A DNA stretch of 64,000 bases from a virus (lineage: Duplodnaviria > Caudoviricetes), in IMG/VR virus record IMGVR_UViG_3300031857_000001; one strand, 5' to 3'. Below the pieces are notes generated by a model. That model worked only from the letters and a program-made list of their open reading frames with translations, was not told the origin of the DNA and did no database searches. The position numbers and the translations under genes were made by a program. Of the stretch, positions 1 to 64,000 are shown piece by piece. Numbering within the stretch: position 1 is the stretch's first letter; the number at the start of each line of letters is the position of its first letter.

Positions 1-1
1 C

Positions 2-205
2 ACAACAATTGGGAGTGGTGTACCAGACGAGCAAGCGGTGGAAGAGGTATTAAATTGTAAGGTAGACACACCAACACCAACGAGCAATCTTCGATTCATT
101 GAGGTAGAAAAGGTGTTAAAATACAAGGTAGAAAAACCCACCTTTGAAGCAGACGAATTTGCCAACCTGGTGGAAGAGGTATTAGGGTTAACAGACAATC
201 ATTAA
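2..205 (+). CDS. 3' end of a protein with 22-aa VEEVLNxxV repeats (partial)
   Basis: Frame-2 translation ...QAVEEVLNCKVDT...IEVEKVLKYKVEK...LVEEVLG*; same repeat as ORF 29412..30368; not in ORF track. Confidence 0.75.
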   Translation, partial: TTIGSGVPDEQAVEEVLNCKVDTPTPTSNLRFIEVEKVLKYKVEKPTFEADEFANLVEEVLGLTDNH

Positions 206-211
206 TATAAA

Positions 212-472
212 ATGGAACACATAGATAGAATACAAGAGTTAGAAGGGGACATCTATGATTTAAAGTCTAAGTTAAAAGAGTGTCAGGATAGGGAGTTATT
301 ATATAAGGGGATGTTATCTGAGATTAATGAATCAATTATGGAACTCTTCAAGAGGGAACAAGAGAATGAGAGATTTAGATTTGATGAGAAGATTGATTAT
401 CGTCAGTATGTTATAAATCTCAAGAAGGACTTGGATGAATATAAAAGGATATATAGGAATATTCATTTCTAA
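212..472 (+). CDS. hypothetical coiled-coil protein
   Basis: ORF track, 86 aa, charged helical composition. Confidence 0.6.
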   Translation: MEHIDRIQELEGDIYDLKSKLKECQDRELLYKGMLSEINESIMELFKREQENERFRFDEKIDYRQYVINLKKDLDEYKRIYRNIHF

Positions 473-546
473 AACACGACCCCCATTTCTAAAATATCCC
501 CTAATATAGAAAAAAAATTTCTGGAAAATTTTGGTATTTATCTTAT

Positions 547-858
547 ATGAAATATATAATCACCGAATCTCAGAATTTACAACTTAAAAAAATTAAGTTC
601 TTAAAGGACCATATTAAAGAACTATTATCTAAATACGAATGGTTTAATGGTGATGTTAAGATAAATGTGTCAACTTGGGTTAACTCAGGTAAGGTATATC
701 CTTTATATGAAATTTTGTTAGATACAGGTGGTCGTAGTTATCACTCTTATGATGAAGGTGAGGAGATTGAGGATAGTATTGACACCATGTTTACATTATT
801 ATTTCCTAAAGATGAAAATGACCGTCCCACTTCTGTATGGGATGTTGCTTTTGTGTAA
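547..858 (+). CDS. hypothetical protein with MKYIITESQ leader
   Basis: TATTTAT upstream; leader shared with other ORFs. Confidence 0.7.
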   Translation: MKYIITESQNLQLKKIKFLKDHIKELLSKYEWFNGDVKINVSTWVNSGKVYPLYEILLDTGGRSYHSYDEGEEIEDSIDTMFTLLFPKDENDRPTSVWDVAFV

Positions 859-917
859 AATTTTTTTCGTCGTTGTTCCAATCCCCCCTACCCCCTTTTT
901 TATTCTGAGTATATTTA
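858..917. repeat. C-rich intergenic cassette copy 1 (AAAATTTTT...CAATCCCCCCTACCCCCTTTTT + AGTATATTTAT)
   Basis: Related copies near 1461, 2781, 3471, 4578, 6038, 7968, 8661. Confidence 0.85.
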
Positions 918-924
918 TTGTTAT

Positions 925-1461
925 ATGAAATATATTCTTACCGAGTCCCAATATGCCGGACTGTTGAAACTAATTAAAAAACACGAAGACGATATATACT
1001 TCTTGAAAAGTAATATAGTGTCTACAATTGAATCTGATATAACCGATGTTTTACACTCCAAGTTTCAAGGTAGATTTGGACACTATGGTTATATGCAATA
1101 TCCCGCATTTTTTATTTATCCTGAAAAATTGGCGTCCGAACTTGCGAAATATAATGTAAGGGAACCATTTTTGGTTATTGATTATAATGTAAAAAAATCC
1201 ACAGGTAAAGTTGAAATTAACATCTTTTGGAATTCAAACGTGTATTTTGATTATAAAAGAGAAGATGGTAGATGGGAAAGACATAGACAACCCAAAAATA
1301 GTATTAAGTGGGACTATATAAATAACCCTGATGGACAAGAGGAATTCTTATCTAAATTGGAAAAGACCATTAACGGAAGAATTAGTGAAAAGGCTCAAAA
1401 CAAAATTATTAATGATTTTGAAAAACTTTATTCAGGGCCATCACCTAAGTTTTTTTCCTAA
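925..1461 (+). CDS. hypothetical protein with MKYILTESQ leader
   Basis: ORF track; TATTTAT upstream. Confidence 0.75.
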   Translation: MKYILTESQYAGLLKLIKKHEDDIYFLKSNIVSTIESDITDVLHSKFQGRFGHYGYMQYPAFFIYPEKLASELAKYNVREPFLVIDYNVKKSTGKVEINIFWNSNVYFDYKREDGRWERHRQPKNSIKWDYINNPDGQEEFLSKLEKTINGRISEKAQNKIINDFEKLYSGPSPKFFS

Positions 1462-1503
1462 ATTTTTCCCTTCGGGTTGTCAATCCCCCTACCCCCTTTT
1501 TTA
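1461..1503. repeat. C-rich intergenic cassette copy 2 with CCC-TTCG-GG hairpin
   Basis: aatttttcccttcgggttgtcaatccccctacccccttttt; near-identical to 2781 and 3471 copies. Confidence 0.85.
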
Positions 1504-1559
1504 TTTGGTCTATTTGCTTTATCTTTGCCCAAAGATTAATTAACAATATATTTATTACT

Positions 1560-1685
1560 ATGAAACCTGAAGAAATCAACATTCCAAAAAACTACGTAGA
1601 CAAAACTGACGAGACAAGGAACAAATTGATTCGAGATATGTTTCCTATTAGTGAAAAAAAGAATGAATCTAAAACAAAGAATTAA
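1560..1685 (+). CDS. small hypothetical protein (41 aa)
   Basis: Manual translation MKPEEINIPKNY...SKTKN*; TATCTTTG (1520) and TATTTAT upstream. Confidence 0.5.
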   Translation: MKPEEINIPKNYVDKTDETRNKLIRDMFPISEKKNESKTKN

Positions 1686-2769
1686 GTTAATCTTAAATGA
1701 AGCTTTAGGAATTCCCGATGATATTGATATGATTGTCAATATCTATACGGACCTTATAATTGATACCATTAAAAACGATATTGATAATGTTGACTCCAAA
1801 GAAGTTCAAATCAACGTTGAAGGGTATGAAGATGGGGAAGCATTCAAATATGATTTCAAAATAAGTCCAAAAGAGTCTTGGGAGTATCTTAAAAACTCAC
1901 CACTTTTCAATATGGAAGATTGGAAGAAGTTTCCAACCTTCATTAATAAAATTAGTTTTTCTTTAATTACATTCCCTGATGGAATGTTTGAAGACCGGGG
2001 AGTTACATCCCCACAGATTGAAGCAACACATATTTTCCAACCATCAACATTTCAAGTTAAACAAGTTAAGAAATGGGGTGAAGTTTATGCTATAAGTTCA
2101 TATGACTTTTCAATTAATATGAAACAGTCCGACCTTGATAATATTGAGAATATTAGAACAAAACTGAAATCAGTTATCGCTCACGAAATCTTCCACTCAT
2201 ATCAGTTGTATAAAAAATATAAGGGTACATCTAAAGTGGGATTTGGAAAGGAGGCCGTTATGAATTCTTTCCAACAGATTTTACAGAGTCAGTGGAACCC
2301 AGAGTGGAATAACTTTATGAGGGGGATATATTATGCTTTAAGGTTTGAACAACAAGCAAGAACCCCCCAATTATACTATGAACTCAAAGACAAAGGTATA
2401 AGTTCATATGAGGATTTTATGAGAGAACTATCAAAGACAGAATATTTTAATGAGATTAATTTTTTGAGAAACTTCTCGGCTCAAAAAATGATTGATTCCA
2501 TTACAAAAATTGAAAGTTTTGAGGACCTAATTTTACAAGGGGCGAAAGGTCAAGAATTTAGAGAGAACATAGAAAATTGGAATGAATATCTTCAGATTAT
2601 TGCTCGTAAGTTAAGGAATAATGGCGTTGATGTTGATAATTTCAGGGGAATAAGTAATAGAGTTAGACAAGACCCAAGAACCTTCTTTGAATATTGGGAA
2701 AAGTTTTTTGACAAAAGAGCCGAAGAAATGTTTAGAAGAGCAACAAGGATTTACGATAAGATTAAATAA
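1663..2769 (+). CDS. zincin-like (HExxH) protein with MNLKQRIKLILNE leader
   Basis: AHEIFH motif plus downstream EQQA; start moved to ATG 1663; resembles 46883..47923. Confidence 0.65.
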   Translation: MNLKQRIKLILNEALGIPDDIDMIVNIYTDLIIDTIKNDIDNVDSKEVQINVEGYEDGEAFKYDFKISPKESWEYLKNSPLFNMEDWKKFPTFINKISFSLITFPDGMFEDRGVTSPQIEATHIFQPSTFQVKQVKKWGEVYAISSYDFSINMKQSDLDNIENIRTKLKSVIAHEIFHSYQLYKKYKGTSKVGFGKEAVMNSFQQILQSQWNPEWNNFMRGIYYALRFEQQARTPQLYYELKDKGISSYEDFMRELSKTEYFNEINFLRNFSAQKMIDSITKIESFEDLILQGAKGQEFRENIENWNEYLQIIARKLRNNGVDVDNFRGISNRVRQDPRTFFEYWEKFFDKRAEEMFRRATRIYDKIK

Positions 2770-2780
2770 TTTATAACATA

Positions 2781-2835
2781 TTTCCCTTCGGGTTGTCAAT
2801 CCCCCAACCCCCTTTTTTATTCCTAGTATATTTAT
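2781..2835. repeat. C-rich intergenic cassette copy 3
   Basis: tttcccttcgggttgtcaatcccccaacccccttttttattcctagtatatttat. Confidence 0.85.
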
Positions 2836-2839
2836 TGAT

Positions 2840-3184
2840 ATGAATAATATTGAACAATATAGAAAAAGGTTCTTTATGTTAATGGAGTCATCAATGGGTG
2901 ATGTTAAACCATTAATCTTGGAAACCAGTTTAGATTTGAATACTGCAACCATATATTGGATGAGTTGTGGAGGTGATGAAGTTGAATTAACTCCCGATTC
3001 TAAGAAACTGTTATTACCTGGTAAGGTAATAAATAATACACAATATTATTATTTTGATTCTGAACCTAATGACGCCATTGGTGAATATAAAATTATGGAA
3101 TGTCTTGGACCTGAGATTGGCAAACAAGATGATTTGTATATTGATGGGGATTCGGGTAAATTATTCTTAACTAAGAATTATTAA
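2840..3184 (+). CDS. hypothetical protein with MESxMGDVxP leader
   Basis: Leader shared with 12517 and 14316. Confidence 0.75.
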   Translation: MNNIEQYRKRFFMLMESSMGDVKPLILETSLDLNTATIYWMSCGGDEVELTPDSKKLLLPGKVINNTQYYYFDSEPNDAIGEYKIMECLGPEIGKQDDLYIDGDSGKLFLTKNY

Positions 3185-3189
3185 GAGGT

Positions 3190-3465
3190 ATGGACTACAT
3201 TGTAAATTACTCACAACTTGCGGCATGCATTCGTAGAAGGTTTTCTATTGAAGACATAAATCAGATTATACGTTCAGTTAAGGAACAGATTGAAGATGGT
3301 GAGAGTGTGGACACGGCGGTGTATGATACAATCAGACATTATATCGCATTAAAACGACCTACCCGTATTAATGACGAGGGAACCGAACAACAATATTGGG
3401 ATTCTTATATCAAATATGAAATCCCCCTTGTTGAATTTGTTAAACATGTTTTGGAATTAAAATAA
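3190..3465 (+). CDS. hypothetical protein
   Basis: ORF track, 91 aa. Confidence 0.6.
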   Translation: MDYIVNYSQLAACIRRRFSIEDINQIIRSVKEQIEDGESVDTAVYDTIRHYIALKRPTRINDEGTEQQYWDSYIKYEIPLVEFVKHVLELK

Positions 3466-3470
3466 TTCCT

Positions 3471-3515
3471 AAAATTTTTCCCTTCGGGTTATCAATCCCC
3501 CTACCCCCTTTTTTT
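3471..3515. repeat. C-rich intergenic cassette copy 4
   Basis: aaaatttttcccttcgggttatcaatccccctacccccttttttt. Confidence 0.85.
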
Positions 3516-3580
3516 AAAAGGGTTCCCCATTGTTGAAAAAAAATTTCTGGAAAAAATTTTGGGGAATTGGGACTTTGTGG

Positions 3581-3588
3581 TATCTTTG
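3581..3588 (+). promoter_or_regulatory. Bacteroidota-type sigma70 -7 element TAnnTTTG (representative copy)
   Basis: TATCTTTG 16 nt before ATG 3605; further copies at 1520, 23858, 27200, 28781, 40101, 40990, 49991, 61533, 62426, 63038 (+) and 16176, 16904, 20405, 51824, 57814, 61457 (-). Confidence 0.8.
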
Positions 3589-3604
3589 TCAAAAATTAAT
3601 CACA

Positions 3605-4528
3605 ATGAGTAAAGTTACAATGGAAATCGGACAACGTTTAATTATTGAGAAGTATGTGCAAGATGCTTATGACAGATTGAAAAATGTTCCAAACCCCAAA
3701 ATGACAGATAGTCTTCATAAATTCATATGTGATTGTGTGGGACATCTTCCGGCAACCTATGGTCCTAAGATTCAGAATAAAATTATTCGTGAACTTAAAG
3801 CCATTGTTGTATCAAGTGATAAGGAACGAGGTGACTTTAGAAAGAATGTCACATTCTTTGAGGTTAAATGTTCATTCCTTTCAAAGGGGGTTAGCTATTC
3901 AATTACCAATATTCGAAATTGGCATAACTTTGACTATTATGTTCTTTGTTTTATTGATGTTACCAATAACTTTACTCCAAACTTCTATGTTATCAAAAAG
4001 GATGATATCAATAACTTCAAACTAAGGGGGATGAACGGTACTGCCGAATCTAATACCGTTAATCAGAATGTTGGTATGCGTACCGCCATTCAAGTTGATT
4101 CCCCTGATATGGAACTTTTGAAAAGTTTGAATCTTTTGAAGGACAATAGTTTTGAATCTTTATATGAGTTTGTTGATTCATTCAAGATGAAAAAGACAAA
4201 ACCTAATGGATTTAAATTTAAATTCAATGGACAGAATTTTGATAGTGATAATGTTACCGAGAACTACATTAATTTCTTGAAATATTTTTTGTATATTAAT
4301 CAGGGTTCCAATTCTTTGGGTATTCAAAACATTCAACGTTCTTTGGGTAAGTTCTTTTCTTTCAATGTTAAAAATCTTTCAAGTTGTACAAGAAAGAAAA
4401 AACAATATGTTAAGATTATGGATACGTTCTATGTTTCAACATACACATCAACCCAAAAGAAAATTGGTCATATTCAGAAAATATGTGACTCTTATCCATA
4501 TGAACTTAACTTTGAATTCTATGGTTAA
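3605..4528 (+). CDS. putative PD-(D/E)xK restriction-like endonuclease with extra C-terminal domain
   Basis: RGDF...FFEVKCS motif; start moved to ATG 3605 downstream of the promoter. Confidence 0.5.
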   Translation: MSKVTMEIGQRLIIEKYVQDAYDRLKNVPNPKMTDSLHKFICDCVGHLPATYGPKIQNKIIRELKAIVVSSDKERGDFRKNVTFFEVKCSFLSKGVSYSITNIRNWHNFDYYVLCFIDVTNNFTPNFYVIKKDDINNFKLRGMNGTAESNTVNQNVGMRTAIQVDSPDMELLKSLNLLKDNSFESLYEFVDSFKMKKTKPNGFKFKFNGQNFDSDNVTENYINFLKYFLYINQGSNSLGIQNIQRSLGKFFSFNVKNLSSCTRKKKQYVKIMDTFYVSTYTSTQKKIGHIQKICDSYPYELNFEFYG

Positions 4529-4534
4529 TTTGCT

Positions 4535-4570
4535 ATCCCCCATTTCTTATTGTAGAGTGGGGGATTTTTT
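4535..4570 (+). terminator. intrinsic terminator
   Basis: ATCCCC/GGGGAT stem followed by T run. Confidence 0.6.
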
Positions 4571-4577
4571 TCTATAA

Positions 4578-4635
4578 ATTTTTTTCGACGGTTTCCGATT
4601 CCCCCTACCCCCTTTTTTATTTATAGTATATTTAT
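4578..4635. repeat. C-rich intergenic cassette copy 5
   Basis: aattttttt...gattccccctacccccttttttatttatagtatatttat. Confidence 0.8.
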
Positions 4636-4639
4636 TTAT

Positions 4640-5701
4640 ATGTCTAAAAGATTTGTAATTAGTGAAAACGAAATCCGAGAAATCAGGTCAATGTACGGAT
4701 TATTAAATGAACAAGAAAGAGTTATAAATGCGTCTACATCTCCTGAAAAAATGTCCAACTTTCCTGGAAATCAAAAATTTGGTTTGAGAGGGGATAAAAC
4801 TAAAGAAAATTTTTATTTCAAGTCAACATTAAAAAATTTAATATTTGCCAGTACTGGTGATGCAACAAATTATCTCTCAAGTTTCACTCCTACAAATGAT
4901 GCTAAACAATATGTTGACTACATAAAAATTGGGGATAATGAATTAACAAATCAAGGAAGTATTAGTTTTGATTTGAGAACTTTACCTTCCTCAACTGAAG
5001 TTATTGCGACTCACAATGGTTTATTGTTATTGAGAAGAATGATGAATGAATTGGGAGGACAAAAAAATGGAAAAGTAACTTTGAGTATGAGTTCGGAGGT
5101 TAGAGAGTCGGGGCAAAAAAACTATACAATATCAGGTTTATCTTCCTCAATAATTGCCGGATTCAATGGGTTATCATCTGTTTTGGGAGTTTTGATTGTT
5201 CCCCAACAAGAAAGAGAGAAAATAAGTGATGGATACGCTGTCCAATATTTTAAAGATAAAAGTGACGATGAACTTAAAAGTATGGCCCTAAAATTTATGA
5301 AAAACATAACATCTTACTATTTTTTGGCAAAACAAGATGTTCCCCAAATAGATACAATAATTACTGATAAACAATTTACAACTGCTGCTGACACAAGTGC
5401 ATTTGAAACTTATTATGGTAATGGACTAACCAGAGATAATTTATCTGTTTTAAATTCATCTTGGAAAAAATTACAAGACGAGTTAAAAAGTATTATGATA
5501 TCCAACATGAAATTGTATTACCCTGAGGATTTCCAAGGGTTAGCCGAGAAAGCGGCTGAGATGGTTAAATCAGCATATTCTACAGATAAGTTTAATGAAA
5601 ATTACAGTAGATTATTCAAACAAAGTGAACTTGGTAGATTATCTCCAATCCAACAAGGTACAAAAACCCAATCTTCCACTTCTTATCAATTAGGAAAGTA
5701 A
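4640..5701 (+). CDS. hypothetical protein with ISENE..I..MY..LNE leader
   Basis: 353 aa; TATTTAT upstream. Confidence 0.75.
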   Translation: MSKRFVISENEIREIRSMYGLLNEQERVINASTSPEKMSNFPGNQKFGLRGDKTKENFYFKSTLKNLIFASTGDATNYLSSFTPTNDAKQYVDYIKIGDNELTNQGSISFDLRTLPSSTEVIATHNGLLLLRRMMNELGGQKNGKVTLSMSSEVRESGQKNYTISGLSSSIIAGFNGLSSVLGVLIVPQQEREKISDGYAVQYFKDKSDDELKSMALKFMKNITSYYFLAKQDVPQIDTIITDKQFTTAADTSAFETYYGNGLTRDNLSVLNSSWKKLQDELKSIMISNMKLYYPEDFQGLAEKAAEMVKSAYSTDKFNENYSRLFKQSELGRLSPIQQGTKTQSSTSYQLGK

Positions 5702-5703
5702 TT

Positions 5704-5988
5704 TTATTTATAAACTTTTACCGTCTTAACGTTAAACCAAGTCGAAGTTTCAGGTGCGACATAACTTTTTCCATCAATAATAATGAATTCGTTTTCATAG
5801 ATTACGGTGGTGTCGCCCTGAGAAAAAACAAGTTCTTTATAAACCGTGAGAGCTGGCTCCTCAACATATGAAGTATCAGTATAAACTGTAATTACCCTGT
5901 CACTATCGGAATCCTTGACTGACAATTGGGTTGTCTTACAAGAAAACAAGTATAGAGAAATAAAAGAGAATACGATTATTTTTTTCAT
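5704..5988 (-). CDS. putative lipoprotein
   Basis: MKK + hydrophobic core + LFSC lipobox. Confidence 0.65.
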   Translation of the reverse strand: MKKIIVFSFISLYLFSCKTTQLSVKDSDSDRVITVYTDTSYVEEPALTVYKELVFSQGDTTVIYENEFIIIDGKSYVAPETSTWFNVKTVKVYK

Positions 5989-6037
5989 GTGGTTTATTAT
6001 TTAACTACAAAAATACAACAAAACTAACCTAAAACAA

Positions 6038-6080
6038 AATTTTTTATTCTGTGTTACCAATCTCCTACCCCCTTTTTTAT
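6038..6080. repeat. C-rich intergenic cassette copy 6 (degenerate)
   Basis: aatttttt...ccaatctcctacccccttttttat. Confidence 0.7.
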
Positions 6081-6142
6081 TTAAATCTATATTGACATAG
6101 TAATTCATTTTGTTTATCATTATGAAAAATTAATTAAACAAT

Positions 6143-7285
6143 ATGAAAAAAACATTATTTTCTTTTATCCTAACCGTATTGAGTATTTGTTCATTCGCTC
6201 AAAACACGGTTGTTGACATTATCGTTAACAGTGCTGAACATGACACATTGGAAGCTGCCGTTATTGCTGCAGAACTTGCCGATGATTTATCGGGACCTGG
6301 TCCATTTACAGTTTTTGCCCCAACTGATGAGGCTTTTGCGGCTCTTCCTTCAGGTACAATCGAAACTCTACTAGCTGACCCAACTGGAACACTTGCTCAG
6401 ATTCTTTTGTATCACGTTGTTGGTGGTCAAGCTCTTTCAACAGATTTGAGTGATGGTCAAATTATTGCAACACTACAAGGACAAACTGTAGAGGTTACTA
6501 TTAATGCCGAGGGAGTATTCATCAACGATGCTCAAGTTATAGTTGCTGACATCACGGCTACCAACGGAGTAGTTCACGTAATTGACGCTATCCTTCTACC
6601 ACCGGCTCCACAACCAACAACTACTGTTGTAGATGTAATTGTTAATAGTGATGTTCACAATACACTTGAAGCGGCTGTTGTTGCAGCAGGTTTGGTTGAA
6701 ACACTTAGTGGTACTGGACCGTTCACCGTATTTGCTCCTACTGATAACGCGTTTGCCGCACTTCCTGCCGGTACAGTTGAGGCTCTTTTGGCGAACATCG
6801 GAGAACTACAAAACATATTACTTTACCACGTTGCGTCAGGTTCAGTTTTGTCAACTGATTTGACAAATGGTCAAGAAATTCCAACTTTAACGTTCTTCCC
6901 TCCACTTGTTGTAACAATTGATAACAATGGTGTTATGATTAATAACGCAATGGTTACAGTTGCTGACATTGTTGCCGATAATGGTGTTATTCACGTAATT
7001 GACGCAGTTCTTTTGCCACAACAACCAAGTTTTGTTTCAAATGGTGAGACAATCGGTAGTGTGGATGTTTATCCAAATCCGGCAAATGACATTCTTAACG
7101 TTTCAACAAATAATCAAGGTGTAATTGAGATTTATTCATCTGAGGGTAAATTGATTAGTACAACAAGTTATTCAGGTCCAAACACTGTGGTTAATGTTGA
7201 AGAATTGAGCAGAGGAAATTACATTGCGGTTGTTAGAGACAATAACGGAACCGTTCAGTTGTCCAAATTCACAAAAAACATTTAA
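6143..7285 (+). CDS. fasciclin (2x FAS1) protein with type A T9SS C-terminal domain
   Basis: Two copies of GPFTVFAPTD.AF...NGV.HVIDA.L; signal peptide ..SFA-Q; C-terminal VYPNPAND.L...G.Y...KF.K. Confidence 0.9.
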   Translation: MKKTLFSFILTVLSICSFAQNTVVDIIVNSAEHDTLEAAVIAAELADDLSGPGPFTVFAPTDEAFAALPSGTIETLLADPTGTLAQILLYHVVGGQALSTDLSDGQIIATLQGQTVEVTINAEGVFINDAQVIVADITATNGVVHVIDAILLPPAPQPTTTVVDVIVNSDVHNTLEAAVVAAGLVETLSGTGPFTVFAPTDNAFAALPAGTVEALLANIGELQNILLYHVASGSVLSTDLTNGQEIPTLTFFPPLVVTIDNNGVMINNAMVTVADIVADNGVIHVIDAVLLPQQPSFVSNGETIGSVDVYPNPANDILNVSTNNQGVIEIYSSEGKLISTTSYSGPNTVVNVEELSRGNYIAVVRDNNGTVQLSKFTKNI

Positions 7286-7306
7286 TAATTAAATTATAAT
7301 TATTTT

Positions 7307-7334
7307 AAACCCCTCCCACAAAGAGGGGTTTTTT
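7307..7334 (+). terminator. intrinsic terminator
   Basis: AAACCCCTC/GAGGGGTTT + T run. Confidence 0.8.
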
Positions 7335-7364
7335 ATTTGAAATTTATTTCCTATATTTATTATT

Positions 7365-7799
7365 ATGGAAGAAGAAGAAAATATTATTGGTTTAACCGCA
7401 TGGGATAATTTAACCACAACTACTACTGGTGATTACTTAGTTGCGGGAGGTAACCTTTTATATAATTCATATACCTCATGGAGTGCCCCATATGATATGG
7501 ATTTTAAACTACCTGATATTTTTTTGAAGGTTATTAAACTAATGATTCCTGAAATTAAAAATGTCATTGTACGTAATTCTTCTTTGACTTTAAATTCATT
7601 GAATCAAATTGAAAACCTAACAATTAACTTGTTTATTATTTTGGATGAAACATCTTCTGGTGATAAGGACTATGAAGAAAAAATTCGTGATTTGTTTAGA
7701 ATGACATTTTCAGACATTGACTATGTTACACTAAATGTTAAACAATTTGATTCTAATAATAAAAAATTCTCTGAGATTCTTAGATTGTTTGGTAAATAA
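7365..7799 (+). CDS. hypothetical protein
   Basis: ORF track; TATTTAT upstream. Confidence 0.65.
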   Translation: MEEEENIIGLTAWDNLTTTTTGDYLVAGGNLLYNSYTSWSAPYDMDFKLPDIFLKVIKLMIPEIKNVIVRNSSLTLNSLNQIENLTINLFIILDETSSGDKDYEEKIRDLFRMTFSDIDYVTLNVKQFDSNNKKFSEILRLFGK

Positions 7800-7969
7800 T
7801 GTTTTGGTTTCTATTTGGTTTTTTTATTTTAATTGCAGCTCTTATTGGTTTTGTGTCTGAGTTCTTTGAACAGATGAAGACAAGTGAGTATGAAATTGTT
7901 CGAATCATTTATTGGATTTTTGTTGTTGTTGTGTGGGTGTCCATTTTTATTTGGTTGATTAATCTATAA
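7799..7969 (+). CDS. small two-TM membrane protein (56 aa)
   Basis: Manual translation MFWFLFGFFILIAALIG...WVSIFIWLINL*; start overlaps the upstream stop. Confidence 0.6.
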   Translation: MFWFLFGFFILIAALIGFVSEFFEQMKTSEYEIVRIIYWIFVVVVWVSIFIWLINL

Positions 7970-8010
7970 AAATTTTTTATGTTCCGATTACCCCCTACGC
8001 CTTTTTTTTA
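7968..8010. repeat. C-rich intergenic cassette copy 7 (degenerate)
   Basis: aaaaattttttatgttccgattaccccctacgccttttttt. Confidence 0.7.
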
Positions 8011-8043
8011 TTAACTTTGTATTTATTAATATATTTTTATCCT

Positions 8044-8661
8044 ATGAGTAAAGAAATGAGAGAAATGATAAATAAGTTTGGTAATGTACTGAACGAATCA
8101 TCTTTAAATCGTATATATTCCCACATTCAAAAATATGACTGTGCAATTATCACCGCCTTTAGAAGTTCTATGGTAAATTGTATGGATGAAGAAGATGAGA
8201 GAAAACTTAATATTAGAAACAACAAATCTCGTAATAAGAATTTGAAGTCCGCTCTTATCTCTTTGGGGTATGGTGTCACAAATGTTAAGGGTACTTACGT
8301 TGAAAACTTTTTATCAGATAATCAGATTGAAGTTAAGGAAGATAGTTACTTTGTTGTTAATCTTTCTGATGACCCGCGGTTTATTGATAAGATAAAAAAA
8401 CTTGGTGAGATGTTTTGTCAGGATAGTGTTATGATTTTGGAGAAGGGTGGTGATAACAATTATTTGTTCGGAACAAATAAATCTGATTTCCCTGGTTATG
8501 GGGAAAGTATTCCTGTTGGAAATTTTAAACCTGGAATTGAATCCGAGTTTATGACAAAGGTTGGTGGCCGACCATTTGCCCTTGAATCATTTGGTGATTT
8601 GCAAATTAACTCTAAGCGTCTTGTTAAAGAATTTGCAAAACCTATTATTGATTTGTTGTAA
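8044..8661 (+). CDS. phage hypothetical protein (DUF3293-like), leader ending VLNE
   Basis: AIITAFR...LGYG...KGTYVE...EDSYFV...FCQDSV pattern recalled from phage proteins; start moved to 8044. Confidence 0.55.
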   Translation: MSKEMREMINKFGNVLNESSLNRIYSHIQKYDCAIITAFRSSMVNCMDEEDERKLNIRNNKSRNKNLKSALISLGYGVTNVKGTYVENFLSDNQIEVKEDSYFVVNLSDDPRFIDKIKKLGEMFCQDSVMILEKGGDNNYLFGTNKSDFPGYGESIPVGNFKPGIESEFMTKVGGRPFALESFGDLQINSKRLVKEFAKPIIDLL

Positions 8662-8715
8662 AAATTTTTCTTACCAATCCCTCTATCCCCTTTTTTTATT
8701 CTGAGTATATTTATT
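8661..8715. repeat. C-rich intergenic cassette copy 8
   Basis: aaaatttttcttaccaatcccctctatccctttttttattctgagtatatttat. Confidence 0.75.
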
Positions 8716-8719
8716 TTAT

Positions 8720-10591
8720 ATGAAAAGGTTTACGATAACTGAGGAAGAAAGACATGATATCCTCAAAATGTATAATTTATTGAGTGAAGATGTTAGAAGA
8801 CCCCTCCAAAAGTTAATGGAATGCAAATTCACAACCGATGGTAAATATGTTATTTATGAGGGTAAAGCATTTTCAACAAGTACTGGCGAACAGGTTCCAA
8901 TAAACGAAGAGTGGACAATAAGTGATATTTTACATGCGGGTGCAGATTTATTATCTGTCGGTATGGATTTTGTTATTCCGGGTTCTGGTGCGGTTGTCGA
9001 TGTATTAAACGCAATTAGTTATATAATCGAAGCTCAATTTAAAAGTAACGAGGAAAAAGATTCTTTATATCTTATGGCGGCAATAACTTTTGCTTTTGTA
9101 TTATTGCCAGGCCCTCTGCAAGCGGTTTCGGCTCCTCTTAAAAATGCGGTTAAAACTGGGGCGGGAATGGCATCTCCTGTAGTAAAAAATGGGTTGAAGA
9201 TTATTGGAAATTCAATTGATACTTTATTGTTAGGTATTCCCTCTAAAGTAGATAATGCTCTTAAATCCCCATTGGCTAAAAATATTTTGGGTAGTTGGGG
9301 GGATAAAATTTCAGGATTTATTAGTAATTTTACAAGTAGAATTAAACAATTATTGGGTACATTAACAGGTAAATCATCTAAGGAGGGTGCTGAATTAACA
9401 GGTAAGATAACTGGTAAATCATCTAAGGAGGGTGCTGAATTATCCGGTAAAAAGGTTACTAAGGAAGTAAGCGGAGAAATATTTGAAAAGAATTTCAGAG
9501 TTGAAAAATGTTATACTCATAGTTTTTGTGATACTGGAAACATAATTAAAAGATTATTTAACATTGCCCCGACTAATGTTGCATTTAATCCGTCGGCAGT
9601 AAAAGTCCTACAAAAATCAAATGTTGCGGGTAGAGAAGTAATCGAAACACAATTAGAAAACGGGCAAAAAGTTTTATTTTATAAATCATCTGGTAGTAAT
9701 GTGGATACAACAGGTAAAAAGATGGGTGAATGGTTTGTTATACCTGGTTTTGCTGAAAATGGTTGGTTTATAAAAACCAAAGAAACAATTGCTCTTACTA
9801 AAGGAGGAAACAAATATTTGACCGAAATGGCTCAATTTTTAGAAAAAAATGGAGTTGAGGGATTATCAAAATCCGCAAAAACAGGTACCAAGGCTTTACC
9901 TGCTGTAATTAATAAAGTAACCACGTTATCTAAAATGGACAACGTGGTACTGAGTAGTAACGCCCCTGTTATTATGAATAAATTAGGTTTAACTAAAGGG
10001 AGTAAGTTTGGAACAAAGAACGGTACTGCACAAATAGATGATATTATAGACGTAGATTACGTTCTTGTCAGTACTACAATGGGAAAGGAGAAAATGAAAG
10101 TTTGGAGTTTTTTAAAAAAATATATTGTTGACCCCTCAGCCAAACTTAGAAAAACCGGTATCCCTCTAATTACAAAAAGTTTAGTTAGTATTTTTAACGA
10201 GGACGGAACTATTAATCAAAACGCGCTTAATAAATTACCACCCATAACTCCTGAGCAGGCTATGAACGATTTGGAACGTCTGAGTCAAATTGTTGCGGAA
10301 TACGAAGGGGGTTCAGGTAAATATAGTGTTAATAAAAACGTTCTTAATTTCCAAAAGGCATTGAGAATGATAGGTTTTAATTTAGGTAATTATGGGTCAA
10401 ATAAAGATGGGGTTGACGGTAAGTTCGGTCCCAAAACACAAAATGCGTTGAAGGATTTTCAGACACAAAATAATCTTCAGTCGTCATTGGGTAAGATGGA
10501 TAGGTTAACGGCTAAAAAATTGGCGGAAGTATTAAGTAATAAAAAAATTGATGGTTCGGAAGAAACTCAAAATTACTTAAATTCATTGTAA
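8720..10591 (+). CDS. leader-bearing protein with pre-toxin-TG-like region and C-terminal peptidoglycan-binding domain
   Basis: DF.IPG.GAVVD.LNAISY...LLPG; C-terminal FQKAL...DGKFGPKTQNALKDFQ. Confidence 0.7.
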   Translation: MKRFTITEEERHDILKMYNLLSEDVRRPLQKLMECKFTTDGKYVIYEGKAFSTSTGEQVPINEEWTISDILHAGADLLSVGMDFVIPGSGAVVDVLNAISYIIEAQFKSNEEKDSLYLMAAITFAFVLLPGPLQAVSAPLKNAVKTGAGMASPVVKNGLKIIGNSIDTLLLGIPSKVDNALKSPLAKNILGSWGDKISGFISNFTSRIKQLLGTLTGKSSKEGAELTGKITGKSSKEGAELSGKKVTKEVSGEIFEKNFRVEKCYTHSFCDTGNIIKRLFNIAPTNVAFNPSAVKVLQKSNVAGREVIETQLENGQKVLFYKSSGSNVDTTGKKMGEWFVIPGFAENGWFIKTKETIALTKGGNKYLTEMAQFLEKNGVEGLSKSAKTGTKALPAVINKVTTLSKMDNVVLSSNAPVIMNKLGLTKGSKFGTKNGTAQIDDIIDVDYVLVSTTMGKEKMKVWSFLKKYIVDPSAKLRKTGIPLITKSLVSIFNEDGTINQNALNKLPPITPEQAMNDLERLSQIVAEYEGGSGKYSVNKNVLNFQKALRMIGFNLGNYGSNKDGVDGKFGPKTQNALKDFQTQNNLQSSLGKMDRLTAKKLAEVLSNKKIDGSEETQNYLNSL

Positions 10592-10636
10592 TTCTAAAAT
10601 ACTAATCCTTTTTTATTCTTAGTATATTTATATTAT

Positions 10637-11632
10637 ATGAAAATTTTATTAACTGAAAATCAATTTGAATCTTTGATGAAAAAACATTCAGGATTGATTA
10701 ACGAATCATCCGATTGTGAAAAAGATTTGTTTGATAAAATCAACAACTGGAGACTCAAAGCGATTTTCAAGGACCCAATCAATAAGATTGTTAAACCTCA
10801 TGCAAAAAAATGGACCGAACATAATGATAGAAAAAAATATGAGGATGTTCTAACAATGATTGGAAAAAATCCATCCGAGATTGATTCCATTTTGGATATG
10901 TCATTTGTTTATGATGAGGGTGGAAACTGGGATAGGATTAATAAGTTGAATACAAACTATTCTGACACGGCAAGATTCATCATTGATATTTTTAAAGACC
11001 AAGGAAAAAACTTATGTGACATATATAAAAATTTGTCTGATGGTAATAACTCTGATTTGACGGCAATTGCTCGTGACATGTCACTTAATCCCACAACATA
11101 TTGGGATAACTATCTGTCGTTAAATCGTGAAAAGTATACCCAAAACAACAAGAGAAACTCCATGATGGGAGATACAACCGAAAAAATTGTTGTTGATTAC
11201 CTAATGGGTAAAGGTTGGAAATTAATTTATCAATCCAAAGAAGGAAGTCCAATTGATACTAAACTTTCAATTGATATCATTATGTTATCTCCTGATAACA
11301 AAATTGCAAAAATCCAAGTTAAAACCGTTGGAACAATCAAACAGGTTGAATTTACACCTTGTGAAAAAAATGATGTTCCATTGACAAACAAAAAACAACC
11401 TGGTGGGTATAGCGTTTATACAAATGGTGGAATAGTGTTAAGAGATACCGATATAAATCTTGTTGCATATGTTACAATGTCAGGTAATCTTTTAATTCTT
11501 AGAAAATATTCTCCAGTTACAGTGGTAGGTAATAAGTGCGTGGATACTCCCGCTCGTCAATTCCCATCAAGTCCAAAGAAAGGATTATTTTTTGTTGACC
11601 ACGAATCGGTTGTATTCTCAAAAATCAAATAA
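10637..11632 (+). CDS. leader-bearing putative PD-(D/E)xK nuclease
   Basis: GDTTEKIV.DYL..KGW...IDII...IQVKT; MKILLTENQ leader. Confidence 0.6.
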   Translation: MKILLTENQFESLMKKHSGLINESSDCEKDLFDKINNWRLKAIFKDPINKIVKPHAKKWTEHNDRKKYEDVLTMIGKNPSEIDSILDMSFVYDEGGNWDRINKLNTNYSDTARFIIDIFKDQGKNLCDIYKNLSDGNNSDLTAIARDMSLNPTTYWDNYLSLNREKYTQNNKRNSMMGDTTEKIVVDYLMGKGWKLIYQSKEGSPIDTKLSIDIIMLSPDNKIAKIQVKTVGTIKQVEFTPCEKNDVPLTNKKQPGGYSVYTNGGIVLRDTDINLVAYVTMSGNLLILRKYSPVTVVGNKCVDTPARQFPSSPKKGLFFVDHESVVFSKIK

Positions 11633-11680
11633 GTTTCTTTTTATTTGACAATCTGAAATTTCATAATTAATTTTAAAATT

Positions 11681-11878
11681 ATGAAATACATTATATTAAT
11701 TTTATTGGGATTATTAGTTGGTTTTTTCTCGACCAATTATTTTTTAACAAAGAGAGAACCTGTTAAAAGTATTGATACAATTATCTGTAAAACAGAAGAG
11801 GGTTATGGAGAAGACATTGAGACAGGAGAAAAATTCTTGGTAGTATGGAATGAATGTGATACAATTTATAAAAAATAA
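11681..11878 (+). CDS. small membrane-anchored hypothetical protein
   Basis: N-terminal hydrophobic helix. Confidence 0.55.
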   Translation: MKYIILILLGLLVGFFSTNYFLTKREPVKSIDTIICKTEEGYGEDIETGEKFLVVWNECDTIYKK

Positions 11879-11884
11879 TTAAAT

Positions 11885-12091
11885 ATGAATATAGAATTTG
11901 AAACCCCCCACCTTGTGTTATGTATCAGAAATTACTATGGAACAATGGAAGATGGTCGTGAATTTACCATCGTATCTCATAGTAATTACGGTAGTGTATG
12001 GATTGAAGACATTGAAACTGATGATGAATTAACCGAAGAAGAACTTGAAGAAATTAGAACAAGTTTCTATCAAAATGTGGATATTGGATAA
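11885..12091 (+). CDS. small acidic hypothetical protein
   Basis: ORF track. Confidence 0.55.
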   Translation: MNIEFETPHLVLCIRNYYGTMEDGREFTIVSHSNYGSVWIEDIETDDELTEEELEEIRTSFYQNVDIG

Positions 12092-12100
12092 AAAAATAAT

Positions 12101-12439
12101 ATGAAAAAAGAAAAGGCAAAAATGTCAGCTCCAAAAAAGGAAAAAAAGAAAAAGGTTACTGAAGAAGTTGCGGTTGAAACTCCAAAAACAATTTCAGTTA
12201 AAATGGTTGAGTATTACAGCACTATGGTTGTACGCGAACCAATTCAAATTAATGTTGCTGATTATCCTGAACTAAACGGGATGTCAGAAGAAGAAATGAA
12301 AGACTACATTAAAGATAATTGGTCTGACATGAAATCAACAAATGAAGAGTGGTACGACTCCCTTTATGACGAATGTATGCAATCGGATGTAATGAGAGAA
12401 AAGATTACAGGTGAAGAACAAGAATGTTATTTTGATTGA
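12101..12439 (+). CDS. hypothetical protein
   Basis: ORF track; terminator follows at 12455. Confidence 0.6.
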   Translation: MKKEKAKMSAPKKEKKKKVTEEVAVETPKTISVKMVEYYSTMVVREPIQINVADYPELNGMSEEEMKDYIKDNWSDMKSTNEEWYDSLYDECMQSDVMREKITGEEQECYFD

Positions 12440-12454
12440 TGAATGATTAAATTT

Positions 12455-12482
12455 AAAACCCCATTCTTATGATGGGGTTTTT
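12455..12482 (+). terminator. intrinsic terminator
   Basis: AAAACCCCAT/ATGGGGTTTT. Confidence 0.8.
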
Positions 12483-12516
12483 TGTTTTGGAATATATTTA
12501 TGTATAAAATACTTTT

Positions 12517-13209
12517 ATGAATAATATTTCTTTATATAAAGAAAGATTTTATGGTTTAATGGAATCAACAATGGGTGACGTAAGACCTATTATTAGTGAA
12601 CAACAATGTACATTATCCGAATCTGATATTAATTATATTGTTAGTGGAGTAATTAAAGAATTTTCTCCAAATAGATTAAATCGTGATTTGGATTCTTTAA
12701 CAAAAAGTTTTAGAGAAAATGTAACATCTGATTTGGTTTTTAAAGTTTTTAATGAAAAACTAGAAACAATTAAGACTTCATTGAAACCTACTTTTGAAAA
12801 GTATATTTCGGATATGGTTTATGCCACTTTTTTCGGTGGTGTATTTGATATCAATGCATATCTATATGATATGTTAAATAAAATAATCTTACCTCTACTT
12901 GAGGGATATGACGCTTCTTGGGCAACTAAGGGTGCTGCTAATGCCGTAGTAAATGATAAGAATGTTAATAACATAATAACTAAAACACAAAATCATTTTT
13001 TAGCTATCATTTCTAATTTTTTCTCAAAGTTTAAAATGACCATAATACTCGTACCATTTAAATCAATTGAAATTGCTAAAAACTTAAAAAAATGTGATGT
13101 AAAGTCGAATCCCCAACCGTATGGTAATATCCCTGATGTAGAAAGTTTTAAATCAGGAAATAATTGGATTATATCCTCAATAAACGATAGAATTAAAAAC
13201 GCCGTATAA
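12517..13209 (+). CDS. hypothetical protein with MESTMGDVRP leader
   Basis: 34-nt exact DNA identity with 14344-14377. Confidence 0.75.
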   Translation: MNNISLYKERFYGLMESTMGDVRPIISEQQCTLSESDINYIVSGVIKEFSPNRLNRDLDSLTKSFRENVTSDLVFKVFNEKLETIKTSLKPTFEKYISDMVYATFFGGVFDINAYLYDMLNKIILPLLEGYDASWATKGAANAVVNDKNVNNIITKTQNHFLAIISNFFSKFKMTIILVPFKSIEIAKNLKKCDVKSNPQPYGNIPDVESFKSGNNWIISSINDRIKNAV

Positions 13210-13217
13210 AAATCCAC

Positions 13218-13544
13218 ATGAAAAGACTAATAATATCCGAAGAGGAAAAACATCGTATAAAAAGTTTGTACGAGCAAACAACAGGAACTACTCAACCTAT
13301 TGACCTTAATTATATTTTATCTCAAAGCGAATCTGGTAAAACCACAAATGAATTTTGTAAATCAAAAACAGGATACGATATTTGTTTGGTTGTTACGGAT
13401 ATTGATAGAGCGGCTAGAGACAGAGACGAAAATAATAAAAGTAGGTTTCTTCAATCCCAAGGATATGTCATGATTGAAAAATCAGGTCTAACCCAAGATT
13501 CTGAAGGTAACTATAAAAAATCAAGTATTTGGAAGAAACAATAG
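13218..13544 (+). CDS. hypothetical protein with MKRLIISEEEK leader
   Basis: Leader nearly identical to 13588. Confidence 0.7.
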   Translation: MKRLIISEEEKHRIKSLYEQTTGTTQPIDLNYILSQSESGKTTNEFCKSKTGYDICLVVTDIDRAARDRDENNKSRFLQSQGYVMIEKSGLTQDSEGNYKKSSIWKKQ

Positions 13545-13587
13545 TTTGTTTTTCATTACTTAAAGTATTTATATAAAAAAAATTATC

Positions 13588-14304
13588 ATGAGTAAAAGAT
13601 TAATAATTTCTGAAGAAGAAAAAAACGAAATCAGAAATAAATATTCAAATAATAATGTTCAAGAACAAATGACGGGTGGAAACACCACCGGTCAAGACGA
13701 TAAACTTATCTCTAAATTGGTTGACACAACAAAAAAATTAAGAGGAGGTTTATTTAAAACAGGGTCTGACCAAGTTGATACTAGTAGTTCTGAGTTCCAA
13801 CAAGCGGTTAGAGAATTAACACCTGTTGGTAACATAGGAAATCCTGTTGAGATTGTTGGTGGAGCATCAAGTGTTGGTTCTGACAGAGGATTTGACAACA
13901 AACGTTTGGCAACAAGGAGAGCGATGAACTTTAAAACCGCATTACAAAACGCCGGTGTTAACACTAAAAATATGTTTGTAACTGATGTAATTGTTGGAAG
14001 TGCAACTGAAAGAAATAGTCCTGAAGCTTTACAACAACAGTATGTTAGTTATACAGTTAGAGATACTGATTATAAGATTGATTATCAAACCGCGATAGAT
14101 AATACCGCAACTGTAAGACAAGATATTAAACGACAACTTAATCTACCACAAACTAAACCTGAACCAAAACCTAAGAAAGATGAAAAAGGTAAGTATTTTG
14201 ATTTGAGAATATTTTATACAGGAAATAACGCAATCCAATTGGCGGATGAAGTAAATAAAGCATTGGCCGGAAAAAACGGTGTAGTTAAAATCCAAGGAAT
14301 CTAA
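13588..14304 (+). CDS. leader-bearing OmpA-like peptidoglycan-binding domain protein
   Basis: VEIVGGAS..G....NKRLATRRA..FK.AL..AGV pattern of OmpA C-terminal domains. Confidence 0.65.
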   Translation: MSKRLIISEEEKNEIRNKYSNNNVQEQMTGGNTTGQDDKLISKLVDTTKKLRGGLFKTGSDQVDTSSSEFQQAVRELTPVGNIGNPVEIVGGASSVGSDRGFDNKRLATRRAMNFKTALQNAGVNTKNMFVTDVIVGSATERNSPEALQQQYVSYTVRDTDYKIDYQTAIDNTATVRQDIKRQLNLPQTKPEPKPKKDEKGKYFDLRIFYTGNNAIQLADEVNKALAGKNGVVKIQGI

Positions 14305-14315
14305 CAAACATAATT

Positions 14316-14696
14316 ATGAGTAATATTGATTCATATAAAAAACGATTTTATGGTTTAATGGAATCAACAATGGGTGATGTAAGACCAATTTTAAATGAAG
14401 GAGTTAATGTTGGTGGAAGAGCGTCAACTATAAATCCTGACGGTACCGTAACTATAACAGATAAAAGTGGAAAACCAACTAAAGTGAGAATGTCACTATC
14501 AGTTGGGGGAGATATAAATGTTGTTAATATACAACCGGCTAACGGAGGATATAATATCACTGGAAAAAGTGGAATGACTCAGTTTGTTGATAACAATAAA
14601 ATATCCCAAGTAATTCAATTTGTTGACAACAATTCACCATCTGAGATTAAAAGTGGTTCTTGGTCAACCCCAAATATAAAATTAAGAAAAGTATAA
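14316..14696 (+). CDS. hypothetical protein with MESTMGDVRP leader
   Basis: Leader ends ILNE. Confidence 0.7.
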   Translation: MSNIDSYKKRFYGLMESTMGDVRPILNEGVNVGGRASTINPDGTVTITDKSGKPTKVRMSLSVGGDINVVNIQPANGGYNITGKSGMTQFVDNNKISQVIQFVDNNSPSEIKSGSWSTPNIKLRKV

Positions 14697-14697
14697 T

Positions 14698-15033
14698 ATG
14701 AAAAAAATTATTAGATTAACTGAATCTGATTTGGTAAGGATTGTTAAAAGAGTTATCACAGAACAAACAAATATGAAAAGCGTTTTTGATAGTTTACAAA
14801 AAATGTCTTCAGGTTCTAAAAATTTTCATCCGTCATTTAAGCATAAATACGATAATGTATGGTCTGTCGAAGGGACTATGATTGAGTTACCTAAAGATTA
14901 TGTAACTCCTGAGAATATCGGAGATATAACAATAAGTCCTCAGTTAGTAACAATTTCAATTGGTAGAGGTAGAGATATGGCAAATGTTTATATACACCCT
15001 GACGGAAGAATTGAAAGAAAATCTTTAATTTGA
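14698..15033 (+). CDS. hypothetical protein with MKKIIRLTESDL leader
   Basis: Leader ends VITE. Confidence 0.7.
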   Translation: MKKIIRLTESDLVRIVKRVITEQTNMKSVFDSLQKMSSGSKNFHPSFKHKYDNVWSVEGTMIELPKDYVTPENIGDITISPQLVTISIGRGRDMANVYIHPDGRIERKSLI

Positions 15034-15066
15034 TAAAACCATAGTATTTATATAAAAAGTATTAAT

Positions 15067-15372
15067 ATGAAAAAAGTTATAAAATTAACTGAGAGTCAGT
15101 TAGAGGATATAATCAAAAGAGTAATTAACGAGGCCGAAGAAGAAAAATATGAAAAGGGCCCATCTGGTATGAGAGCGGCTCGCTCAAAAGCCGATTACAC
15201 CCCAACCCCAAAAGAATCAGATATCATGTCTGACTTGTTTGGTAAGTATAAAGATGATATTCCACCAATCGTTGTTAGATATTTAAGAAAGTTGGGTAAG
15301 GAAACTCTAACTAAGAGACTCATGAAGTTAGGTATGATTGATAAATCAATAATCGGTAAAGACGAAGAATAA
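15067..15372 (+). CDS. hypothetical protein with MKKVIKLTESQL leader
   Basis: Leader ends VINE; TATTTAT upstream. Confidence 0.7.
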   Translation: MKKVIKLTESQLEDIIKRVINEAEEEKYEKGPSGMRAARSKADYTPTPKESDIMSDLFGKYKDDIPPIVVRYLRKLGKETLTKRLMKLGMIDKSIIGKDEE

Positions 15373-15373
15373 T

Positions 15374-15937
15374 ATGAAAATTAATTTAAACATAGACGAA
15401 AACGAAAGAAGAAGAATACTGGAGATGCATAATTCGGCTAAATCAGTTGTATCTGAACAAAACGTCACATCCTCTACCGCCACAACGTATCATGATGAGA
15501 GCAAACCGGCAAGAATGTTCATACATAAAGAATTTGGAATTGGTACTAATTTTAACCCTAATTATAGTGCCTTGACCAAAGAACAGAGAGCTAAGCTACT
15601 CCAAGACTCTAAAGAAAAATTAAAATCTATGGACATGAATGAAATAGTTAATAAAGCAAAAGCGGCTGGTGTTTCTGAAGAAAGTATAATGGCTTTACAA
15701 CAAGAACTTGTTACAATTTCAGGAAAACCTGAACTTAAATTTATTTCAAACAACATACCAAAAGATTTTGTGGATGGTAAATTAGGTACAAATACTATCG
15801 CGGCATATTTAGACCATATGATACACGTTCAAAGTCTTCCCGAGTATAAAGGACCTGCGCCTACAACTACAACGCAATTTGGTACTGGAGCCGCAAAGGG
15901 GGCAATACAGGGGACCTATCAGACAGGAAAACAATAA
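15374..15937 (+). CDS. leader-bearing protein with putative peptidoglycan-binding domain
   Basis: IMALQQEL...VDGKLGTNT.AA. Confidence 0.6.
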   Translation: MKINLNIDENERRRILEMHNSAKSVVSEQNVTSSTATTYHDESKPARMFIHKEFGIGTNFNPNYSALTKEQRAKLLQDSKEKLKSMDMNEIVNKAKAAGVSEESIMALQQELVTISGKPELKFISNNIPKDFVDGKLGTNTIAAYLDHMIHVQSLPEYKGPAPTTTTQFGTGAAKGAIQGTYQTGKQ

Positions 15938-16156
15938 CTAGCCCATACGATTTGGTACATACTCGTATTTTGGAATTGTGTCACACACAATTTCTTCAAT
16001 CATGTTTTCAGTTCCGTCATCTTCAACTATACGGTAGTAAATTGTATCACATTTAACTTCAAAAGTTACAGATTTGATTACTGATTTTGTATTCGTGGTT
16101 GATGAACAACCGAATACCAAAAGAACTACCGCGAAGAAAAGAATGATGTATTTCAT
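15938..16156 (-). CDS. putative lipoprotein
   Basis: MKYIILFFAVVLLVFGC lipobox; TATATTTG upstream; start moved to 16156. Confidence 0.65.
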   Translation of the reverse strand: MKYIILFFAVVLLVFGCSSTTNTKSVIKSVTFEVKCDTIYYRIVEDDGTENMIEEIVCDTIPKYEYVPNRMG

Positions 16157-16332
16157 TGTGATTTGATTTATTCTACAAATATACACAAAAATAACAAACC
16201 AAAAAATATTTATTAAAAAAAATACTATGGGAAAGGCTAGAAAAGAAACAAAACCTAAGAGTAATAGAAAAAATTGGGTTAAGAATAATAAAAGAATTGA
16301 GGAGAATACAAGAATTTTAAATCTACTACTAA

Positions 16333-16680
16333 ATGAAAATAATTCTAACTGAGTCTCAATTAACTAAATTGGTTAATGAACAATTAACACAACCTGAAAC
16401 TGAATTAACTAATTATTTAGAAAAGTTTGAAAAAATAAATCTAACGGGTGATACCGAAGATTTAGGTTTAAGTAATTTTACAACTCCTGAGGATTTTGTT
16501 AAAAAAATAAAAGAACTCCCTTTACAGGTAAGTTCTTTTAGAATTGATTCGGAAGGTTTTAATTTCCCGATATATAAAGTTTCTTTGAATGGTGAGATTG
16601 GAAATTATGAGGTAAGTTTAGGTCATGAACCATTATCACCTTATAAATTTGTAACCGCTTCAATAAAGAAAACGTTTTAG
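16333..16680 (+). CDS. hypothetical protein with MKIILTESQL leader
   Basis: Leader ends LVNE. Confidence 0.7.
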   Translation: MKIILTESQLTKLVNEQLTQPETELTNYLEKFEKINLTGDTEDLGLSNFTTPEDFVKKIKELPLQVSSFRIDSEGFNFPIYKVSLNGEIGNYEVSLGHEPLSPYKFVTASIKKTF

Positions 16681-16877
16681 TGTCTACGATTGGTACATTG
16701 ATGGTCCAACATTCCGTGACCACGATTATTCCGCATGGTCTTTTTCATAACTTGAGTTGATTTTTTATGATGGGCTTTATAATTATATCCACGATGACTT
16801 GTTGTACAAGAACCAAAAAATAACATTGATAGGATAATAACTAAGAATACTGCAAAGGATTTAAATGGGTTATTCAT
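16677..16877 (-). CDS. putative small lipoprotein
   Basis: Hydrophobic core + FGSC; TATATTTG upstream. Confidence 0.55.
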   Translation of the reverse strand: MNNPFKSFAVFLVIILSMLFFGSCTTSHRGYNYKAHHKKSTQVMKKTMRNNRGHGMLDHQCTNRRH

Positions 16878-16913
16878 ATGGGTATGGGTTTTAAATTGTG
16901 TTACAAATATATG

Positions 16914-17408
16914 TCAAACTTCTTCTCCCACCAAATTATTTTTTAACCATTTTGGTTCATGACCATTTTTCCAAACCGCAAATCCCATCTTAGTTCCACG
17001 ATAATAATTTCTGTATGACTCAACAACATCGGTTACTTTATATTCATCGGGCATTGCCTTTGGTGGTTCGGTAAATCCTATGTCCTGAATTTTTGGTTTG
17101 TTAATTAGACACCACTCAATAACATCCTGTGATTTATGACGTTTTTCGTACCTATTAGTGTATTCTTTACAAAGGGCTAGTCCTAACTCACAAAGATAAA
17201 GATAGTTCGTTAATGAGGTTCTGGTCCATATTGCACAGGGGTGATTCTTATGTGATAACTTGTAAGGTACTTGGGGGGTAACTTGGGGGGTCATATGATG
17301 AACACCACACAATAACTGAGCGGTCTCAAGTATCATTTTGACCACATGTTTGTCACAATGGTCCTTAGCGCATTTATTAACATCCAAATCTAAAAAGAAA
17401 ATATTCAT
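16914..17408 (-). CDS. pyrimidine-dimer DNA glycosylase/endonuclease V-like protein
   Basis: MNIFFLD...HCDKHVVKMILETAQLL...H.NHPC.IW signature. Confidence 0.8.
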   Translation of the reverse strand: MNIFFLDLDVNKCAKDHCDKHVVKMILETAQLLCGVHHMTPQVTPQVPYKLSHKNHPCAIWTRTSLTNYLYLCELGLALCKEYTNRYEKRHKSQDVIEWCLINKPKIQDIGFTEPPKAMPDEYKVTDVVESYRNYYRGTKMGFAVWKNGHEPKWLKNNLVGEEV

Positions 17409-17441
17409 ATGAGCACGATATTTATATAAAAAAACAAAGAT

Positions 17442-17639
17442 ATGAAAAAAACATTATTTATCGGACTTTTAACATCTATTTTATTTTATGGATGTACTTT
17501 TTCAATTGGCGGTGGATGTAAATGTTCAGGAGACTGTGGAACCCCACAAAAGATTGAAATAATTAATCAAACTCCTACTACGACAGAATCTCATTGTGAA
17601 TCAACTGAAGAACCTATTGATACTTTAGAACAATATTAA
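17442..17639 (+). CDS. putative small lipoprotein
   Basis: MKK..FYGC lipobox, Cys-rich start. Confidence 0.55.
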   Translation: MKKTLFIGLLTSILFYGCTFSIGGGCKCSGDCGTPQKIEIINQTPTTTESHCESTEEPIDTLEQY

Positions 17640-17641
17640 TA

Positions 17642-17974
17642 ATGAACTTCACTATATCCGAAAAGAAAAAACAAGTAATACTTGAGTTATTACAGACTTT
17701 TCTCAACCAAAGATTAGAGTTGTATAAAGAACTCGATGATGCGGGAGAATTACAGTATAGTGTTAGTGCTATTGTTAGTAATATAGATAAAATTGAAATA
17801 ACGGATATAAAAAGAGTTGAAGGTATATGGTCCGTCGATTTACTTTTTTATATGAATAGAATCTTTTCAGTTGTTGATGAAGATTTAATTTATGATTTAT
17901 CTTCAAGTTTAACTGATTATATTGGTGAAAACGACATAAACATATCCCAACAAGAAAGTGAATATGACCTCTGA
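17642..17974 (+). CDS. hypothetical protein
   Basis: ORF track. Confidence 0.6.
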   Translation: MNFTISEKKKQVILELLQTFLNQRLELYKELDDAGELQYSVSAIVSNIDKIEITDIKRVEGIWSVDLLFYMNRIFSVVDEDLIYDLSSSLTDYIGENDINISQQESEYDL

Positions 17975-18446
17975 ATTAGAAAAAGTATCAGATAGAATAA
18001 TGTTTCAAATTATTAAACAAGTTGCTCGTAATTGTGAGTCAGAGGGAATATCGTTTGGTCGTATCAATACAGAAGTTTCTGAGGTTATTAATTCATCATT
18101 AAAAATTTTTGGTGTTGTAGATAAAATAGAATATATTGATGAGGATTATGTTTGGACGGTGGTAAATTTGAATAAAGATAAGTTAAGTGAGGATAAGTTA
18201 ACTGGCAATCTAATTAAGCCCGAACTTAAAACATATGAATTTAATATTGAAGTTAATGAGACAGTTTACCAAACTCAAACTTGGAGAGATACCGTTGAGT
18301 CATACGGAGACCCTTATAGTTTAGTTAGAATTATGGAAGAGAACGCGGATTGGGACTACTACAACGGTAGAGAGATTTTTACCGACATACACGATAGTGA
18401 AACTAACGAGATTAGAATTAACCGTAAATCATTTAACGAGATTTAA
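17958..18446 (+). CDS. hypothetical protein
   Basis: ORF track, overlaps previous gene. Confidence 0.6.
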   Translation: MNMTSELEKVSDRIMFQIIKQVARNCESEGISFGRINTEVSEVINSSLKIFGVVDKIEYIDEDYVWTVVNLNKDKLSEDKLTGNLIKPELKTYEFNIEVNETVYQTQTWRDTVESYGDPYSLVRIMEENADWDYYNGREIFTDIHDSETNEIRINRKSFNEI

Positions 18447-19210
18447 GAAACGTCACTTAATGAATTAATATCAATTCTATTATCTGACATTTTTTGAAAC
18501 ATAAGTTCCTCTGTGAGTGAGAGCTCATAGAAATACACACCACCGGTTTCGATATCCTCACTTGGGTCATCTATGACTTCTGGTTTTCTTAATAAAGAAA
18601 TTGATTTTTTAGATAACATTATTTCATTATTAACTTCATCCCATTCATCCAAAAGAAGAAATTTGTCCAATAGTGTTTTATCATAAGAGACAAAAAACCA
18701 TTGACTAACCTCTGATTTATCATAATCATCAACAGAACCCGAGCCGTCACAATAATCACAAGCAATGGTACCATCATCGTCACAATCATCACAACCTGTT
18801 CTTCCTTCACCATCGCACGCCCAACATGATTCGCCTTCTTCATTTTCTCCATCACCACCACACGACTCACAGTCTATTTTTCCGTTGCCATCACACGAAT
18901 CACACAAATTGTAACCATCACCATTACAATAGTCACAATCAACATCGGCATAATTCGAATCAACTTCAATTAACGTAAATCCAAATAAATTAGATTTGAT
19001 AAAATCATATTGTTTATCTAAAACCTCAGGAGTATTTACCATTGGTAGTAAGAACGATGCCATTATAATATCTTCTGGACTCATTCCGCTTGCAAATTCT
19101 TTGTATGGGAATTCAGTTACAAAATAAGTGTATACGTCAGTAGGTTTAATATTACTAAAGTTTGGTTTGTATATTTTCTTAATTAAGTTTAATAATTTTG
19201 GTTTTTCCAT
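18443..19210 (-). CDS. protein with DnaJ-type CxxCxGxG zinc-finger repeats
   Basis: Six CxxCxG(D)xG motifs, mostly 11 aa apart; no J-domain HPD motif; start moved to 19210. Confidence 0.75.
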   Translation of the reverse strand: MEKPKLLNLIKKIYKPNFSNIKPTDVYTYFVTEFPYKEFASGMSPEDIIMASFLLPMVNTPEVLDKQYDFIKSNLFGFTLIEVDSNYADVDCDYCNGDGYNLCDSCDGNGKIDCESCGGDGENEEGESCWACDGEGRTGCDDCDDDGTIACDYCDGSGSVDDYDKSEVSQWFFVSYDKTLLDKFLLLDEWDEVNNEIMLSKKSISLLRKPEVIDDPSEDIETGGVYFYELSLTEELMFQKMSDNRIDINSLSDVS

Positions 19211-19272
19211 ATTAATAAATACTTTAATGGTACAGTTAATGATATTTATATAATACTCTAAAACTAAATAAA

Positions 19273-19605
19273 ATGAAAACAATAATTACTTTAATTTTTT
19301 TAATTACGTCAGTAATGACATTTGGTCAAAAATTTGACTCAAGTTATAACTTAGTTATCGATTACAATGACGGTGAAAGGGCGGAAAAAGAATTTTCAGG
19401 TAGGTGGGTCGTAAAAGATTCTTTGCTATGCCAAATGTATGGTAAGGATACATTGGAATATAAAATTTCCAAAATACAGGGTAGAAATGTTTTCCATATA
19501 AACGGATTTGAGGAAACGGTAAAATTTACATTTAATGCTAATGGAGATGTGGTTAGAATTAATTTGGATAGACCAAAACAATATTTGATTTATCGTTATA
19601 GATAG
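19273..19605 (+). CDS. secreted hypothetical protein
   Basis: Signal peptide ..MTFG-Q. Confidence 0.6.
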   Translation: MKTIITLIFLITSVMTFGQKFDSSYNLVIDYNDGERAEKEFSGRWVVKDSLLCQMYGKDTLEYKISKIQGRNVFHINGFEETVKFTFNANGDVVRINLDRPKQYLIYRYR

Positions 19606-19616
19606 TATTTATTAGT

Positions 19617-19880
19617 ATGGAAAAGAAAGAATATTTAAAATTACTTAAAGATATTACTCAGTGTTCCTCACTTAGTGAATTAAAAGATGTCGTATCAAAA
19701 GTTAATAATTTTGTAAAAGAAAACAATTTAAAACCAAGTAGTGATGAATTTCAAAAAATGGAGAAATTCGTTAAAATAGTTTTATTAAAATTAAAAACTA
19801 AAGAAAGACAACAATCCGAAAGTAGAACTAATAGAACTATTATAATAACTGAAGAACAATATAAAAGACTTTTTACTTAG
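19617..19880 (+). CDS. hypothetical protein with C-terminal IIITEEQY motif
   Basis: TATTTAT upstream; leader-like motif at C terminus. Confidence 0.6.
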   Translation: MEKKEYLKLLKDITQCSSLSELKDVVSKVNNFVKENNLKPSSDEFQKMEKFVKIVLLKLKTKERQQSESRTNRTIIITEEQYKRLFT

Positions 19881-20064
19881 TTGTTTTAGGTTTTCTACCT
19901 CTTTTCTTCTTTTCGTAAACAGGTGTCGGAGTTGGTGTCTTTTGAACCAATTCGGTTAATTCAAATTCTTTCTCTTTTAATTCATAATTTTTCTTGAAAT
20001 TTTTCCACTGAAAAAAGAATCCAATTACAATCACTGAAATAAAGGATAGAATAAAATATATCAT
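19873..20064 (-). CDS. small membrane protein with basic KRGRKPK tail
   Basis: N-terminal TM helix. Confidence 0.55.
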   Translation of the reverse strand: MIYFILSFISVIVIGFFFQWKNFKKNYELKEKEFELTELVQKTPTPTPVYEKKKRGRKPKTTK

Positions 20065-20122
20065 AGTTTTTTATTATAAATATAACAAAAAACCCCTTTT
20101 CAGGGGTTAATTGTTAAAAATT

Positions 20123-20377
20123 TTAGACTAAATTATAGACCTGTCGATATTCCTTACCTAAGAGTTCTTTTGCTTTATTAATAGCATCATTCTTAAACTT
20201 CAAACCCTTTTGTACCAATTTTTTTGAATGATAAATATTAAATTCACTACCCGATACTTCAGGTTTATCATGCTTAGATGAACCATCTTTTTTAGGACGA
20301 TAAGAATCCTTCGCATAAATGTCATAGAATCCTACTTTGGTTACGTAACGACCTCTTGAATTTCCTTTTGTTGCCAT
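20123..20377 (-). CDS. small basic hypothetical protein
   Basis: TATATTTG upstream; terminator at 20087-20108. Confidence 0.6.
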   Translation of the reverse strand: MATKGNSRGRYVTKVGFYDIYAKDSYRPKKDGSSKHDKPEVSGSEFNIYHSKKLVQKGLKFKNDAINKAKELLGKEYRQVYNLV

Positions 20378-20506
20378 ATTTTAATAATTTTATTTTTGTT
20401 TTTACAAATATAGACAACATAATCTATTAAAAAAAGATGGATACATAAATTTTTTATAGTTTTAAATTTTGACATCACAAGTTTTTTCAATTAGATTTAT
20501 CGGACT

Positions 20507-21025
20507 ATGAAAATAATAAATAAATTCAAAAACATACACTTTCTTTGGATAGTTGGTATGATATGTTTTCTAACATTTTATGTACCTGTTAGATACTTTA
20601 CAACATACACCGCCTATATTCCTGAATGGACTCTACCAATCTTTATATTCTGTACTATGATACCACTTTGGGTTCACGAATTAATGTGGAGAGGCTCAAG
20701 GATTGGTACAGATAGTTATAACGCATTTCACGACATACATTTTTATGATAAAAAATGGAAAACACTGACTTGTAATCCTTTTTATTTTATTATCACATAT
20801 TACTTTTGGTTAAAAAGAAAACCACTTTTTTGGATAATGACTTTGTGTCTTATTATATCCTTAATTTTTGGATATTGGGTTGGGTACACAGAATATGATT
20901 TTCACCCCTTCACTCCATTCTATATTGTAAATTCAATTTGGTGGATTGGAATCATAAAGGACTTTGTTGTTTTTAGAAATGATGCAAGAGAGGGTTTAAT
21001 AAATTATGATATATACAATGATTAA
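20507..21025 (+). CDS. multi-pass membrane protein
   Basis: About four hydrophobic, aromatic-rich segments. Confidence 0.65.
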   Translation: MKIINKFKNIHFLWIVGMICFLTFYVPVRYFTTYTAYIPEWTLPIFIFCTMIPLWVHELMWRGSRIGTDSYNAFHDIHFYDKKWKTLTCNPFYFIITYYFWLKRKPLFWIMTLCLIISLIFGYWVGYTEYDFHPFTPFYIVNSIWWIGIIKDFVVFRNDAREGLINYDIYND

Positions 21026-21026
21026 T

Positions 21027-22835
21027 ATGAAAAAGATTTTATTACCATTTTTACTTTCTTTAATATTTCAGTTAAGTTCCCACTCTCAATGCTCGGGTGA
21101 TATAACTTATACGTTAGATACTCCGCCAAGTGCGGACCTAACATACCCACCAAATACAGTTGTTGAGTTATGTGTTACAATGACGAATTGGGATGGTAAC
21201 GACCAAGGGTCAAATTGGTTTGAAGGGTTCGGCTTAACTCTTGGAACTGGTTGGGTTGATGTTGTACCACTGACTCCACCTAATGATGCTGATGATGTAA
21301 CAGGGACTTGGATTTGGGTTAATACTGTAACATCCGATGCCACTGGTTTAGTTGCGGGTCCTGGTTATTTCTTTGAAGGCCCGACAGGTCCATTAGATGG
21401 TAATCCAGGTAACGATTGGGGTGATTATTGTATGAATGGAGATTGTGTATGGGAATTTTGTGTATCTATGACCGCATCAGGAATTAGTGCCGACCCATTG
21501 GATATTGAAGTCACACCTTATTCTGATGGAAGTATGGGAAGTTGGGGACAAGAAATGTGTTTTGACCCTCCTGTTTCTATTTTTGACGGAGAGGTTGGTT
21601 GTACGGTTTATGGATGTACTAATCCAATTGCTTGTAACTATAATCCTAATGCTGGCTGTGATGATGGTAGTTGTAACTTACCTGGTTGTACCGACCCGAT
21701 AGCTTGTAATTATGATTTAAATGCAGATTGTGATGATGGTAGTTGTACATACCCTGGTTGTACTGACCCACTCGCTTGTAATTTTGTACCGACTGCGGGA
21801 TGTGATGATGGAAGTTGTGGGTATTTTAGTATGACCGATATAACACACAACTTCATTCCTTGCCCCGACACAACTTGTACAGGTTCAGAGGTTACATACT
21901 CCGTTAATGGAAATGAAACTTCAATTTACGATTGGCATATCACAGGTGGAGGACTTGTAACTACGGACCAAACATCTAGTTGTGAAATAATTTGGGGAGA
22001 TGTTCCGGGTACTTACACTATCACTGTACAAGAAATCACCGCTCAAGGTTGTATTGGTGATATTAAAACTTGTGATGTTGAGGTTATTATTCCCGATATA
22101 ACATTTGACACAACTGAATATACAATCTGTTTAAATGGTAGTTTGGAATTAAATGCCTATCCTGCCGGTGGAGATTGGAGTTCGGAATATATGAATCTGA
22201 ATACCTTTATTGGAACAAGGACTGGAACTTATAACCCTCAGTATACCACAAATATTCACGGATGTGATATTACAGAATCAGTTAAAGTAAAAGTTAAATC
22301 AAAATACGACGCTCCACCAATCACCTTTGCCTCGGAATACATCGACCTATGTTTAGAATCAGGTGAGGCTTACTATCTAACACCTGACTCACTAAACTAC
22401 ACATACAGTTGGTTTATTGAAAATGCAAAACAACCCGAATCAAGTAATCAATTATTCACTCAATGGCCCGATACATCTCGTGTCTACCTAATCAAAGTAA
22501 TTGGTTATGACGAGATTGGTTGTGAGAGCGAACCGAGTTTAATGTCAATCAAAGTCGAGTCTTGTCAAAGATTCTTTGCACCAAATTCATTCACACCAAA
22601 TGGGGATGGGACAAATGATATATTTGAACTGCGTGGTATGTCAGTTTACCAACCAACACTTAAAATATTTGATAGATGGGGTAATGTGGTATATCAATCA
22701 AATAATTTGTGGTGGACAGGAGATTGTGGAACTGGTTACTATTGTAATACGGATGTTTATAATTGGTTAATTGAATACCGTGATAAGGACGGATTTAATA
22801 AAGAAGAAAGAGGTTTTGTAACACTTGTTAGGTAA
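21027..22835 (+). CDS. secreted multidomain protein with Cys-rich GCTxPxACN repeats and type B T9SS (gliding-motility-associated) CTD
   Basis: Signal ..SHS-Q; three 24-aa repeats at 21612-21818; C-terminal FAPNSFTPNGDG.ND...IFDRWG..VY...G.VTLVR. Confidence 0.85.
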   Translation: MKKILLPFLLSLIFQLSSHSQCSGDITYTLDTPPSADLTYPPNTVVELCVTMTNWDGNDQGSNWFEGFGLTLGTGWVDVVPLTPPNDADDVTGTWIWVNTVTSDATGLVAGPGYFFEGPTGPLDGNPGNDWGDYCMNGDCVWEFCVSMTASGISADPLDIEVTPYSDGSMGSWGQEMCFDPPVSIFDGEVGCTVYGCTNPIACNYNPNAGCDDGSCNLPGCTDPIACNYDLNADCDDGSCTYPGCTDPLACNFVPTAGCDDGSCGYFSMTDITHNFIPCPDTTCTGSEVTYSVNGNETSIYDWHITGGGLVTTDQTSSCEIIWGDVPGTYTITVQEITAQGCIGDIKTCDVEVIIPDITFDTTEYTICLNGSLELNAYPAGGDWSSEYMNLNTFIGTRTGTYNPQYTTNIHGCDITESVKVKVKSKYDAPPITFASEYIDLCLESGEAYYLTPDSLNYTYSWFIENAKQPESSNQLFTQWPDTSRVYLIKVIGYDEIGCESEPSLMSIKVESCQRFFAPNSFTPNGDGTNDIFELRGMSVYQPTLKIFDRWGNVVYQSNNLWWTGDCGTGYYCNTDVYNWLIEYRDKDGFNKEERGFVTLVR

Positions 22836-23092
22836 TGTACGGTAAAAAAGTTATGTTAAGATTATTTTGGACGATTATTGTTATAATTTCATTGTCAATT
22901 ATGACAATGATGCTTGGTTGTTCCGGAAGACAAAAACAAAAAGAAGTGGGCGTTTATAATGTGGATACTTTATCACACATCAATTACTCCATTTACATTA
23001 TTGATAGTTGTGAGTATATAATTTTTTATGGAGGTAGTTCGACTTGGGGAAGTCATAAAGGAAATTGTAATAATCCAAAACATGTTCATTAA
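22835..23092 (+). CDS. putative lipoprotein
   Basis: Hydrophobic core + MLGC. Confidence 0.55.
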   Translation: MYGKKVMLRLFWTIIVIISLSIMTMMLGCSGRQKQKEVGVYNVDTLSHINYSIYIIDSCEYIIFYGGSSTWGSHKGNCNNPKHVH

Positions 23093-23843
23093 AAATACAA
23101 CGCCATATGTTGGCAGGTTAAAATTTAAATTTGAAAAATACCCACACTACACAGGTGGTGGTAGTGGAGTTTTAAATAAAGTTCACCTTGATTTGGGATT
23201 CACCAAGTTGGTTAGCCGTATGATTCCTTATAAAAATAATGGGTCATGGGTTGTAAACAGTGAATGTACCAAACTTATAACCAAATATACCGGAGGTAAA
23301 ATTGGGGTTCATAAATTTGGTAATAATGGCGAAAACATTCTTGAGAATTCATTTATGTCAAATGATGGAACCTACATTGGGGATATTGAAAGCGCTTGGT
23401 GGTATTACAATAACAAATTTTATGTTTGTAAGGAATACCCTGGAGGAGTTGCCATTAAGTTAAAAACTTATAGTCCTATAATTAGACTTATGAATACTAT
23501 TGAGGATGGGTATGAAAATTTTATAACCGAACAAATTGAAAATGATAATATTGAAGGTTATTATGGGTATACTCATCGTGGTGGTGCTTTGTTTAAAATA
23601 GGAGATAGAATTTTTGATAACTACTATCTACCAACTGGAAGTGATTACACTGAAGAAGAATGGAATGAGTTTAATTCAAAATTCCAAAAATCTATAAAAA
23701 ATGCCGATGAGGTAGATATGAAATATATCTATAATGAAGGAATTGCATCAGTCATTCCATTTAATAAAAGAGGAAAAAAAGTTATTGAAAATTGGAAAGA
23801 GGCTCGAGAAGCAGCAATCGCTTTATCAAAATATTTGGGGTAA
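23082..23843 (+). CDS. hypothetical protein
   Basis: ORF track; start moved to ATG 23082. Confidence 0.65.
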   Translation: MFIKNTTPYVGRLKFKFEKYPHYTGGGSGVLNKVHLDLGFTKLVSRMIPYKNNGSWVVNSECTKLITKYTGGKIGVHKFGNNGENILENSFMSNDGTYIGDIESAWWYYNNKFYVCKEYPGGVAIKLKTYSPIIRLMNTIEDGYENFITEQIENDNIEGYYGYTHRGGALFKIGDRIFDNYYLPTGSDYTEEEWNEFNSKFQKSIKNADEVDMKYIYNEGIASVIPFNKRGKKVIENWKEAREAAIALSKYLG

Positions 23844-23869
23844 TTTAAAGTATTTCGTATATTTGTATT

Positions 23870-24931
23870 GTGAATGAAATATTAAACAAATATTACGACG
23901 AGCATTTGATGTATAAACAAATACATCCGAATCTTCCACTCACCATATGGAACTACTCAGAAAAAGTTCAGTATGACAATTTGTGGGATGACATCACCAT
24001 GCAAACTCGTGGACTTGTTACTGATAACAAAGGAAATATTGTTGCCCGACCATTTAAGAAATTCTTTAACGATTCAGAAAATAAACATACTCCCACTCCT
24101 GAATTTGATGTCTATGAAAAAATGGATGGGTCTCTTGGAATTCTGTTTTACTATGAAGGTGAATGGGTTCTTGCAACTCGCGGGTCATTTACTTCTGACC
24201 AAGCGGTAAAAGGATTTGAGATGTTACAAAAGTATGACTATCAAAAACTCCACAAAGATTATACTTATTTGTTTGAGATAATCTATGATGACAACCGCAT
24301 AGTTGTTAAGTATGATTATGAAGATTTGATATTACTTGGAATGATAAATACCAAAACTGGATATGAAGTTGATTTGTATGGCGAGGGTAATGATGTTAGA
24401 TTGAAGAACCTAATCACCAATCTTGGATTCAAAGTTGTAAAGAAGTATGATGGTATAAATGATTATTCTGTTTTGAAGGAAATGATAAAGGACGATGAGG
24501 AAGGTTTTGTTGTTCGTTTCTCTAATGGAGATAGAATGAAAGTTAAGGGTGAGGAATATTTAAGATTACATAAGATAATGACAAACGTATCTACAACTGC
24601 GGTGTGGGAGATGTTAAGTGAAGGTAGGGATGTTTTGGAGATAATCAAAGATGTCCCTGATGAGTTCTACAACAAAGTTAAAAGTTATGTTAGAGATTTA
24701 AAATATACTTATTTATCTTTGAGTGAATATGCTGGAAAAACTCACGATGGGTTCCGATATGGAAAGTTTGGTGATAAAGACCCCGAGCCAACCAAAAAAG
24801 AATTTGCCGAGTTTTTATCAATGAATAACTACAATCCGATTATAAAGGCATTATGCTTTGCAATGTGGGACAAAAAGGATTATGATAAAATAATATGGAA
24901 ACATATAAAACCTGAATTTAGAAAATTATGA
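23870..24931 (+). CDS. T4 Rnl1-like RNA ligase
   Basis: ARPFKKFFN, YEKMDGSLG (motif I), FEII, EEGFV, KVK nucleotidyltransferase motifs. Confidence 0.88.
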   Translation: MNEILNKYYDEHLMYKQIHPNLPLTIWNYSEKVQYDNLWDDITMQTRGLVTDNKGNIVARPFKKFFNDSENKHTPTPEFDVYEKMDGSLGILFYYEGEWVLATRGSFTSDQAVKGFEMLQKYDYQKLHKDYTYLFEIIYDDNRIVVKYDYEDLILLGMINTKTGYEVDLYGEGNDVRLKNLITNLGFKVVKKYDGINDYSVLKEMIKDDEEGFVVRFSNGDRMKVKGEEYLRLHKIMTNVSTTAVWEMLSEGRDVLEIIKDVPDEFYNKVKSYVRDLKYTYLSLSEYAGKTHDGFRYGKFGDKDPEPTKKEFAEFLSMNNYNPIIKALCFAMWDKKDYDKIIWKHIKPEFRKL

Positions 24932-25635
24932 AAGTATTGGTATTAGGAAAAGGGAAGTTGGGTGGTGAAATTGTTAAACAAACGGGATGGGATTATCTAT
25001 GTAGAGCCGAACATGAAATTACAATAGATAATTTTGATGAATGGAAAAATAGAATGGATGAATATGATGTGGTTGTAAATTGTATTGCAAACACTGACAC
25101 ATATTCTGACAATAAAGAAAAACATTGGAAAGCAAATTACGAACTTGTAACATTCCTTGCCGAGTATTGTGATGACAACAGGAAAAAACTGGTACACATT
25201 TCAACCGACTATTTGTATCAAAAATCAGTTGAAGATGCAAAGGAGGAGGACGAACCATTGTTTGACCATAGTTGGTATTTGATGACAAAATTACTTGCTG
25301 ATGAATATTTGAAAGAACACGCAAAAAATTATTTGATTTGTAGATTGTCCCACAAACCTCATCCATTTCCATATGAAAGTGCTTGGGTTGATATTGTAAC
25401 AAATGCCGATTACACACCAGTAATCGCGGGTCTTGTAATTGAGTTAATTAAGAATGGTGCTGAAGGTCTTTATAATGTTGGAACCGAGAGAAAAACAATC
25501 TATGAACTCGCTCAAAGGACAAACAAAAGTGTACTAAAAAGTATTGCTCCCCCACATATTCCAAAAAATGTTACGATGAATATTAGTAAGATGGAGAACT
25601 TTTTAAAACAGGTTACAGAACAAATACCTTCTTAG
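24928..25635 (+). CDS. RmlD-like dTDP-4-dehydrorhamnose reductase (NAD-dependent SDR)
   Basis: LGKGKLG Rossmann motif, VVNCIA.T, HISTDY, Y..TK. Confidence 0.75.
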   Translation: MKVLVLGKGKLGGEIVKQTGWDYLCRAEHEITIDNFDEWKNRMDEYDVVVNCIANTDTYSDNKEKHWKANYELVTFLAEYCDDNRKKLVHISTDYLYQKSVEDAKEEDEPLFDHSWYLMTKLLADEYLKEHAKNYLICRLSHKPHPFPYESAWVDIVTNADYTPVIAGLVIELIKNGAEGLYNVGTERKTIYELAQRTNKSVLKSIAPPHIPKNVTMNISKMENFLKQVTEQIPS

Positions 25636-26096
25636 TATTTTTTACAAATATTTTGAGTTCCGTATATTTGGGCACCTGTTTCTCTACAACTTATTCTATC
25701 ACTCAAATATTTAAAATTGTCATTATCCTCACCTGTATGTTTTTGGATTATATTTAAAGCGGTTTTTTGGAAATCAGGGTATTGGTCGGCGTGCTGAGAT
25801 AATAACCAGTAGTTATCCCAATCTTTTTTATTAAATGAATCAAAATCAAAATTTGTGTAAATAAATTTGTTCATTCTATCCTTATCAAGAAAAATGTCAT
25901 CAGGATTTCTATGTTTTAGTTTAATCCATTCCTTGGCACCTTTTTCATAATCACCCCTTAATTCATTATTTACAAAATCCATATATTCCTTTCTCTCAAC
26001 TTGGTCTTGTTGTACAAGTTGTGATAATAAATCTGAATTACTAACATCCATATTCATTATTTCCTTAATCCTTTGTATATTTTCTTGCAGGTTCAT
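25632..26096 (-). CDS. DUF6624-like protein with MNLQENI leader
   Basis: DQ..R...WLL.QHAD..PDFQ...YL.DRI....Q.YGTQ; start moved to 26096. Confidence 0.65.
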   Translation of the reverse strand: MNLQENIQRIKEIMNMDVSNSDLLSQLVQQDQVERKEYMDFVNNELRGDYEKGAKEWIKLKHRNPDDIFLDKDRMNKFIYTNFDFDSFNKKDWDNYWLLSQHADQYPDFQKTALNIIQKHTGEDNDNFKYLSDRISCRETGAQIYGTQNICKKY

Positions 26097-26097
26097 A

Positions 26098-26700
26098 TTA
26101 ATATCCACCTTCGTTATCCAATTTATCTTCAATTTCTTGATATACTCCCGGTAATAAATCTCTCATTACGGTTGAGTAAACTACCGGTAGATAATATTCG
26201 TAATACCATTCAAATAGTTCATCCACGGTATCAAAAGATGTTTTATGTTTAAGTTGTATATAGTAATCACCACTAGGTTCCTTTTCTGCAATTATATCAC
26301 CATCTTCATTAAGTAAAGTAAACCAATCAATATCAACAGGAGTCCACGGGTTTCCGTCCCAAAAAGGAGTTGCAACCACTGAAATTTGTTCGTACATACC
26401 TGGTAAAAAATGTTTTGAATCTCTACTCATTTCCCAATATACAATCCCATCTATACCACTTGAAATTTTAAAATTTTTATATTCCCTAGGTAATTTTTTA
26501 TTTTTAAGATTAACAATTAATAATTCGTGAGCGACTTCTGAATCTATTGGGTGACCTGAGATGTCTACTAATTTAGCTAAACTTACACCTATCATTTTTG
26601 CAGTATCCTTTAACCCAAACTGACTGATATAATTATCAATCGATTTTTTTAACCGACTTTCTTCTCTTAATACTTTTCTTATAGTTTCTTGTAGGTTCAT
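26098..26700 (-). CDS. hypothetical protein with MNLQETIRKVLREE leader
   Basis: ORF track. Confidence 0.7.
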   Translation of the reverse strand: MNLQETIRKVLREESRLKKSIDNYISQFGLKDTAKMIGVSLAKLVDISGHPIDSEVAHELLIVNLKNKKLPREYKNFKISSGIDGIVYWEMSRDSKHFLPGMYEQISVVATPFWDGNPWTPVDIDWFTLLNEDGDIIAEKEPSGDYYIQLKHKTSFDTVDELFEWYYEYYLPVVYSTVMRDLLPGVYQEIEDKLDNEGGY

Positions 26701-27143
26701 TTCTTTTTCTTTTTAACACAATTTGGATATCTTTTACCAAACATAGTTTTCATTCCTTTTTGAGTATAACCTGGCCAACACTTTTCAGTTAGTTCTGATT
26801 CAGTTGTTTCCATCTTTTGAGTGCAATTATCGTTGTAATAATTTGTTAATTCTTCTCCGTAGTTTTCTCTTATGTATTTAACCACAAAGTTAGAAATGTC
26901 TATCCATTCATCGGACCTGTCATCTATTTCATAAAAAGTATTATAATACAGATTTTCTAAAATCGCTTCAGTTACAACATCACCCAATTCTCTACCATTT
27001 TCATATCTACAAATTGAATTTGGTCTATAAACGGCGCTCATTAATCTTTTAAATTCCCTATCAATCTCGTGAGTTCTTCTTAATACTTTGCTAGGCGCCC
27101 TTTCTTCTTTTAATATTCTTTTAATGGTTTCTCTTAAACTCAT
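26697..27143 (-). CDS. hypothetical protein with MSLRETIKRILKEE leader and C-terminal KCWPGY..PNCVK motif
   Basis: Start moved to 27143 (TATTTAT upstream). Confidence 0.7.
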   Translation of the reverse strand: MSLRETIKRILKEERAPSKVLRRTHEIDREFKRLMSAVYRPNSICRYENGRELGDVVTEAILENLYYNTFYEIDDRSDEWIDISNFVVKYIRENYGEELTNYYNDNCTQKMETTESELTEKCWPGYTQKGMKTMFGKRYPNCVKKKKK

Positions 27144-27211
27144 GTTAATAAATACCTCCAAAAAATGATATTTTTGTTGTGTAATTGAAATAACCTGACT
27201 ATATTTGCACC

Positions 27212-27877
27212 ATGATAAAGATTGAGAAAAATAATGACGGAACATTTCCTGAGGTATGGATTTTCTCAGACCCCCACTATAATCACAAGAACATTTGCCG
27301 TGGAACAACGAGTTGGAGGACATTAGATGGTGAAATTCCATTGGAACAAACAAGGGATTTTACAACTCTTGAAAAAATGAATGAGGCAATCCTAAACGGG
27401 ATTAATGAAAATGTAGGTCAAGATGATATTTTGATTTGTCTTGGTGACTGGTCATTTGGTGGATTTGAATCAATCGAAGAATTTAGAAATAGAATTATTT
27501 GTAGGAATATTCACCTTGTTTTAGGTAATCACGACCACCACATTGAAAGAAACAGGGATGACATCCAAAGACTTTTTACAAGTGTTAGTCATTACGAAAC
27601 ACTGGTGATTGATAAGAAGACATTCCGTTTGTTTCACTACCCAATCCAAAGTTGGAATGGAATGAATGAAGGGGATATTCACCTTCACGGACACGTTCAC
27701 CTTCCATCAAACAGAAAGTTCGGACAAGGAAAAAAAATGGATGTTGGAATTGATGGACATCCCGAGTTTAGGCCTTATAATGTTATGAGGGAAATTGTAC
27801 CCATAATGGATAAACGAGATGTGAAGTCGGACATGTTAAATGACCACCACGTTGAGAGGCTTTTAAATTCAAGGTGA
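27212..27877 (+). CDS. calcineurin-like metallophosphoesterase
   Basis: SDPHY.H.NI, LGDW, GNHD, HYP, HGHVH. Confidence 0.85.
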   Translation: MIKIEKNNDGTFPEVWIFSDPHYNHKNICRGTTSWRTLDGEIPLEQTRDFTTLEKMNEAILNGINENVGQDDILICLGDWSFGGFESIEEFRNRIICRNIHLVLGNHDHHIERNRDDIQRLFTSVSHYETLVIDKKTFRLFHYPIQSWNGMNEGDIHLHGHVHLPSNRKFGQGKKMDVGIDGHPEFRPYNVMREIVPIMDKRDVKSDMLNDHHVERLLNSR

Positions 27878-27878
27878 T

Positions 27879-28091
27879 ATGAGTGAAGAACTTTATTGTG
27901 TGAAACTAAAACATAATCTATATAACATAGTTTATGGTGAAAAAATAACTGTACCACGAGGGGAAATTATATTGGACAAAATTCCTGAAAACAAATTGGA
28001 ATTCATTGGGTATCCCCTCGTGGTCAGAGACCATGGCAACGGAGTTAAAACATTGGCGGAAAAAAACGATTGTATATTAGAAAAGATATGA
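27879..28091 (+). CDS. hypothetical protein
   Basis: ORF track. Confidence 0.5.
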   Translation: MSEELYCVKLKHNLYNIVYGEKITVPRGEIILDKIPENKLEFIGYPLVVRDHGNGVKTLAEKNDCILEKI

Positions 28092-28501
28092 GGACATTGT
28101 ATATTTTAAGAGGATTACCTGGTAGTGGTAAATCAACACTCGCAAAGACATTGGTACATAGTGGTTCTATTTGTGAAGCCGACCAATTCTTTGTAAATAA
28201 AGAAACTGGTGAATATGAGTTTAATCCTGATGAAATTAAAATTGCTCATCAGTGGTGTAAGGATGAGGTTGAGAATAAAATGAAACGCAATCAAGAAAAT
28301 CCACAATACCATCCGACAATTGTTGTATCAAATACATTTACCCAAGAGTGGGAAATGGATTGGTATTTCAAACTAGCAGAGAAATATGACTACAAAGTTT
28401 TTTCTATGATTGTTGAAAATAGACACGGAGGAAAAAACATTCACGGAGTTCCTGATGAAAAAGTCGGGATTATGAAAAATAGATTTGAGATTTCCCTTTG
28501 A
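28088..28501 (+). CDS. P-loop polynucleotide-kinase-like protein (AAA_33/N4BP2 type)
   Basis: LRGLPGSGKST, EAD.FF, AHQWC, VSNTF...WE, HGVP. Confidence 0.8.
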   Translation: MRTLYILRGLPGSGKSTLAKTLVHSGSICEADQFFVNKETGEYEFNPDEIKIAHQWCKDEVENKMKRNQENPQYHPTIVVSNTFTQEWEMDWYFKLAEKYDYKVFSMIVENRHGGKNIHGVPDEKVGIMKNRFEISL

Positions 28502-28502
28502 T

Positions 28503-28778
28503 ATGAAAATACATTTATCGGAATCAGAAATACCGTCAAAGGTAACATTTATGGGTAAGAAACTATCCTTTTATTCTGGTGGAGTTTACCATAGAACAAA
28601 AATATCAAACCCACAAGTTATAACTGTTGTTGATGCTAATGGAGATATTATAATGTCAAGTTCACCTGAACTGACACCTGATAATGTTATTGGCGATAAT
28701 GATATTACATCAATAGTTGAGTTTCATAATAGGAACGGAAATTTACCTGAATTTTATTTTTTTAACGAGGATATTTGA
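28503..28778 (+). CDS. hypothetical protein
   Basis: Start moved to ATG 28503. Confidence 0.5.
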   Translation: MKIHLSESEIPSKVTFMGKKLSFYSGGVYHRTKISNPQVITVVDANGDIIMSSSPELTPDNVIGDNDITSIVEFHNRNGNLPEFYFFNEDI

Positions 28779-28809
28779 TTTATATTTGACCAATCAAAAC
28801 AAAAATTAT

Positions 28810-29055
28810 ATGACAAGGCTAGAACGAAAAAGTGGGTACAAAGAATCCGATACTGTTCCAACAAATAGTATTTTTGGATTAATGGATGGTGTAATGTTAA
28901 AAGTTTTTCGGATTAATGATGAAGAACTTAATAAGATTTGTGAATTGGCAACTGACGATGAGTTGGAGTTATTCACAAAGGAGGATAGAACAATTCGCGA
29001 ATCAAGACAACTATTAACATTTCTAAAAGAAAAAATTTACACAAATGAAGACTGA
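28810..29055 (+). CDS. hypothetical protein
   Basis: TATATTTG at 28781; start moved to 28810. Confidence 0.6.
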   Translation: MTRLERKSGYKESDTVPTNSIFGLMDGVMLKVFRINDEELNKICELATDDELELFTKEDRTIRESRQLLTFLKEKIYTNED

Positions 29056-29236
29056 ACTCTTTTGTCATAAAACATATCACGACGAATATTTCCAATTTCA
29101 TATTATTCCAAGTTTGACTGTAACAAAGAGTGAATATTTTGATATTGAAACCGGAGATTACACAAGTCTTTATATATTTGCCGTAGGGTTCCTTGTATGG
29201 GACTTCGGTTTTCAAATCACTAAAAATCAAAAATAA
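29045..29236 (+). CDS. hypothetical protein
   Basis: ORF track. Confidence 0.5.
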   Translation: MKTELFCHKTYHDEYFQFHIIPSLTVTKSEYFDIETGDYTSLYIFAVGFLVWDFGFQITKNQK

Positions 29237-29237
29237 T

Positions 29238-29408
29238 ATGTTCAACTTCAAAACTAAAATTCTTCAAACCATTGCCAGTATTTTGGGTGTAAAAGTCCAT
29301 GTATATATGACGTTATCAAAAGAAAAAACAATTGATACGGATAGTGTTGAAGGCCCAAATGATTTCAAACAACCAACAAGTGTTCCTGAACGACAAATCG
29401 GAGATTAA
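29238..29408 (+). CDS. small hypothetical protein
   Basis: Start moved to ATG 29238. Confidence 0.45.
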   Translation: MFNFKTKILQTIASILGVKVHVYMTLSKEKTIDTDSVEGPNDFKQPTSVPERQIGD

Positions 29409-29411
29409 AAA

Positions 29412-30368
29412 ATGTTTTCTGATAAACTAAAAAAACTAATCGTAGAATTTCTACTCAAAGACCTTATGCGGGTTGAAATCATTTACTACAAAGATAGTAT
29501 TTGGTTTATCGATAGGGAGCAGAGGTATTGGTATTTTGAATACCATAAAGAAGATAAACATCTTTGGTGGAGGTGGTCTCATTTCCAATCTGCCCTTACA
29601 ATGTTTTCACTAAATGGTGAAGAACATCAGTATCTATTTGGTGAATTGGTTAATATTATTTTGAATAAAAAACAAAAACTTGAAACCAAATATCCCGATA
29701 AAGTTTTTAAAACCGTTGGAAGTATCCTTAACTTTAAAGAGGAATCCAAAGAGGTATTAAATTCCAAGGTAAACACAACCGGGGTGAGGTATTTTAATGG
29801 CGAATGGCGGGTGGAAGAGGCATTAAATTGCGAGGTAGAAACATCTTCACCTCACAACGATTGCGGTGGATGGGCGGTGGAAGAGGTATTAAACCACAAT
29901 GTAGAAACAACCGCATTTCATCCATTCAACAACTATGGCGCGGTGGAAGAGGTATTAAACCACGATGTAGTAACAATAGGAGAGGCATACCACAATGACG
30001 ATTATGTTACAGAGGAAATACTAAATAATACCATTAATACATATCGTTCAGGTGAGTTGGTGGATGAAGAAAAACTGATTAATAATGTTTTGAATTATGG
30101 GGTAGATACAATTGAAATAAAATCAATTAGAAAATTAAAAGGTGAAAGTCCCCTCCAAGATATTGTTGTTAGTCATATTCTTGATGAATCGGAAAAGGTT
30201 ACAGATAAGTTGAAGATTAAAGAAGATGACCGTGTTAAGTCATATAGTTGTGATGTTTTTATGTGTGATTTTTTAGTTCAAAATGTTTTGGATATTGGGT
30301 CAAATTCAATTAATTTTGACGTAACATCACAACAGGGTAGAGTTGACGGAGTGTTGAAAAATTCCTAA
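29412..30368 (+). CDS. protein with Trp/Tyr-rich N-terminus and 22-aa VEEVLNxxVxT repeats
   Basis: At least five repeat units; 66-bp DNA period at about 29750-30100. Confidence 0.8.
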   Translation: MFSDKLKKLIVEFLLKDLMRVEIIYYKDSIWFIDREQRYWYFEYHKEDKHLWWRWSHFQSALTMFSLNGEEHQYLFGELVNIILNKKQKLETKYPDKVFKTVGSILNFKEESKEVLNSKVNTTGVRYFNGEWRVEEALNCEVETSSPHNDCGGWAVEEVLNHNVETTAFHPFNNYGAVEEVLNHDVVTIGEAYHNDDYVTEEILNNTINTYRSGELVDEEKLINNVLNYGVDTIEIKSIRKLKGESPLQDIVVSHILDESEKVTDKLKIKEDDRVKSYSCDVFMCDFLVQNVLDIGSNSINFDVTSQQGRVDGVLKNS

Positions 30369-30399
30369 AGTGTAAAATAAAAAGTTACTTTTTTGTAAA

Positions 30400-30633
30400 A
30401 TGGAAAAGATTGATAAATTATACGAGCAACTTGAGAACTTTCAGTATGTTCAGGTAAAAATGAGAGATGAAGGGTTTGATTATTGTTTCAGACATTATTC
30501 ATCATTTGAAGAAGTTGAAGATGAAAAGTTTCATTCTTTGCGGGAATCGTATATAAAAATTGCCGAGGAACTTGAAGAATATGTTGAAAGTAAAATAAAT
30601 CAGATTCAAGACGAAATACAAGAAGAAATATGA
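30400..30633 (+). CDS. hypothetical protein
   Basis: ORF track. Confidence 0.6.
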   Translation: MEKIDKLYEQLENFQYVQVKMRDEGFDYCFRHYSSFEEVEDEKFHSLRESYIKIAEELEEYVESKINQIQDEIQEEI

Positions 30634-30956
30634 AACAAGAAACTACGGGCAAACAGTTCGCTGAATCTGCGGATAAAGTAATTACAGTTACGAGAAAACA
30701 AACTGCGGTTGAATGGATGGTTGAGCAAGTTGAACTAATTTCCAACAATAAAACTTTATCAAAAAAAGATGCGGTTAAATTGTATGATGAAGTAATTCAA
30801 CAATCCAAAGCAATGGTGAATGAACAGATAATGGAGGCTTATATGAAAGCTAAATTAGAACATATAGACACATTAGGTTTAAATGCTGTGAAAAATAAAA
30901 TAATCAAGGATACTGAACAATACTTTCAAGAAACATACGGAGGTGACAAATGTTAG
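30630..30956 (+). CDS. KQTAVEW-family small protein, copy 1
   Basis: KQTAVEW..Q.KAM..EQI..AY...Y.GGDK. Confidence 0.75.
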   Translation: MKQETTGKQFAESADKVITVTRKQTAVEWMVEQVELISNNKTLSKKDAVKLYDEVIQQSKAMVNEQIMEAYMKAKLEHIDTLGLNAVKNKIIKDTEQYFQETYGGDKC

Positions 30957-31123
30957 CGATATCATTAAAAAAACATGAATTGGATGCACTGAATGAGTTG
31001 ATAAATCAAATCGAAGCTGTGAACGCTGCGGGAATGAATCAGGTGTTTAATAATAACGCCATAAGGATTTTGAAATTCAATATAATTGAACACTTAAACG
31101 AAATTGAAGGAGGTGACAAATGA
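30950..31123 (+). CDS. small hypothetical protein ending GGDK (57 aa)
   Basis: Manual translation MLAISLKKHELDALN...EIEGGDK*; bounded by GGAGGTGACAAATG junctions. Confidence 0.6.
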   Translation: MLAISLKKHELDALNELINQIEAVNAAGMNQVFNNNAIRILKFNIIEHLNEIEGGDK

Positions 31124-31329
31124 GTAAACAAACCGCAGTAGAGTGGATAGTTAGTAAACTATCCATTACATTTCAAACAATGTATAGCGAAGAAATTGAA
31201 CAAGCCAAAGCAATGGAGAAGGAGCAGATAATTAAAGCATTCTGTGAAGGGTATGACCACGATGGTGATAATTATGATGGAGCGGAAATAAGCTACTATA
31301 ACAGAACATACAAAGGAGGTGACAAATGA
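31120..31329 (+). CDS. KQTAVEW-family small protein, copy 2
   Basis: Shares AAAGCAATGGAGAAGGAGCAGATAATT with copy 3. Confidence 0.75.
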   Translation: MSKQTAVEWIVSKLSITFQTMYSEEIEQAKAMEKEQIIKAFCEGYDHDGDNYDGAEISYYNRTYKGGDK

Positions 31330-31547
31330 GTAAACAAACAGCAGTAGAATGGTTAGAACTCGAATTAAAAAAACTACCTTTTGTAGATGTAGTTGAAGTC
31401 TTTCAAAAAGCTAAAGCAATGGAGAAGGAGCAGATAATTGAAGCTCACTTAACACCACTATCCAATGAATATTGGTTTCAGAAAGATGAAATATTAAATC
31501 AAGAATCAGAAAAATACTACAACGAAACTTATGGAGGTGAAAAATGA
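31326..31547 (+). CDS. KQTAVEW-family small protein, copy 3
   Basis: MSKQTAVEW...AKAMEKEQII...YYNETYGGEK. Confidence 0.75.
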   Translation: MSKQTAVEWLELELKKLPFVDVVEVFQKAKAMEKEQIIEAHLTPLSNEYWFQKDEILNQESEKYYNETYGGEK

Positions 31548-31822
31548 ATAATACGGAAATAACACCAGTACCCGAAGTGGTTGCTGACACAAGACGAGTT
31601 TGTGAGATACGATTTGATTGTATGGTAACAATGCATGATGTTGCGTATAGAAAATATAAGGAAATGTGGGGACAGGAGAAACAATCCAAAACACCCCAAT
31701 GGTTTAAAGCCAATCATATTCTAACATTAGAAATGGTTAAACATGCCGACCCATACGATTTGGGAATGAGAATTAAAGAAATGTTTCATCAACTAGAAAA
31801 AACAATAGAAAGTTATGAGTAA
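31544..31822 (+). CDS. hypothetical protein
   Basis: ORF track; translationally coupled. Confidence 0.6.
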   Translation: MNNTEITPVPEVVADTRRVCEIRFDCMVTMHDVAYRKYKEMWGQEKQSKTPQWFKANHILTLEMVKHADPYDLGMRIKEMFHQLEKTIESYE

Positions 31823-32918
31823 TTGGATAGAAACACAATATCTTCATCTGTTAGAAGATATTTTAGAAAAGGGTGTTGAAAAGAAAGATAGAACAGGTAC
31901 TGGTACCTTATCAATATTCGGTAGACAGATTCGTCATAACATGAAGGATGGGTTTCCATTGCTTACAACCAAGAAGATGGCCTTTAAAACTATGGTAACT
32001 GAATTACTGTGGTTTTTAAGAGGTGATACCAACATCAAATACCTTGTTGATAACAATTGTCATATTTGGGATGGTGATGCTCATAAGAATTACTTACACA
32101 AAGTTATTCGTGATAAAGACATTGTAAGGTATTTAAAATCATATTCAATAGATACAAATGGTGTTCCTACTATTGAACCATACTCAAAAGAAGAATTTAT
32201 TGAACGAATTAAAAACGATGATGAGTTTGCAGAACAGTGGGGTGAATTAGGACCTATTTATGGAGCACAATGGAGAAATTGGCTAAACATCCCAGGTGAA
32301 CTCAATAAGGGAGGTACAGACCAAATTGCTAATCTAATCTCTGAACTCAAAACAAACCCAGACTCAAGACGATTAATGGTTAATGCTTATAATATAGGTG
32401 AATTAGACCAAATGGTTCTTCCACCCTGTCATTACGGATTTCAAGTTTATACAAGAGAGTTGTCAATATATGAAAGAGCAAAAATATATGCTAAAAAGAA
32501 TAGTACTGAAATAAAAATTGATACTACTGATGACCATACCGCTTTGCATTTGTACTATACAACAAACAATGTACCTACCAGAGCAATCTCTCTAATGTGG
32601 AATCAAAGGTCGGTAGACACACTATTGGGGCTTCCATTCAATATAGCGTCATATGGGTTGTTATTAGAAATCATTGCCAAAGAAGTTAATATGGTTCCTG
32701 ATGAGTTGATTGGTAACTTAGGTGATGTACATTTATATCTAAATCATATTGAGCAGGCTAAGGAACAAATTAGTAGAACACCTTATAATTTGCCTAAATT
32801 AGGTGTGGATTATAGAGAGGATGAATATGATAAAAATTTAAAAGACTTTGTACCTGATGATTTTTATCTAATAGATTATCAATCACACCCAGCAATTAAA
32901 GCACCTTTAAGTAATTAA
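31815..32918 (+). CDS. thyA: thymidylate synthase
   Basis: DRTGTGT, FPLLTTKK, ELLWFL, GPIYG.QWR, LPPCH, QRS.D..LGLPFNIASY, H.Y.NH. Confidence 0.97.
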   Translation: MSNWIETQYLHLLEDILEKGVEKKDRTGTGTLSIFGRQIRHNMKDGFPLLTTKKMAFKTMVTELLWFLRGDTNIKYLVDNNCHIWDGDAHKNYLHKVIRDKDIVRYLKSYSIDTNGVPTIEPYSKEEFIERIKNDDEFAEQWGELGPIYGAQWRNWLNIPGELNKGGTDQIANLISELKTNPDSRRLMVNAYNIGELDQMVLPPCHYGFQVYTRELSIYERAKIYAKKNSTEIKIDTTDDHTALHLYYTTNNVPTRAISLMWNQRSVDTLLGLPFNIASYGLLLEIIAKEVNMVPDELIGNLGDVHLYLNHIEQAKEQISRTPYNLPKLGVDYREDEYDKNLKDFVPDDFYLIDYQSHPAIKAPLSN

Positions 32919-32919
32919 A

Positions 32920-33168
32920 ATGAAAATAACTCTGTTAAACTACGAAGGCCCCGTTCTTTGGGCCAAAAGCTCGGATTCGGGTATTGCAATCTACGACCAA
33001 TGGAATGAGCTGGTTGAAGTTCTAACAAGGGAAGAATTTTGTTCTTTTATTGATGGTGAAATGAAATTGATGGACAGTAGAGAACGAGCATGGATTTACA
33101 CCGAACAAAGCCAAGAAGCACGACAAAAGTTCTCCAAACTTTTTGAATTTTTAAACCTAAATAACTAA
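32920..33168 (+). CDS. hypothetical protein
   Basis: ORF track. Confidence 0.55.
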   Translation: MKITLLNYEGPVLWAKSSDSGIAIYDQWNELVEVLTREEFCSFIDGEMKLMDSRERAWIYTEQSQEARQKFSKLFEFLNLNN

Positions 33169-33169
33169 T

Positions 33170-33364
33170 ATGGATAATTTCCAACACATTTTAAAACAAA
33201 TTTCAGAATCTTTATCAAAGGTTTCATACGACAATGGAAATTTGTCTGATGTTGGAAATGAAGTTGGAATTGTCATCGGAAATTATATAACAACCGAACA
33301 GGATTTTAAAGATTTTGTTCAAGGATTAAGACACGGAATATCCCTCACAAATGGAGAACACTGA
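33170..33364 (+). CDS. hypothetical protein
   Basis: ORF track. Confidence 0.5.
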   Translation: MDNFQHILKQISESLSKVSYDNGNLSDVGNEVGIVIGNYITTEQDFKDFVQGLRHGISLTNGEH

Positions 33365-33812
33365 AGATTTATGGTGTAACTATTCTGATTTACCAAGTGT
33401 AATGAGTTACGAACAACCAAAAAAGAAATATCCCGACAATATTGTATGGAGTGAAGAGCGTGGGTATTACGCTCACCTTCTTCCATATGCAACAAACATC
33501 GGAGCACCAGTCATATCACCTGACAATGTATCAACATGGAAGAATGAAAAGATTTTAAAAACCAATCATTACTTCAATAGAAAATACGAGGAGATAAAAG
33601 AACAATATCAAAAATTACTTGAGGAATTTGAGTGGAATAGTATTGTGTATAATGCAACATATAATTTTCAACCAATTATCGGACAAGAATATTATTTGTA
33701 TCGTAGAAAAAGTGGAGAATATTTCTTATCATTAATCAAACCAACCGAGTGGAAGGAAAACCACATTGGAACATTTGAATTGGATTCTGATAATAAATGG
33801 AAAAAAATATAA
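33351..33812 (+). CDS. DUF2452-like protein
   Basis: YNFQPIIGQEYYLY.R..G..FLSLI.P.EW pattern. Confidence 0.65.
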   Translation: MENTEDLWCNYSDLPSVMSYEQPKKKYPDNIVWSEERGYYAHLLPYATNIGAPVISPDNVSTWKNEKILKTNHYFNRKYEEIKEQYQKLLEEFEWNSIVYNATYNFQPIIGQEYYLYRRKSGEYFLSLIKPTEWKENHIGTFELDSDNKWKKI

Positions 33813-33815
33813 GTT

Positions 33816-34031
33816 ATGATACAAAAAACAACATTATCTTCAGAAATTGATTTGACGTGTAGTACATTAACCGCAAACCCTGACCTTACGATTGAATCCG
33901 GTCCTAAGTATGTGGGATGTTATCAACTAGGTGGGAGTATGGGATTACAAATTTATCTTGCAAAAAAACCAAAATGGCTCCATAGAAAAATGATGAAACT
34001 ATGTTTGGGATTTGAGTGGATTAATAAGTAA
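33816..34031 (+). CDS. hypothetical protein
   Basis: ORF track. Confidence 0.5.
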   Translation: MIQKTTLSSEIDLTCSTLTANPDLTIESGPKYVGCYQLGGSMGLQIYLAKKPKWLHRKMMKLCLGFEWINK

Positions 34032-34056
34032 AACAATAGAAAGTTACGAATAATAT

Positions 34057-34407
34057 ATGATGGAAGATTTAAAACATAAGTGGGAACAAATTGACGAGGA
34101 CGATTATGTTGCCAAGTATCGTGATATGATGCTACGAGTTGAAAAGATGGATGAGCAACAATGGTGGTGGGCGGTTTATAGAGGAAAAGAAGAACTATGT
34201 CCCGAGAAACCATTTGCAAGAAAAAAAGATTATGCGATGAAGATGGCTCAGGAATGTGCCGAAGAAAATATTGGACCTTATGTATCAGATGACTTTCAGA
34301 TTGGACCGGATGGTGCTTACGAGCATACAGATGATATGGAAGATTGGGACAATACTTTAATGGATGGACTTGAAGATGATGATACAAATAGCGAAGAATG
34401 GGAATAA
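34057..34407 (+). CDS. acidic hypothetical protein
   Basis: ORF track. Confidence 0.55.
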   Translation: MMEDLKHKWEQIDEDDYVAKYRDMMLRVEKMDEQQWWWAVYRGKEELCPEKPFARKKDYAMKMAQECAEENIGPYVSDDFQIGPDGAYEHTDDMEDWDNTLMDGLEDDDTNSEEWE

Positions 34408-34622
34408 TTAAATTACATAAAATGGGAAAAGATATAGGAACGGTTAGTTACACCGATAAGCGAGATTCTATAAAACAGATTGAGTTAATCACTGATAGAT
34501 TTAAAAAAGGTAAAATCAATAACGAAGATTATATCAAACTTATTCACGAAAACTTACAAAAACTAACAACTAAAAGAAATTATATTGGTTATTTGATGAA
34601 TATAGGACAATTAGATAATTGA
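34398..34622 (+). CDS. hypothetical protein
   Basis: ORF track. Confidence 0.45.
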   Translation: MGIIKLHKMGKDIGTVSYTDKRDSIKQIELITDRFKKGKINNEDYIKLIHENLQKLTTKRNYIGYLMNIGQLDN

Positions 34623-34623
34623 T

Positions 34624-35076
34624 ATGGAATTAATAACGACATACATTTGTAAGAAAGGTGACGAGGGTGTTCACGGAAATATGTTCGGAGGTTTAATACT
34701 CGGGCTTATTGATGATGCGGCTGCTTCATACGCCTCTCAAATCTGTGACACTCAAAAGATTGTTACATTGAAGATTGATGAGTTGTTATTTAAACGAGCG
34801 GTAAAAGTTGGAAACATATTAAAAGTTTATGGTGAGGTCGTTTCATTTGGTAATACCTCTGTTACACTTTATATCGAAGTTAGAAAACACAATGTTTATA
34901 CAGGTGAGCAAGACATTGTAACTCAAACAAAAATTGTTTTTGTTAGAATTGATGAGGACGGAAAACCCAGACCGATTCATCATCATGTTAAAGAAAGATA
35001 CTGGGAAAGATTAGAAAAATTTGGAAAGGGTCTCCTAACTCCCGAAGAAAAATTTAGAATTGGTTCAGAGATTTAA
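34624..35076 (+). CDS. hotdog-fold acyl-CoA thioesterase (YciA-like)
   Basis: HGNMFGG.IL..ID.AA...VT..ID...F...VKVG...GNTS...FVRIDE.GKPRPI. Confidence 0.85.
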   Translation: MELITTYICKKGDEGVHGNMFGGLILGLIDDAAASYASQICDTQKIVTLKIDELLFKRAVKVGNILKVYGEVVSFGNTSVTLYIEVRKHNVYTGEQDIVTQTKIVFVRIDEDGKPRPIHHHVKERYWERLEKFGKGLLTPEEKFRIGSEI

Positions 35077-36208
35077 GAATATTATTGTCTTAATAATACT
35101 CACATTATGTGGGTTAATTTCTATTGCCCAATGTCCAAACGCAAATTTTGAATTTGGTAATTTTACAAACTGGACAGGGAGAAGAGGATTTTGTTGCCCA
35201 ATTGATTTACCTTTTGCTGGAATTTTTCCGGGAAGACAAACAATTGTAAGTGCGGGTATTGACCCCAATACATGCGGAGGTCTCAATACGGTTTATGACG
35301 GAAATTTTTCAGCCCGTCTTGGAAACAACCAAAACAATGCAAGAGCTGAAGGTTTATATTATACATTTACTGTTAGTCCGGCAACAACTTTGATACAGTA
35401 CGCTTACGCGGTTGTATTACAAGACCCTGGCCATAGCGATGGGGCTCAACCAAGATTTCAATCAAGAGTTAGACTTGCAAACGGAACAGTAATTCCTTGT
35501 ACCGAGTACATGGTGACGGCCGGACCTAATTTGCCAGGTTTTAATTATTGTACAATGCCGGGCAACCCAACACCAATAGCTTGGAGTGATTGGAGGGTTA
35601 TATCATTAGACTTATCAGGGTATGTTGGACAAAGTGTTACACTTGAATTTGAAACGGGTGATTGTGATTTAGGTGCTCACTATGGATATGCCTATATCGA
35701 CGCAATATCTTGTGGTCCGATTGAAACAAAAGTTTATTATTGTCAGGCAAGTGATTCTACATTGATTGAAGGTCCGGAAGGTTTTGCGACATACCAATGG
35801 TCACCAACAGGAGATAACACAAGAGTTATTACTATTCCATCAAATACTTACACCAATTTGACATTGAGTGTAACAACTATTACAGGATGTGAACTTGACC
35901 TTCAAATAATCCTTGACCCGATACCCTTATTATCAAGTATAATATGTGAAGATGTATGTTTTCCTGACATAGTTAATTTTACAAATTTAACACCACCTAT
36001 TCAGGGGTATCAAACCGCCTATTTATGGGACTTCGATGATGGACAAACTTCAAATTTATATTCTCCATCACATACGTATAGTTCTCCCGGTGTCTATAAT
36101 GTGACGATGACCGCTCATGTTGTGGGGACAAATTGCACAGACAACGCAAATTGTGAAGTTGAGGTTTACGACATTCCAATAATACCTGGAATTATTAGCC
36201 ACGATTAG
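35060..36208 (+). CDS. secreted PKD-domain protein ending ISHD
   Basis: Signal ..SIA-Q; CPN.NFE.GNF..W; YLWDFDDG...SPSHTYSSPG.Y.VT PKD motif; no T9SS CTD. Confidence 0.8.
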   Translation: MVQRFKNIIVLIILTLCGLISIAQCPNANFEFGNFTNWTGRRGFCCPIDLPFAGIFPGRQTIVSAGIDPNTCGGLNTVYDGNFSARLGNNQNNARAEGLYYTFTVSPATTLIQYAYAVVLQDPGHSDGAQPRFQSRVRLANGTVIPCTEYMVTAGPNLPGFNYCTMPGNPTPIAWSDWRVISLDLSGYVGQSVTLEFETGDCDLGAHYGYAYIDAISCGPIETKVYYCQASDSTLIEGPEGFATYQWSPTGDNTRVITIPSNTYTNLTLSVTTITGCELDLQIILDPIPLLSSIICEDVCFPDIVNFTNLTPPIQGYQTAYLWDFDDGQTSNLYSPSHTYSSPGVYNVTMTAHVVGTNCTDNANCEVEVYDIPIIPGIISHD

Positions 36209-36255
36209 TCTTTTTCAAGATATTTATAGTAGAATAAACTCTAACTACTTTAAAC

Positions 36256-36813
36256 ATGAAAAAACTCTTATTACTTGTACTGGCAATACTACCAATCACA
36301 CTTTTTGCTCAATTTACCACAATTAATCCCGATACAGTCTGTATAAATGACCCTTTTGCAACTTATCAGGTTCCAAATACTCCAAACTATACTTATGTAT
36401 GGTCAGTTTCGGCTCCCGGTATTTTAACATCAGGACAAGGAACTAATGAAATAACTGTCGACTGGTCGGCCGCTCCTGCGGGCGGTCCTATAGTAGATGC
36501 GATTAGTGTTTATGCAACAACACCTGCTGGTTGTGACGGACCCCCAATCACGATGAATGTATTTATTCTTGAAATCAACCCTGTGGTTACTCCACTTGTA
36601 TTTTGTGAAGGTGACCCTTGCGAAGATTTGGTTGCAACACCGGCTGGTGGTGTATTCTCAGGACCAAACATTGTTAATGGTCAATATTGCCCACAAACGG
36701 AGGGAACAGAAACGGTGACTTACACCATAACTGAGGCGGGATGTACATTCACTGCGACAGCTGATATGACCGTCTATCCAATTCCTGTTTTAGACAATAT
36801 TTCACATGACTAA
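36256..36813 (+). CDS. secreted Ig/PKD-like protein ending ISHD
   Basis: Signal ..LFA-Q; PDTVC..TY.V...Y.W.V...GQGTNEITVDW; PAGG.FSG; no T9SS CTD. Confidence 0.75.
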   Translation: MKKLLLLVLAILPITLFAQFTTINPDTVCINDPFATYQVPNTPNYTYVWSVSAPGILTSGQGTNEITVDWSAAPAGGPIVDAISVYATTPAGCDGPPITMNVFILEINPVVTPLVFCEGDPCEDLVATPAGGVFSGPNIVNGQYCPQTEGTETVTYTITEAGCTFTATADMTVYPIPVLDNISHD

Positions 36814-36815
36814 GA

Positions 36816-37388
36816 ATGAAAAACATAAAAACAATCTTGTTGTTGTTTTTTGTTATGATTATGCTTGGTCAGCAACAAGAAATAGACATTTGTGAAGAGG
36901 AGTCTAAAAAAGAATACACCTATTCAATACAGTCTGACACACCAAATACAACATTTTATTGGTATGTTGATGGTGTTTACCATTTTGGACAAACTCTAAC
37001 CGTAAACTGGGAAACTTATTCGCCCGGTATTCACACCGTAAAAGTTTATGGTAAAAGTGGAGATTGTAGGTCAGAACCCATGGAGTTTAAAGTACATATA
37101 GGTGAGTGCTCTTCAATCTACATACCAAACGCATTTACACCAAATGCCGATGGATTTAATGATACTTGGTTCCCACAAGGAACAGGATGGGAAAGTATCG
37201 AAGTACTTGTGTTTGATAGATGGGGAGAGTTAGTTTTTCAATCAGTAGACCCAAAAGGACAGTGGATTGGAAATTTTAGAGGTGGTGACTATTATGTTCA
37301 AAATGATGTGTATGAATATAAAGTCACTTGGAAGGGAATTGACAACGAACCTGAAATAATTTTTGGTCATGTAACGGTTGTTAGGTAA
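36816..37388 (+). CDS. secreted protein with type B T9SS CTD
   Basis: YIPNAFTPNADGFND...VFDRWGELVF...NDVY.Y...GHVTVVR. Confidence 0.85.
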   Translation: MKNIKTILLLFFVMIMLGQQQEIDICEEESKKEYTYSIQSDTPNTTFYWYVDGVYHFGQTLTVNWETYSPGIHTVKVYGKSGDCRSEPMEFKVHIGECSSIYIPNAFTPNADGFNDTWFPQGTGWESIEVLVFDRWGELVFQSVDPKGQWIGNFRGGDYYVQNDVYEYKVTWKGIDNEPEIIFGHVTVVR

Positions 37389-37446
37389 AAACATTTGATT
37401 TTACTGATTTAATGTTCTATAATTTGTATAAATAAAAAAACAATTT

Positions 37447-37677
37447 ATGCAAACACTAGTTTTTAACACAACAGAAAAAAAAGTTTGGGTGTATGACGGT
37501 ACGGCTGAGGTCTCAAACTTAATTTACAAATTCGAAAATGTACCAACGGTAAAACCATTACAAGATTATTATGAAGTAATGCAAAGACTTGATAGCGAAA
37601 GTGCTCCATCAGGTTATTCATCAGTTCCTGTAGCAAGATTTCCAATTTCTAACACCAATATGATTATTGAGAAATGA
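37447..37677 (+). CDS. hypothetical protein
   Basis: ORF track. Confidence 0.6.
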   Translation: MQTLVFNTTEKKVWVYDGTAEVSNLIYKFENVPTVKPLQDYYEVMQRLDSESAPSGYSSVPVARFPISNTNMIIEK

Positions 37678-38195
37678 GGTATAAAGTAGTTGTAGGTGGT
37701 CGTGGTGCAGAATGTTACGTTCATTTATTAGAAGATGAACAAAGACAGAGATTATTTGAGTCGGATGTTGAAAACGATAATTGTGAGCCTGAAGTTATCA
37801 GTGAAATAGTAAATAAAAATGATATATTTGAAACTGATGATACTTTTTTGGGACCCTTTAATAACCCTGAACATTTTATAATTCAGGTTTATAACGAAAA
37901 CGACGACCTAATTTGGGAATCTAAAAATGACCACGAATTTGAGGATTATATTTTCGAATTTGTTTTTGAAGAGGACAAATCTTTGATAATTGAGGATTAC
38001 ACCAAGGGTCAATTTTTTCAATATGATATAGAATTGGATGAAGAATTTGACCCAAAAAAATTAAAACCCATAGTTACCGAAATTGGAGAAAGGGTCGAGA
38101 TTATTACGAATTTTACTTACAACGAAACAGATTTATCCCTTTTCAAGGAGTACGGAGATTATTGGAGCAAAGGGTTAACATATTATTTGAATTGA
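37674..38195 (+). CDS. acidic hypothetical protein
   Basis: ORF track; coupled start. Confidence 0.6.
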   Translation: MRYKVVVGGRGAECYVHLLEDEQRQRLFESDVENDNCEPEVISEIVNKNDIFETDDTFLGPFNNPEHFIIQVYNENDDLIWESKNDHEFEDYIFEFVFEEDKSLIIEDYTKGQFFQYDIELDEEFDPKKLKPIVTEIGERVEIITNFTYNETDLSLFKEYGDYWSKGLTYYLN

Positions 38196-38250
38196 CTTTT
38201 ATGTCTTTTTCTAGATATTTACCTTTATAATAAACTTATAAATTTTTAAA

Positions 38251-39036
38251 ATGAAAAAATTATTATTTCTTTTTCTACTTGGGATTTTAACAACAATGTC
38301 ATCGTTTGCCCAAGCGGATACTGTTAAAACAAAAGGGTTGTTCTTTAGACCCGCAAAAAAACAAAGTCCTTTTACAAGTGAGTTTGGATTATCAACATCA
38401 AATTTGTGGAGAGGTGTTGACGTGGGTAAACAACCCGTAATTAAAATGGTTGCTGATTACGAACCAGTTCAGTGGTTTACTTTGAATACTGAAGTTAATG
38501 CAGTATACAATCAATTTAGAGAGGGTTATGCTAACACAGTTAAAAATGCGGCTATGTTTAACATCCTAAACACATCTATCGGAGTTCAAGATATATATTT
38601 CAGTCAGAATACTCCTACTCAAATTGACACATCTTATTTCCACTATAATAAGAATACGACCAATCACTTCCTTGAGGCGGTGATAAAGTACAAGGGTGAT
38701 GCTAAATCAAGAATTGACTTCTTAACATCTTATGTGTTTTATCAAAACGAGTCATATAAGAAAGGAGCGTTGTATTTTGAAGCAACATATCACTTAGATT
38801 ACAATGCTGATTTATTCGTTGGTTATGTGACAGGAGAATCACAAGTTAACTTCCAAAAAGAAAACGGATTTACTAATGTGGGTGTTGTTTTAAAGAGAAC
38901 TTTATCATTCTCTAAGGGAACTGACGCAAATTCTCGTTTGACAATAATGGTAAATCCATTGTATAAAACAGTAATTGTGACAAATCCAAGTTTGGCTAAT
39001 AGACCAATAACTGCTAATTTACAGATATTGTTTTAA
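38251..39036 (+). CDS. putative outer-membrane beta-barrel (TorF-like porin)
   Basis: Signal ..SFA-Q; S.LWRG near N terminus; alternating beta-strand pattern; terminal Phe. Confidence 0.65.
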   Translation: MKKLLFLFLLGILTTMSSFAQADTVKTKGLFFRPAKKQSPFTSEFGLSTSNLWRGVDVGKQPVIKMVADYEPVQWFTLNTEVNAVYNQFREGYANTVKNAAMFNILNTSIGVQDIYFSQNTPTQIDTSYFHYNKNTTNHFLEAVIKYKGDAKSRIDFLTSYVFYQNESYKKGALYFEATYHLDYNADLFVGYVTGESQVNFQKENGFTNVGVVLKRTLSFSKGTDANSRLTIMVNPLYKTVIVTNPSLANRPITANLQILF

Positions 39037-39054
39037 TAAAAAATAAATCAATTT

Positions 39055-39082
39055 AAATGGGGACCTTGAGTCCCCATTTTTT
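39055..39082 (+). terminator. intrinsic terminator
   Basis: AAATGGGGAC/GTCCCCATTT + T run. Confidence 0.8.
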
Positions 39083-39199
39083 ATTTACCATGAAAAAATT
39101 ATCAAACATATTTCATTTTTTATCTTTTCATATTCCTTTTACTGTAATTTATTATATGAAAAAAATTACTAATAAGTTTTAAATATATTTATAATTGAT

Positions 39200-39589
39200 A
39201 TGAAAGTTATAGTTACTCATAGAAACTCAGGAATCCCACAGAAAGATTATAAATTGTTAGATTTGTTTATGAGATTCTTACAAAAACAGTTCCCACTTAA
39301 ACACGACCTGAAAGTTTTTTTTATTTCTGAAAGAACAGGAAAAATGACTACAGGTAGTAGGAATGATGAGAATGAAATTAAAATTTTAACAAAAGGAAGA
39401 ATTTATAGGGATATTCTAAGAACATTGGCACACGAGTGGGTTCACGAATATCAAAGAGACGTGTTAAAATGGAAACACGGACCGGACATAGGAGGTAGAA
39501 ATGAAGATATGGCAAATAGCGAGGCCGGGGCTCTCATGAAAATGTTTGAGAAAATATACCCCGACCTCGAAGATAAGATGTATGAGTGA
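39200..39589 (+). CDS. small HExxH metallopeptidase-like protein
   Basis: LRTLAHEWVHEYQ...EDMANSEA. Confidence 0.65.
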   Translation: MKVIVTHRNSGIPQKDYKLLDLFMRFLQKQFPLKHDLKVFFISERTGKMTTGSRNDENEIKILTKGRIYRDILRTLAHEWVHEYQRDVLKWKHGPDIGGRNEDMANSEAGALMKMFEKIYPDLEDKMYE

Positions 39590-40015
39590 TTAGTCTATGC
39601 TAACCAACTCCAAATCAAAGATGAGTTTCTTACCTGCCAAAGGATGATTTGCATCAACCATAGCTGATTTTTCATTCACTTCTTTAACAACTACCATTAC
39701 TGGACCACGCTCAGTCATCCCCTGTAGTTGGTCACCAACTTTAACATTTTCAGGAAGATTCTCAAGAGGTACTTCACTTACCATACCCTCAATAACTTGA
39801 CCGTATGCGTCTTCAGGAGCAATTTCAATAGTTCTTTTATCACCAATTGACATTCCCATCAAACCTGATTCAAAACCTTTGATTAATTGTCCTTGTCCCA
39901 ATACTGCGGCCAATGGTTCACGACCCTCAGTCAATGAAGAATCGAATACAGAACCGTCTTCCAAACGTCCTGTGTAGTTAACTTTTACGGAGTCACCGTT
40001 TTGTACTATTTTCAT
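39590..40015 (-). CDS. FKBP-type peptidyl-prolyl isomerase (SlyD/FkpB-like)
   Basis: V.VNYTGRL.DG.VFDSS, GQLIKGFE, PEDAYG, DANHPLAGK.L.FD. Confidence 0.92.
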   Translation of the reverse strand: MKIVQNGDSVKVNYTGRLEDGSVFDSSLTEGREPLAAVLGQGQLIKGFESGLMGMSIGDKRTIEIAPEDAYGQVIEGMVSEVPLENLPENVKVGDQLQGMTERGPVMVVVKEVNEKSAMVDANHPLAGKKLIFDLELVSID

Positions 40016-40148
40016 TTTATATGTTTTTACTAATTATAGGTGAAAAATCATAACTCATCAAATATTTTTTGTAAAAAAATTTTTTAATCATTTTTTTTAC
40101 TATATTTGTATAGTTATTATTATTAAATCATTAAATTTTAAGGTAAAA

Positions 40149-40325
40149 ATGTCAAACGAGAAATTTTTAGAGGAAATACTATACTCCGCACACAAAAGTG
40201 GGGTTTTTAGTCAATTTATGGAAGAAATTGATTCAAAAATTAAGTCAGGTGATAGTATCACAACTCATGACGCTGCCCCAAAAGTATATTATGAATTTAA
40301 AAACAGGGGTTTGATTCAAGATTGA
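40149..40325 (+). CDS. small hypothetical protein (58 aa)
   Basis: Manual translation MSNEKFLEEILYSAH...GLIQD*; TATATTTG at 40101. Confidence 0.55.
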   Translation: MSNEKFLEEILYSAHKSGVFSQFMEEIDSKIKSGDSITTHDAAPKVYYEFKNRGLIQD

Positions 40326-40597
40326 CTGACCAAATCGTAAGTTGCAACCAATGCGAACTTATCATGCTCAAAATTTGACCATTTTAAACTTTCCTCGATT
40401 AAAAAATTGAGACCATCCAACCTACTTTCTTCAAAAAGAGAGATGTCAGTCATAAAAAGTTTACAATCAATCAAATAATGTTTATTAACCGTACAAAATT
40501 TAACATGATTTATAATAATATAGCTGTCTTTACCGTATAAAGCCTCTAAATCTTTGGAAAAAACATAATTTAAGAGGACAGAAAGGCAAGTTTTCAT
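40316..40597 (-). CDS. hypothetical protein
   Basis: TATTTAT upstream; start moved to 40597. Confidence 0.55.
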   Translation of the reverse strand: MKTCLSVLLNYVFSKDLEALYGKDSYIIINHVKFCTVNKHYLIDCKLFMTDISLFEESRLDGLNFLIEESLKWSNFEHDKFALVATYDLVSQS

Positions 40598-40633
40598 ATA
40601 TTTTATAAATATAAACCTAATTTTACTAAAAGT

Positions 40634-40846
40634 ATGGATATTTTGATAGAGTTTCAATGGGTATTGTCGGTTTTAGAGTCCTGTGAGACTAGAAAACAGG
40701 TGAATTCTTCATTAAGACTATTTGAACAGTTTATAAAAAAGTGGGATTACGAAATTTCTGAAGAAATTAAGTTAAAATACATAAATAAATTTGAAGATTC
40801 AAAAAAAGACCAAATTTGTAAGATAGTTTCAGGTAAAAACGAATAA
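40634..40846 (+). CDS. hypothetical protein
   Basis: ORF track. Confidence 0.5.
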   Translation: MDILIEFQWVLSVLESCETRKQVNSSLRLFEQFIKKWDYEISEEIKLKYINKFEDSKKDQICKIVSGKNE

Positions 40847-41001
40847 AATTACTATTTTTGACCTTAAAATTGACATATTTTTGATTTTTAGGTATATTTA
40901 TCAAAACTATCACTCTCATCTGAGAGCCTATATATAGAAAAAGGGACTTAAATTTTGTTAAGTCCCTTTTTTCATTAAAAAACTTGTCGTATATTTGTAC
41001 T

Positions 41002-41241
41002 ATGAAAGCAAAACTTGAATTTAACTTAGACGATTTTGATGACCGAATAGCCCATGAAAGATGTGTTAAGGCAACTGACATGGCGTTTGTACTTTGGGAA
41101 CTAACCCATAATTCTTATCGCAGTATAACCAATGGTTATGGTGAAGATGATGGTTTTCATAAGGGAGTTGATGCCGTTTATGATAAACTTCGCGAACTTT
41201 TGGAAGAAAACGGTATACACCCTGATAAATTAATCGTATGA
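41002..41241 (+). CDS. phage hypothetical protein
   Basis: MKAKLEFNL; TATATTTG at 40990; start moved to 41002. Confidence 0.65.
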   Translation: MKAKLEFNLDDFDDRIAHERCVKATDMAFVLWELTHNSYRSITNGYGEDDGFHKGVDAVYDKLRELLEENGIHPDKLIV

Positions 41242-41313
41242 AAAAGTTTTGGAAGAAAGTTGTTGAATTTTTTAAAATAGTTTCAGAAGGAATAGATAAA
41301 ACACAATATAAAA

Positions 41314-41832
41314 ATGGCTGGGGTAAACTTTAATAACATAACATATCCGTTCAGGAGATTTTTCAGGAAGATAAAGAATGTTTTTCGATGGCTTCCTACA
41401 ATTTGGAAAGATGAAGACTATGATAACCACTTCATTGTTGAAATCTTAATCAAAAAACTTGAGCATACTAGAGATTTCTTTTTGTCTGACAGGACACACA
41501 TCACGGAGGCAAAAAAAGTCGCTGAAGAAATTCAAGAAGCGATTGATAGACTTCATATGACCCGTGATAGTTGGGAATTCTATGAGGAACAGGCTCATGA
41601 AATAATAACAGAAAAGTGGGGTGAGAGTAAATTCAACTGGACACCAACTAATGATGGAACCGGCTCCATGTATTTGGATATTGAGCATGAGAATGTAAAA
41701 ACTCCTGAAGATAAGGAACAATACTCAAAAGAATTCAGAGCGGCACTGAAAAGTGCCAAAAAGGAATACATGAAAGATAAAAAAGAAGCATATAAATTTA
41801 TCGCCAAACACATTGATGGTTGGTGGGACTAA
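41314..41832 (+). CDS. phage hypothetical protein
   Basis: W.PTIWKD.DYD..F...L.KKLE...GWWD. Confidence 0.65.
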   Translation: MAGVNFNNITYPFRRFFRKIKNVFRWLPTIWKDEDYDNHFIVEILIKKLEHTRDFFLSDRTHITEAKKVAEEIQEAIDRLHMTRDSWEFYEEQAHEIITEKWGESKFNWTPTNDGTGSMYLDIEHENVKTPEDKEQYSKEFRAALKSAKKEYMKDKKEAYKFIAKHIDGWWD

Positions 41833-41844
41833 AAAATTAAAATT

Positions 41845-42366
41845 ATGGAATGGTACATTGTAAGAGCACAAGCAAATCGTGAGAGAAAAGTCTCAGAAAG
41901 AATTTTAAAAGAAGCGGACAAAGGGGAACTCAATGGAGTAATCGGAAGAGTTGTGGTTCCAATGGAAAAGGTTTTCGCAACAAAAGATGGTAAAAAAACA
42001 CAACGAGAAAAAGTTCTATTTCCTGGTTACGTTTTTGTTGAAACATCTGCAATTGGAGAATTAAAACAAGTTGTTAAAAAAATTGACGGAGCGACAGGTT
42101 TGTTGTCTGATAGAGCTGGAAATATTCAAATCGTATCAGACCAAGAAGTAAACCGAATGATTGGTCTACACGAGGAAAACAAAACAAAAAGTTTTTCAGA
42201 CATATTCAGTGTTGGAGATGAAGTTACCGTAACTGAAGGTCCGTTCACATCCTTTAAGGGGAACATTGAATTTATTGATAAAGAAAAAGGTAAACTTAAA
42301 GTAAATGTTCTTATATTTGGCAGACCAACATCTGTTGAATTAGAGGACACCCAAGTAAGAAAATGA
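41845..42366 (+). CDS. nusG: transcription termination/antitermination factor NusG
   Basis: WY.V......E..V, LFPGYVFVE NGN domain; GD.V.V.EGPF..F.G.I..ID.EK.KLKV.V.IFGR.T.VEL KOW domain. Confidence 0.95.
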   Translation: MEWYIVRAQANRERKVSERILKEADKGELNGVIGRVVVPMEKVFATKDGKKTQREKVLFPGYVFVETSAIGELKQVVKKIDGATGLLSDRAGNIQIVSDQEVNRMIGLHEENKTKSFSDIFSVGDEVTVTEGPFTSFKGNIEFIDKEKGKLKVNVLIFGRPTSVELEDTQVRK

Positions 42367-43052
42367 AAATAACACTCATCAGCGATACTCATAACAAACA
42401 CAAACAGGTAACAAGTTCTTTACCTGGCGGTGATTTATTGATTCATGCTGGTGATATATCATCAAGGGGTTATAAGCATGAAATCCAAGAATTCTGTAAG
42501 TGGTTTAACAGTTTGGATAATTATACTGTAAAGGTATTCATCGCTGGAAACCACGACTTTGGATTTCAAACAGAACCTAAAATGGCGAAAGAGATTGTTG
42601 GTTCCTACAAGTGGATTGATTATCTCCAAGATAATTTTTTGGGTTACGGAGTTGATACTGAAAATTATGTAAAAATTTATGGTAGTCCTTGGCAACCTGA
42701 ATTTAATGGTTGGGCGTTTAACCTACCAAAAGATGGGTGGGAACTTAAACAAGCTTGGGATGAAATACCGGATGATATTGATATACTTGTAACTCACGGG
42801 CCAGCATTTGGTTATTTGGATACAATTATGGGTCAGTATGATAATCTTGGATGTGAATTACTGACAAAGAGAATTAAAACAATTAAACCCAAAATTCATG
42901 TCTGCGGACATATACATTCGGGGTATGGTTATGTTTTTGATGGTGATACTCACTTCATTAATGCTTCCGTTTTAGATGAACAGTATCAATACACCCAAAA
43001 ACCACTAACAGTAGAATGGGACCCTGTAACGAATAAGTTGGAGTTTATTTAA
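42363..43052 (+). CDS. metallophosphoesterase (MPPED/239FB-like)
   Basis: ISDTH, GDLLIHAGD, IAGNHD, YGSPWQP, DILVTHGP, GHIH. Confidence 0.88.
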   Translation: MKITLISDTHNKHKQVTSSLPGGDLLIHAGDISSRGYKHEIQEFCKWFNSLDNYTVKVFIAGNHDFGFQTEPKMAKEIVGSYKWIDYLQDNFLGYGVDTENYVKIYGSPWQPEFNGWAFNLPKDGWELKQAWDEIPDDIDILVTHGPAFGYLDTIMGQYDNLGCELLTKRIKTIKPKIHVCGHIHSGYGYVFDGDTHFINASVLDEQYQYTQKPLTVEWDPVTNKLEFI

Positions 43053-43056
43053 TTTG

Positions 43057-43084
43057 AAACCCGTCGAATTTGGCGGGTTTTTTT
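43057..43084 (+). terminator. intrinsic terminator
   Basis: AAACCCGTC/GGCGGGTTT + T run. Confidence 0.8.
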
Positions 43085-43147
43085 ATTGGGGTAAAATTAT
43101 AGTAAATCGAAAAATTTTATCAAGAGTTTAATGATATTTATCAGAGT

Positions 43148-44740
43148 ATGGATAGAAAAATCAAAATACTCATTTCGTTGTCATTCGTCATAATGTTGGT
43201 GTTCTTCGTCGTTAAAACTGCGGTTTTAGTTGAACTTACCCCAAGCACAAGATTAACAAGAGGAACAGAATATGTTTGTTTTTTATTCTTTATCCCCGTT
43301 TTTTTCAGTTTGATTAGACACTACATTAAAACTAGTAGATTATATAATAAATTTAAAGAATTTGAGAAGTTTGTTGACACATCTGTATTAGTTAGTAAAG
43401 CCGATAAGAATGGTAAGATAACATATGTTAACAAAAAATTCAGTGAAGTATCTGGATGGAGCTTAGAAGAGGCCATTGGAAAAGACCACAAAATAGTTAA
43501 TTCAGGGTACCACCCCAAAGAGATGTGGCAAGAAATGTATAAAACCACAATCGTAGATAAACAAATTTGGAATAAAGTTGTAACCAATATTTCAAAAGAC
43601 GGACATTTATATTGGGTTGATTCATATATTAAAGCCGAGTTCAGAGGAAATGGAGAACTAAAAGGATTTACATCATTAAGGTATGATGTCTCAGATGTTA
43701 AGAAAAAAGAACTTGAGATTAGAAATAGAATGAATGCTATTAACCAATCCAATGCAGTTATTGAGTTTGATTTAACCGGTACTATAATGTATGCTAACAA
43801 AAATTTCTGTGATGTTATGGGATATGATATGGAAGAAATTACAGGAAAACACCACAGAATATTTTTAACTGAGGATTATTCAAATTCAGTTGAATACAAA
43901 GAATTTTGGGATAAGTTAAAGGGTGGTAATTTCATATCTGCTCAATTTACAAGGATTAAAAAGAATGGGGATGAAATTTGGTTACAAGCCACATATAACC
44001 CAATCTTTGATAATGATAATAAAGTTATCAGAATTATGAAAATAGCGATTGATATTACTGATAAAGTTTTACAATCCCAAGAGATAGAGAAGAAAAACAC
44101 TTATCTGGAACATGCTGCCAAGATATTAAGACACGATATGCACTCAGGTATTAACACTTATATGCCAAGAGGTTTAAGTTCTTTGGAAAGAAGATTGAAA
44201 GTTGAAGATATTGAAAATTTGAAAATCGAGGCTCCGATTAAAATGATTAAGGAGGGTTTAAGACACTCACAAAAGGTTTATAAAGGAGTTTATGAATTTA
44301 CAAATTTGGTTAAAAAAGATGTGGTGTTAAATAAAGCTGAATGTGATTTAAGAGAGATACTAAATGATTACTTATCATCAACGGCTTATCATAGTCAGGT
44401 TATAATTGAAGAGTTACCAACCATAGAAGTTAATGAAGCGTTGTTCTGTACGGCGATAGACAACTTAATTAGAAATGGATTGAAGTATAATGACTCAGAA
44501 TCAAAATTTGTAAAAATATATATGGAAGGTGATAACCTTATAGTCCAAGATAATGGAAGAGGTATTGACCAAGAAGATTTTGACCATTTATCAAAACCAT
44601 ATACAAGAAAAGAAGGACAAAAAGAATCAGGAACCGGACTCGGATTAAACATATGTGTTGCAATATTGCAAGAGCACAAGTTTTTGGTAAGATGTGAGAA
44701 AAATGAGATAGGAACTAAACTGAAAATAAAAATAAAATAA
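43148..44740 (+). CDS. membrane PAS-PAS sensor histidine kinase
   Basis: Two TM helices, two PAS/PAC domains, H-box LRHDM, N-box LIRNGLKYN, QDNGRGI, GTGLGL. Confidence 0.92.
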   Translation: MDRKIKILISLSFVIMLVFFVVKTAVLVELTPSTRLTRGTEYVCFLFFIPVFFSLIRHYIKTSRLYNKFKEFEKFVDTSVLVSKADKNGKITYVNKKFSEVSGWSLEEAIGKDHKIVNSGYHPKEMWQEMYKTTIVDKQIWNKVVTNISKDGHLYWVDSYIKAEFRGNGELKGFTSLRYDVSDVKKKELEIRNRMNAINQSNAVIEFDLTGTIMYANKNFCDVMGYDMEEITGKHHRIFLTEDYSNSVEYKEFWDKLKGGNFISAQFTRIKKNGDEIWLQATYNPIFDNDNKVIRIMKIAIDITDKVLQSQEIEKKNTYLEHAAKILRHDMHSGINTYMPRGLSSLERRLKVEDIENLKIEAPIKMIKEGLRHSQKVYKGVYEFTNLVKKDVVLNKAECDLREILNDYLSSTAYHSQVIIEELPTIEVNEALFCTAIDNLIRNGLKYNDSESKFVKIYMEGDNLIVQDNGRGIDQEDFDHLSKPYTRKEGQKESGTGLGLNICVAILQEHKFLVRCEKNEIGTKLKIKIK

Positions 44741-44748
44741 AAAAAACT

Positions 44749-45180
44749 ATGATTGATTCTATTTTACTTGTAGATGACGAGGATTTATTCCATTTAGTGT
44801 TTGAGGACAGTTGTTCTCTTTTAGATATAACATTATCTTTAAAAAGTTTAAATAGTTCAGATGAAGCCGCCAAATTATTTGAAAAATGGCAATCAAACAA
44901 GGCAGATAAACCTGAATGTGTATTTGTTGACTTGAATATTATCGGGTCTTCATTTGATGGTATTGAGCTTATTAGAAAGATTAACTTTGAATATGGTAAT
45001 AATGTTGTAATCGGAATTATTTCATCTTCAAATGAACCTGAGGAGCAGGCAAAGGCAATTCAGTCAGGGGCTCAATTTTGGATTATAAAATCAGACGAGA
45101 TTGAACCAAGATTAGAGGAGTTTAAGAAAGATTATGAAGGTTACAAAAACAGAACCGCTCCGTTTAAAATTTACAAATGA
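44749..45180 (+). CDS. single-domain response regulator (receiver only)
   Basis: ILLVDD, VFVDLN (phospho-Asp), DGIELI, ISSS, IIKS. Confidence 0.9.
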   Translation: MIDSILLVDDEDLFHLVFEDSCSLLDITLSLKSLNSSDEAAKLFEKWQSNKADKPECVFVDLNIIGSSFDGIELIRKINFEYGNNVVIGIISSSNEPEEQAKAIQSGAQFWIIKSDEIEPRLEEFKKDYEGYKNRTAPFKIYK

Positions 45181-45866
45181 TAAAATTAACCCCTGAAATA
45201 CAGAAAGAATTAATTACCTTATCCGAAAACAAAAACTTATTTTTGGAAGGGAATATTGTTAAGGTAATTAATTCTGATGGGGATGATGATTTTAAAGAAT
45301 ACCTTAAAAAGTGTGGGGAAAAGGATGTTGCAAATAGAAAAAAGAGACTTGATATAACCAAACAAATCCAAACCCAAAATAAAGAATTATCTGATTTAAA
45401 CTCCCAAAACCAAAAAATATTAGAAGAACTCCAAACTACATTAAAGGAAGTAGAAGAATCCAAATTAACATTTGAAGTTCAAAACAGAGAACTAAACGAG
45501 TGGAAACTGGATAATTTGAGGTTAACGGAAGAATTAAAGGTGGAGATGGTTAAATCCGAACAAGCAAGGGTTGAGGCTGAAAAGGCAAAACAACATGCCG
45601 AAAATGATTTGGATGTGTTACAAAAGAAAACTCAATTTGAGTTAATAAATACAATTGTAAGAGTTGCGTTGATTGTAATTATTGGAGTTGGGATAGTTAC
45701 CACGGCATTATATTCTGTGGCATTATTCACAGGTCAAGATACACAAATAATTGGGTCAACTTGGAGCAATATGTTTGGTATATTATTAACAAACGCATTT
45801 AGTATTGTCGGAACAATAATGGGTGTTAAGTACGCATCTGAAAAGCCAAAAAAAGGGGGTCAATGA
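45177..45866 (+). CDS. coiled-coil protein with two C-terminal TM helices
   Basis: ATGA overlap with the regulator; heptad-rich N-terminus; two hydrophobic segments. Confidence 0.75.
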   Translation: MIKLTPEIQKELITLSENKNLFLEGNIVKVINSDGDDDFKEYLKKCGEKDVANRKKRLDITKQIQTQNKELSDLNSQNQKILEELQTTLKEVEESKLTFEVQNRELNEWKLDNLRLTEELKVEMVKSEQARVEAEKAKQHAENDLDVLQKKTQFELINTIVRVALIVIIGVGIVTTALYSVALFTGQDTQIIGSTWSNMFGILLTNAFSIVGTIMGVKYASEKPKKGGQ

Positions 45867-45877
45867 CCCCCCATTTT
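45851..45877. terminator. bidirectional terminator between convergent genes
   Basis: GGGGGTCA/TGACCCCC stem flanked by A and T runs. Confidence 0.7.
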
Positions 45878-45880
45878 CAT

Positions 45881-46738
45881 TTAAAATTTCTGTAAATCAC
45901 CATAATTCATGTGTAATTCAGCATGTTCATCTTTCATCATTTGGTAAGCTCTTGCAAGACGAGTCAAACCGATACCACCACCAAATCTTTTAAAGAATTT
46001 GTGAGATAAAAACTCCTCAAGTTCCTTCTCAACTCGCTCTTTTCCAAATAATTCAAACAATTTGTTAGAATATCCGCCATTTTCGATGGTATAAAACATT
46101 TCTCTCATTTCATCAACGTCACAACTTCTTTCAGCAGAGCCAATAGTTTCTTGACCATAAAGAATAACATCAATTTTGTTAAATTTGTCATTCTGACCTG
46201 ACTTCATATTCCAAAATGGGTTAGTCCTGAGTGGGAAATTTTGTAGAGATACAACACAACCTTTTTCTTTCCACATTCTTGACTCATGTTCGTTTTCCAA
46301 AATCTTAACTCCACCGTATTCGCTACAAACATCATCGTAATTTACTTCGACTGGGGTGTCAAAACCTAAAAACGTTAAAAGTTCCAATTCCAATCTTTTT
46401 AATTCTTCCATTCCACCTTTTGATTCAAACTCAAACATGGGAAAGATTAATTCGTGACGACCAGGGATTGGGTCTTTTTCTTGACGATAAGAAGTTGAGA
46501 TACAGAACACACCTGGCCACTCAGGATTCTTTAATAGTTCATACTCCAACCACATCTGACCTGTTTGGGGTAACGGCCAAATCTCACCTTTATACTCAAA
46601 TGTGGTGATTGAGTGTGGATTCTCACATGCCGCAAGAATTGATAGTCTTGATTGAGTAGGAACCTCAATAAAACCTTTGTTTAGGAAAAAAGTCCTCATT
46701 TTTTGGACCAACTCGTGATAAATTTTTGTGTTTTTCAT
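45881..46738 (-). CDS. class II Asn/Asp-tRNA-synthetase-like catalytic domain without anticodon-binding domain (probable asparagine synthetase, archaeal AsnA type)
   Basis: Motif 1 RTFF...GFIEVPT, motif 2 SYRQE...RH...F.MFEFE, motif 3 GGGIGLTRL; only 285 aa. Confidence 0.75.
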   Translation of the reverse strand: MKNTKIYHELVQKMRTFFLNKGFIEVPTQSRLSILAACENPHSITTFEYKGEIWPLPQTGQMWLEYELLKNPEWPGVFCISTSYRQEKDPIPGRHELIFPMFEFESKGGMEELKRLELELLTFLGFDTPVEVNYDDVCSEYGGVKILENEHESRMWKEKGCVVSLQNFPLRTNPFWNMKSGQNDKFNKIDVILYGQETIGSAERSCDVDEMREMFYTIENGGYSNKLFELFGKERVEKELEEFLSHKFFKRFGGGIGLTRLARAYQMMKDEHAELHMNYGDLQKF

Positions 46739-46751
46739 ATAACTTTTGGGT

Positions 46752-46777
46752 AAAAAAAAACCTCCCGAAGGAGGTTT
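46752..46777 (-). terminator. attenuator-like terminator in the 5' leader of the AsnRS-like gene
   Basis: Minus strand AAACCUCC-UUCG-GGAGG followed by a U9 tract, ending 13 nt before ATG 46738. Confidence 0.85.
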
Positions 46778-46781
46778 ACGT

Positions 46782-46811
46782 TTATTTATTATTTATTAAA
46801 TTGTTTATCAT
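46782..46811 (-). CDS. putative Asn-rich leader peptide MINNLINNK
   Basis: ATG ATA AAC AAT TTA ATA AAT AAT AAA TAA; TATTTAT 6 nt upstream; stop 4 nt before the terminator. Confidence 0.65.
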   Translation of the reverse strand: MINNLINNK

Positions 46812-46882
46812 TTTGATATAAATACGGCACAAAGTTGAAAAATAAATAGGTTTTTTAATTTTTTTTTGTAGTATTTATAGAT

Positions 46883-47923
46883 ATGAAAGTTTTATTGTCT
46901 GAAGAACAGTTAAAAACATTAATTAAGGAGGATTTGGGGGTGTCAAGGGCATCTTTGGCTTATGCTAATTTAATTTATCAAACATTAGAATCAAAAGCGG
47001 TTGAATTCATGGAATTAAGAAATGAATCTCAAGAAAAAATTGTTATCAGTTTACAAGATATGTCAAGAATTTATCAATCCAGTATGGATGACTATATTGA
47101 GTTACCTGTTGAAAAAATCGAGATTAATTTTATTTGTAGTAAGATTCCGAAAGGTAATAAAAATATTAAATTCACATCAGGAGGTGGTTTTGAATCAATA
47201 GACAAAAAATCTTTTGGTGGTTCTTATTTAAAAGAACCGTCATTAGAATTACCAAAATATGTTTTAGAGGAAGTTACACAAACTTTAGTTGCTAAATTTA
47301 GTTTGTATTTCAAATTGAGTTCAGATTTTAGTGACGAATTTAAAGATAAGGCACTATATGATTTGAGAGATACGATAATACATGAATGTAACCATCTTTT
47401 TGAAAGTTATAAAAGAGCCGAGTCAGGAGCAAAACAATTCAACGTTTCTTTAAGCTGGGTAGGGGGTAAAAATTATAATGTTAATAGAGAAATATTCAAA
47501 ATCTGGCAAGAATTTCTTGATATGATTTATTATTCAGAGCCATATGAAATAAATGCCAAATCACAAGAAGCGGTAAGTCAAACATCTATCATGTCATTCG
47601 ATGAATTCAAAAAAACCAAATTTTGGCAAGATTCATCAGTTATGAAAAATTTTAACTCAGAATTATATATTGATAAATTATTGAGTAAAATTCAAGAAGT
47701 AAATCCTGAAAAAACCATATCTATCTTAAATAATCTATATAAATGGTTCATGACGGATTATTATAAATGGATGAAAGTTCATGGTGAGTCTCCTGCCAGA
47801 TACATTGAAAAAACAACAGGGTTGTTTGACTTAGTTAAGAAGTTTAAAAGTAGAATTAACAAAGCTGGTGACAAATTACAGAGAAATTACATGAGACTGT
47901 ATACTTTGGACCTCGAAAAATAA
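46883..47923 (+). CDS. zincin-like (HExxH) protein with MKVLLSEEQL leader
   Basis: IIHECNHLFE...YEINA; resembles 1663..2769. Confidence 0.7.
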   Translation: MKVLLSEEQLKTLIKEDLGVSRASLAYANLIYQTLESKAVEFMELRNESQEKIVISLQDMSRIYQSSMDDYIELPVEKIEINFICSKIPKGNKNIKFTSGGGFESIDKKSFGGSYLKEPSLELPKYVLEEVTQTLVAKFSLYFKLSSDFSDEFKDKALYDLRDTIIHECNHLFESYKRAESGAKQFNVSLSWVGGKNYNVNREIFKIWQEFLDMIYYSEPYEINAKSQEAVSQTSIMSFDEFKKTKFWQDSSVMKNFNSELYIDKLLSKIQEVNPEKTISILNNLYKWFMTDYYKWMKVHGESPARYIEKTTGLFDLVKKFKSRINKAGDKLQRNYMRLYTLDLEK

Positions 47924-48067
47924 TCACATTGTCATATAATTTAATGATAAACTGACATTTTGTCAGTTTTTTTGTTTTGGCACATTAATTAATAATGTAG
48001 ATTCGGAGTTGACTCCATAAAAGTTTTTTAATATACTTTAAAAAAAATAAAAATAATTTTTTAAACT

Positions 48068-49945
48068 ATGGGTAAAATTATAGGTATTGATTTAGGAACA
48101 ACAAATTCGTGTGTTGCCGTTATGGAAAATGGTGAACCTGTTGTGATTACAAACAGTGAAGGAAAAAGAACCACCCCTTCGATTGTTGGTTTTTCAAATG
48201 GTGGTGAGAGAAAGGTTGGTGACCCGGCAAAACGTCAAGCGGTTACAAATCCTGATAAAACAGTTTACTCTATTAAGCGTTTTATGGGTGCAAGCTTTGA
48301 TGAAAGTAAAAAAGAAATCAAGCGTGTTCCTTATAAAGTGGTTAAGGGTGAAGGTAACACTCCTCGTGTTCAAATTGAGGATAAGAAGTATTCTGCTCAG
48401 GAAATCTCGGCGATGGTTCTTCAGAAAATGAAGCAAACTGCTGAAGATTATTTGGGGGAAACTGTGACCGATGCGGTTATTACAGTACCCGCGTATTTCA
48501 ATGATGCTCAACGTCAAGCAACAAAAGAAGCTGGTGAAATTGCGGGTCTAACTGTTAAACGTATCATCAACGAACCAACCGCAGCTGCACTTGCCTATGG
48601 TCTTGACAAAAAAGGTCAGGATATGAAAGTTGTTGTGTTCGACTGTGGTGGTGGTACTCATGACGTATCAGTTCTTGAACTTGGTGACGGCGTATTTGAA
48701 GTTTTGTCAACTGACGGTGATACTCACCTCGGTGGTGATGACTTTGACCAAGCAATTATTGATTGGTTGGCAAAAGAGTTCCAAGATGAAAATGGAGTTG
48801 ATTTGACAAAAGACCCGATGGCTCTTCAGCGTCTTCGTGAAGGTGCTGAAAAGGCAAAGATTGAATTGTCATCTTCACCATCAACAGAAGTCAATCTACC
48901 TTACATTATGCCGGTAGATGGTATGCCAAAACACTTGGTTCGTACATTGACAAAGGCTAAGTTCGAGCAGTTGGTTGATAGTTTGGTACAACGTACAATT
49001 GCACCATGTAAATCAGCTTTGAAGAACGCAGGTTTGAAACCAAAAGACATCGATGAAGTTATCTTGGTTGGAGGTTCGACTAGAATTCCGGCAATCCAAG
49101 AGGCTGTTAAAAAGTTCTTCGGTAAAGAACCATCAAAAGGAGTTAACCCTGATGAAGTTGTTGCGCTTGGTGCGGCAATTCAAGGAGGAGTACTCGCAGG
49201 TGATGTAAAAGACGTATTGTTGTTGGATGTAACACCACTTTCACTTGGTATTGAAACAATGGGTGGAGTTTTCACAAAACTTATTGAGTCTAACACAACA
49301 ATTCCGACTAAAAAGTCACAAATTTTCTCAACGGCAGTTGATAACCAACCATCAGTAGAAATTCACGTTCTACAGGGAGAAAGAGCAATGGCTCAAGACA
49401 ATAGAACAATTGGTCGTTTCTTCCTTGATGGACTTCCAACGGCAATGAGAGGAGTTCCACAAATCGAAGTAACTTTTGACATCGATGCAAACGGTATCAT
49501 TAATGTTTCTGCCAAAGACAAAGCGACTGACAAAGAACAATCAATCCGTATCGAAAGTTCAACTGGACTTTCTAAGGAGGAAATTGAACAAATGAAGCGT
49601 GACGCTGAGTTAAATGCTGAGTCAGACGCTAAAGCTCGTGAAAATGTTGACATTATGAATCAAGGAGATTCAATGGCATTCCAAACTGAAAAGACTTTAA
49701 AAGATTTGGATGAGAAAATGACCGATGAGCAAAAAACTCAACTATCTGAGGCCTTATCCGAATTAAAAACCGCTTTGGAAGAAAAGGAAGTTGAGAAAGT
49801 TAGAGACGCGACGGCAAAAGTTGCAATAACCTCTCAAACAATCACTCAATCAATTTATAGTCAGACCGCTTCTGAAGGTACTGGTGACGAACCTACTAAT
49901 GAAGAAGTATCTGATGTAGATTTTGAGGAAGTTGAACCTAAGTAA
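48068..49945 (+). CDS. dnaK: Hsp70 chaperone DnaK
   Basis: [54 protein letters not shown]. Confidence 0.98.
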
Positions 49946-49960
49946 TCGTAGAAAAATGTT

Positions 49961-49987
49961 AAAATCCCCACCTAAGTGGGGATTTTT
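49961..49987 (+). terminator. intrinsic terminator
   Basis: AAAATCCCCAC/GTGGGGATTTT. Confidence 0.85.
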
Positions 49988-50002
49988 GTTTATATTTGTA
50001 CT

Positions 50003-50143
50003 ATGAATAAAATAACAAGAAAATACGAAACCGAGGACACAATCTCAATTTGGACTTATGACTTGGATAAATTCAAGAATGGTCCGATATCGGTTGAGAT
50101 AATCGATAAGAAGCCCGAACCTGTTAAGAAAAAACGAAAATAA
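50003..50143 (+). CDS. small hypothetical protein (46 aa)
   Basis: Manual translation MNKITRKYETEDTISIWTYD...KKKRK*; TATATTTG at 49991. Confidence 0.6.
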   Translation: MNKITRKYETEDTISIWTYDLDKFKNGPISVEIIDKKPEPVKKKRK

Positions 50144-50171
50144 AAAACCCCACTTAAAGGTGGGGTTAATT

Positions 50172-50453
50172 TTATTCGGAATCCTCTTCTTTCTTTTTTC
50201 CTCGTCTTGCTGTGAATTTATCCACACTAGCCAAACCTAAACAACCAAACGCCAATAAAGCAACTGCGTCGACCAAATATTCGGCGGGAGCAACATCCAC
50301 AGTTGAAAAGCTATTGTGATACATAGTTAGACACAACGCAACCGCGCATCCCATACCAACAATTCTTTTTGATGATGGATTACCTTTCTCATCGTTAAAA
50401 ATACCTTTCAACCATAGAATGGCTTCAACAAATAAAGCAACAATTTTTTTCAT
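50172..50453 (-). CDS. small two-TM membrane protein (holin-like)
   Basis: SSKR motif, two hydrophobic helices, charged tail. Confidence 0.55.
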   Translation of the reverse strand: MKKIVALFVEAILWLKGIFNDEKGNPSSKRIVGMGCAVALCLTMYHNSFSTVDVAPAEYLVDAVALLAFGCLGLASVDKFTARRGKKKEEDSE

Positions 50454-50474
50454 TTTTTCAGTTTTAGTTTTAGT

Positions 50475-50603
50475 TTATTTTCTTCCTTGACCTTTGTAAG
50501 CTTTGGGTTTCTCTTCTTTTGGACCATACTTTCTTTTAGATTTTCCTTTTTTACGAGTACCAAAAGTTTCTTTAGACCCAACAGCACTACCTGATTTTGC
50601 CAT
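50475..50603 (-). CDS. small very basic protein (42 aa) ending YKGQGRK
   Basis: Manual translation MAKSGSAVGSKETFGTRKKGKSKRKYGPKEEKPKAYKGQGRK*; not in ORF track. Confidence 0.7.
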   Translation of the reverse strand: MAKSGSAVGSKETFGTRKKGKSKRKYGPKEEKPKAYKGQGRK

Positions 50604-50652
50604 AATTTTTATTTTTTAGATAATTTATTTATTATATAAATATTCGGGCAAC

Positions 50653-50726
50653 AAAAAAGGGGACAGTAGCGAACTTCCCCTTTTCCTGTTATGTAACATA
50701 ACGGTCCTAAGACTCCTCTTTCGAGG
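50653..50726 (-). ncRNA. candidate structured RNA with two segments antisense to 23S rRNA H69-H70
   Basis: Minus strand CCUC-GAAA-GAGG hairpin, CUUAGGACCGUUAU-GUUAC, then terminator hairpin containing GGAAGUUCGCUAC and a U6 tract. Confidence 0.6.
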
Positions 50727-50727
50727 T

Positions 50728-51258
50728 TTATTTTCCTTTAACTAAGACTAAACATCTCTTTAAATATTCCTTTGCTCTCGGAGATGGAGTATATTCATCA
50801 TCCTTAGTTTGAAGTGCTAGAACCCTTTCAATGTCCTTAACTAATTCGGTTCCATGTTCATTTTCCTTATAAAGTTCAATAACCTTATCCATTGCTTTAT
50901 GACATTCACCAGATGTTTCGTCATAGTAGTTTTTGTTTCTGAACTTATTTAAATTATTCATCATTTCATATGATAAATGAGCTCCACCATCAGTGATATC
51001 TTTAAACAATCTCAAATTATTTAAAATACCTAAAGTATCAACCATTGAATTAACACCTCTTTTTCTTTTTGTCACTCCTGGAGAATATAAATCATAATCA
51101 CCGGCTTCACCAACAAGTTCAGTTAATGGAATAGAATTGGTGGTCATACATTTTGGTTTAGATTCTTGAGTTTCTTTAGAATCCATTCCCATTTCTTCTA
51201 TCAGGTGTTGTCTGATTATTTTTCTAAGTTCACCTTCGTTTATCGTAATTCTTTTCAT
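50728..51258 (-). CDS. hypothetical protein with MKRITINEGEL leader
   Basis: TATTTAT upstream; leader ends LIEE. Confidence 0.7.
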   Translation of the reverse strand: MKRITINEGELRKIIRQHLIEEMGMDSKETQESKPKCMTTNSIPLTELVGEAGDYDLYSPGVTKRKRGVNSMVDTLGILNNLRLFKDITDGGAHLSYEMMNNLNKFRNKNYYDETSGECHKAMDKVIELYKENEHGTELVKDIERVLALQTKDDEYTPSPRAKEYLKRCLVLVKGK

Positions 51259-51370
51259 GACAATTTTATTTATAAATATTATTTGACTGTGAATTATTCT
51301 TCGATAACAATATTTATATTAAAAGTATTTTAGACTCGTTCTATAAAAAGTAAATTATAAACCATGAGTG

Positions 51371-51592
51371 ATGGAGATAGTAAAATCAACTTGGAGGAAA
51401 ATTTTTGTGGGGAACCTATCGGTAAAGTTTTTGATGTTGGGAATGTTCTTCAACCCTTTCGGTTTCGATTTGGTTCAATATCAACTTATTTTACTAACAG
51501 GAAATTTGTGGAACGCAAATTTAGTTTTGTATTTTATTTCGGCCTTTTTCTTTGGTCTATCTTTTTTATCTCAAAAATTTTCATCTAAATAA
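51371..51592 (+). CDS. small membrane protein
   Basis: Two hydrophobic segments; NPFG.D motif. Confidence 0.55.
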   Translation: MEIVKSTWRKIFVGNLSVKFLMLGMFFNPFGFDLVQYQLILLTGNLWNANLVLYFISAFFFGLSFLSQKFSSK

Positions 51593-51593
51593 A

Positions 51594-51806
51594 TTAACTA
51601 TTTTCTGATTCATCATTAGATTCGGAAACATTATTTGGTATGATTTGTTGTAACCAAATGTCAAAAATTAAATAATAAATCCACCATGTGATATTGTCTA
51701 ATGGGTGTTGTTGGGGGTTTATTGAATTCATAATTAAACCACCAACTACTCTATAACATACGTATAATCTAATTACAACTAGAAATATCATCAAAAATTT
51801 TTTCAT
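51594..51806 (-). CDS. small membrane protein
   Basis: TATATTTG upstream; two hydrophobic segments. Confidence 0.6.
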   Translation of the reverse strand: MKKFLMIFLVVIRLYVCYRVVGGLIMNSINPQQHPLDNITWWIYYLIFDIWLQQIIPNNVSESNDESENS

Positions 51807-51858
51807 AGGAAATTTATTTGATACAAATATAGGGATATTTATTTAAAAAACATACCAC

Positions 51859-52263
51859 ATGAATAAAATTATAAGATTGACAGAATCAGATTTGAAAAGA
51901 ATTATTGAGATGGTTACCGCTCAGATGAATGAAGGTATCATATATGAAGATGAATATGGAAGTGTGGTTGAGACAGACTTTGAATCTACCGATGTTTTAA
52001 ATGAAGCCGAGTATAAGGGTAGAAAAGTGCAACTTGGTAAAATCATGCAAGGTGATATTAAAAAGTTTAAAGTTTATGTTAAGAACGACAAAGGAAAAGT
52101 TGTTAAGGTAAACTTTGGATTTGGTGGTAAGTCGGCAAAAGGAAAAAGAATGACAATCAAGAAAAATAATCCTGAAAGAAGAAAATCTTTTAGAGCGAGA
52201 CACAATTGCGACAATCCTGGGCCAAGATGGAAACCAAGATATTGGGCTTGTAGAACTTGGTAA
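51859..52263 (+). CDS. leader-bearing protein with basic RKSFRARHNC..RYWAC domain
   Basis: MNKIIRLTESDL leader; phage-type basic domain. Confidence 0.7.
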   Translation: MNKIIRLTESDLKRIIEMVTAQMNEGIIYEDEYGSVVETDFESTDVLNEAEYKGRKVQLGKIMQGDIKKFKVYVKNDKGKVVKVNFGFGGKSAKGKRMTIKKNNPERRKSFRARHNCDNPGPRWKPRYWACRTW

Positions 52264-53271
52264 TTATTTATCGTATCTTTTACGGGCGTTTTCTGTTATG
52301 AAAACAAAATCAGAGTATTTGAATGACTCAAGATTTTTTGAATTGGTGTAAGACATTGCCGACCTCAAATAATCTTTAAAGTTTTCAGTCCAACCCATTA
52401 ATGTGTATTCGACTTTATTCATCCGATGGACACCCTCGGATGTTTTAATTTTACCTCTACCCCATTTTTTCTGTACTTCTTTTGTACTCATACCTCTAAA
52501 CTTTTTGTATAAATACTTTCTCATAAACGGATACTTTTCCCAAATTTTAATTGCTCGTTCTTTGGATAATTTAAACTTACCAAACAACAGAGTGTCTGAA
52601 CATGATTCCAAAGATTTATTCAACATACCTCCTAACATTACATAGTCAGCGCCCAAAGCGAGAGCTTTAATAATGTCATCGTAATTTCTGAAGCCTCCAT
52701 CTGCGACAATTTTAGAATTATAACCCCATTGTTTTTTAATTTCAAAACATTCCTTAATTAAGGATGCCATTGGATAATGGACACCAGTATTTGCCGATGT
52801 TAAACAACCACTACCACCACCGATACCAACACGAATATATTTTACACCAATCTCGGCGAATTTTTCATATGTTTTTGGGTTGGCAATATTACCAATCATT
52901 AATTCACCATATGGGTATTGTTCCATAAACTTTTTGGATAAATTGTATAGTTTTTCCATATGACCGTTGGCAATATCAACCAGTATTTTTGGTAGTACCG
53001 AACACTTGGTATTTATTAATTTCTCAAATTCATCTAATGATATCGATTTGAAACCTGTATAAGTTGGTTCCATTCCCCTTGGATAACATAGAACCATGTT
53101 TTCTTGCCAAAAATCGATAGAACTTGTGTAATCAATAACTGTATCCATTGGTGATACCATAAGGGGTAAATGTTTAGAATCTGTCAAAATATTAATCTCA
53201 CTACGAGACGAAATTGATGAGATGGTTTCAGGAACCAATGTGATATCTTTGAAATCGAACTTTTTATCCAT
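52264..53271 (-). CDS. IMP dehydrogenase/GMP reductase family protein (no CBS domains)
   Basis: SPMDTV, VDIANGH, RVGIGGGSGC.T, ADGG......I.KALA.GADYVM.G, RGM, LRSAMSY. Confidence 0.88.
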   Translation of the reverse strand: MDKKFDFKDITLVPETISSISSRSEINILTDSKHLPLMVSPMDTVIDYTSSIDFWQENMVLCYPRGMEPTYTGFKSISLDEFEKLINTKCSVLPKILVDIANGHMEKLYNLSKKFMEQYPYGELMIGNIANPKTYEKFAEIGVKYIRVGIGGGSGCLTSANTGVHYPMASLIKECFEIKKQWGYNSKIVADGGFRNYDDIIKALALGADYVMLGGMLNKSLESCSDTLLFGKFKLSKERAIKIWEKYPFMRKYLYKKFRGMSTKEVQKKWGRGKIKTSEGVHRMNKVEYTLMGWTENFKDYLRSAMSYTNSKNLESFKYSDFVFITENARKRYDK

Positions 53272-53334
53272 ATTATTTGTTTAACACTAAAATATAAGTG
53301 AAAAATTATTATCGGTCAAAGAGTATTTATTGAT

Positions 53335-54336
53335 ATGTTAAGTGAAAAAGCGATAGATAGGATTAATGGTCTATTAAAAGATAATACTTTCAATTATACC
53401 GGGGAACTTATACAAAATTTAAACGGTAATATTAATTTCAAGATTGAGTTATTGGGTTATAGAAATATGATAAGAGTTGGTGAGCCATACCCACACATGA
53501 GGGTAAAAATAACTATTACCGATATCAAAGATAGAGTTAGTAGACTTGTCCTTTTACAACTTAGAAAAGTAGAAAAGGAAGATATATTACGTCATTTAGA
53601 TAGAAATATGTGGACGTTCAAACGTGGAGTTCAAAATTACTTATCTTCGGTGCTCCAATTCTTCGACACAGAAAATTATGAAAATGTTGTTATTGATGAA
53701 TTTGTTTTTGATTATGATATTGACGAGGATGAACTTTTAAGAGAACAAAAAGTACCCAATTTGGCGGTTAGAACTGTAATTAGAGATATTGTAACGGTTT
53801 TAAAATCAGGTAAAACAGATGAAATTATGTTACCTTATGACTTAAATGGTCAAGAAAGTTATGAGATAATGAATTTTCCTGAGTTTGATGTTTTTTTAGA
53901 CATAAGACAGGTCGATTTTGAAGAAATTAAGTCAGGTGCTGACTTTTTTATACAGTCAAGTTACGTTTCTGAAGGACAACAATTACAAATTTTAATTCAG
54001 TATGTACCTGAGAGGCTACAAAAATCATTACATTCTATAGTTGGAAATCTTAATGACGATATCGCACATGAATTACAGCATTTAAGACAGGATGTTGAGG
54101 GTAGACTTGATATTACTGATTATAGAGGTTCTAATGTTGGATATTTTTTACAACCGAACGAAATTGAATCACAATATAGGGGACTCAAAAGAAAATCAAA
54201 AATTATGGGATTACCTATGATTGATGTTGTTGATGATTGGTTTGAAAATAACTCAAAAAGATTTAGATTATCTGATAAAGATGTTGCAAAGATAAAATCT
54301 GCAATTATGAAATATCCTAAGAAGAAAATCTCTTAA
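53335..54336 (+). CDS. two-domain protein with C-terminal HExxH zincin-like module
   Basis: IAHELQHL.Q...YFLQPNEIES; internal LLRE motif. Confidence 0.65.
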   Translation: MLSEKAIDRINGLLKDNTFNYTGELIQNLNGNINFKIELLGYRNMIRVGEPYPHMRVKITITDIKDRVSRLVLLQLRKVEKEDILRHLDRNMWTFKRGVQNYLSSVLQFFDTENYENVVIDEFVFDYDIDEDELLREQKVPNLAVRTVIRDIVTVLKSGKTDEIMLPYDLNGQESYEIMNFPEFDVFLDIRQVDFEEIKSGADFFIQSSYVSEGQQLQILIQYVPERLQKSLHSIVGNLNDDIAHELQHLRQDVEGRLDITDYRGSNVGYFLQPNEIESQYRGLKRKSKIMGLPMIDVVDDWFENNSKRFRLSDKDVAKIKSAIMKYPKKKIS

Positions 54337-54946
54337 TTATTTTACTAATTGAATTTCTAAGTCCTATTGAAGATACAGTTAGTAGTCCAGAAGTTAACAA
54401 TCTATCTGAAATTTCTTTTACAGTAGAACTGTCAATTTCACCACTTGTTGCATATTGAGCTAAATAAAATAAAATCGGAGCTAAAAAAGCGTAAGACATT
54501 AAGTTTGTCACTTTATATAAATGTAGATTTAGGCTTTCCATGAAACTTATAAAGGCATCCTTAAATTCCTGACTTTTATATAATGCCATTTTGAATGGTT
54601 CCTCTAAACCTTTTTCTTTAATAACCTCAATAATTTTTTTAACTTTTGATTTGTTGTCTTGGAAATATATTGCAATAACTCCAAGTAAAACTATACTTAA
54701 TTCCGCGTCAGATAGTCCCGAATAGTTACCACGTATAAATCTTGATAAAGGTTCAATTAAACCACCAATAGTTGCTCCCCACGATATCAAAATATTAAAA
54801 TGACCCCCAAATTCTTTTGAAGTTTCCTCAATAATATTTTTAACAGTTTCGTAATTAGTTTTTAAAACACCAATCAATTCATCGGCGATTGATTCAGTGA
54901 TTAAAACTTTTTTTTGACTTTCGTTTATTACTACAGTTAATTTCAT
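54317..54946 (-). CDS. leader-bearing helical hypothetical protein
   Basis: MKLTVVINESQ..LITES; start moved to 54946. Confidence 0.65.
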   Translation of the reverse strand: MKLTVVINESQKKVLITESIADELIGVLKTNYETVKNIIEETSKEFGGHFNILISWGATIGGLIEPLSRFIRGNYSGLSDAELSIVLLGVIAIYFQDNKSKVKKIIEVIKEKGLEEPFKMALYKSQEFKDAFISFMESLNLHLYKVTNLMSYAFLAPILFYLAQYATSGEIDSSTVKEISDRLLTSGLLTVSSIGLRNSISKIIKRFSS

Positions 54947-54990
54947 ACAATAATAAATACTTGAAATATATTTATTGTTAAAGTCAAAAT

Positions 54991-55593
54991 ATGATAAATC
55001 CAAAATTAAAGGTGGGAGATAGGGTCCAAATATTACATATGGAGGATGAAATGGATATAATCCCCATGGGGACGTGGGGAACTGTGGAGAGAGTTTCTAA
55101 TGTAATGGATGAGGACATTTATGGTGTTAAATGGGATAATGGTAAAACTTTAAACATTTTGTCAACTACAGATGTTTGGGACACCGAAGAAAATAGAGGT
55201 AAATTCAAAAAGAAAAAAATAACCGAATCAGGTGAAATTGAAAGACACAACGCTTTGTACGGTAATTTGGATGTGTTTGCCAATTTTAAAATGAGATACT
55301 TAAACGAGTATTTAAGAAAAGTTAGAGAGTGTGGTGCGGTAAATATGTTTACCGCAGCTTCATTTCTTTACATGGGAAGAGACCGAATGGAACATATGTT
55401 TGCTTATCAGGATATTGACAGTGAAATATGTGAAGAGGTTTTGGATATGGCAAACATGGCACAACATGAAATGGTGTCAGGGGTTATTAAGGTTTTAGAA
55501 AGCGAAGGTAAAGAAGTTGAGTTGAATAAAATTAATAGATATCTCCAAAGATATTCTCAAAAAGTTTTAGATAGTTACATGCATCTATTCTGA
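54991..55593 (+). CDS. hypothetical protein with N-terminal DUF4314-like SH3-type domain
   Basis: LKVGDRV.ILHM.D......GT.GTV..V......V.WDNG..L. Confidence 0.55.
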   Translation: MINPKLKVGDRVQILHMEDEMDIIPMGTWGTVERVSNVMDEDIYGVKWDNGKTLNILSTTDVWDTEENRGKFKKKKITESGEIERHNALYGNLDVFANFKMRYLNEYLRKVRECGAVNMFTAASFLYMGRDRMEHMFAYQDIDSEICEEVLDMANMAQHEMVSGVIKVLESEGKEVELNKINRYLQRYSQKVLDSYMHLF

Positions 55594-55872
55594 GTAATAA
55601 GATATTTTATCATTATCAGGAATAGGAGTTATATTTAAATCTAAAAAAACAGGATTTTGTTCTCCGGCGTAAAGACCCAAAATATTATAGTCATAAAATT
55701 CTTCAGCTTCGCTCATAGTCATACCATCTCTGACCATTAAAATATTCAAAATTTTTTCTTTTGAATATAAAATTCTTCTACCGTTAAAATCCTCAACAAT
55801 ACCAATAATCGCATTATCTAAATCTGAAAGTAAGACAGCACCTTCAGCGTATTCATTAATATCTACTATCAT
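55585..55872 (-). CDS. phage hypothetical protein
   Basis: LD.AIIG...Y..EKI...L..RDGM...EA.EF.DYNI.G.Y.G...P.F. Confidence 0.65.
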   Translation of the reverse strand: MIVDINEYAEGAVLLSDLDNAIIGIVEDFNGRRILYSKEKILNILMVRDGMTMSEAEEFYDYNILGLYAGEQNPVFLDLNITPIPDNDKISYYSE

Positions 55873-56366
55873 TTTTTTATATATTCGTTAAAATCAATCG
55901 CCGTGTTATCCTTATCACTTATAATTAATTGGTGGTTACCAAGTAATGACTCAACTCTTTTTCTAACTCCCGGTATACTAGTCCAATGAATTGATACTTC
56001 ATGTTCTTTTGAATAAATCTCATCAACAAAATAACTAACTATGGTACCTGATTCTAATGTTAAAAATCCGTGAGCGTAATTTTTTGGGACAAATAAACTT
56101 TCACCTTCGGATAATTCATAAACTTCAACTTCACCTACATTTTCTCCGGTCAAACTAACAATAATATCAACAATTTTACCTTTAATAACAGTAACATGTT
56201 TAGATTGTCTTCGTGGTCCTACCTGAAAATGTAACCCTCTCCATGTAAATGGATTATCATTAATACTTAAATTAGATTGAATCCAATTGTCTTCTAACTT
56301 AGTTGGAACAAATGACCCTCTATTATCTTTATAAATTGGTTGAGTAGATTTTTTTGGAGTTTTCAT
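55869..56366 (-). CDS. rmlC: dTDP-4-dehydrorhamnose 3,5-epimerase
   Basis: DNRG.F, RGLHFQ, Q.K.V.V..G...D..V, L.VP..YAHGF.TL cupin motifs. Confidence 0.85.
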   Translation of the reverse strand: MKTPKKSTQPIYKDNRGSFVPTKLEDNWIQSNLSINDNPFTWRGLHFQVGPRRQSKHVTVIKGKIVDIIVSLTGENVGEVEVYELSEGESLFVPKNYAHGFLTLESGTIVSYFVDEIYSKEHEVSIHWTSIPGVRKRVESLLGNHQLIISDKDNTAIDFNEYIKK

Positions 56367-56426
56367 GTATAAAATATAAAAAATAATTTCACATCAATCA
56401 ATATATTTATTTAGAAAAACAAAACT

Positions 56427-64000: not shown

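Follow-up and report, generated by a model that had tools for sequence, protein, structure and literature searches.

A conserved C-terminal I-x-H-[D/N] tail, a putative docking peptide, on CTD-less proteins encoded beside a type B T9SS cargo gene in a jumbo phage of freshwater Flavobacteriia

Here we describe a short C-terminal tail, I-x-H-[D/N], found on CTD-less proteins encoded next to a small protein that bears a type B CTD of the T9SS. The window, that is, the whole 64,000-nucleotide stretch of phage DNA that was analysed, holds I[ST]H[DN] at three places only among its 244 stop-to-stop ORFs of at least 60 aa: at the ends of the first two proteins of a three-gene cassette, and inside a single-chain cargo protein. 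Because there are just these three occurrences, always at the end of a module, we do not take the motif to be due to chance. On balance, and with modest confidence, the comparison of sequences inclines us to read the tail as a C-terminal docking peptide joining the CTD-less modules to the CTD carrier.

The three-gene cassette lies on the plus strand. Its head gene (35060..36208, TTG start) encodes 382 aa, comprising a signal peptide, a head domain of family 1, a PKD domain (PF18911 PKD_4, 45.5 bits) and a Pro-rich linker, and ends in ..IIPGIISHD (ISHD at 36194-36205); the tail is kept in its orthologues, which are 63-91% identical. The stalk gene (36256..36813) encodes 185 aa with a signal peptide, the mature N-terminus QFTTINPDTVC and two Ig-like domains (PF19408 PKD_6, 39.2 bits for a cut-off of 25), and ends in ..PIPVLDNISHD (ISHD at 36799-36810). 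The anchor gene (36816..37388) begins 2 nt past the stalk stop codon and encodes 190 aa with a signal peptide, one Ig-like domain and a type B CTD (at about 37119-37382; PF13585 49.4 bits, TIGR04131 47.4 bits). Neither PF13585 nor TIGR04131 matched a CTD in the head or stalk protein, and these two are therefore not type B cargo themselves; their own signal peptides, missing CTD and ISHD ends are as the initial annotation had described them. ISHD is written with different codons in the two genes (ATT AGC CAC GAT and ATT TCA CAT GAC). The 47-nt gap preceding the stalk gene contains ATATTTATA (36220..36228, plus strand), of which the window has 11 copies for 3.65 expected, a number reached by no shuffle; the copies mostly lie shortly upstream of ATGs, and we regard it as a candidate promoter element.

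The single-chain gene (21027..22835, plus strand) encodes 602 aa from an MKK start; its ORF opens at 21006 and the homologues begin at the MKK. Orthologues with 61-83% identity were found on five phage contigs. Along the chain follow a signal peptide and a head of family 2 (21027..21593, with a hydrophobic N-terminus), three Cys repeats of the form GC[TI]DPxACN[YF]..A.CDDGSC without a Pfam match (21600..21821), the I-T-H-N (21840..21851), a stalk-like region with two Ig/PKD-like domains (21864..22295) and an anchor-like region made of an Ig-like domain and a type B CTD (22329..22832), all read on the plus strand. The CTD itself (about 22578-22826) is matched by PF13585 CHU_C over residues 525-607 with 57 bits (cut-off 27) and by TIGR04131 with 41 bits (cut-off 35). 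The signal peptide is probably cleaved before the Q of ..SSHSQC. In this protein and the three of the cassette alike, a Q comes after a hydrophobic N-terminal core, the usual pattern in substrates of Bacteroidota signal peptidase I, and by sequence all four carry Sec signal peptides.

The internal motif that had been noticed in this protein is well placed at a module junction: ITHN is invariant in six orthologues of the fused family between variable flanks and is directly followed by [FL]IPCPDTTC, which in the window's protein (FIPCPDTTC) resembles the mature N-terminus of the stalk. An AF2 model of residues 262-445 (mean pLDDT 85) superposed by VIA-align on the ColG PKD domain 4jrw_A (Z 9.2, rmsd 2.3 A, 82 of 87 residues). 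Within it the ITHN stretch has a block pLDDT of 82-86 and forms beta-bridges at T-H and I-P, and whole PKD domains align from residue 10 of the model. ITHN is thus modelled as an ordered part beside the first PKD-like domain.

The initial annotation had proposed that one cargo occurs in the window both fused and split, to be seen on aligning the fused protein with the three others. This held for two of the three modules: residues 287-430 match the stalk protein (BLASTP, E 8e-8) and residues 442-609 the anchor protein (E 3e-20), but the N-terminal domain found no match in the head (best E 0.26). The two loci therefore share stalk and anchor and not the whole cargo, and since the heads differ, the trio does not represent the window's fused protein in split form. 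Other phages do have genuine split and fused counterparts of either head. Family 2 occurs in locus L018 as a separate 200-aa head protein that ends in INHN and is 38% identical to the fused head domain (E 4e-34), and family 1 occurs in an 877-aa fused relative with PKD repeats and a CTD.

The tail was surveyed in 80 metagenome loci plus viral loci, which yielded 75 distinct complete stalk proteins. All 75 end in [IV]xH[DNY], and the gene immediately upstream of the stalk encodes the same end in 67 of 70 cases, the three exceptions being unrelated genes in front of what are two-gene cassettes. In one head family the best 120 homologues (57-95% identity) all end in [IV]xH[ND] with nothing after it; G -6, I -4, H -2 and N -1 are kept among the last seven residues, behind a variable Pro-rich linker. 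At least seven head families devoid of mutual BLAST similarity have the tail in common, and the downstream gene carries the CTD motif PNxFTPN in 61 of 63 related cassettes. The modular structure suspected from the window alone is borne out by these many heads, which share a single conserved stalk and anchor. Across the cassettes the genes of stalk and anchor overlap or are separated by 2 nt, and each has a signal peptide of its own.

Synonymous codons are used at every conserved tail position (ATA/ATT/ATC, CAT/CAC, AAT/AAC), and selection therefore acts on the protein. The last residues of head and stalk tails are N/N in 51 cassettes, D/D in nine, Y/Y in one (INHY and IQHY) and N/D in two, a matching that is confounded by the relatedness of the cassettes. 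Conservation within the stalk protein is highest at its mature N-terminus, the putative acceptor side, where Q19, T22, N24, P25, D26, V28 and C29 are invariant.

What becomes of the motif when modules are naturally fused? In fused proteins of 758 and 734 aa the two junctions read ..GPITYSDTAC and ..ILDITNDQ, and in a 355-aa stalk and anchor fusion the junction reads ..NPTPVIPQQPNQSVELC, none of them with H-[DN]; the second junction of the window's own fused family is variable (ITFA, IIYS, ISYT). By sequence, this absence from most fused junctions fits what an assembly tag predicts. The exception is the fused family of the window with its invariant ITHN, which a motif needed only when split does not explain. 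MAFFT can also align this ITHN with the stalk's own TTIN. The suggestion that ISHD is an assembly or sorting element is supported in so far as the tail is conserved and specific to the CTD-less members of split cassettes. The stalk domains are homologous to repeats of Bacteroidota adhesins of 1-6 kaa, in whose giant members VSIT..GPFC aligns with TTIN-PDTVC of the stalk. The stalk thus appears from its sequence to have an A-strand-like N-terminus of its own already, and a simple model in which it lacks a strand is therefore not supported.

Taken together, the preferred reading of the tail as a docking peptide would run as follows. In the window this jumbo phage of freshwater Flavobacteriia encodes two versions of a modular host-style surface adhesin that would be exported via the host T9SS. 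In the split version, three proteins would be exported separately by Sec, with the CTD on the anchor only. Head and stalk each end, behind a Pro-rich linker, in Phi-x-x-I-x-H-[D/N]-COOH. This would be a docking tail for the PKD-like domain at the N-terminus of the following module, the head docking onto the stalk and the stalk onto the anchor or another stalk. Head-to-tail assembly of the three pieces would take place in the periplasm or at the translocon, and the one CTD of the assembly would serve both to carry and to anchor it, on a PorP/SprF-type shuttle of the host. Keeping the modules separate would leave heads swappable by recombination upon a constant stalk and anchor. Possible roles are the display of binding modules at the surface and the masking or modification of phage receptors linked to gliding and the T9SS. 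That the tail binds, what it binds, the co-export and the biological role are all points that we infer.

Other readings of the tail have to be weighed against docking. It could be a trans-acting sorting signal for the host machinery (a PorP/SprF-type shuttle, PorV, the SprA translocon or a periplasmic chaperone), each CTD-less protein being exported or placed individually. One common reader would indeed explain why head and stalk have the identical motif, usually down to the last residue; the motif sits at the extreme C-terminus as other sorting signals do, and the cassette is found in a host-type chromosome too. However, the motif strictly accompanies the conserved genes of stalk and anchor, its loss on fusion to a CTD fits better with a link to the CTD carrier, and the literature searched contained no such T9SS signal, so that we regard this reading as unlikely. 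We judge it quite unlikely that the H-[D/N] end does chemistry, either as a covalent (isopeptide or ester) link in the manner of split CnaB-type tags, as a metal bridge, or through self-cleavage after ITHN, which would yield the same end. We identified no Lys or other nucleophile as a partner, and a cassette ending in Y at both tails is hard to reconcile with a role for Asp or Asn, even though the His and the terminal Asp/Asn are otherwise invariant, the position between I and H being free, and the acceptor N-terminus has an invariant N-P-D-T that is a potential metal site. Self-cleavage, or a site bound in cis, would also account for the invariant ITHN in a continuous fused chain. Self-processing of the Hint/intein type was rejected, as the window proteins had no match to such a domain and all six orthologues have F or L after HN instead of the Cys, Ser or Thr of inteins.

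It is improbable, too, that the tail is a mere structural cap giving stability or protease protection to the last Ig-like domain, with each of the three proteins acting alone, for instance as a binding protein that stays in the periplasm or is released. I-[ST] is an ordinary inter-domain strand in continuous adhesins (VSIT in the giant adhesins, ITYS and ITND in the fused phage proteins), but a cap has no need for an invariant His and a fixed end past a variable linker in at least seven unrelated head families, nor would one expect to find it strictly together with the stalk and anchor pair. As to an artefact, with the split due to a pseudogene, a sequencing error, or a programmed frameshift or read-through of one long gene, every downstream gene does lie in the -1 frame of the preceding one. 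This reading is nevertheless already contradicted by the comparative data and has hardly any probability left: each piece has its own signal peptide, for which a read-through product would have no use, the stops persist in at least 75 distinct cassettes with variable spacing, and a contig from an RNA library crosses the junction of stalk stop and anchor start unchanged.

The structure had been called phage-encoded, but it is not specifically so. A Flavobacteriales chromosome contains the same cassette, made of a head (770 aa, ..ITHN), two stalks that are 97% identical and both end in ..IQHN, and an anchor (CHU_C), and the cassette is therefore not phage-specific. The tandem stalks fit a chain in which one stalk could dock on the tail of another. 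Some phage lineages carry the cassette as an insertion in the tail-gene operon. The missing PorP/SprF-like partner was confirmed by searches with PF11751, which found none among the neighbouring window genes or in two related phage genomes rated complete by CheckV. The same search found 10 and 8 copies in two Flavobacteriales genomes, none of them adjoining the bacterial cassette. The gene of such a shuttle often neighbours that of its cargo. Orphan type B cargo with a distant shuttle is known (PMC12618676), and the missing adjacent shuttle is therefore compatible with type B cargo.

What would the tail mean for the T9SS? The literature searched held no description of it. T9SS cargo recognition is thought to go through a CTD on the same polypeptide, and we know of no demonstration that the T9SS exports a non-covalent complex. 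A seven-residue tail coupling CTD-less proteins to a small CTD carrier would, if true, be a new rule of T9SS export and display, explain many 'orphan' secreted Ig-repeat proteins of Bacteroidota, and provide a very short tag for surface display. More tentatively, I-x-H-[D/N]-COOH may serve Flavobacteriia and their phages generally as a plug-in tag, an extension that we find rather doubtful; it would be a first case of hitch-hiking T9SS cargo and a natural system for swapping adhesin heads, used by phages to change the decoration of the cells that they infect. In any case the cassettes show that host-type surface adhesins with exchangeable heads are carried by jumbo phages of freshwater Flavobacteriia, and their presence points to a deliberate remodelling of the infected cell surface, the site of phage receptors linked to gliding and the T9SS.

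Among known systems, the nearest are the single-chain type B CTD adhesins served by PorP/SprF-type shuttles, such as SprB/SprF of Flavobacterium johnsoniae and PG1035/PorP of P. gingivalis (PMC12618676, PMC9143113). Like SprB-type adhesins, the proteins described here have a Sec signal peptide, tandem Ig/PKD/SprB-type repeats and a C-terminal TIGR04131/PF13585 domain. Unlike them, head and stalk can be separate CTD-less polypeptides with an I-x-H-[DN] end, a carrier of 190 aa bears the CTD, and a shuttle gene is adjacent neither in the phages nor in the bacterial copy. Variable genes with host T9SS sorting domains, whose products are presumed to be secreted by the host, have been described in 'Cryophage' of Bacteroidota (Bellas et al. 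2020, PMC7468147); that cargo consists of type A CTD enzymes and a PA14 protein, all single chains (PMC7468147). The cargo here is by comparison of type B, adhesin-like and partly split into putative docking modules.

The proposed joining of Ig-like subunits head to tail recalls type V pili (FimA/Mfa1) and chaperone-usher pili, in which Ig-like subunits are linked by a short terminal strand of the neighbour. However, there is here no lipoprotein precursor, proteolytic maturation or usher: the fused, head, stalk and anchor proteins have no lipobox of the usual form, and the neighbouring genes include no usher or chaperone families. Moreover, the acceptor appears to retain its own first strand, unlike in donor-strand pili. 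The proposal shares with SpyTag/SpyCatcher (split CnaB2), which is engineered, a short terminal peptide with a key Asp or Asn that would dock as a strand on an Ig-like domain, but no Lys/Glu partner was identified here; the isopeptide domains of Gram-positive pilins are intramolecular. Branched phage tailspike systems likewise set swappable heads on a conserved adaptor through a short interface, as virion parts assembled in the cytoplasm, and the proposed cassette would resemble them in its exchangeable heads, its conserved anchor and the swapping of specificity by recombination. The signal peptides and the T9SS tag imply that the proteins described here would be exported from the infected cell, unlike tailspike adaptors.

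Translations and family scans give the fused cargo (21027-22835) a signal peptide and a type B CTD, the T9SS C-terminal export domain (CHU_C/TIGR04131). The split trio consists of a head (35060-36208, 382 aa; signal peptide, PKD), a stalk (36256-36813, 185 aa; signal peptide, PKD_6) and an anchor (36816-37388, 190 aa; signal peptide, one Ig-like domain, type B CTD). The initial annotation had credited head and stalk with their own signal peptides, no CTD and a C-terminal ISHD, which translations and family scans bear out, and had placed ITHN at the internal junction of the fused protein, where the translation indeed has it (21840-21851), just before FIPCPDTTC, a stretch resembling the mature stalk N-terminus QFTTINPDTVC. 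Among the 244 ORFs of the window, I[ST]H[DN] is limited to these three sites. The further proposal that one cargo is present here both fused and split stood for only two of the three modules: in BLASTP the fused protein matches the stalk (E 8e-8) and the anchor (E 3e-20), but no match to the 35060 head is supported (best E 0.26). The window thus holds two cargos that share a stalk/anchor design and differ in their heads. The fused cargo also carries three copies (21600-21821) of a Cys-rich repeat, GC[TI]DPxACN[YF]..A.CDDGSC, for which Pfam has no family. On another phage contig (L046:37-1323) the same repeat opens a protein with a type A CTD (Por_Secre_tail), which adjoins a secreted thioredoxin-like protein.

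Elsewhere, each module exists in both split and fused versions. For the head of the fused protein, the separate counterpart (38% identity, E 4e-34) has 200 aa, ends in INHN and is encoded by the first gene of a three-gene cassette in the phage locus L018 and many other loci. The 35060 head shares 51% identity with the N-terminus of a single chain of 877 aa that contains PKD repeats and a CTD. A third head family has a split form of 243 aa (..EILHN) and fused forms of 758 and 734 aa, and stalk and anchor are joined in one 355-aa protein. The junctions read ITYS and ITND in the 758- and 734-aa proteins and ITFA, IIYS or ISYT at the second junction of the window's fused family, and that of the 355-aa fusion is a plain linker. 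Single-chain joins keep the inter-domain strand I-[ST] and drop H-[DN]. This does not hold for the first junction in the window's fused family, where ITHN[FL]IPCPDTTC is invariant among orthologues 61-83% identical.

The tail itself is strongly conserved. Scanning metagenomes with the stalk alignment yielded 436 confirmed matches, of which the best 80 loci were pooled with the viral loci. In this set [IV]xH[DNY] ends 75 of 75 distinct complete stalk proteins and the products of 67 of the 70 immediately upstream genes, the other three genes being unrelated; on the downstream side, 61 of 63 genes have the CTD motif, and the remaining two are still type-B-CTD-like at their end. In eight loci the stalk genes have slightly divergent N-termini and an unchanged tail. 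The heads fall into at least seven groups without mutual BLAST similarity, containing SprB-type repeats, Gly-rich regions, CUB, PKD and other domains. A search with the L018 head returned 222 matches, of which the best 120 all end in [IV]xH[ND] (INHN 43, ISHN 42, IQHN 10, ILHN 9, ITHN 8, IIHN 6, VSHN 1, ILHD 1); in heads of this type, a conserved Phi-G-x-I-x-H-N lies behind a variable Pro-rich linker.

Could the motif be a property of the DNA rather than of the protein? A DNA-level repeat or recombination site is rejected because the codons differ: head and stalk encode ISHD with different codons, and synonymous variants are used at the I, H and N/D positions across tails. Selection therefore acts on the peptide, including the precise position at which the chain stops. 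A frameshift, a read-through or a pseudogene is rejected as well, since every one of the pieces bears a signal peptide and the stop codons between them are conserved. Intein-like H-N cleavage was also discarded, as a Hint domain is absent and the next residue is wrong. The reading with the best support is a modular T9SS adhesin in which the modules that lack a CTD would bear a C-terminal docking peptide; the peptide would join each such module to the next one, and hence to the sole CTD carrier. This reading draws on the link of the motif to split forms, its independence of head family, its conservation at the protein level, its loss on fusion and the existence of tandem stalk genes. When the last residue of the tail (D/N) was compared with the anchor columns, the best column had R/K in 13 of 13 D-type cassettes; we set this covariation aside, as a single clade accounts for 10 of the 13 and the comparison ran over about 190 columns.

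The tandem stalks come from bacteria. A profile scan of genome contigs with a 14-row stalk alignment recovered full-length stalk genes in Flavobacteriales MAGs (a 4-row alignment in the same type of scan recovered adhesin repeats only). One MAG has, on a 974-kb contig, a four-gene cassette on the minus strand (L210:7875-12220) with a 770-aa head (CUB, PKD and P-domain, ..ITHN), two tandem stalk genes 97% identical and both ending ..IQHN, and a CHU_C anchor of 191 aa; next to the cassette are genes for a radical SAM enzyme, a DEAD-box helicase, an O-methyltransferase and HipA. A second MAG has the same layout, and the cassette is therefore not confined to phages. The tandem stalks fit a chain in which the tail of one stalk would dock on another stalk.

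The absence of a PorP/SprF-like partner (the shuttle of type B CTDs) from the window, also noted initially, was confirmed among the neighbouring genes, and no PorP/SprF gene was found in related phages, including two complete genomes. The L210 genome has 10 PorP/SprF genes, none near its cassette, which provides a positive control for the null result in the two complete phages; these have exactly two CHU_C genes each. In the 322-kb record, nearest relative of the window's phage, this pair consists of the fused gene and the anchor of the split set. The product of 38251-39036 (plus strand), which has 261 aa, starts with a signal peptide and ends in ..LQILF, was considered as the partner. It groups with Bacteroidota outer-membrane beta-barrels (Gcw_chp/MetA-type leads, TM 0.71-0.77, Atlas structure and feature search) and has no Pfam match; it was rejected, as it does not match PorP/SprF and is not kept beside the cassette in relatives.

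On sequence grounds the window region is phage DNA. It encodes a T4-type RNA ligase (23870-24931; phrog_562, E 1e-67) and a thymidylate synthase (31815-32918) whose DNA is 80-83% identical to that of Flavobacterium myophages. A plus-strand gene at 23028-23843 matches PF25188 Tad6, a type I Thoeris inhibitor family, above the cut-off (E 2.4e-13, 50.8 bits) and is a candidate anti-defence gene. The close relatives of the locus are IMG/VR contigs of 165-322 kb, two of them rated complete, and 17 DNA runs that belong to studies of freshwater and lakes (2019-2025) contain near-identical cassette DNA; one of these runs may be the source sample. None of the four cargo proteins matched PHROGs. At 20507-21025 (plus strand) lies a gene whose 172-aa product has several hydrophobic helices. 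The gene overlaps the fused cargo gene at its start and keeps its place directly upstream on six contigs of related phages (64-74% identity); the protein may be linked to the fused cargo. In one phage lineage (L039:3347-5124 and L047:2720-4996) the split trio or the 758-aa fused form lies within the tail operon, with the tail tube gene on one side and the baseplate-hub and tape-measure genes on the other, a moron-like insertion in a late operon.

The sequence ATATTTATA occurs 11 times in the window (3.65 expected; no shuffle reached 11), at sites including 10624, 19242, 36220 and 39185. Since most copies lie 13-36 nt before start codons, it is a candidate phage promoter element. The 36220 copy precedes the stalk gene, and one RNA-library contig starts just past it, at 36235, although contigs cannot show a transcript start. 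RNA-library contigs from two studies cover the stalk gene, with partial coverage of the locus, and one spans the junction between stalk stop and anchor start unchanged. These contigs lend weak support to transcription, as such libraries can contain DNA.

How would the tail dock? AF2 on the entire fused protein with a 5-row alignment was unusable (pLDDT 44). Modelling of residues 262-445 with a 42-row alignment gave two Ig/PKD-like domains at a mean pLDDT of 85, with the ITHN stretch ordered (block pLDDT 82-86); alignments with complete PKD domains begin at model residue 10 (for ColG 4jrw_A, Z 9.2, rmsd 2.3 A, 82 aligned). In a complex prediction of the head C-terminal part with stalk and anchor, the stalk being the partner, a control with chain 3 replaced scored no lower than the real complex, so that this prediction bears neither way on binding. 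A stalk-domain search gave 2693 matches, mostly proteins of 1-6 kaa in which 10-60 stretches match; the stalk domains are ordinary repeats of giant Bacteroidota adhesins. The junction in these giants, V.V.A.PTVSIT..GPFC, suggests that the stalk N-terminus TTIN-PDTVC is a normal first strand and that the tail resembles a second copy of it. A plain missing strand supplied by the tail is thus unsupported, as the stalk appears to have its own; the docking peptide may act by strand augmentation, through a metal-bridged end or by way of a covalent link. What we infer is that the tail binds and in which geometry, that the modules are co-exported by the T9SS, and what biological purpose this serves. 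We found no description of CTD-less partners with such tails in the literature searched; a phage-encoded T9SS cargo of type A has been reported (PMC7468147), and type B CTDs have been described together with their shuttles (PMC9143113, PMC12618676).

Follow-up and report, generated by a model that had tools for sequence, protein, structure and literature searches.

A candidate asparagine-tuned transcription attenuator before an AsnRS-like gene of giant freshwater phages

How is a gene transcribed when an intrinsic terminator stands directly in front of it? The question is raised by a locus on the minus strand of a 64-kb stretch of phage DNA (64,000 nt, hereafter the window), in which the U tract of a terminator is followed closely by the start codon of a gene for an AsnRS-like enzyme. 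The spacer between the two is only 13 nt long and offers no room for a promoter, so that the AsnRS-like gene must be reached via the terminator. The terminator itself is preceded by a very short ORF with an unusual number of asparagine codons. What we describe here looks like a real control switch, of a type undescribed for asparagine or for phages, in a giant lake phage and dozens of its relatives.

The leader locus

The features of the locus are collected in Table 1. The initial annotation had listed, in this order, a TATTTAT motif, a short upstream ORF (uORF), a hairpin with a U9 tract, a gap of 13 nt and the main ATG, and every one of these elements was recovered on the minus strand, exact to the base. 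The leader ORF encodes four Asn in nine codons, arranged as two NN pairs, and 4 nt (ACGT) separate its stop codon from the hairpin, which is the sole stable structure predicted in the leader by RNAfold. Because the upstream neighbour is divergent and carries its own signal at 46871, the hairpin belongs to a 5′ leader and not to the 3′ end of a gene; a further terminator 3′ of the AsnRS-like gene makes the unit monocistronic. The leader is very short, about 60 nt up to the end of the U tract, with no evident pause site at which a ribosome could catch up. It is A-rich and lacks U-rich pause tracts, the sole candidate being the terminator's own U8-9 with the G/A that follows it.

Table 1 Positions of the leader elements and neighbouring features in the window
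Feature	Position	Strand	Basis or remark
Signal core TATTTAT	46824..46818	-	followed by 6 nt (ATCAAA) before leader ATG
Promoter-like gene-start signal GTATTTATA	46817..46825	-	5 nt 5′ of uORF ATG
Second, weaker signal copy CTATTTATT	46841..46849	-	24 nt further upstream
Leader ORF ATG ATA AAC AAT TTA ATA AAT AAT AAA TAA (MINNLINNK*)	46782..46811	-	
Leader Asn codons	46805-46803, 46802-46800, 46793-46791, 46790-46788	-	
Terminator hairpin, DNA AAACCTCC-TTCG-GGAGGTTT, RNA AAACCUCC-UUCG-GGAGGUUU	46777..46758	-	terminator scan
Hairpin GC core CCUCC/GGAGG	46774..46770 / 46765..46761	-	
U9 (T9) tract of terminator	46760..46752	-	
ACCC directly 3′ of U tract	46748..46751	-	GCCC in most relatives
A-rich spacer (13 nt) ACCCAAAAGTTAT, U tract to main ATG	46739..46751	-	
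AsnRS-like main gene, 285 aa, ATG at 46738	45881..46738	-	Pfam, PDB profile, model
Terminator 3′ of AsnRS-like gene	45854..45872	-	terminator scan
Divergent neighbour gene	46883..47923	+	own gene-start signal
Gene-start signal GTATTTATA of divergent neighbour	46871..46879	+	

The sequence in front of the leader is not peculiar to it. A TATATTTAT/GTATTTAT signal lies 3-16 nt 5′ of the ATG in 24 long ORFs of the window, and TATTTAT, judged by these occurrences, is better read as a putative general gene-start or promoter signal of the phage. The signal is similar to TAnnTTTG, the -7 box of flavobacterial sigma-A, located at -12 to -5 (PMC9723704). With that spacing the transcript start would fall 0-4 nt before the ATG, and the leader mRNA would probably be leaderless, its start site a few bases 5′ of the AUG. 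A T4-type late promoter on the plus strand, for which TATAAATA as the reverse complement of TATTTAT was a candidate, was rejected, since the forward TATTTAT form precedes genes on both strands of the window and the plus-strand neighbour has its own copy. The succession of signal, short ORF and terminator occurs within the window only at the AsnRS-like gene.

Conservation of the layout and the asparagine codons

We collected 190 loci, which reduced to 110 distinct ortholog upstream regions. A hairpin followed by T7-9 is present in 88 of the 110, with 51 distinct stem sequences that all pair, compensatory changes at every aligned stem pair and folding energies from -7.5 to -14.9 kcal/mol over the 51 distinct hairpins (about -12 kcal/mol for that of the window's family). 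All 88 leaders with a hairpin have the T7-T9 tract, and a promoter-like signal was found within a single one of the 88 spacers. In 79 of the 110 distinct regions the signal is accompanied by a short ORF whose end lies at the hairpin, inside it or past it, and the leader peptides group into about 25 families; both homologous and non-homologous Asn-rich ORFs are represented. Retention of an Asn-rich uORF plus terminator by orthologs had been the initial annotation's own proposed check, and it held. The arrangement recurs upstream of orthologs with unrelated leader sequences and is therefore beyond chance, the 25 families being related by ancestry and not fully independent samples.

What is kept in these leaders is the layout and the composition. 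Peptide sequence and length (7-26 aa) differ between families, with composition alone maintained. All 25 families have a frame that stays open from the ATG until 20 nt or less before the hairpin, where 10.9 would be expected to do so, and in 24 families the stop codon falls between -14 and +15 nt from the hairpin start at any ORF length from 7 to 26 codons. In three leaders the ORF continues through the hairpin, and the F25 leaders are of this kind. Ordinary genes of the phage also stop close to their terminators, which is normal gene-end geometry. The U tract is followed by RCCC in 54 of the 88 leaders. RCCC is no general feature of terminators elsewhere in the window, and GCCC after the U tract has no consistent complement in the 3′ arm of the hairpin in the window and its relatives.

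The initial annotation had cautioned that AAT codons are common in AT-rich DNA. The excess of Asn nevertheless holds against the other frames, against codons of the same composition, against shuffled sequences and against the proteome. Over the 25 families AAY accounts for 19.3% of codons in frame, as opposed to 6.2% and 5.2% in the other two frames, and with 6.4% Asn in the proteome the enrichment is about three-fold. The 78 Asn observed compare with 46 ± 6 in stop-free shuffles (z 5.1); Asn is the only strong outlier against these shuffles, the value for Lys being z 0.2. Pairs of Asn occur in 12 of 25 families where 1-4 would be expected. Among codons of identical base composition, AAT is found 55 times and ATA 20 times, and AAC 23 times as compared with 9 each for ACA and CAA. 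Within families, 9 of 22 variable Asn columns are synonymous-only, as against 1 of 41 for Lys, Ile, Arg and Thr together. The enrichment is not uniform: several leaders carry only 0-1 Asn codons, and the Asn-free leaders MITKKKFTK and MRKKTQK keep the same layout.

A proposed mechanism and its alternatives

The initial annotation had seen no obvious antiterminator and had suggested that a ribosome stalled on the last Asn pair physically covers the 5′ arm of the terminator. Folding the leaders with and without the 3′ arm bore out the first point, as the 5′ arm lacks an alternative partner in every family. Upstream of the hairpin the predicted folding energy is 0 to about -2 kcal/mol in most families, and this RNA is unstructured and unconserved across them. 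The suggested mechanism, however, misfits in the window. When the last Asn codon (46790..46788) occupies the A site, the leading edge of the ribosome would end at about 46777, at the foot of the stem and 3 nt short of the GC core that begins at 46774; the core is thus out of reach for a ribosome stalled at the last Asn pair. In about half of the families even the stop codon would bring the ribosome no further than the first few bases of the GC core, and in F04 barely to the core.

The best explanation that we can offer, and we offer it tentatively, is a ribosome-read, single-hairpin transcription attenuator before the AsnRS-like gene that is on when Asn decoding is fast. Transcription would start at the standard signal of the phage, a few bases before the leader AUG, to give a leaderless mRNA. 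With no ribosome close behind, the polymerase would meet the intrinsic terminator, a GC hairpin with U8-9, and stop before the gene. A ribosome right behind the polymerase would instead reach the last sense codon or the stop codon at the foot of the hairpin as the polymerase ends the U tract; in the window, about 35 nt would separate the P site from the RNA 3′ end at that moment. At this position the ribosome would hinder folding of the hairpin and allow read-through into the AsnRS-like gene. Because the leader ORF is loaded with Asn codons, ribosome speed would depend on charged tRNA-Asn, and slow decoding of AAU/AAC would leave the ribosome lagging, the hairpin would form and the gene would not be made.

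We infer the translation of the leader, termination at the hairpin and, above all, the sign of the response. The Asn-free leaders and the leaders that traverse the hairpin keep the layout, and a rule by which translation allows read-through fits these better than one by which stalling allows read-through. The sign is physiologically odd, in that an Asn-supplying enzyme would be turned off when charged tRNA-Asn is scarce. The same attenuator with the opposite sign, in which a ribosome stalled at Asn codons hinders the hairpin and the gene is on under shortage in the manner of the classical amino-acid and pheST attenuators, would have a natural physiological logic for an enzyme supplying Asn or Asn-tRNA, and Asn enrichment and synonymous conservation are equally compatible with it. 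Leader-peptide control of aaRS genes also has precedent in the attenuation of pheST by the leader peptide pheM. A His leader is reported to precede hisS paralogs (PMC2965389). The 5′ arm itself begins with the last Asn codons (AAT-CCN, Asn-Pro) in F10, F11 and F23, and in F05 and F16 3-8 nt separate these codons from it. In most families, however, the last Asn codon precedes the hairpin by 11-31 nt (more than 12 nt in 13 of 22), the first hungry codon is always farther still, and there is no antiterminator able to relay a distant stall. Asn-free leaders would never open under this rule, and the stalled ribosome of the window falls short of the GC core as described above. In experiments, termination rises when a ribosome stalls ahead of a lone terminator hairpin; a stall motif upstream of the pyrL hairpin raised it 26-fold (PMC5021804). 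We consider the opposite sign unlikely.

The terminator might also act without sensing any amino acid, as a constitutive damper whose leakiness sets a low, fixed expression; the Asn bias would then stem from other constraints on an A-rich, unstructured and stop-free leader, for example avoidance of poly-A. In all genes of the window the signal and the ATG keep a fixed distance, as if the promoter module always carried an ATG along, and in some relatives, L021, L024, L028 and L073 among them, a long co-directional gene takes the place of the uORF before the same hairpin. The leaders with 0-1 Asn codons point the same way, and on so short a leader a ribosome may be unable to affect the first polymerase. 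We nonetheless doubt this explanation, since the Asn excess is specific to the frame and above composition-matched nulls, with Lys, built from the same bases, at expectation, and changes between AAT and AAC are tolerated far more than replacements. The frame that stays open to the hairpin throughout the families and the association, unique in the window, of the arrangement with an Asn-related enzyme also speak against it.

It is quite improbable that the leader is an independent micro-gene or small RNA, with the terminated transcript of about 60 nt or the Asn-rich peptide as the product itself. The unit does have its own promoter-like signal and terminator, and a 39-aa upstream ORF, ending ...KGEGIAKMNGII, is conserved in one clade. 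Trans-acting attenuator RNAs and leader peptides have precedents, such as rnTrpL/peTrpL (PMC7968998). However, neither the sequence nor the length of the peptide is conserved between families, the RNA 5′ of the hairpin is unstructured and unconserved, and the enzyme gene, which starts 13 nt after the U tract, has no other transcription route in the window.

Least probable of all is hungry-codon frameshifting, in which a starved ribosome slips on the A-rich Asn stretch, bypasses the leader stop and melts the hairpin by translating through it. In favour of this, the +1 frame of the window has no stop codon between the second NN pair and the end of the hairpin and matches the frame of the main ORF, the -1 frame stays open as far as a UGA that overlaps the main AUG, and in L001 (the window's leader family) and F07 (L009) one alternate frame runs to a stop overlapping the main ATG. 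Across families, however, the main ATG falls at random in the three frames counted from the uORF (11:9:5), a stop codon often closes the alternate frames ahead of the hairpin or within it, and a hairpin with a U tract is naturally stop-free. A bidirectional terminator for antisense transcripts was rejected, the plus-strand tail being U-poor in the window and its relatives.

The enzyme and the relation to known attenuators

Judged by its sequence and predicted structure, the product of the gene is a putative class IIb aminoacyl-tRNA-synthetase catalytic core of AsnRS/AspRS-like type that has no anticodon-binding domain. It matches Pfam tRNA-synt_2 (3.4e-12), beginning at about profile position 21 of the catalytic domain, and the N-terminal anticodon-binding OB domain of AsnRS is absent from the phage protein. 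The best PDB profile match is the AsnRS 2xgt (1.3e-7), and the best sequence matches are AsnRS as well. An AF2 model (pLDDT 83.7) retrieved AsnRS/AspRS cores with Foldseek, along with archaeal AsnA over its full length (3rex/3rl6, TM by target 0.62-0.64). Archaeal-type asparagine synthetase A (AS-AR; 3rex, 3rl6, 1nnh) likewise consists of a class IIb core of about 285-295 aa and has no anticodon-binding domain; identity of the phage enzyme to archaeal-type AsnA and to AsnRS is only about 20%. The NCBIfam models for AsnA, AsnRS, AspRS and EpmA all score far below their cut-offs on the phage protein, with 17.4 bits against 389 for the asparagine synthetase A model NF005055 and 17-21 bits against 343-414 for the asnS models.

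In cyanophage orthologs an unusual, long-arm tRNA(GUU) follows the gene within 7-9 nt, which points to a tRNA-linked role and not to synthesis of free Asn. A scan of 58 freshwater loci, leader-bearing ones included, revealed no tRNA-Asn within 3 kb of the gene. Two related complete phage contigs encode an ordinary 73-nt tRNA-Asn(GUU) in distant tRNA arrays, and the stretches examined of the closest large relative contain no tRNA-Asn. We regard the enzyme as Asn-linked, a putative synthetase. The initial annotation had taken the leader as independent support for an Asn-synthetase; the leader does back an Asn-related function, though not asparagine synthesis specifically. This 'headless AsnRS' is widespread in lake and marine phages, with at least 8000 relatives. 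Two lake metatranscriptome runs gave only four short contigs, which fall within the coding region at a depth of 2-3.5; the leader is covered by none of them, and contigs are unable to reveal where an RNA begins or ends.

Returning to the attenuator that opens when Asn decoding is fast, we propose as a possibility that an extensive family of giant phages of freshwater Bacteroidota gates the AsnRS-like enzyme by a leaderless, Asn-tuned, single-hairpin device that works through coupling and uncoupling of ribosome and polymerase. If true, the device would have no described precedent among phages as an amino-acid-specific ribosome-mediated attenuator, nor any precedent for asparagine, and phages would have adopted this kind of control to read the translational state of the host codon by codon. 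Together with the tRNA(GUU) genes of some phages, the attenuator could act as a feed-forward switch, coupling the enzyme to how much usable tRNA-Asn is available in the course of infection. It would also flag the uncharacterised headless AsnRS as an enzyme whose level merits gating by Asn decoding. The minimal layout, leaderless, without antiterminator and with 7-26 codons, offers a compact natural test case for how near to the polymerase a ribosome has to be in order to defeat a terminator.

Ribosome-mediated attenuation is the textbook control for bacterial amino-acid operons, and to our knowledge Asn is absent from the published specificities of leader-peptide attenuators. A full-text literature search found no published Asn leader peptide or phage amino-acid attenuator, which is not proof of absence. 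The region has no Rfam match at the gathering threshold, the best scores being 23.6 bits for Phe_leader (cut-off 55) and 24.3 bits for rli60 (cut-off 60). With the classical attenuators (trpL, hisL, leuL, thrL and pheL, and pheM-pheST) the phage leader shares a short ORF in which codons for a single amino acid abound, an intrinsic terminator ahead of a gene linked to the same amino acid, and a rapid turnover of leader sequence in which composition is kept. In contrast to these, it has neither a 1:2 pause hairpin nor a 2:3 antiterminator, and its stop codon abuts the terminator.

In this respect the phage leader is closer to pyrBI (pyrL) and rph-pyrE of Escherichia coli and Salmonella, which also have a lone intrinsic terminator without an antiterminator and an upstream frame whose end lies shortly before the hairpin, within it or past it. 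In both of these systems read-through needs a ribosome close behind the polymerase and a slower ribosome raises termination (PMC5021804, PMC2784333), and we propose that the phage leader works by analogy; for rph-pyrE the distance between stop codon and attenuator is also known to matter (PMC2784333). The phage system differs in being leaderless, phage-encoded and confined to 7-26 codons, in having an aaRS-like target and in lacking evident U-rich pause sites. Moreover, pyrBI and rph-pyrE sense the speed of a nucleotide-limited polymerase and show no amino-acid codon bias, whereas the phage ORF is enriched in Asn codons, so that the speed of the ribosome would be the sensed variable.

Leader architecture and gene-start signals in the phage

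The minus-strand elements described in the initial annotation, from the TATTTAT motif through the short leader ORF and the terminator to the AsnRS-like gene, all matched exactly when the window sequence was re-read. A consensus scan of the window scored the hairpin as terminator-like, and RNAfold gave it as the sole stable structure in the leader. Because the upstream neighbour lies on the other strand, the hairpin belongs to a 5' leader and is not 3' of a gene. The metatranscriptome contigs recovered were fragments of the coding region only.

Features of the leader, the gene-start signal and the adjoining cyanophage tRNAs
Feature	Position	Strand	Remark
TATTTAT	46824..46818	-	then 6 nt to leader ATG
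Leader ORF, ATG ATA AAC AAT TTA ATA AAT AAT AAA TAA	46811..46782	-	MINNLINNK*
Gap, leader stop codon to hairpin		-	4 nt
Hairpin, AAACCUCC-UUCG-GGAGGUUU	46777..46758	-	last three U are the start of U9
U9 tract	46760..46752	-	
Spacer, U tract to main ATG		-	13 nt
Main ORF (AsnRS-like)	45881..46738	-	285 codons, ATG at 46738
Upstream neighbour	46883..47923	+	divergent
Gene-start signal copies	534, 910, 2827, 4627, 7352, 8706, 10623, 46871, 53323	+	examples
Gene-start signal copies	54960, 27155, 19222	-	examples
tRNA, anticodon GUU	L191:3278-3364		P-SSM7 ortholog locus
tRNA, anticodon GUU	L192:3298-3385		P-SSM2 ortholog locus

The leader ORF shares its start context with the real genes of the phage. 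Across both strands, 24 long ORFs of the window have TATATTTAT or GTATTTAT 3-16 nt 5' of their ATG, including the divergent neighbour, which has its own copy at 46871; the combination of signal, short ORF and terminator occurs only at position 46825 in the 64 kb. The motif is similar to the flavobacterial sigma-A -7 box, TAnnTTTG at -12 to -5 (PMC9723704). With sigma-A-like spacing, transcripts would start 0-4 nt 5' of the ATG and so be leaderless. The phage mRNAs appear to be mostly leaderless, whereas only ~5% are in flavobacterial hosts (PMC9723704). A T4 late-promoter look-alike on the plus strand (TATAAATA) is merely the reverse complement of the signal and is probably not used.

Three further arrangements were seen around such signals. 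At 40893-40960 (+) of the window TATATTTAT is followed by a hairpin (CTCTCATCTGAGAG) instead of an ATG, a candidate small non-coding RNA. At the ortholog locus L179 the signal precedes a start-stop mini-ORF (ATG TAA) ~40 nt 5' of the gene; the main ATG is 15 nt past the mini-ORF stop and no terminator is present. An intergenic repeat, CAATCCCCC(T/A)ACCCCCTTTTTT, occurs at 883, 1485, 2801, 3497 and 4601 (+) of the window, 3' of genes and immediately before the following gene-start signal; it is rich in C, contains a T run but no hairpin, and could be an atypical signal for termination or processing.

Conservation and asparagine codons of the leaders

At least 8000 metagenomic relatives of the AsnRS-like protein were found. 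Scans of viral contigs yielded 190 loci (69-97% identity, many on 200-460 kb contigs), which gave 110 distinct upstream regions once duplicates were removed. A hairpin followed by T7-9 is present in 88 of the 110, as 51 different hairpin sequences (-7.5 to -14.9 kcal/mol), and when these are aligned from the U tract, every aligned stem pair shows compensatory changes. The gene-start signal and a short ORF precede the hairpin in 79/110 and Asn is enriched in frame, so orthologs do keep the Asn-rich uORF and terminator whose conservation the initial annotation had proposed checking. The spacer from U tract to gene holds a gene-start signal in only one of 88 leaders; the gene is evidently transcribed through the terminator.

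Directly 3' of the U tract, RCCC (mostly GCCC) is found in 54/88 leaders (46748-46751 (-) in the window). It is specific to this leader family, and no pairing partner for it was found in the leaders. The cyanophage orthologs lack a leader, and the remaining ortholog clades have ones of other kinds. One such leader is conserved at L020, L026, L032, L034, L046, L054, L076 and L167, ~40-110 nt 5' of the gene (~3001): GATATATAC, a variable hairpin, exactly A10, then TTTCTATG, without U tract or uORF.

The leader peptides fall into ~25 families of 7-26 codons with little or no mutual sequence similarity (for example MINNLINNK, MTNTNLENI, MKRYELYTPNNYIT, MMNNNRNLNINYKKS, MVTKKVKRKLRNLNNNNIFKKS, MKKLQNNGDNNPF, MENNITNNNYLLNKK and MRFRRKYNNNNNKIVIGNPVI). 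In 25/25 families, against 10.9 expected from shuffles, no stop codon interrupts the frame between the ATG and a point 20 nt or less from the hairpin. Relative to the first paired base, the stop codons map to -14 to +15 nt, many of them within the 5' arm. In one family (L016, also L036 and L105) a uORF of 41-44 codons (...PLLIPSIEGIFFA...) crosses the hairpin and U tract; that of L016 (~2860-3003) terminates in ATGA overlapping the main start codon. In one clade (L072 and L134) the ORF upstream of the terminator encodes a conserved Lys-rich 39-aa sequence ending KGE(G/A)IAKMNGII; this could be a genuine small protein and not just a leader peptide.

With families weighted, AAY accounts for 19.3% of the codons in frame against 6.2% and 5.2% in the other frames, a phase effect that is not seen for Lys codons. 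Stop-free mononucleotide shuffles predict 46 +/- 6 Asn where 78 are observed, Asn being the only strong outlier (z 5.1, with Lys at expectation, z 0.2), although the families are related by descent and are not fully independent samples for such statistics. Among codons of the same composition, AAT (55) exceeds ATA (20) and AAC (23) exceeds ACA and CAA (9 each), while AAG, AGA and GAA are even. The phage proteome is 6.4% Asn, and length-matched random or N-terminal protein windows contain 26-29 Asn; an NN pair occurs in 12 families versus 1-2 in length-matched windows. Where Asn columns vary within a family, the variation is synonymous-only (AAT<->AAC) in 9/22; the pooled figure for Lys, Ile, Arg and Thr is 1/41. 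Asn is absent from a few leaders (MITKKKFTK, MRKKTQK). The frequency of AAT in AT-rich DNA, raised as a caveat in the initial annotation, does not explain the bias in view of the frame, shuffle, same-composition and proteome comparisons, and the simplest reading of these sequences is that Asn codons are selected for in the translated frame.

Predicted ribosome position relative to the hairpin

As had been suspected for the window, no antiterminator was found in any leader family: apart from the 3' arm, the 5' arm has nothing to pair with, and the RNA 5' of the hairpin is essentially unstructured. A ribosome would therefore act only by its physical presence at or near the hairpin. By established footprint and toeprint values, its leading edge lies ~12 nt ahead of where the A-site codon begins. 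The original proposal, that a ribosome stalled on the last Asn pair covers the 5' arm, fits a minority of families only (F10, F11, F23, partly F05 and F16), since the edge reaches ~46777, the A-U foot of the stem, in the window, where the CCUCC core begins out of reach at 46774, and since 13/22 families have >12 nt between the last Asn codon and the hairpin, with the first hungry codon always further.

With the ribosome at the last sense or stop codon and the polymerase at the end of the U tract, the two would be ~35 nt apart in the window. This is about the closest approach in collided ribosome-polymerase complexes and would leave the hairpin no room to fold. Slow Asn decoding would then lead to termination and switch the gene off, a coupling reading that we tentatively favour. 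It also accounts for Asn-free leaders and for those read through the hairpin. Such a response would suit an Asn-consuming enzyme or one tracking tRNA-Asn supply, and would ill suit an Asn-supplying enzyme. However, the leader is very short, a pause site is not evident and the terminating ribosome barely touches the GC core in about half of the families, for which reasons we propose this sign of the response only tentatively. An attenuator of the classical sign, opening when Asn decoding is slow, seems unlikely to us, and it is likewise improbable that the leader senses nothing at all. Frameshifting or bypass on the leader finds no support across the families.

The AsnRS-like gene and known attenuators

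The gene product consists of a class IIb aaRS catalytic core (Pfam tRNA-synt_2) and lacks an anticodon-binding domain. AsnRS ranks first in sequence and profile searches of solved structures; the AlphaFold model (pLDDT 83.7) matches AsnRS/AspRS cores and, over its full length, archaeal asparagine synthetase A. None of the curated NCBIfam models came close to its cut-off. P-SSM7 and P-SSM2, the two cyanophages whose genomes carry an ortholog, each have a tRNA(GUU) of 87-88 nt within 7-9 nt 3' of the gene; its acceptor stem has 8 bp, its D stem 3 bp, and its variable arm is long. This tRNA is an independent Asn link of the gene; it may serve the anticodon-domain-less enzyme as a dedicated partner, a hint that the enzyme acts on tRNA. 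Together with the structure and profile matches it supports an Asn-related function, the part of the initial Asn-synthetase call that stands; asparagine synthetase is a putative assignment only.

Rfam gave nothing above threshold for the leader region, and the literature search found neither an asparagine leader peptide nor an amino-acid attenuator on a phage gene. Leader-peptide attenuation has been reported in flavobacterial hosts (PMC9723704). The phage element would work like classical leader-peptide attenuators, but lacks the antiterminator that defines them. With pyrBI and pyrE it has in common the lone hairpin and the ORF-to-hairpin geometry, whereas its amino-acid codon bias is absent from those systems. 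The coupling reading follows the same logic as the pyrBI and rph-pyrE attenuators: a stall motif 5' of the pyrL hairpin raises termination 26-fold (PMC5021804) and in rph-pyrE it matters how far the stop codon lies from the attenuator (PMC2784333), direct experimental precedent for two parts of that logic.

Follow-up and report, generated by a model that had tools for sequence, protein, structure and literature searches.

The 64,000-nt stretch of viral DNA analysed here (the window) contains, in a block of minus-strand genes, a short intergenic element that raises a question: why should a phage carry the complement of two adjacent pieces of 23S rRNA helices 69 and 70, and in swapped order? On the plus strand, the letters at 50693-50711 are GTAACATAACGGTCCTAAG and those at 50666-50678 are GTAGCGAACTTCC; the preliminary description of the element had given its position and letters exactly to the base. 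On E. coli rrlH, GTAACTATAACGGTCCTAAG is 23S 1910-1929 and GTAGCGAAATTCC is 1930-1942, and the numbering given earlier was correct. The first segment matches 23S at 19 of 20 positions, with one gap opposite U1915 and 14 contiguous exact nucleotides, and the second matches at 12 of 13. The two are antisense on the minus strand, with their order swapped and 14 nt between them; the 14-nt run, the 12 of 13, the order and the spacing agree with the earlier account. E. coli and three Bacteroidota 23S genes have the same sequence over the target stretch. This stretch forms intersubunit bridge B2a, touches the A and P sites and is invariant across bacteria.

About 3.9 exact matches of at least 14 nt to the 5.8-kb rrn locus are expected in Markov-simulated windows. 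Taken alone, the exact 14-nt match to 23S does not exceed chance, and it is the comparative evidence that decides. A further match, 13 nt long, exact and in the sense direction (CCGTAACTATAAC, 23S 1908-1920 in helix 69), lies at 14446-14458 on the plus strand inside ORF 14316-14696. It is probably due to chance because seven E. coli 23S 13-mers match the window, and we dropped it as a chance-level match in a coding region.

The window has a GC content of 32% and looks like DNA of a huge phage. Among its genes are those for HSP70, thymidylate synthase, an Rnl1-type RNA ligase and a Tad6-like protein, along with HNH genes, and the window also contains a group I intron at 61582-61782 on the plus strand (Rfam, 75.6 bits), which is flanked on the opposite strand by HNH-domain ORFs at 60948-61439 and 61802-62395. 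Two of the window proteins carry type IX secretion sorting domains, and one of these, a fasciclin-domain protein, has its closest cellular relatives in MAGs of freshwater Flavobacteriales and Saprospiraceae. The sorting domains and these relatives therefore place the host in Bacteroidota. No match among cultured phages was found by near-identity DNA search or by search with the 176-aa protein encoded upstream of the element.

The minus strand of the element refolds as the preliminary description had it, with -28 kcal/mol and z = -2.7. The order of parts is a CCUC-GAAA-GAGG hairpin, a free CUUAGGACC, an AU-rich hairpin, an A-rich linker, and a GC hairpin with a UCGCU loop followed by U6 (Table 1). 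The GAAA hairpin is present in the window fold, but in relatives its position holds other sequences or nothing, so that this part of the described structure is variable and often absent. The last hairpin has the GGGGA...UCCCC stem and U6 tail of an intrinsic terminator, conserved and covarying in the family; a simple consensus terminator scan missed it because its stem is bulged and its loop is long. We give the seed as UUAGGACC and the loop motif as UCGCUAC. Motif 1, UUAGGAYC, complements 23S G1921-A1928, and the window copy adds G1929. Motif 2 complements G1930-A1936; its exact match to 23S is 7-10 nt across the family, and the window copy reaches 12 of 13 over 1930-1942. Along the 5' strand and loop of hairpin 2, the complementarity of the window copy continues over 1910-1920 with U1915 skipped, and the usual GUUA(N) loop of this hairpin matches U1911-C1914.

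Table 1. Positions of the parts of the element and of its neighbours in the window
Feature	Position	Strand	Basis or remark
176-aa ORF	50728..51258	-	upstream of element; stop codon 1 nt before hairpin 1
Hairpin 1, CCUC-GAAA-GAGG, 5' stem-loop	50715..50726	-	fold
Covariance-model match, 61.7 bits, E = 1e-11	50656..50713	-	sole strong match in window
Motif 1, CUUAGGACC, predicted unpaired	50703..50711	-	fold; UUAGGAYC invariant in family columns
Hairpin 2, GUUAU-GUUAC-AUAAC	50688..50702	-	covarying stem; loop usually GUUA(N)
A-rich linker, AGGAAAA	50681..50687	-	A-rich in nearly all aligned relatives
Hairpin 3, terminator stem, GGGGAAGU-UCGCU-ACUGUCCCC	50659..50680	-	fold; covarying
Motif 2, UCGCUAC, in or at hairpin 3 loop	50666..50672	-	invariant columns
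U6 tract, intrinsic-terminator tail, RNA end	50653..50658	-	U-run after hairpin in all relatives
TATTTAT, promoter-like motif of next gene	50636..50642	-	marks 3' boundary of unit

Relatives of the 176-aa protein in IMG/VR number 157, on contigs of up to 322 kb. Among the 80 loci kept, across which the protein is 67-96% identical, the element lies 3' of the gene in 79; the single exception, L013, has a deletion at the element site. Because these loci were selected through the neighbouring protein, the set is unbiased for the RNA. In its 36 distinct versions, UUAGGAYC and UCGCUAC are invariant and nearly everything else varies. A covariance model was built from the 36 versions, and helix support was scored on a model-based alignment of 43 distinct sequences. 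This alignment leans slightly toward structure because it was fitted to the model, and slid partners are the fairer comparison: 92% of the cells in both helices are paired, versus 40-60% with slid partners. Compensatory double changes were found in 12 of 14 pairs, and none of 500 shuffles did as well. In the helix of hairpin 2, five of seven pairs changed on both sides and 93.5% of the cells are paired; in that of hairpin 3, all seven pairs changed on both sides. A plain MAFFT alignment with RNAalifold recovered only the terminator and misaligned hairpin 2, and the covariance model was used instead. The conservation and covariation that the preliminary description had proposed to look for are both present. 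The case that would have refuted the idea, relatives with the hairpins kept and the rRNA complementarity lost, was looked for in the protein-chosen set, and the opposite was found: the stems change and covary, and the two complementary words stay the same. The element thus has the conserved unpaired seed flanked by covarying structure that characterizes a trans-acting base-pairing sRNA.

The stems contain 45 G.U pairs on the minus strand versus 12 A.C pairs, and the RNA strand is therefore the minus strand of the window. The orientation of the genes and the U-run after the last hairpin agree with this, as had been argued from the window alone. A decoy, one of the roles first suggested, is unlikely because the RNA is antisense to 23S.

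Four complete relatives of about 300 kb have exactly one match to the covariance model apiece, and 141 sampled Flavobacteriales genomes have none; the element is restricted to phage contigs. Rfam 15 at gathering thresholds has no family match at the element, the best being unrelated microRNA and sRNA models at 17 bits (E = 0.4). From these data we are virtually certain that the element is a real, conserved, single-copy structured phage RNA. A weak second match in the window (52277-52320, plus strand, 20 bits, E = 0.014) is a GUUA-loop hairpin at the 3' end of ORF 51859-52263. It lacks both rRNA-complementary motifs and resembles hairpin 2 only.

Several of the retrieval scans fixed part of the motifs, and invariance in these is by construction; the sets unbiased for motif 1 are the protein-chosen one and one anchored on motif 2 and the terminator only. 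The latter scan gave exact motif 1 at 54 of 67 newly fetched distinct sites. Of the other 13 sites, 12 have a one-base variant: seven have UUAGGGCC, one UUAGGACU, three CUAGGACC with the mismatch at the end, and one UUUGGACC. In eight of these 12 variants the change (A to G opposite U, or C to U opposite G) still allows a wobble pair with the rRNA, and the motif 1 variants UUAGGAUC, UUAGGGCC and UUAGGACU are all wobble-compatible with the 23S target. Substitutions in motif 1 thus appear mostly wobble-compatible, with few independent events: three of the five substitution types are of this kind, which gives P ~0.035 under uniform substitution and no significance when the null allows transitions only. 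All sets pooled contain at least 158 distinct elements at no fewer than 279 loci. Variation is seen freely at the base 5' of the seed. Structure prevails over complementarity where the two conflict: the G opposite C1920 becomes A jointly with its hairpin partner.

Strict conservation covers only 8 + 7 nt, so other RNAs with these words could be targets. The element might then be an sRNA that acts on host or phage mRNAs, on another stable RNA or in an rDNA R-loop, with the 23S match being secondary. A seed, an A-rich linker and a terminator make up an ordinary trans-acting sRNA, and several targets are usual for short seeds. The arrangement of the two motifs on the rRNA speaks against this explanation. 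A random 8-mer and 7-mer would both complement the rrn operon within 10 nt of each other with P ~1-2 x 10^-4, and the side-by-side pairing of both motifs on 23S is beyond chance. When the window was searched for complements of both motifs together, no second site was found. The match also extends along 23S to 21-34 nt in longer members. The complementarity of the element at locus L176 to 23S is perfect over 21 of 21 nt, and some members from a scan anchored on motif 1 are perfect antisense, over 19-21 nt, to 23S 1908-1929. A BLAST search of a relative's element against cultured phages matched only true 23S contaminants, which confirmed the 21-nt identity. Both GC-poor and GC-rich contigs carry the element, evidently in different hosts, and a universal target fits this better than a host-specific mRNA. 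We consider another principal target unlikely.

The long matches can be read in a second way. The element may be an antisense piece of 23S that was captured and reused as a terminator or RNA-stability element, its complementarity inherited and unused. Members with 21-34 nt of near-perfect antisense do resemble captured rDNA, and the element always ends in a terminator hairpin and lies at gene ends. Terminators need no invariant bases in loop or linker, yet here the stems drift and covary and the unpaired bases complementary to rRNA are fixed. There is one copy per 300-kb genome, versus many terminators in such a genome. The motif 1-anchored scan also brought up a subfamily in which a UCGCUAY hairpin is followed by a separate terminator; thus the motif 2 hairpin is more than a terminator.

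A scan for the unpermuted junction bears on the same point. It gave 23 loci, of which just two are true rDNA. In this collinear family, at least 14 distinct phage sequences have GA(A/G)UUUCGCUAUCUUAGGACCGUUAUAG, antisense to 23S 1914-1941, and then a terminator (loci L317, L325 and L436-L456, e.g. L325:11751-11870). The block of about 28 nt lies between same-strand ORFs on GC-richer phage contigs, with flanks unrelated to rRNA. The search pattern fixed 20 of its bases; the five bases before and four after the pattern, which were free, are conserved and match the rRNA up to an A/G polymorphism, and the match mostly stops within a few further bases. One difference from the rRNA complement is fixed (U opposite G1930) and one position is polymorphic (A or G opposite U1939), both wobble-compatible. 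The permuted order stressed in the preliminary description is real in the window copy but not essential, because the sister family is collinear. That two architectures in different phage groups keep the same rRNA stretch appears hard to explain unless the complementarity is selected. Taken with the conserved flanking bases of the collinear family, this leaves an unused rDNA remnant as an improbable account of the element.

Two other kinds of sequence came up in the scans. At L441 (IMGVR_UViG_3300025120_005362), a 41-nt antisense match to 23S (CTTACCCGACAAGAAATTTCGCTACCTTAGGACCGTTA) is followed by divergence with no obvious terminator; this stretch may be a third form or a recent capture. The unrelated viral contigs L289, L290, L316, L334 and L347 contain tandem repeats, with GTTAGGACC repeated and TTAGGACCGTTTAAATTG repeated at least five times, which look iteron-like and not sRNA-like.

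The scan of IMG/VR that required both motifs found the element on at least 120 contigs. Among the matches listed, about two thirds of these contigs do not have the 176-aa gene next to the element; the gene adjoins it in huge-phage relatives and not in other phage groups. The elements without this neighbour lie 3' of ribonucleotide reductase, of a T4 gp19-like tail tube gene and of many others. The element is therefore an independent module. At 18 loci (L169, L173, L197, L227, L245 and others), the stop codon of a class I ribonucleotide reductase large subunit, whose gene ends ...C-x-x-C-D-G, is 27-36 nt before the element. The 176-aa protein has no match in Pfam, PHROG or NCBIfam and only viral hypothetical proteins as atlas matches; its AlphaFold model is poor (pLDDT 53), too low for a fold search. 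Directly after the element in the window, at 50475-50603 on the minus strand, is a very basic 42-aa ORF, MAKSGSAVGSKETFGTRKKGKSKRKYGPKEEKPKAYKGQGRK, for which no family or solved relative was found. Some of the relatives likewise have, 3' of the element, an ORF with the same Met-Ala-Lys-Ser start.

In huge phages the element is closely linked to the 176-aa gene, which would suit an RNA that binds a phage protein, such as the 176-aa product, and some features recall a partial tRNA mimic. AACGG...CCGUU can, in some relatives, form a stem that closes AUUAGGA as a 7-nt loop like that of an anticodon; a hairpin resembling a variable arm comes next, and the last loop, GUUCGCUAC, is T-loop-like. However, the upstream AACGG is missing from the window and most members, the acceptor and D arms are absent, and ARAGORN finds no tRNA in the window. 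The would-be T-loop has C at the invariant A58, and many members have AUCGCUAC there. As for a protein partner encoded alongside, the element follows reductase, tail-tube and many other genes in places with no 176-aa gene. A protein-binding or tRNA-like module is very improbable on these grounds.

The target stretch overlaps the I-CeuI recognition sequence and the hotspot of LSU group I introns, and HNH genes and a group I intron are present elsewhere in the window. The element could thus be a site acting as DNA, that is, a remnant or mimic of an I-CeuI-type homing site, of the 23S intron hotspot, or of an rDNA attachment site. The overlap with the I-CeuI site had been pointed out in the preliminary description; as a mechanism it is unsupported. 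With its halves permuted, the endonuclease site at LSU 1923-1931 is destroyed, no intron model of Rfam matches near 50.7 kb and no intron core is near the element, and the genes tested around the element have no endonuclease or integrase domain. The covariation is of the RNA type, with G.U pairs on one strand, and the conserved differences from the rRNA are of the wobble type, which is relevant to RNA pairing only. We give this explanation almost no weight.

Several more specific identities were rejected. An internal guide sequence of an intron would be collinear antisense with an intron core. An RNase P external guide or an H/ACA pocket has the opposite order of arms. A splint for the phage RNA ligase does not suit the window type, in which the complementarity is discontinuous. 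An attP for integration into rDNA was dropped as well. A guide RNA would have box C (RUGAUGA) and box D (CUGA), or else an ACA box 3 nt from its 3' end together with a pseudouridylation pocket. Reading the sequence directly for C/D and H/ACA boxes, we found no UGAUGA and an RNA that ends in a U-run, and no snoRNA model of Rfam matched.

The RNA would be a product of about 60-90 nt of a single-copy gene on the window minus strand, derived from the 3' end of the 176-aa mRNA or started within the end of that gene. TATTTAT occurs 3' of the element in relatives as it does in the window, and also directly 5' of stand-alone copies. In seven stand-alone relatives it immediately precedes hairpin 1, at 35-43 nt upstream from the seed; three of the seven have the 176-aa gene on the opposite strand, at a distance of 1.3-1.9 kb. 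Its recurrence before genes and before stand-alone elements suggests that TATTTAT(A) is probably the phage group's own promoter. In the window the sole upstream candidate is TATTTAA within the ORF end, so the window RNA may instead be an mRNA 3' end. Contigs of public lake and river RNA libraries cover both flanking genes, and none of them spans the element. In a marine metatranscriptome, one 67-nt contig lies over the terminator part of a relative, at a depth above that of its neighbours; it is the sole hint of expression of the element. These RNA-library data are contigs, so that ends and strands are not readable from them.

The duplex prediction proposed in the preliminary description was made by cofolding. 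RNAduplex against whole 23S gave unrealistically long duplexes, and cofolding compared with shuffles was used instead. The window RNA with 23S 1890-1975 gains -22.3 kcal/mol after both self-structures are paid for, versus -6.3 +/- 3.1 kcal/mol for shuffles, none of 200 being as good. Other members of the family gain -8.5 to -21.7 kcal/mol. The predicted duplex, which is that of the window copy only, spans G1910-G1929 and leaves U1915 bulged. The E. coli base at 1915 is m3-pseudouridine, which is incapable of a Watson-Crick pair; the helix 69 loop is modified at Psi1911, m3Psi1915 and Psi1917.

We favour, with moderate confidence and from comparative sequence data, the view that the element is a phage sRNA acting in trans by base-pairing with the 23S of free 50S subunits or assembly intermediates. 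Its layout is a variable 5' hairpin, the unpaired seed UUAGGAYC, a covarying GUUA-capped hairpin, the A-rich linker, and a terminator hairpin showing UCGCUAC. The seed and the loop would pair in trans with the adjacent 23S pieces 1921-1928 and 1930-1936, of which the first forms the 3' strand of helix 69 and the second begins helix 70. The seed would nucleate, and the weak hairpin 2 would then be opened by strand invasion to give, in the window copy, a duplex of about 20 bp that reaches G1910. Seven more pairs, beyond G1929, could be contributed by the terminator loop. In the mature ribosome 1921-1924 are in the helix 69 stem and 1930-1936 in helix 70. Because the target bases are paired or buried at bridge B2a in 70S, binding is expected on free 50S or, more easily, on late pre-50S particles or nascent 23S. 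Helices 68-71 fold last in late assembly intermediates, which seem the easiest target. The RNA would then be expected to block the folding of helices 69-70 or the joining of subunits, to form a duplex cleavable by nuclease, or to shield the site. MazF-mt6 cleaves 50S and not 70S, which shows that helix/loop 70 can be reached in free 50S subunits and not in 70S ribosomes (PMC5408214).

The element can be compared with several known systems. In CopA/CopT of plasmid R1 and RNA I/RNA II of ColE1, complementary bases likewise lie in hairpin loops and an adjacent unpaired stretch. Hairpin 2 at loci L175 and L176 is an exact antisense of helix 69, a classic substrate for a kissing complex followed by strand invasion. 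Unlike the phage element, which would act in trans on a presumed rRNA target with its pieces permuted in the window type, CopA and RNA I are encoded opposite their targets, an mRNA or a primer. The window and the four complete relatives have no rRNA gene, and the sole Rfam match in the window is the group I intron. A pair of short antisense elements directed at conserved rRNA, with a base (here G1929) left unpaired between the duplexes, is also found in the C/D and H/ACA sno/sRNAs of eukaryotes and archaea; the phage element, however, has no boxes and no known partner enzyme, and the order of its arms is the reverse of that in an H/ACA pocket. Modification of helix 69 in bacteria is carried out by protein-only enzymes. 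With trans-acting, 3'-UTR-derived and phage sRNAs the element shares its size, a 5' hairpin, an unpaired seed, an A-rich linker and an intrinsic terminator, and also a position at a gene 3' end or, in some relatives, behind a promoter-like motif. Known sRNAs of these kinds, of which the phage ones are reviewed in PMC12197685, target mRNAs or sponge other sRNAs, whereas this element has a second conserved seed in its terminator loop. According to the article that cites it, E. coli growth is inhibited by a synthetic PNA directed at helix 69 (Kulik et al. 2017, cited in PMC7038079), so that an antisense oligomer at this helix can impair bacterial growth. The PNA shares its target helix with the phage RNA but is a short man-made molecule of another chemistry, whereas the phage RNA would also cover the helix 69/70 junction and helix 70.

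We found no description in the literature of a phage RNA that targets rRNA, and a 2025 review of phage sRNAs makes no mention of rRNA (PMC12197685); together with the empty Rfam search, this bears out, as far as these searches reach, the earlier statement that no element like this one was known. Because the family is widespread in uncultured phages and no description of it was found, we take it that the phage probably uses this RNA to bind the large ribosomal subunit of its host or a precursor of it. The element would then probably be a base-pairing sRNA with an unprecedented class of target. For the wider proposition, that phages of many hosts encode a dedicated sRNA against the ribosome, a natural antisense RNA that hybridizes to the universally conserved region of helices 69 and 70, the balance tips only slightly in favour.

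Phages are known to reshape host translation through proteins, tRNAs and ribosomal proteins. If the proposal is true, the element would provide the first known case in bacteria of a trans-encoded RNA that targets rRNA through base-pairing. It could stop 50S maturation or 30S joining, tag nascent rRNA to be cleaved and its nucleotides recycled, or protect the site from defence toxins that cut rRNA. The target is invariant across bacteria, and one small RNA could therefore work in any host, which fits the spread of the element over unrelated phage groups. Should the RNA not bind, a widespread, strongly conserved and undescribed family of structured phage RNAs would still need explaining. If it does bind, it would represent a new mechanism of host takeover or counter-defence, and it would offer both a natural template for helix 69 antisense antibacterials and a probe of the exposure of this region during 50S assembly.
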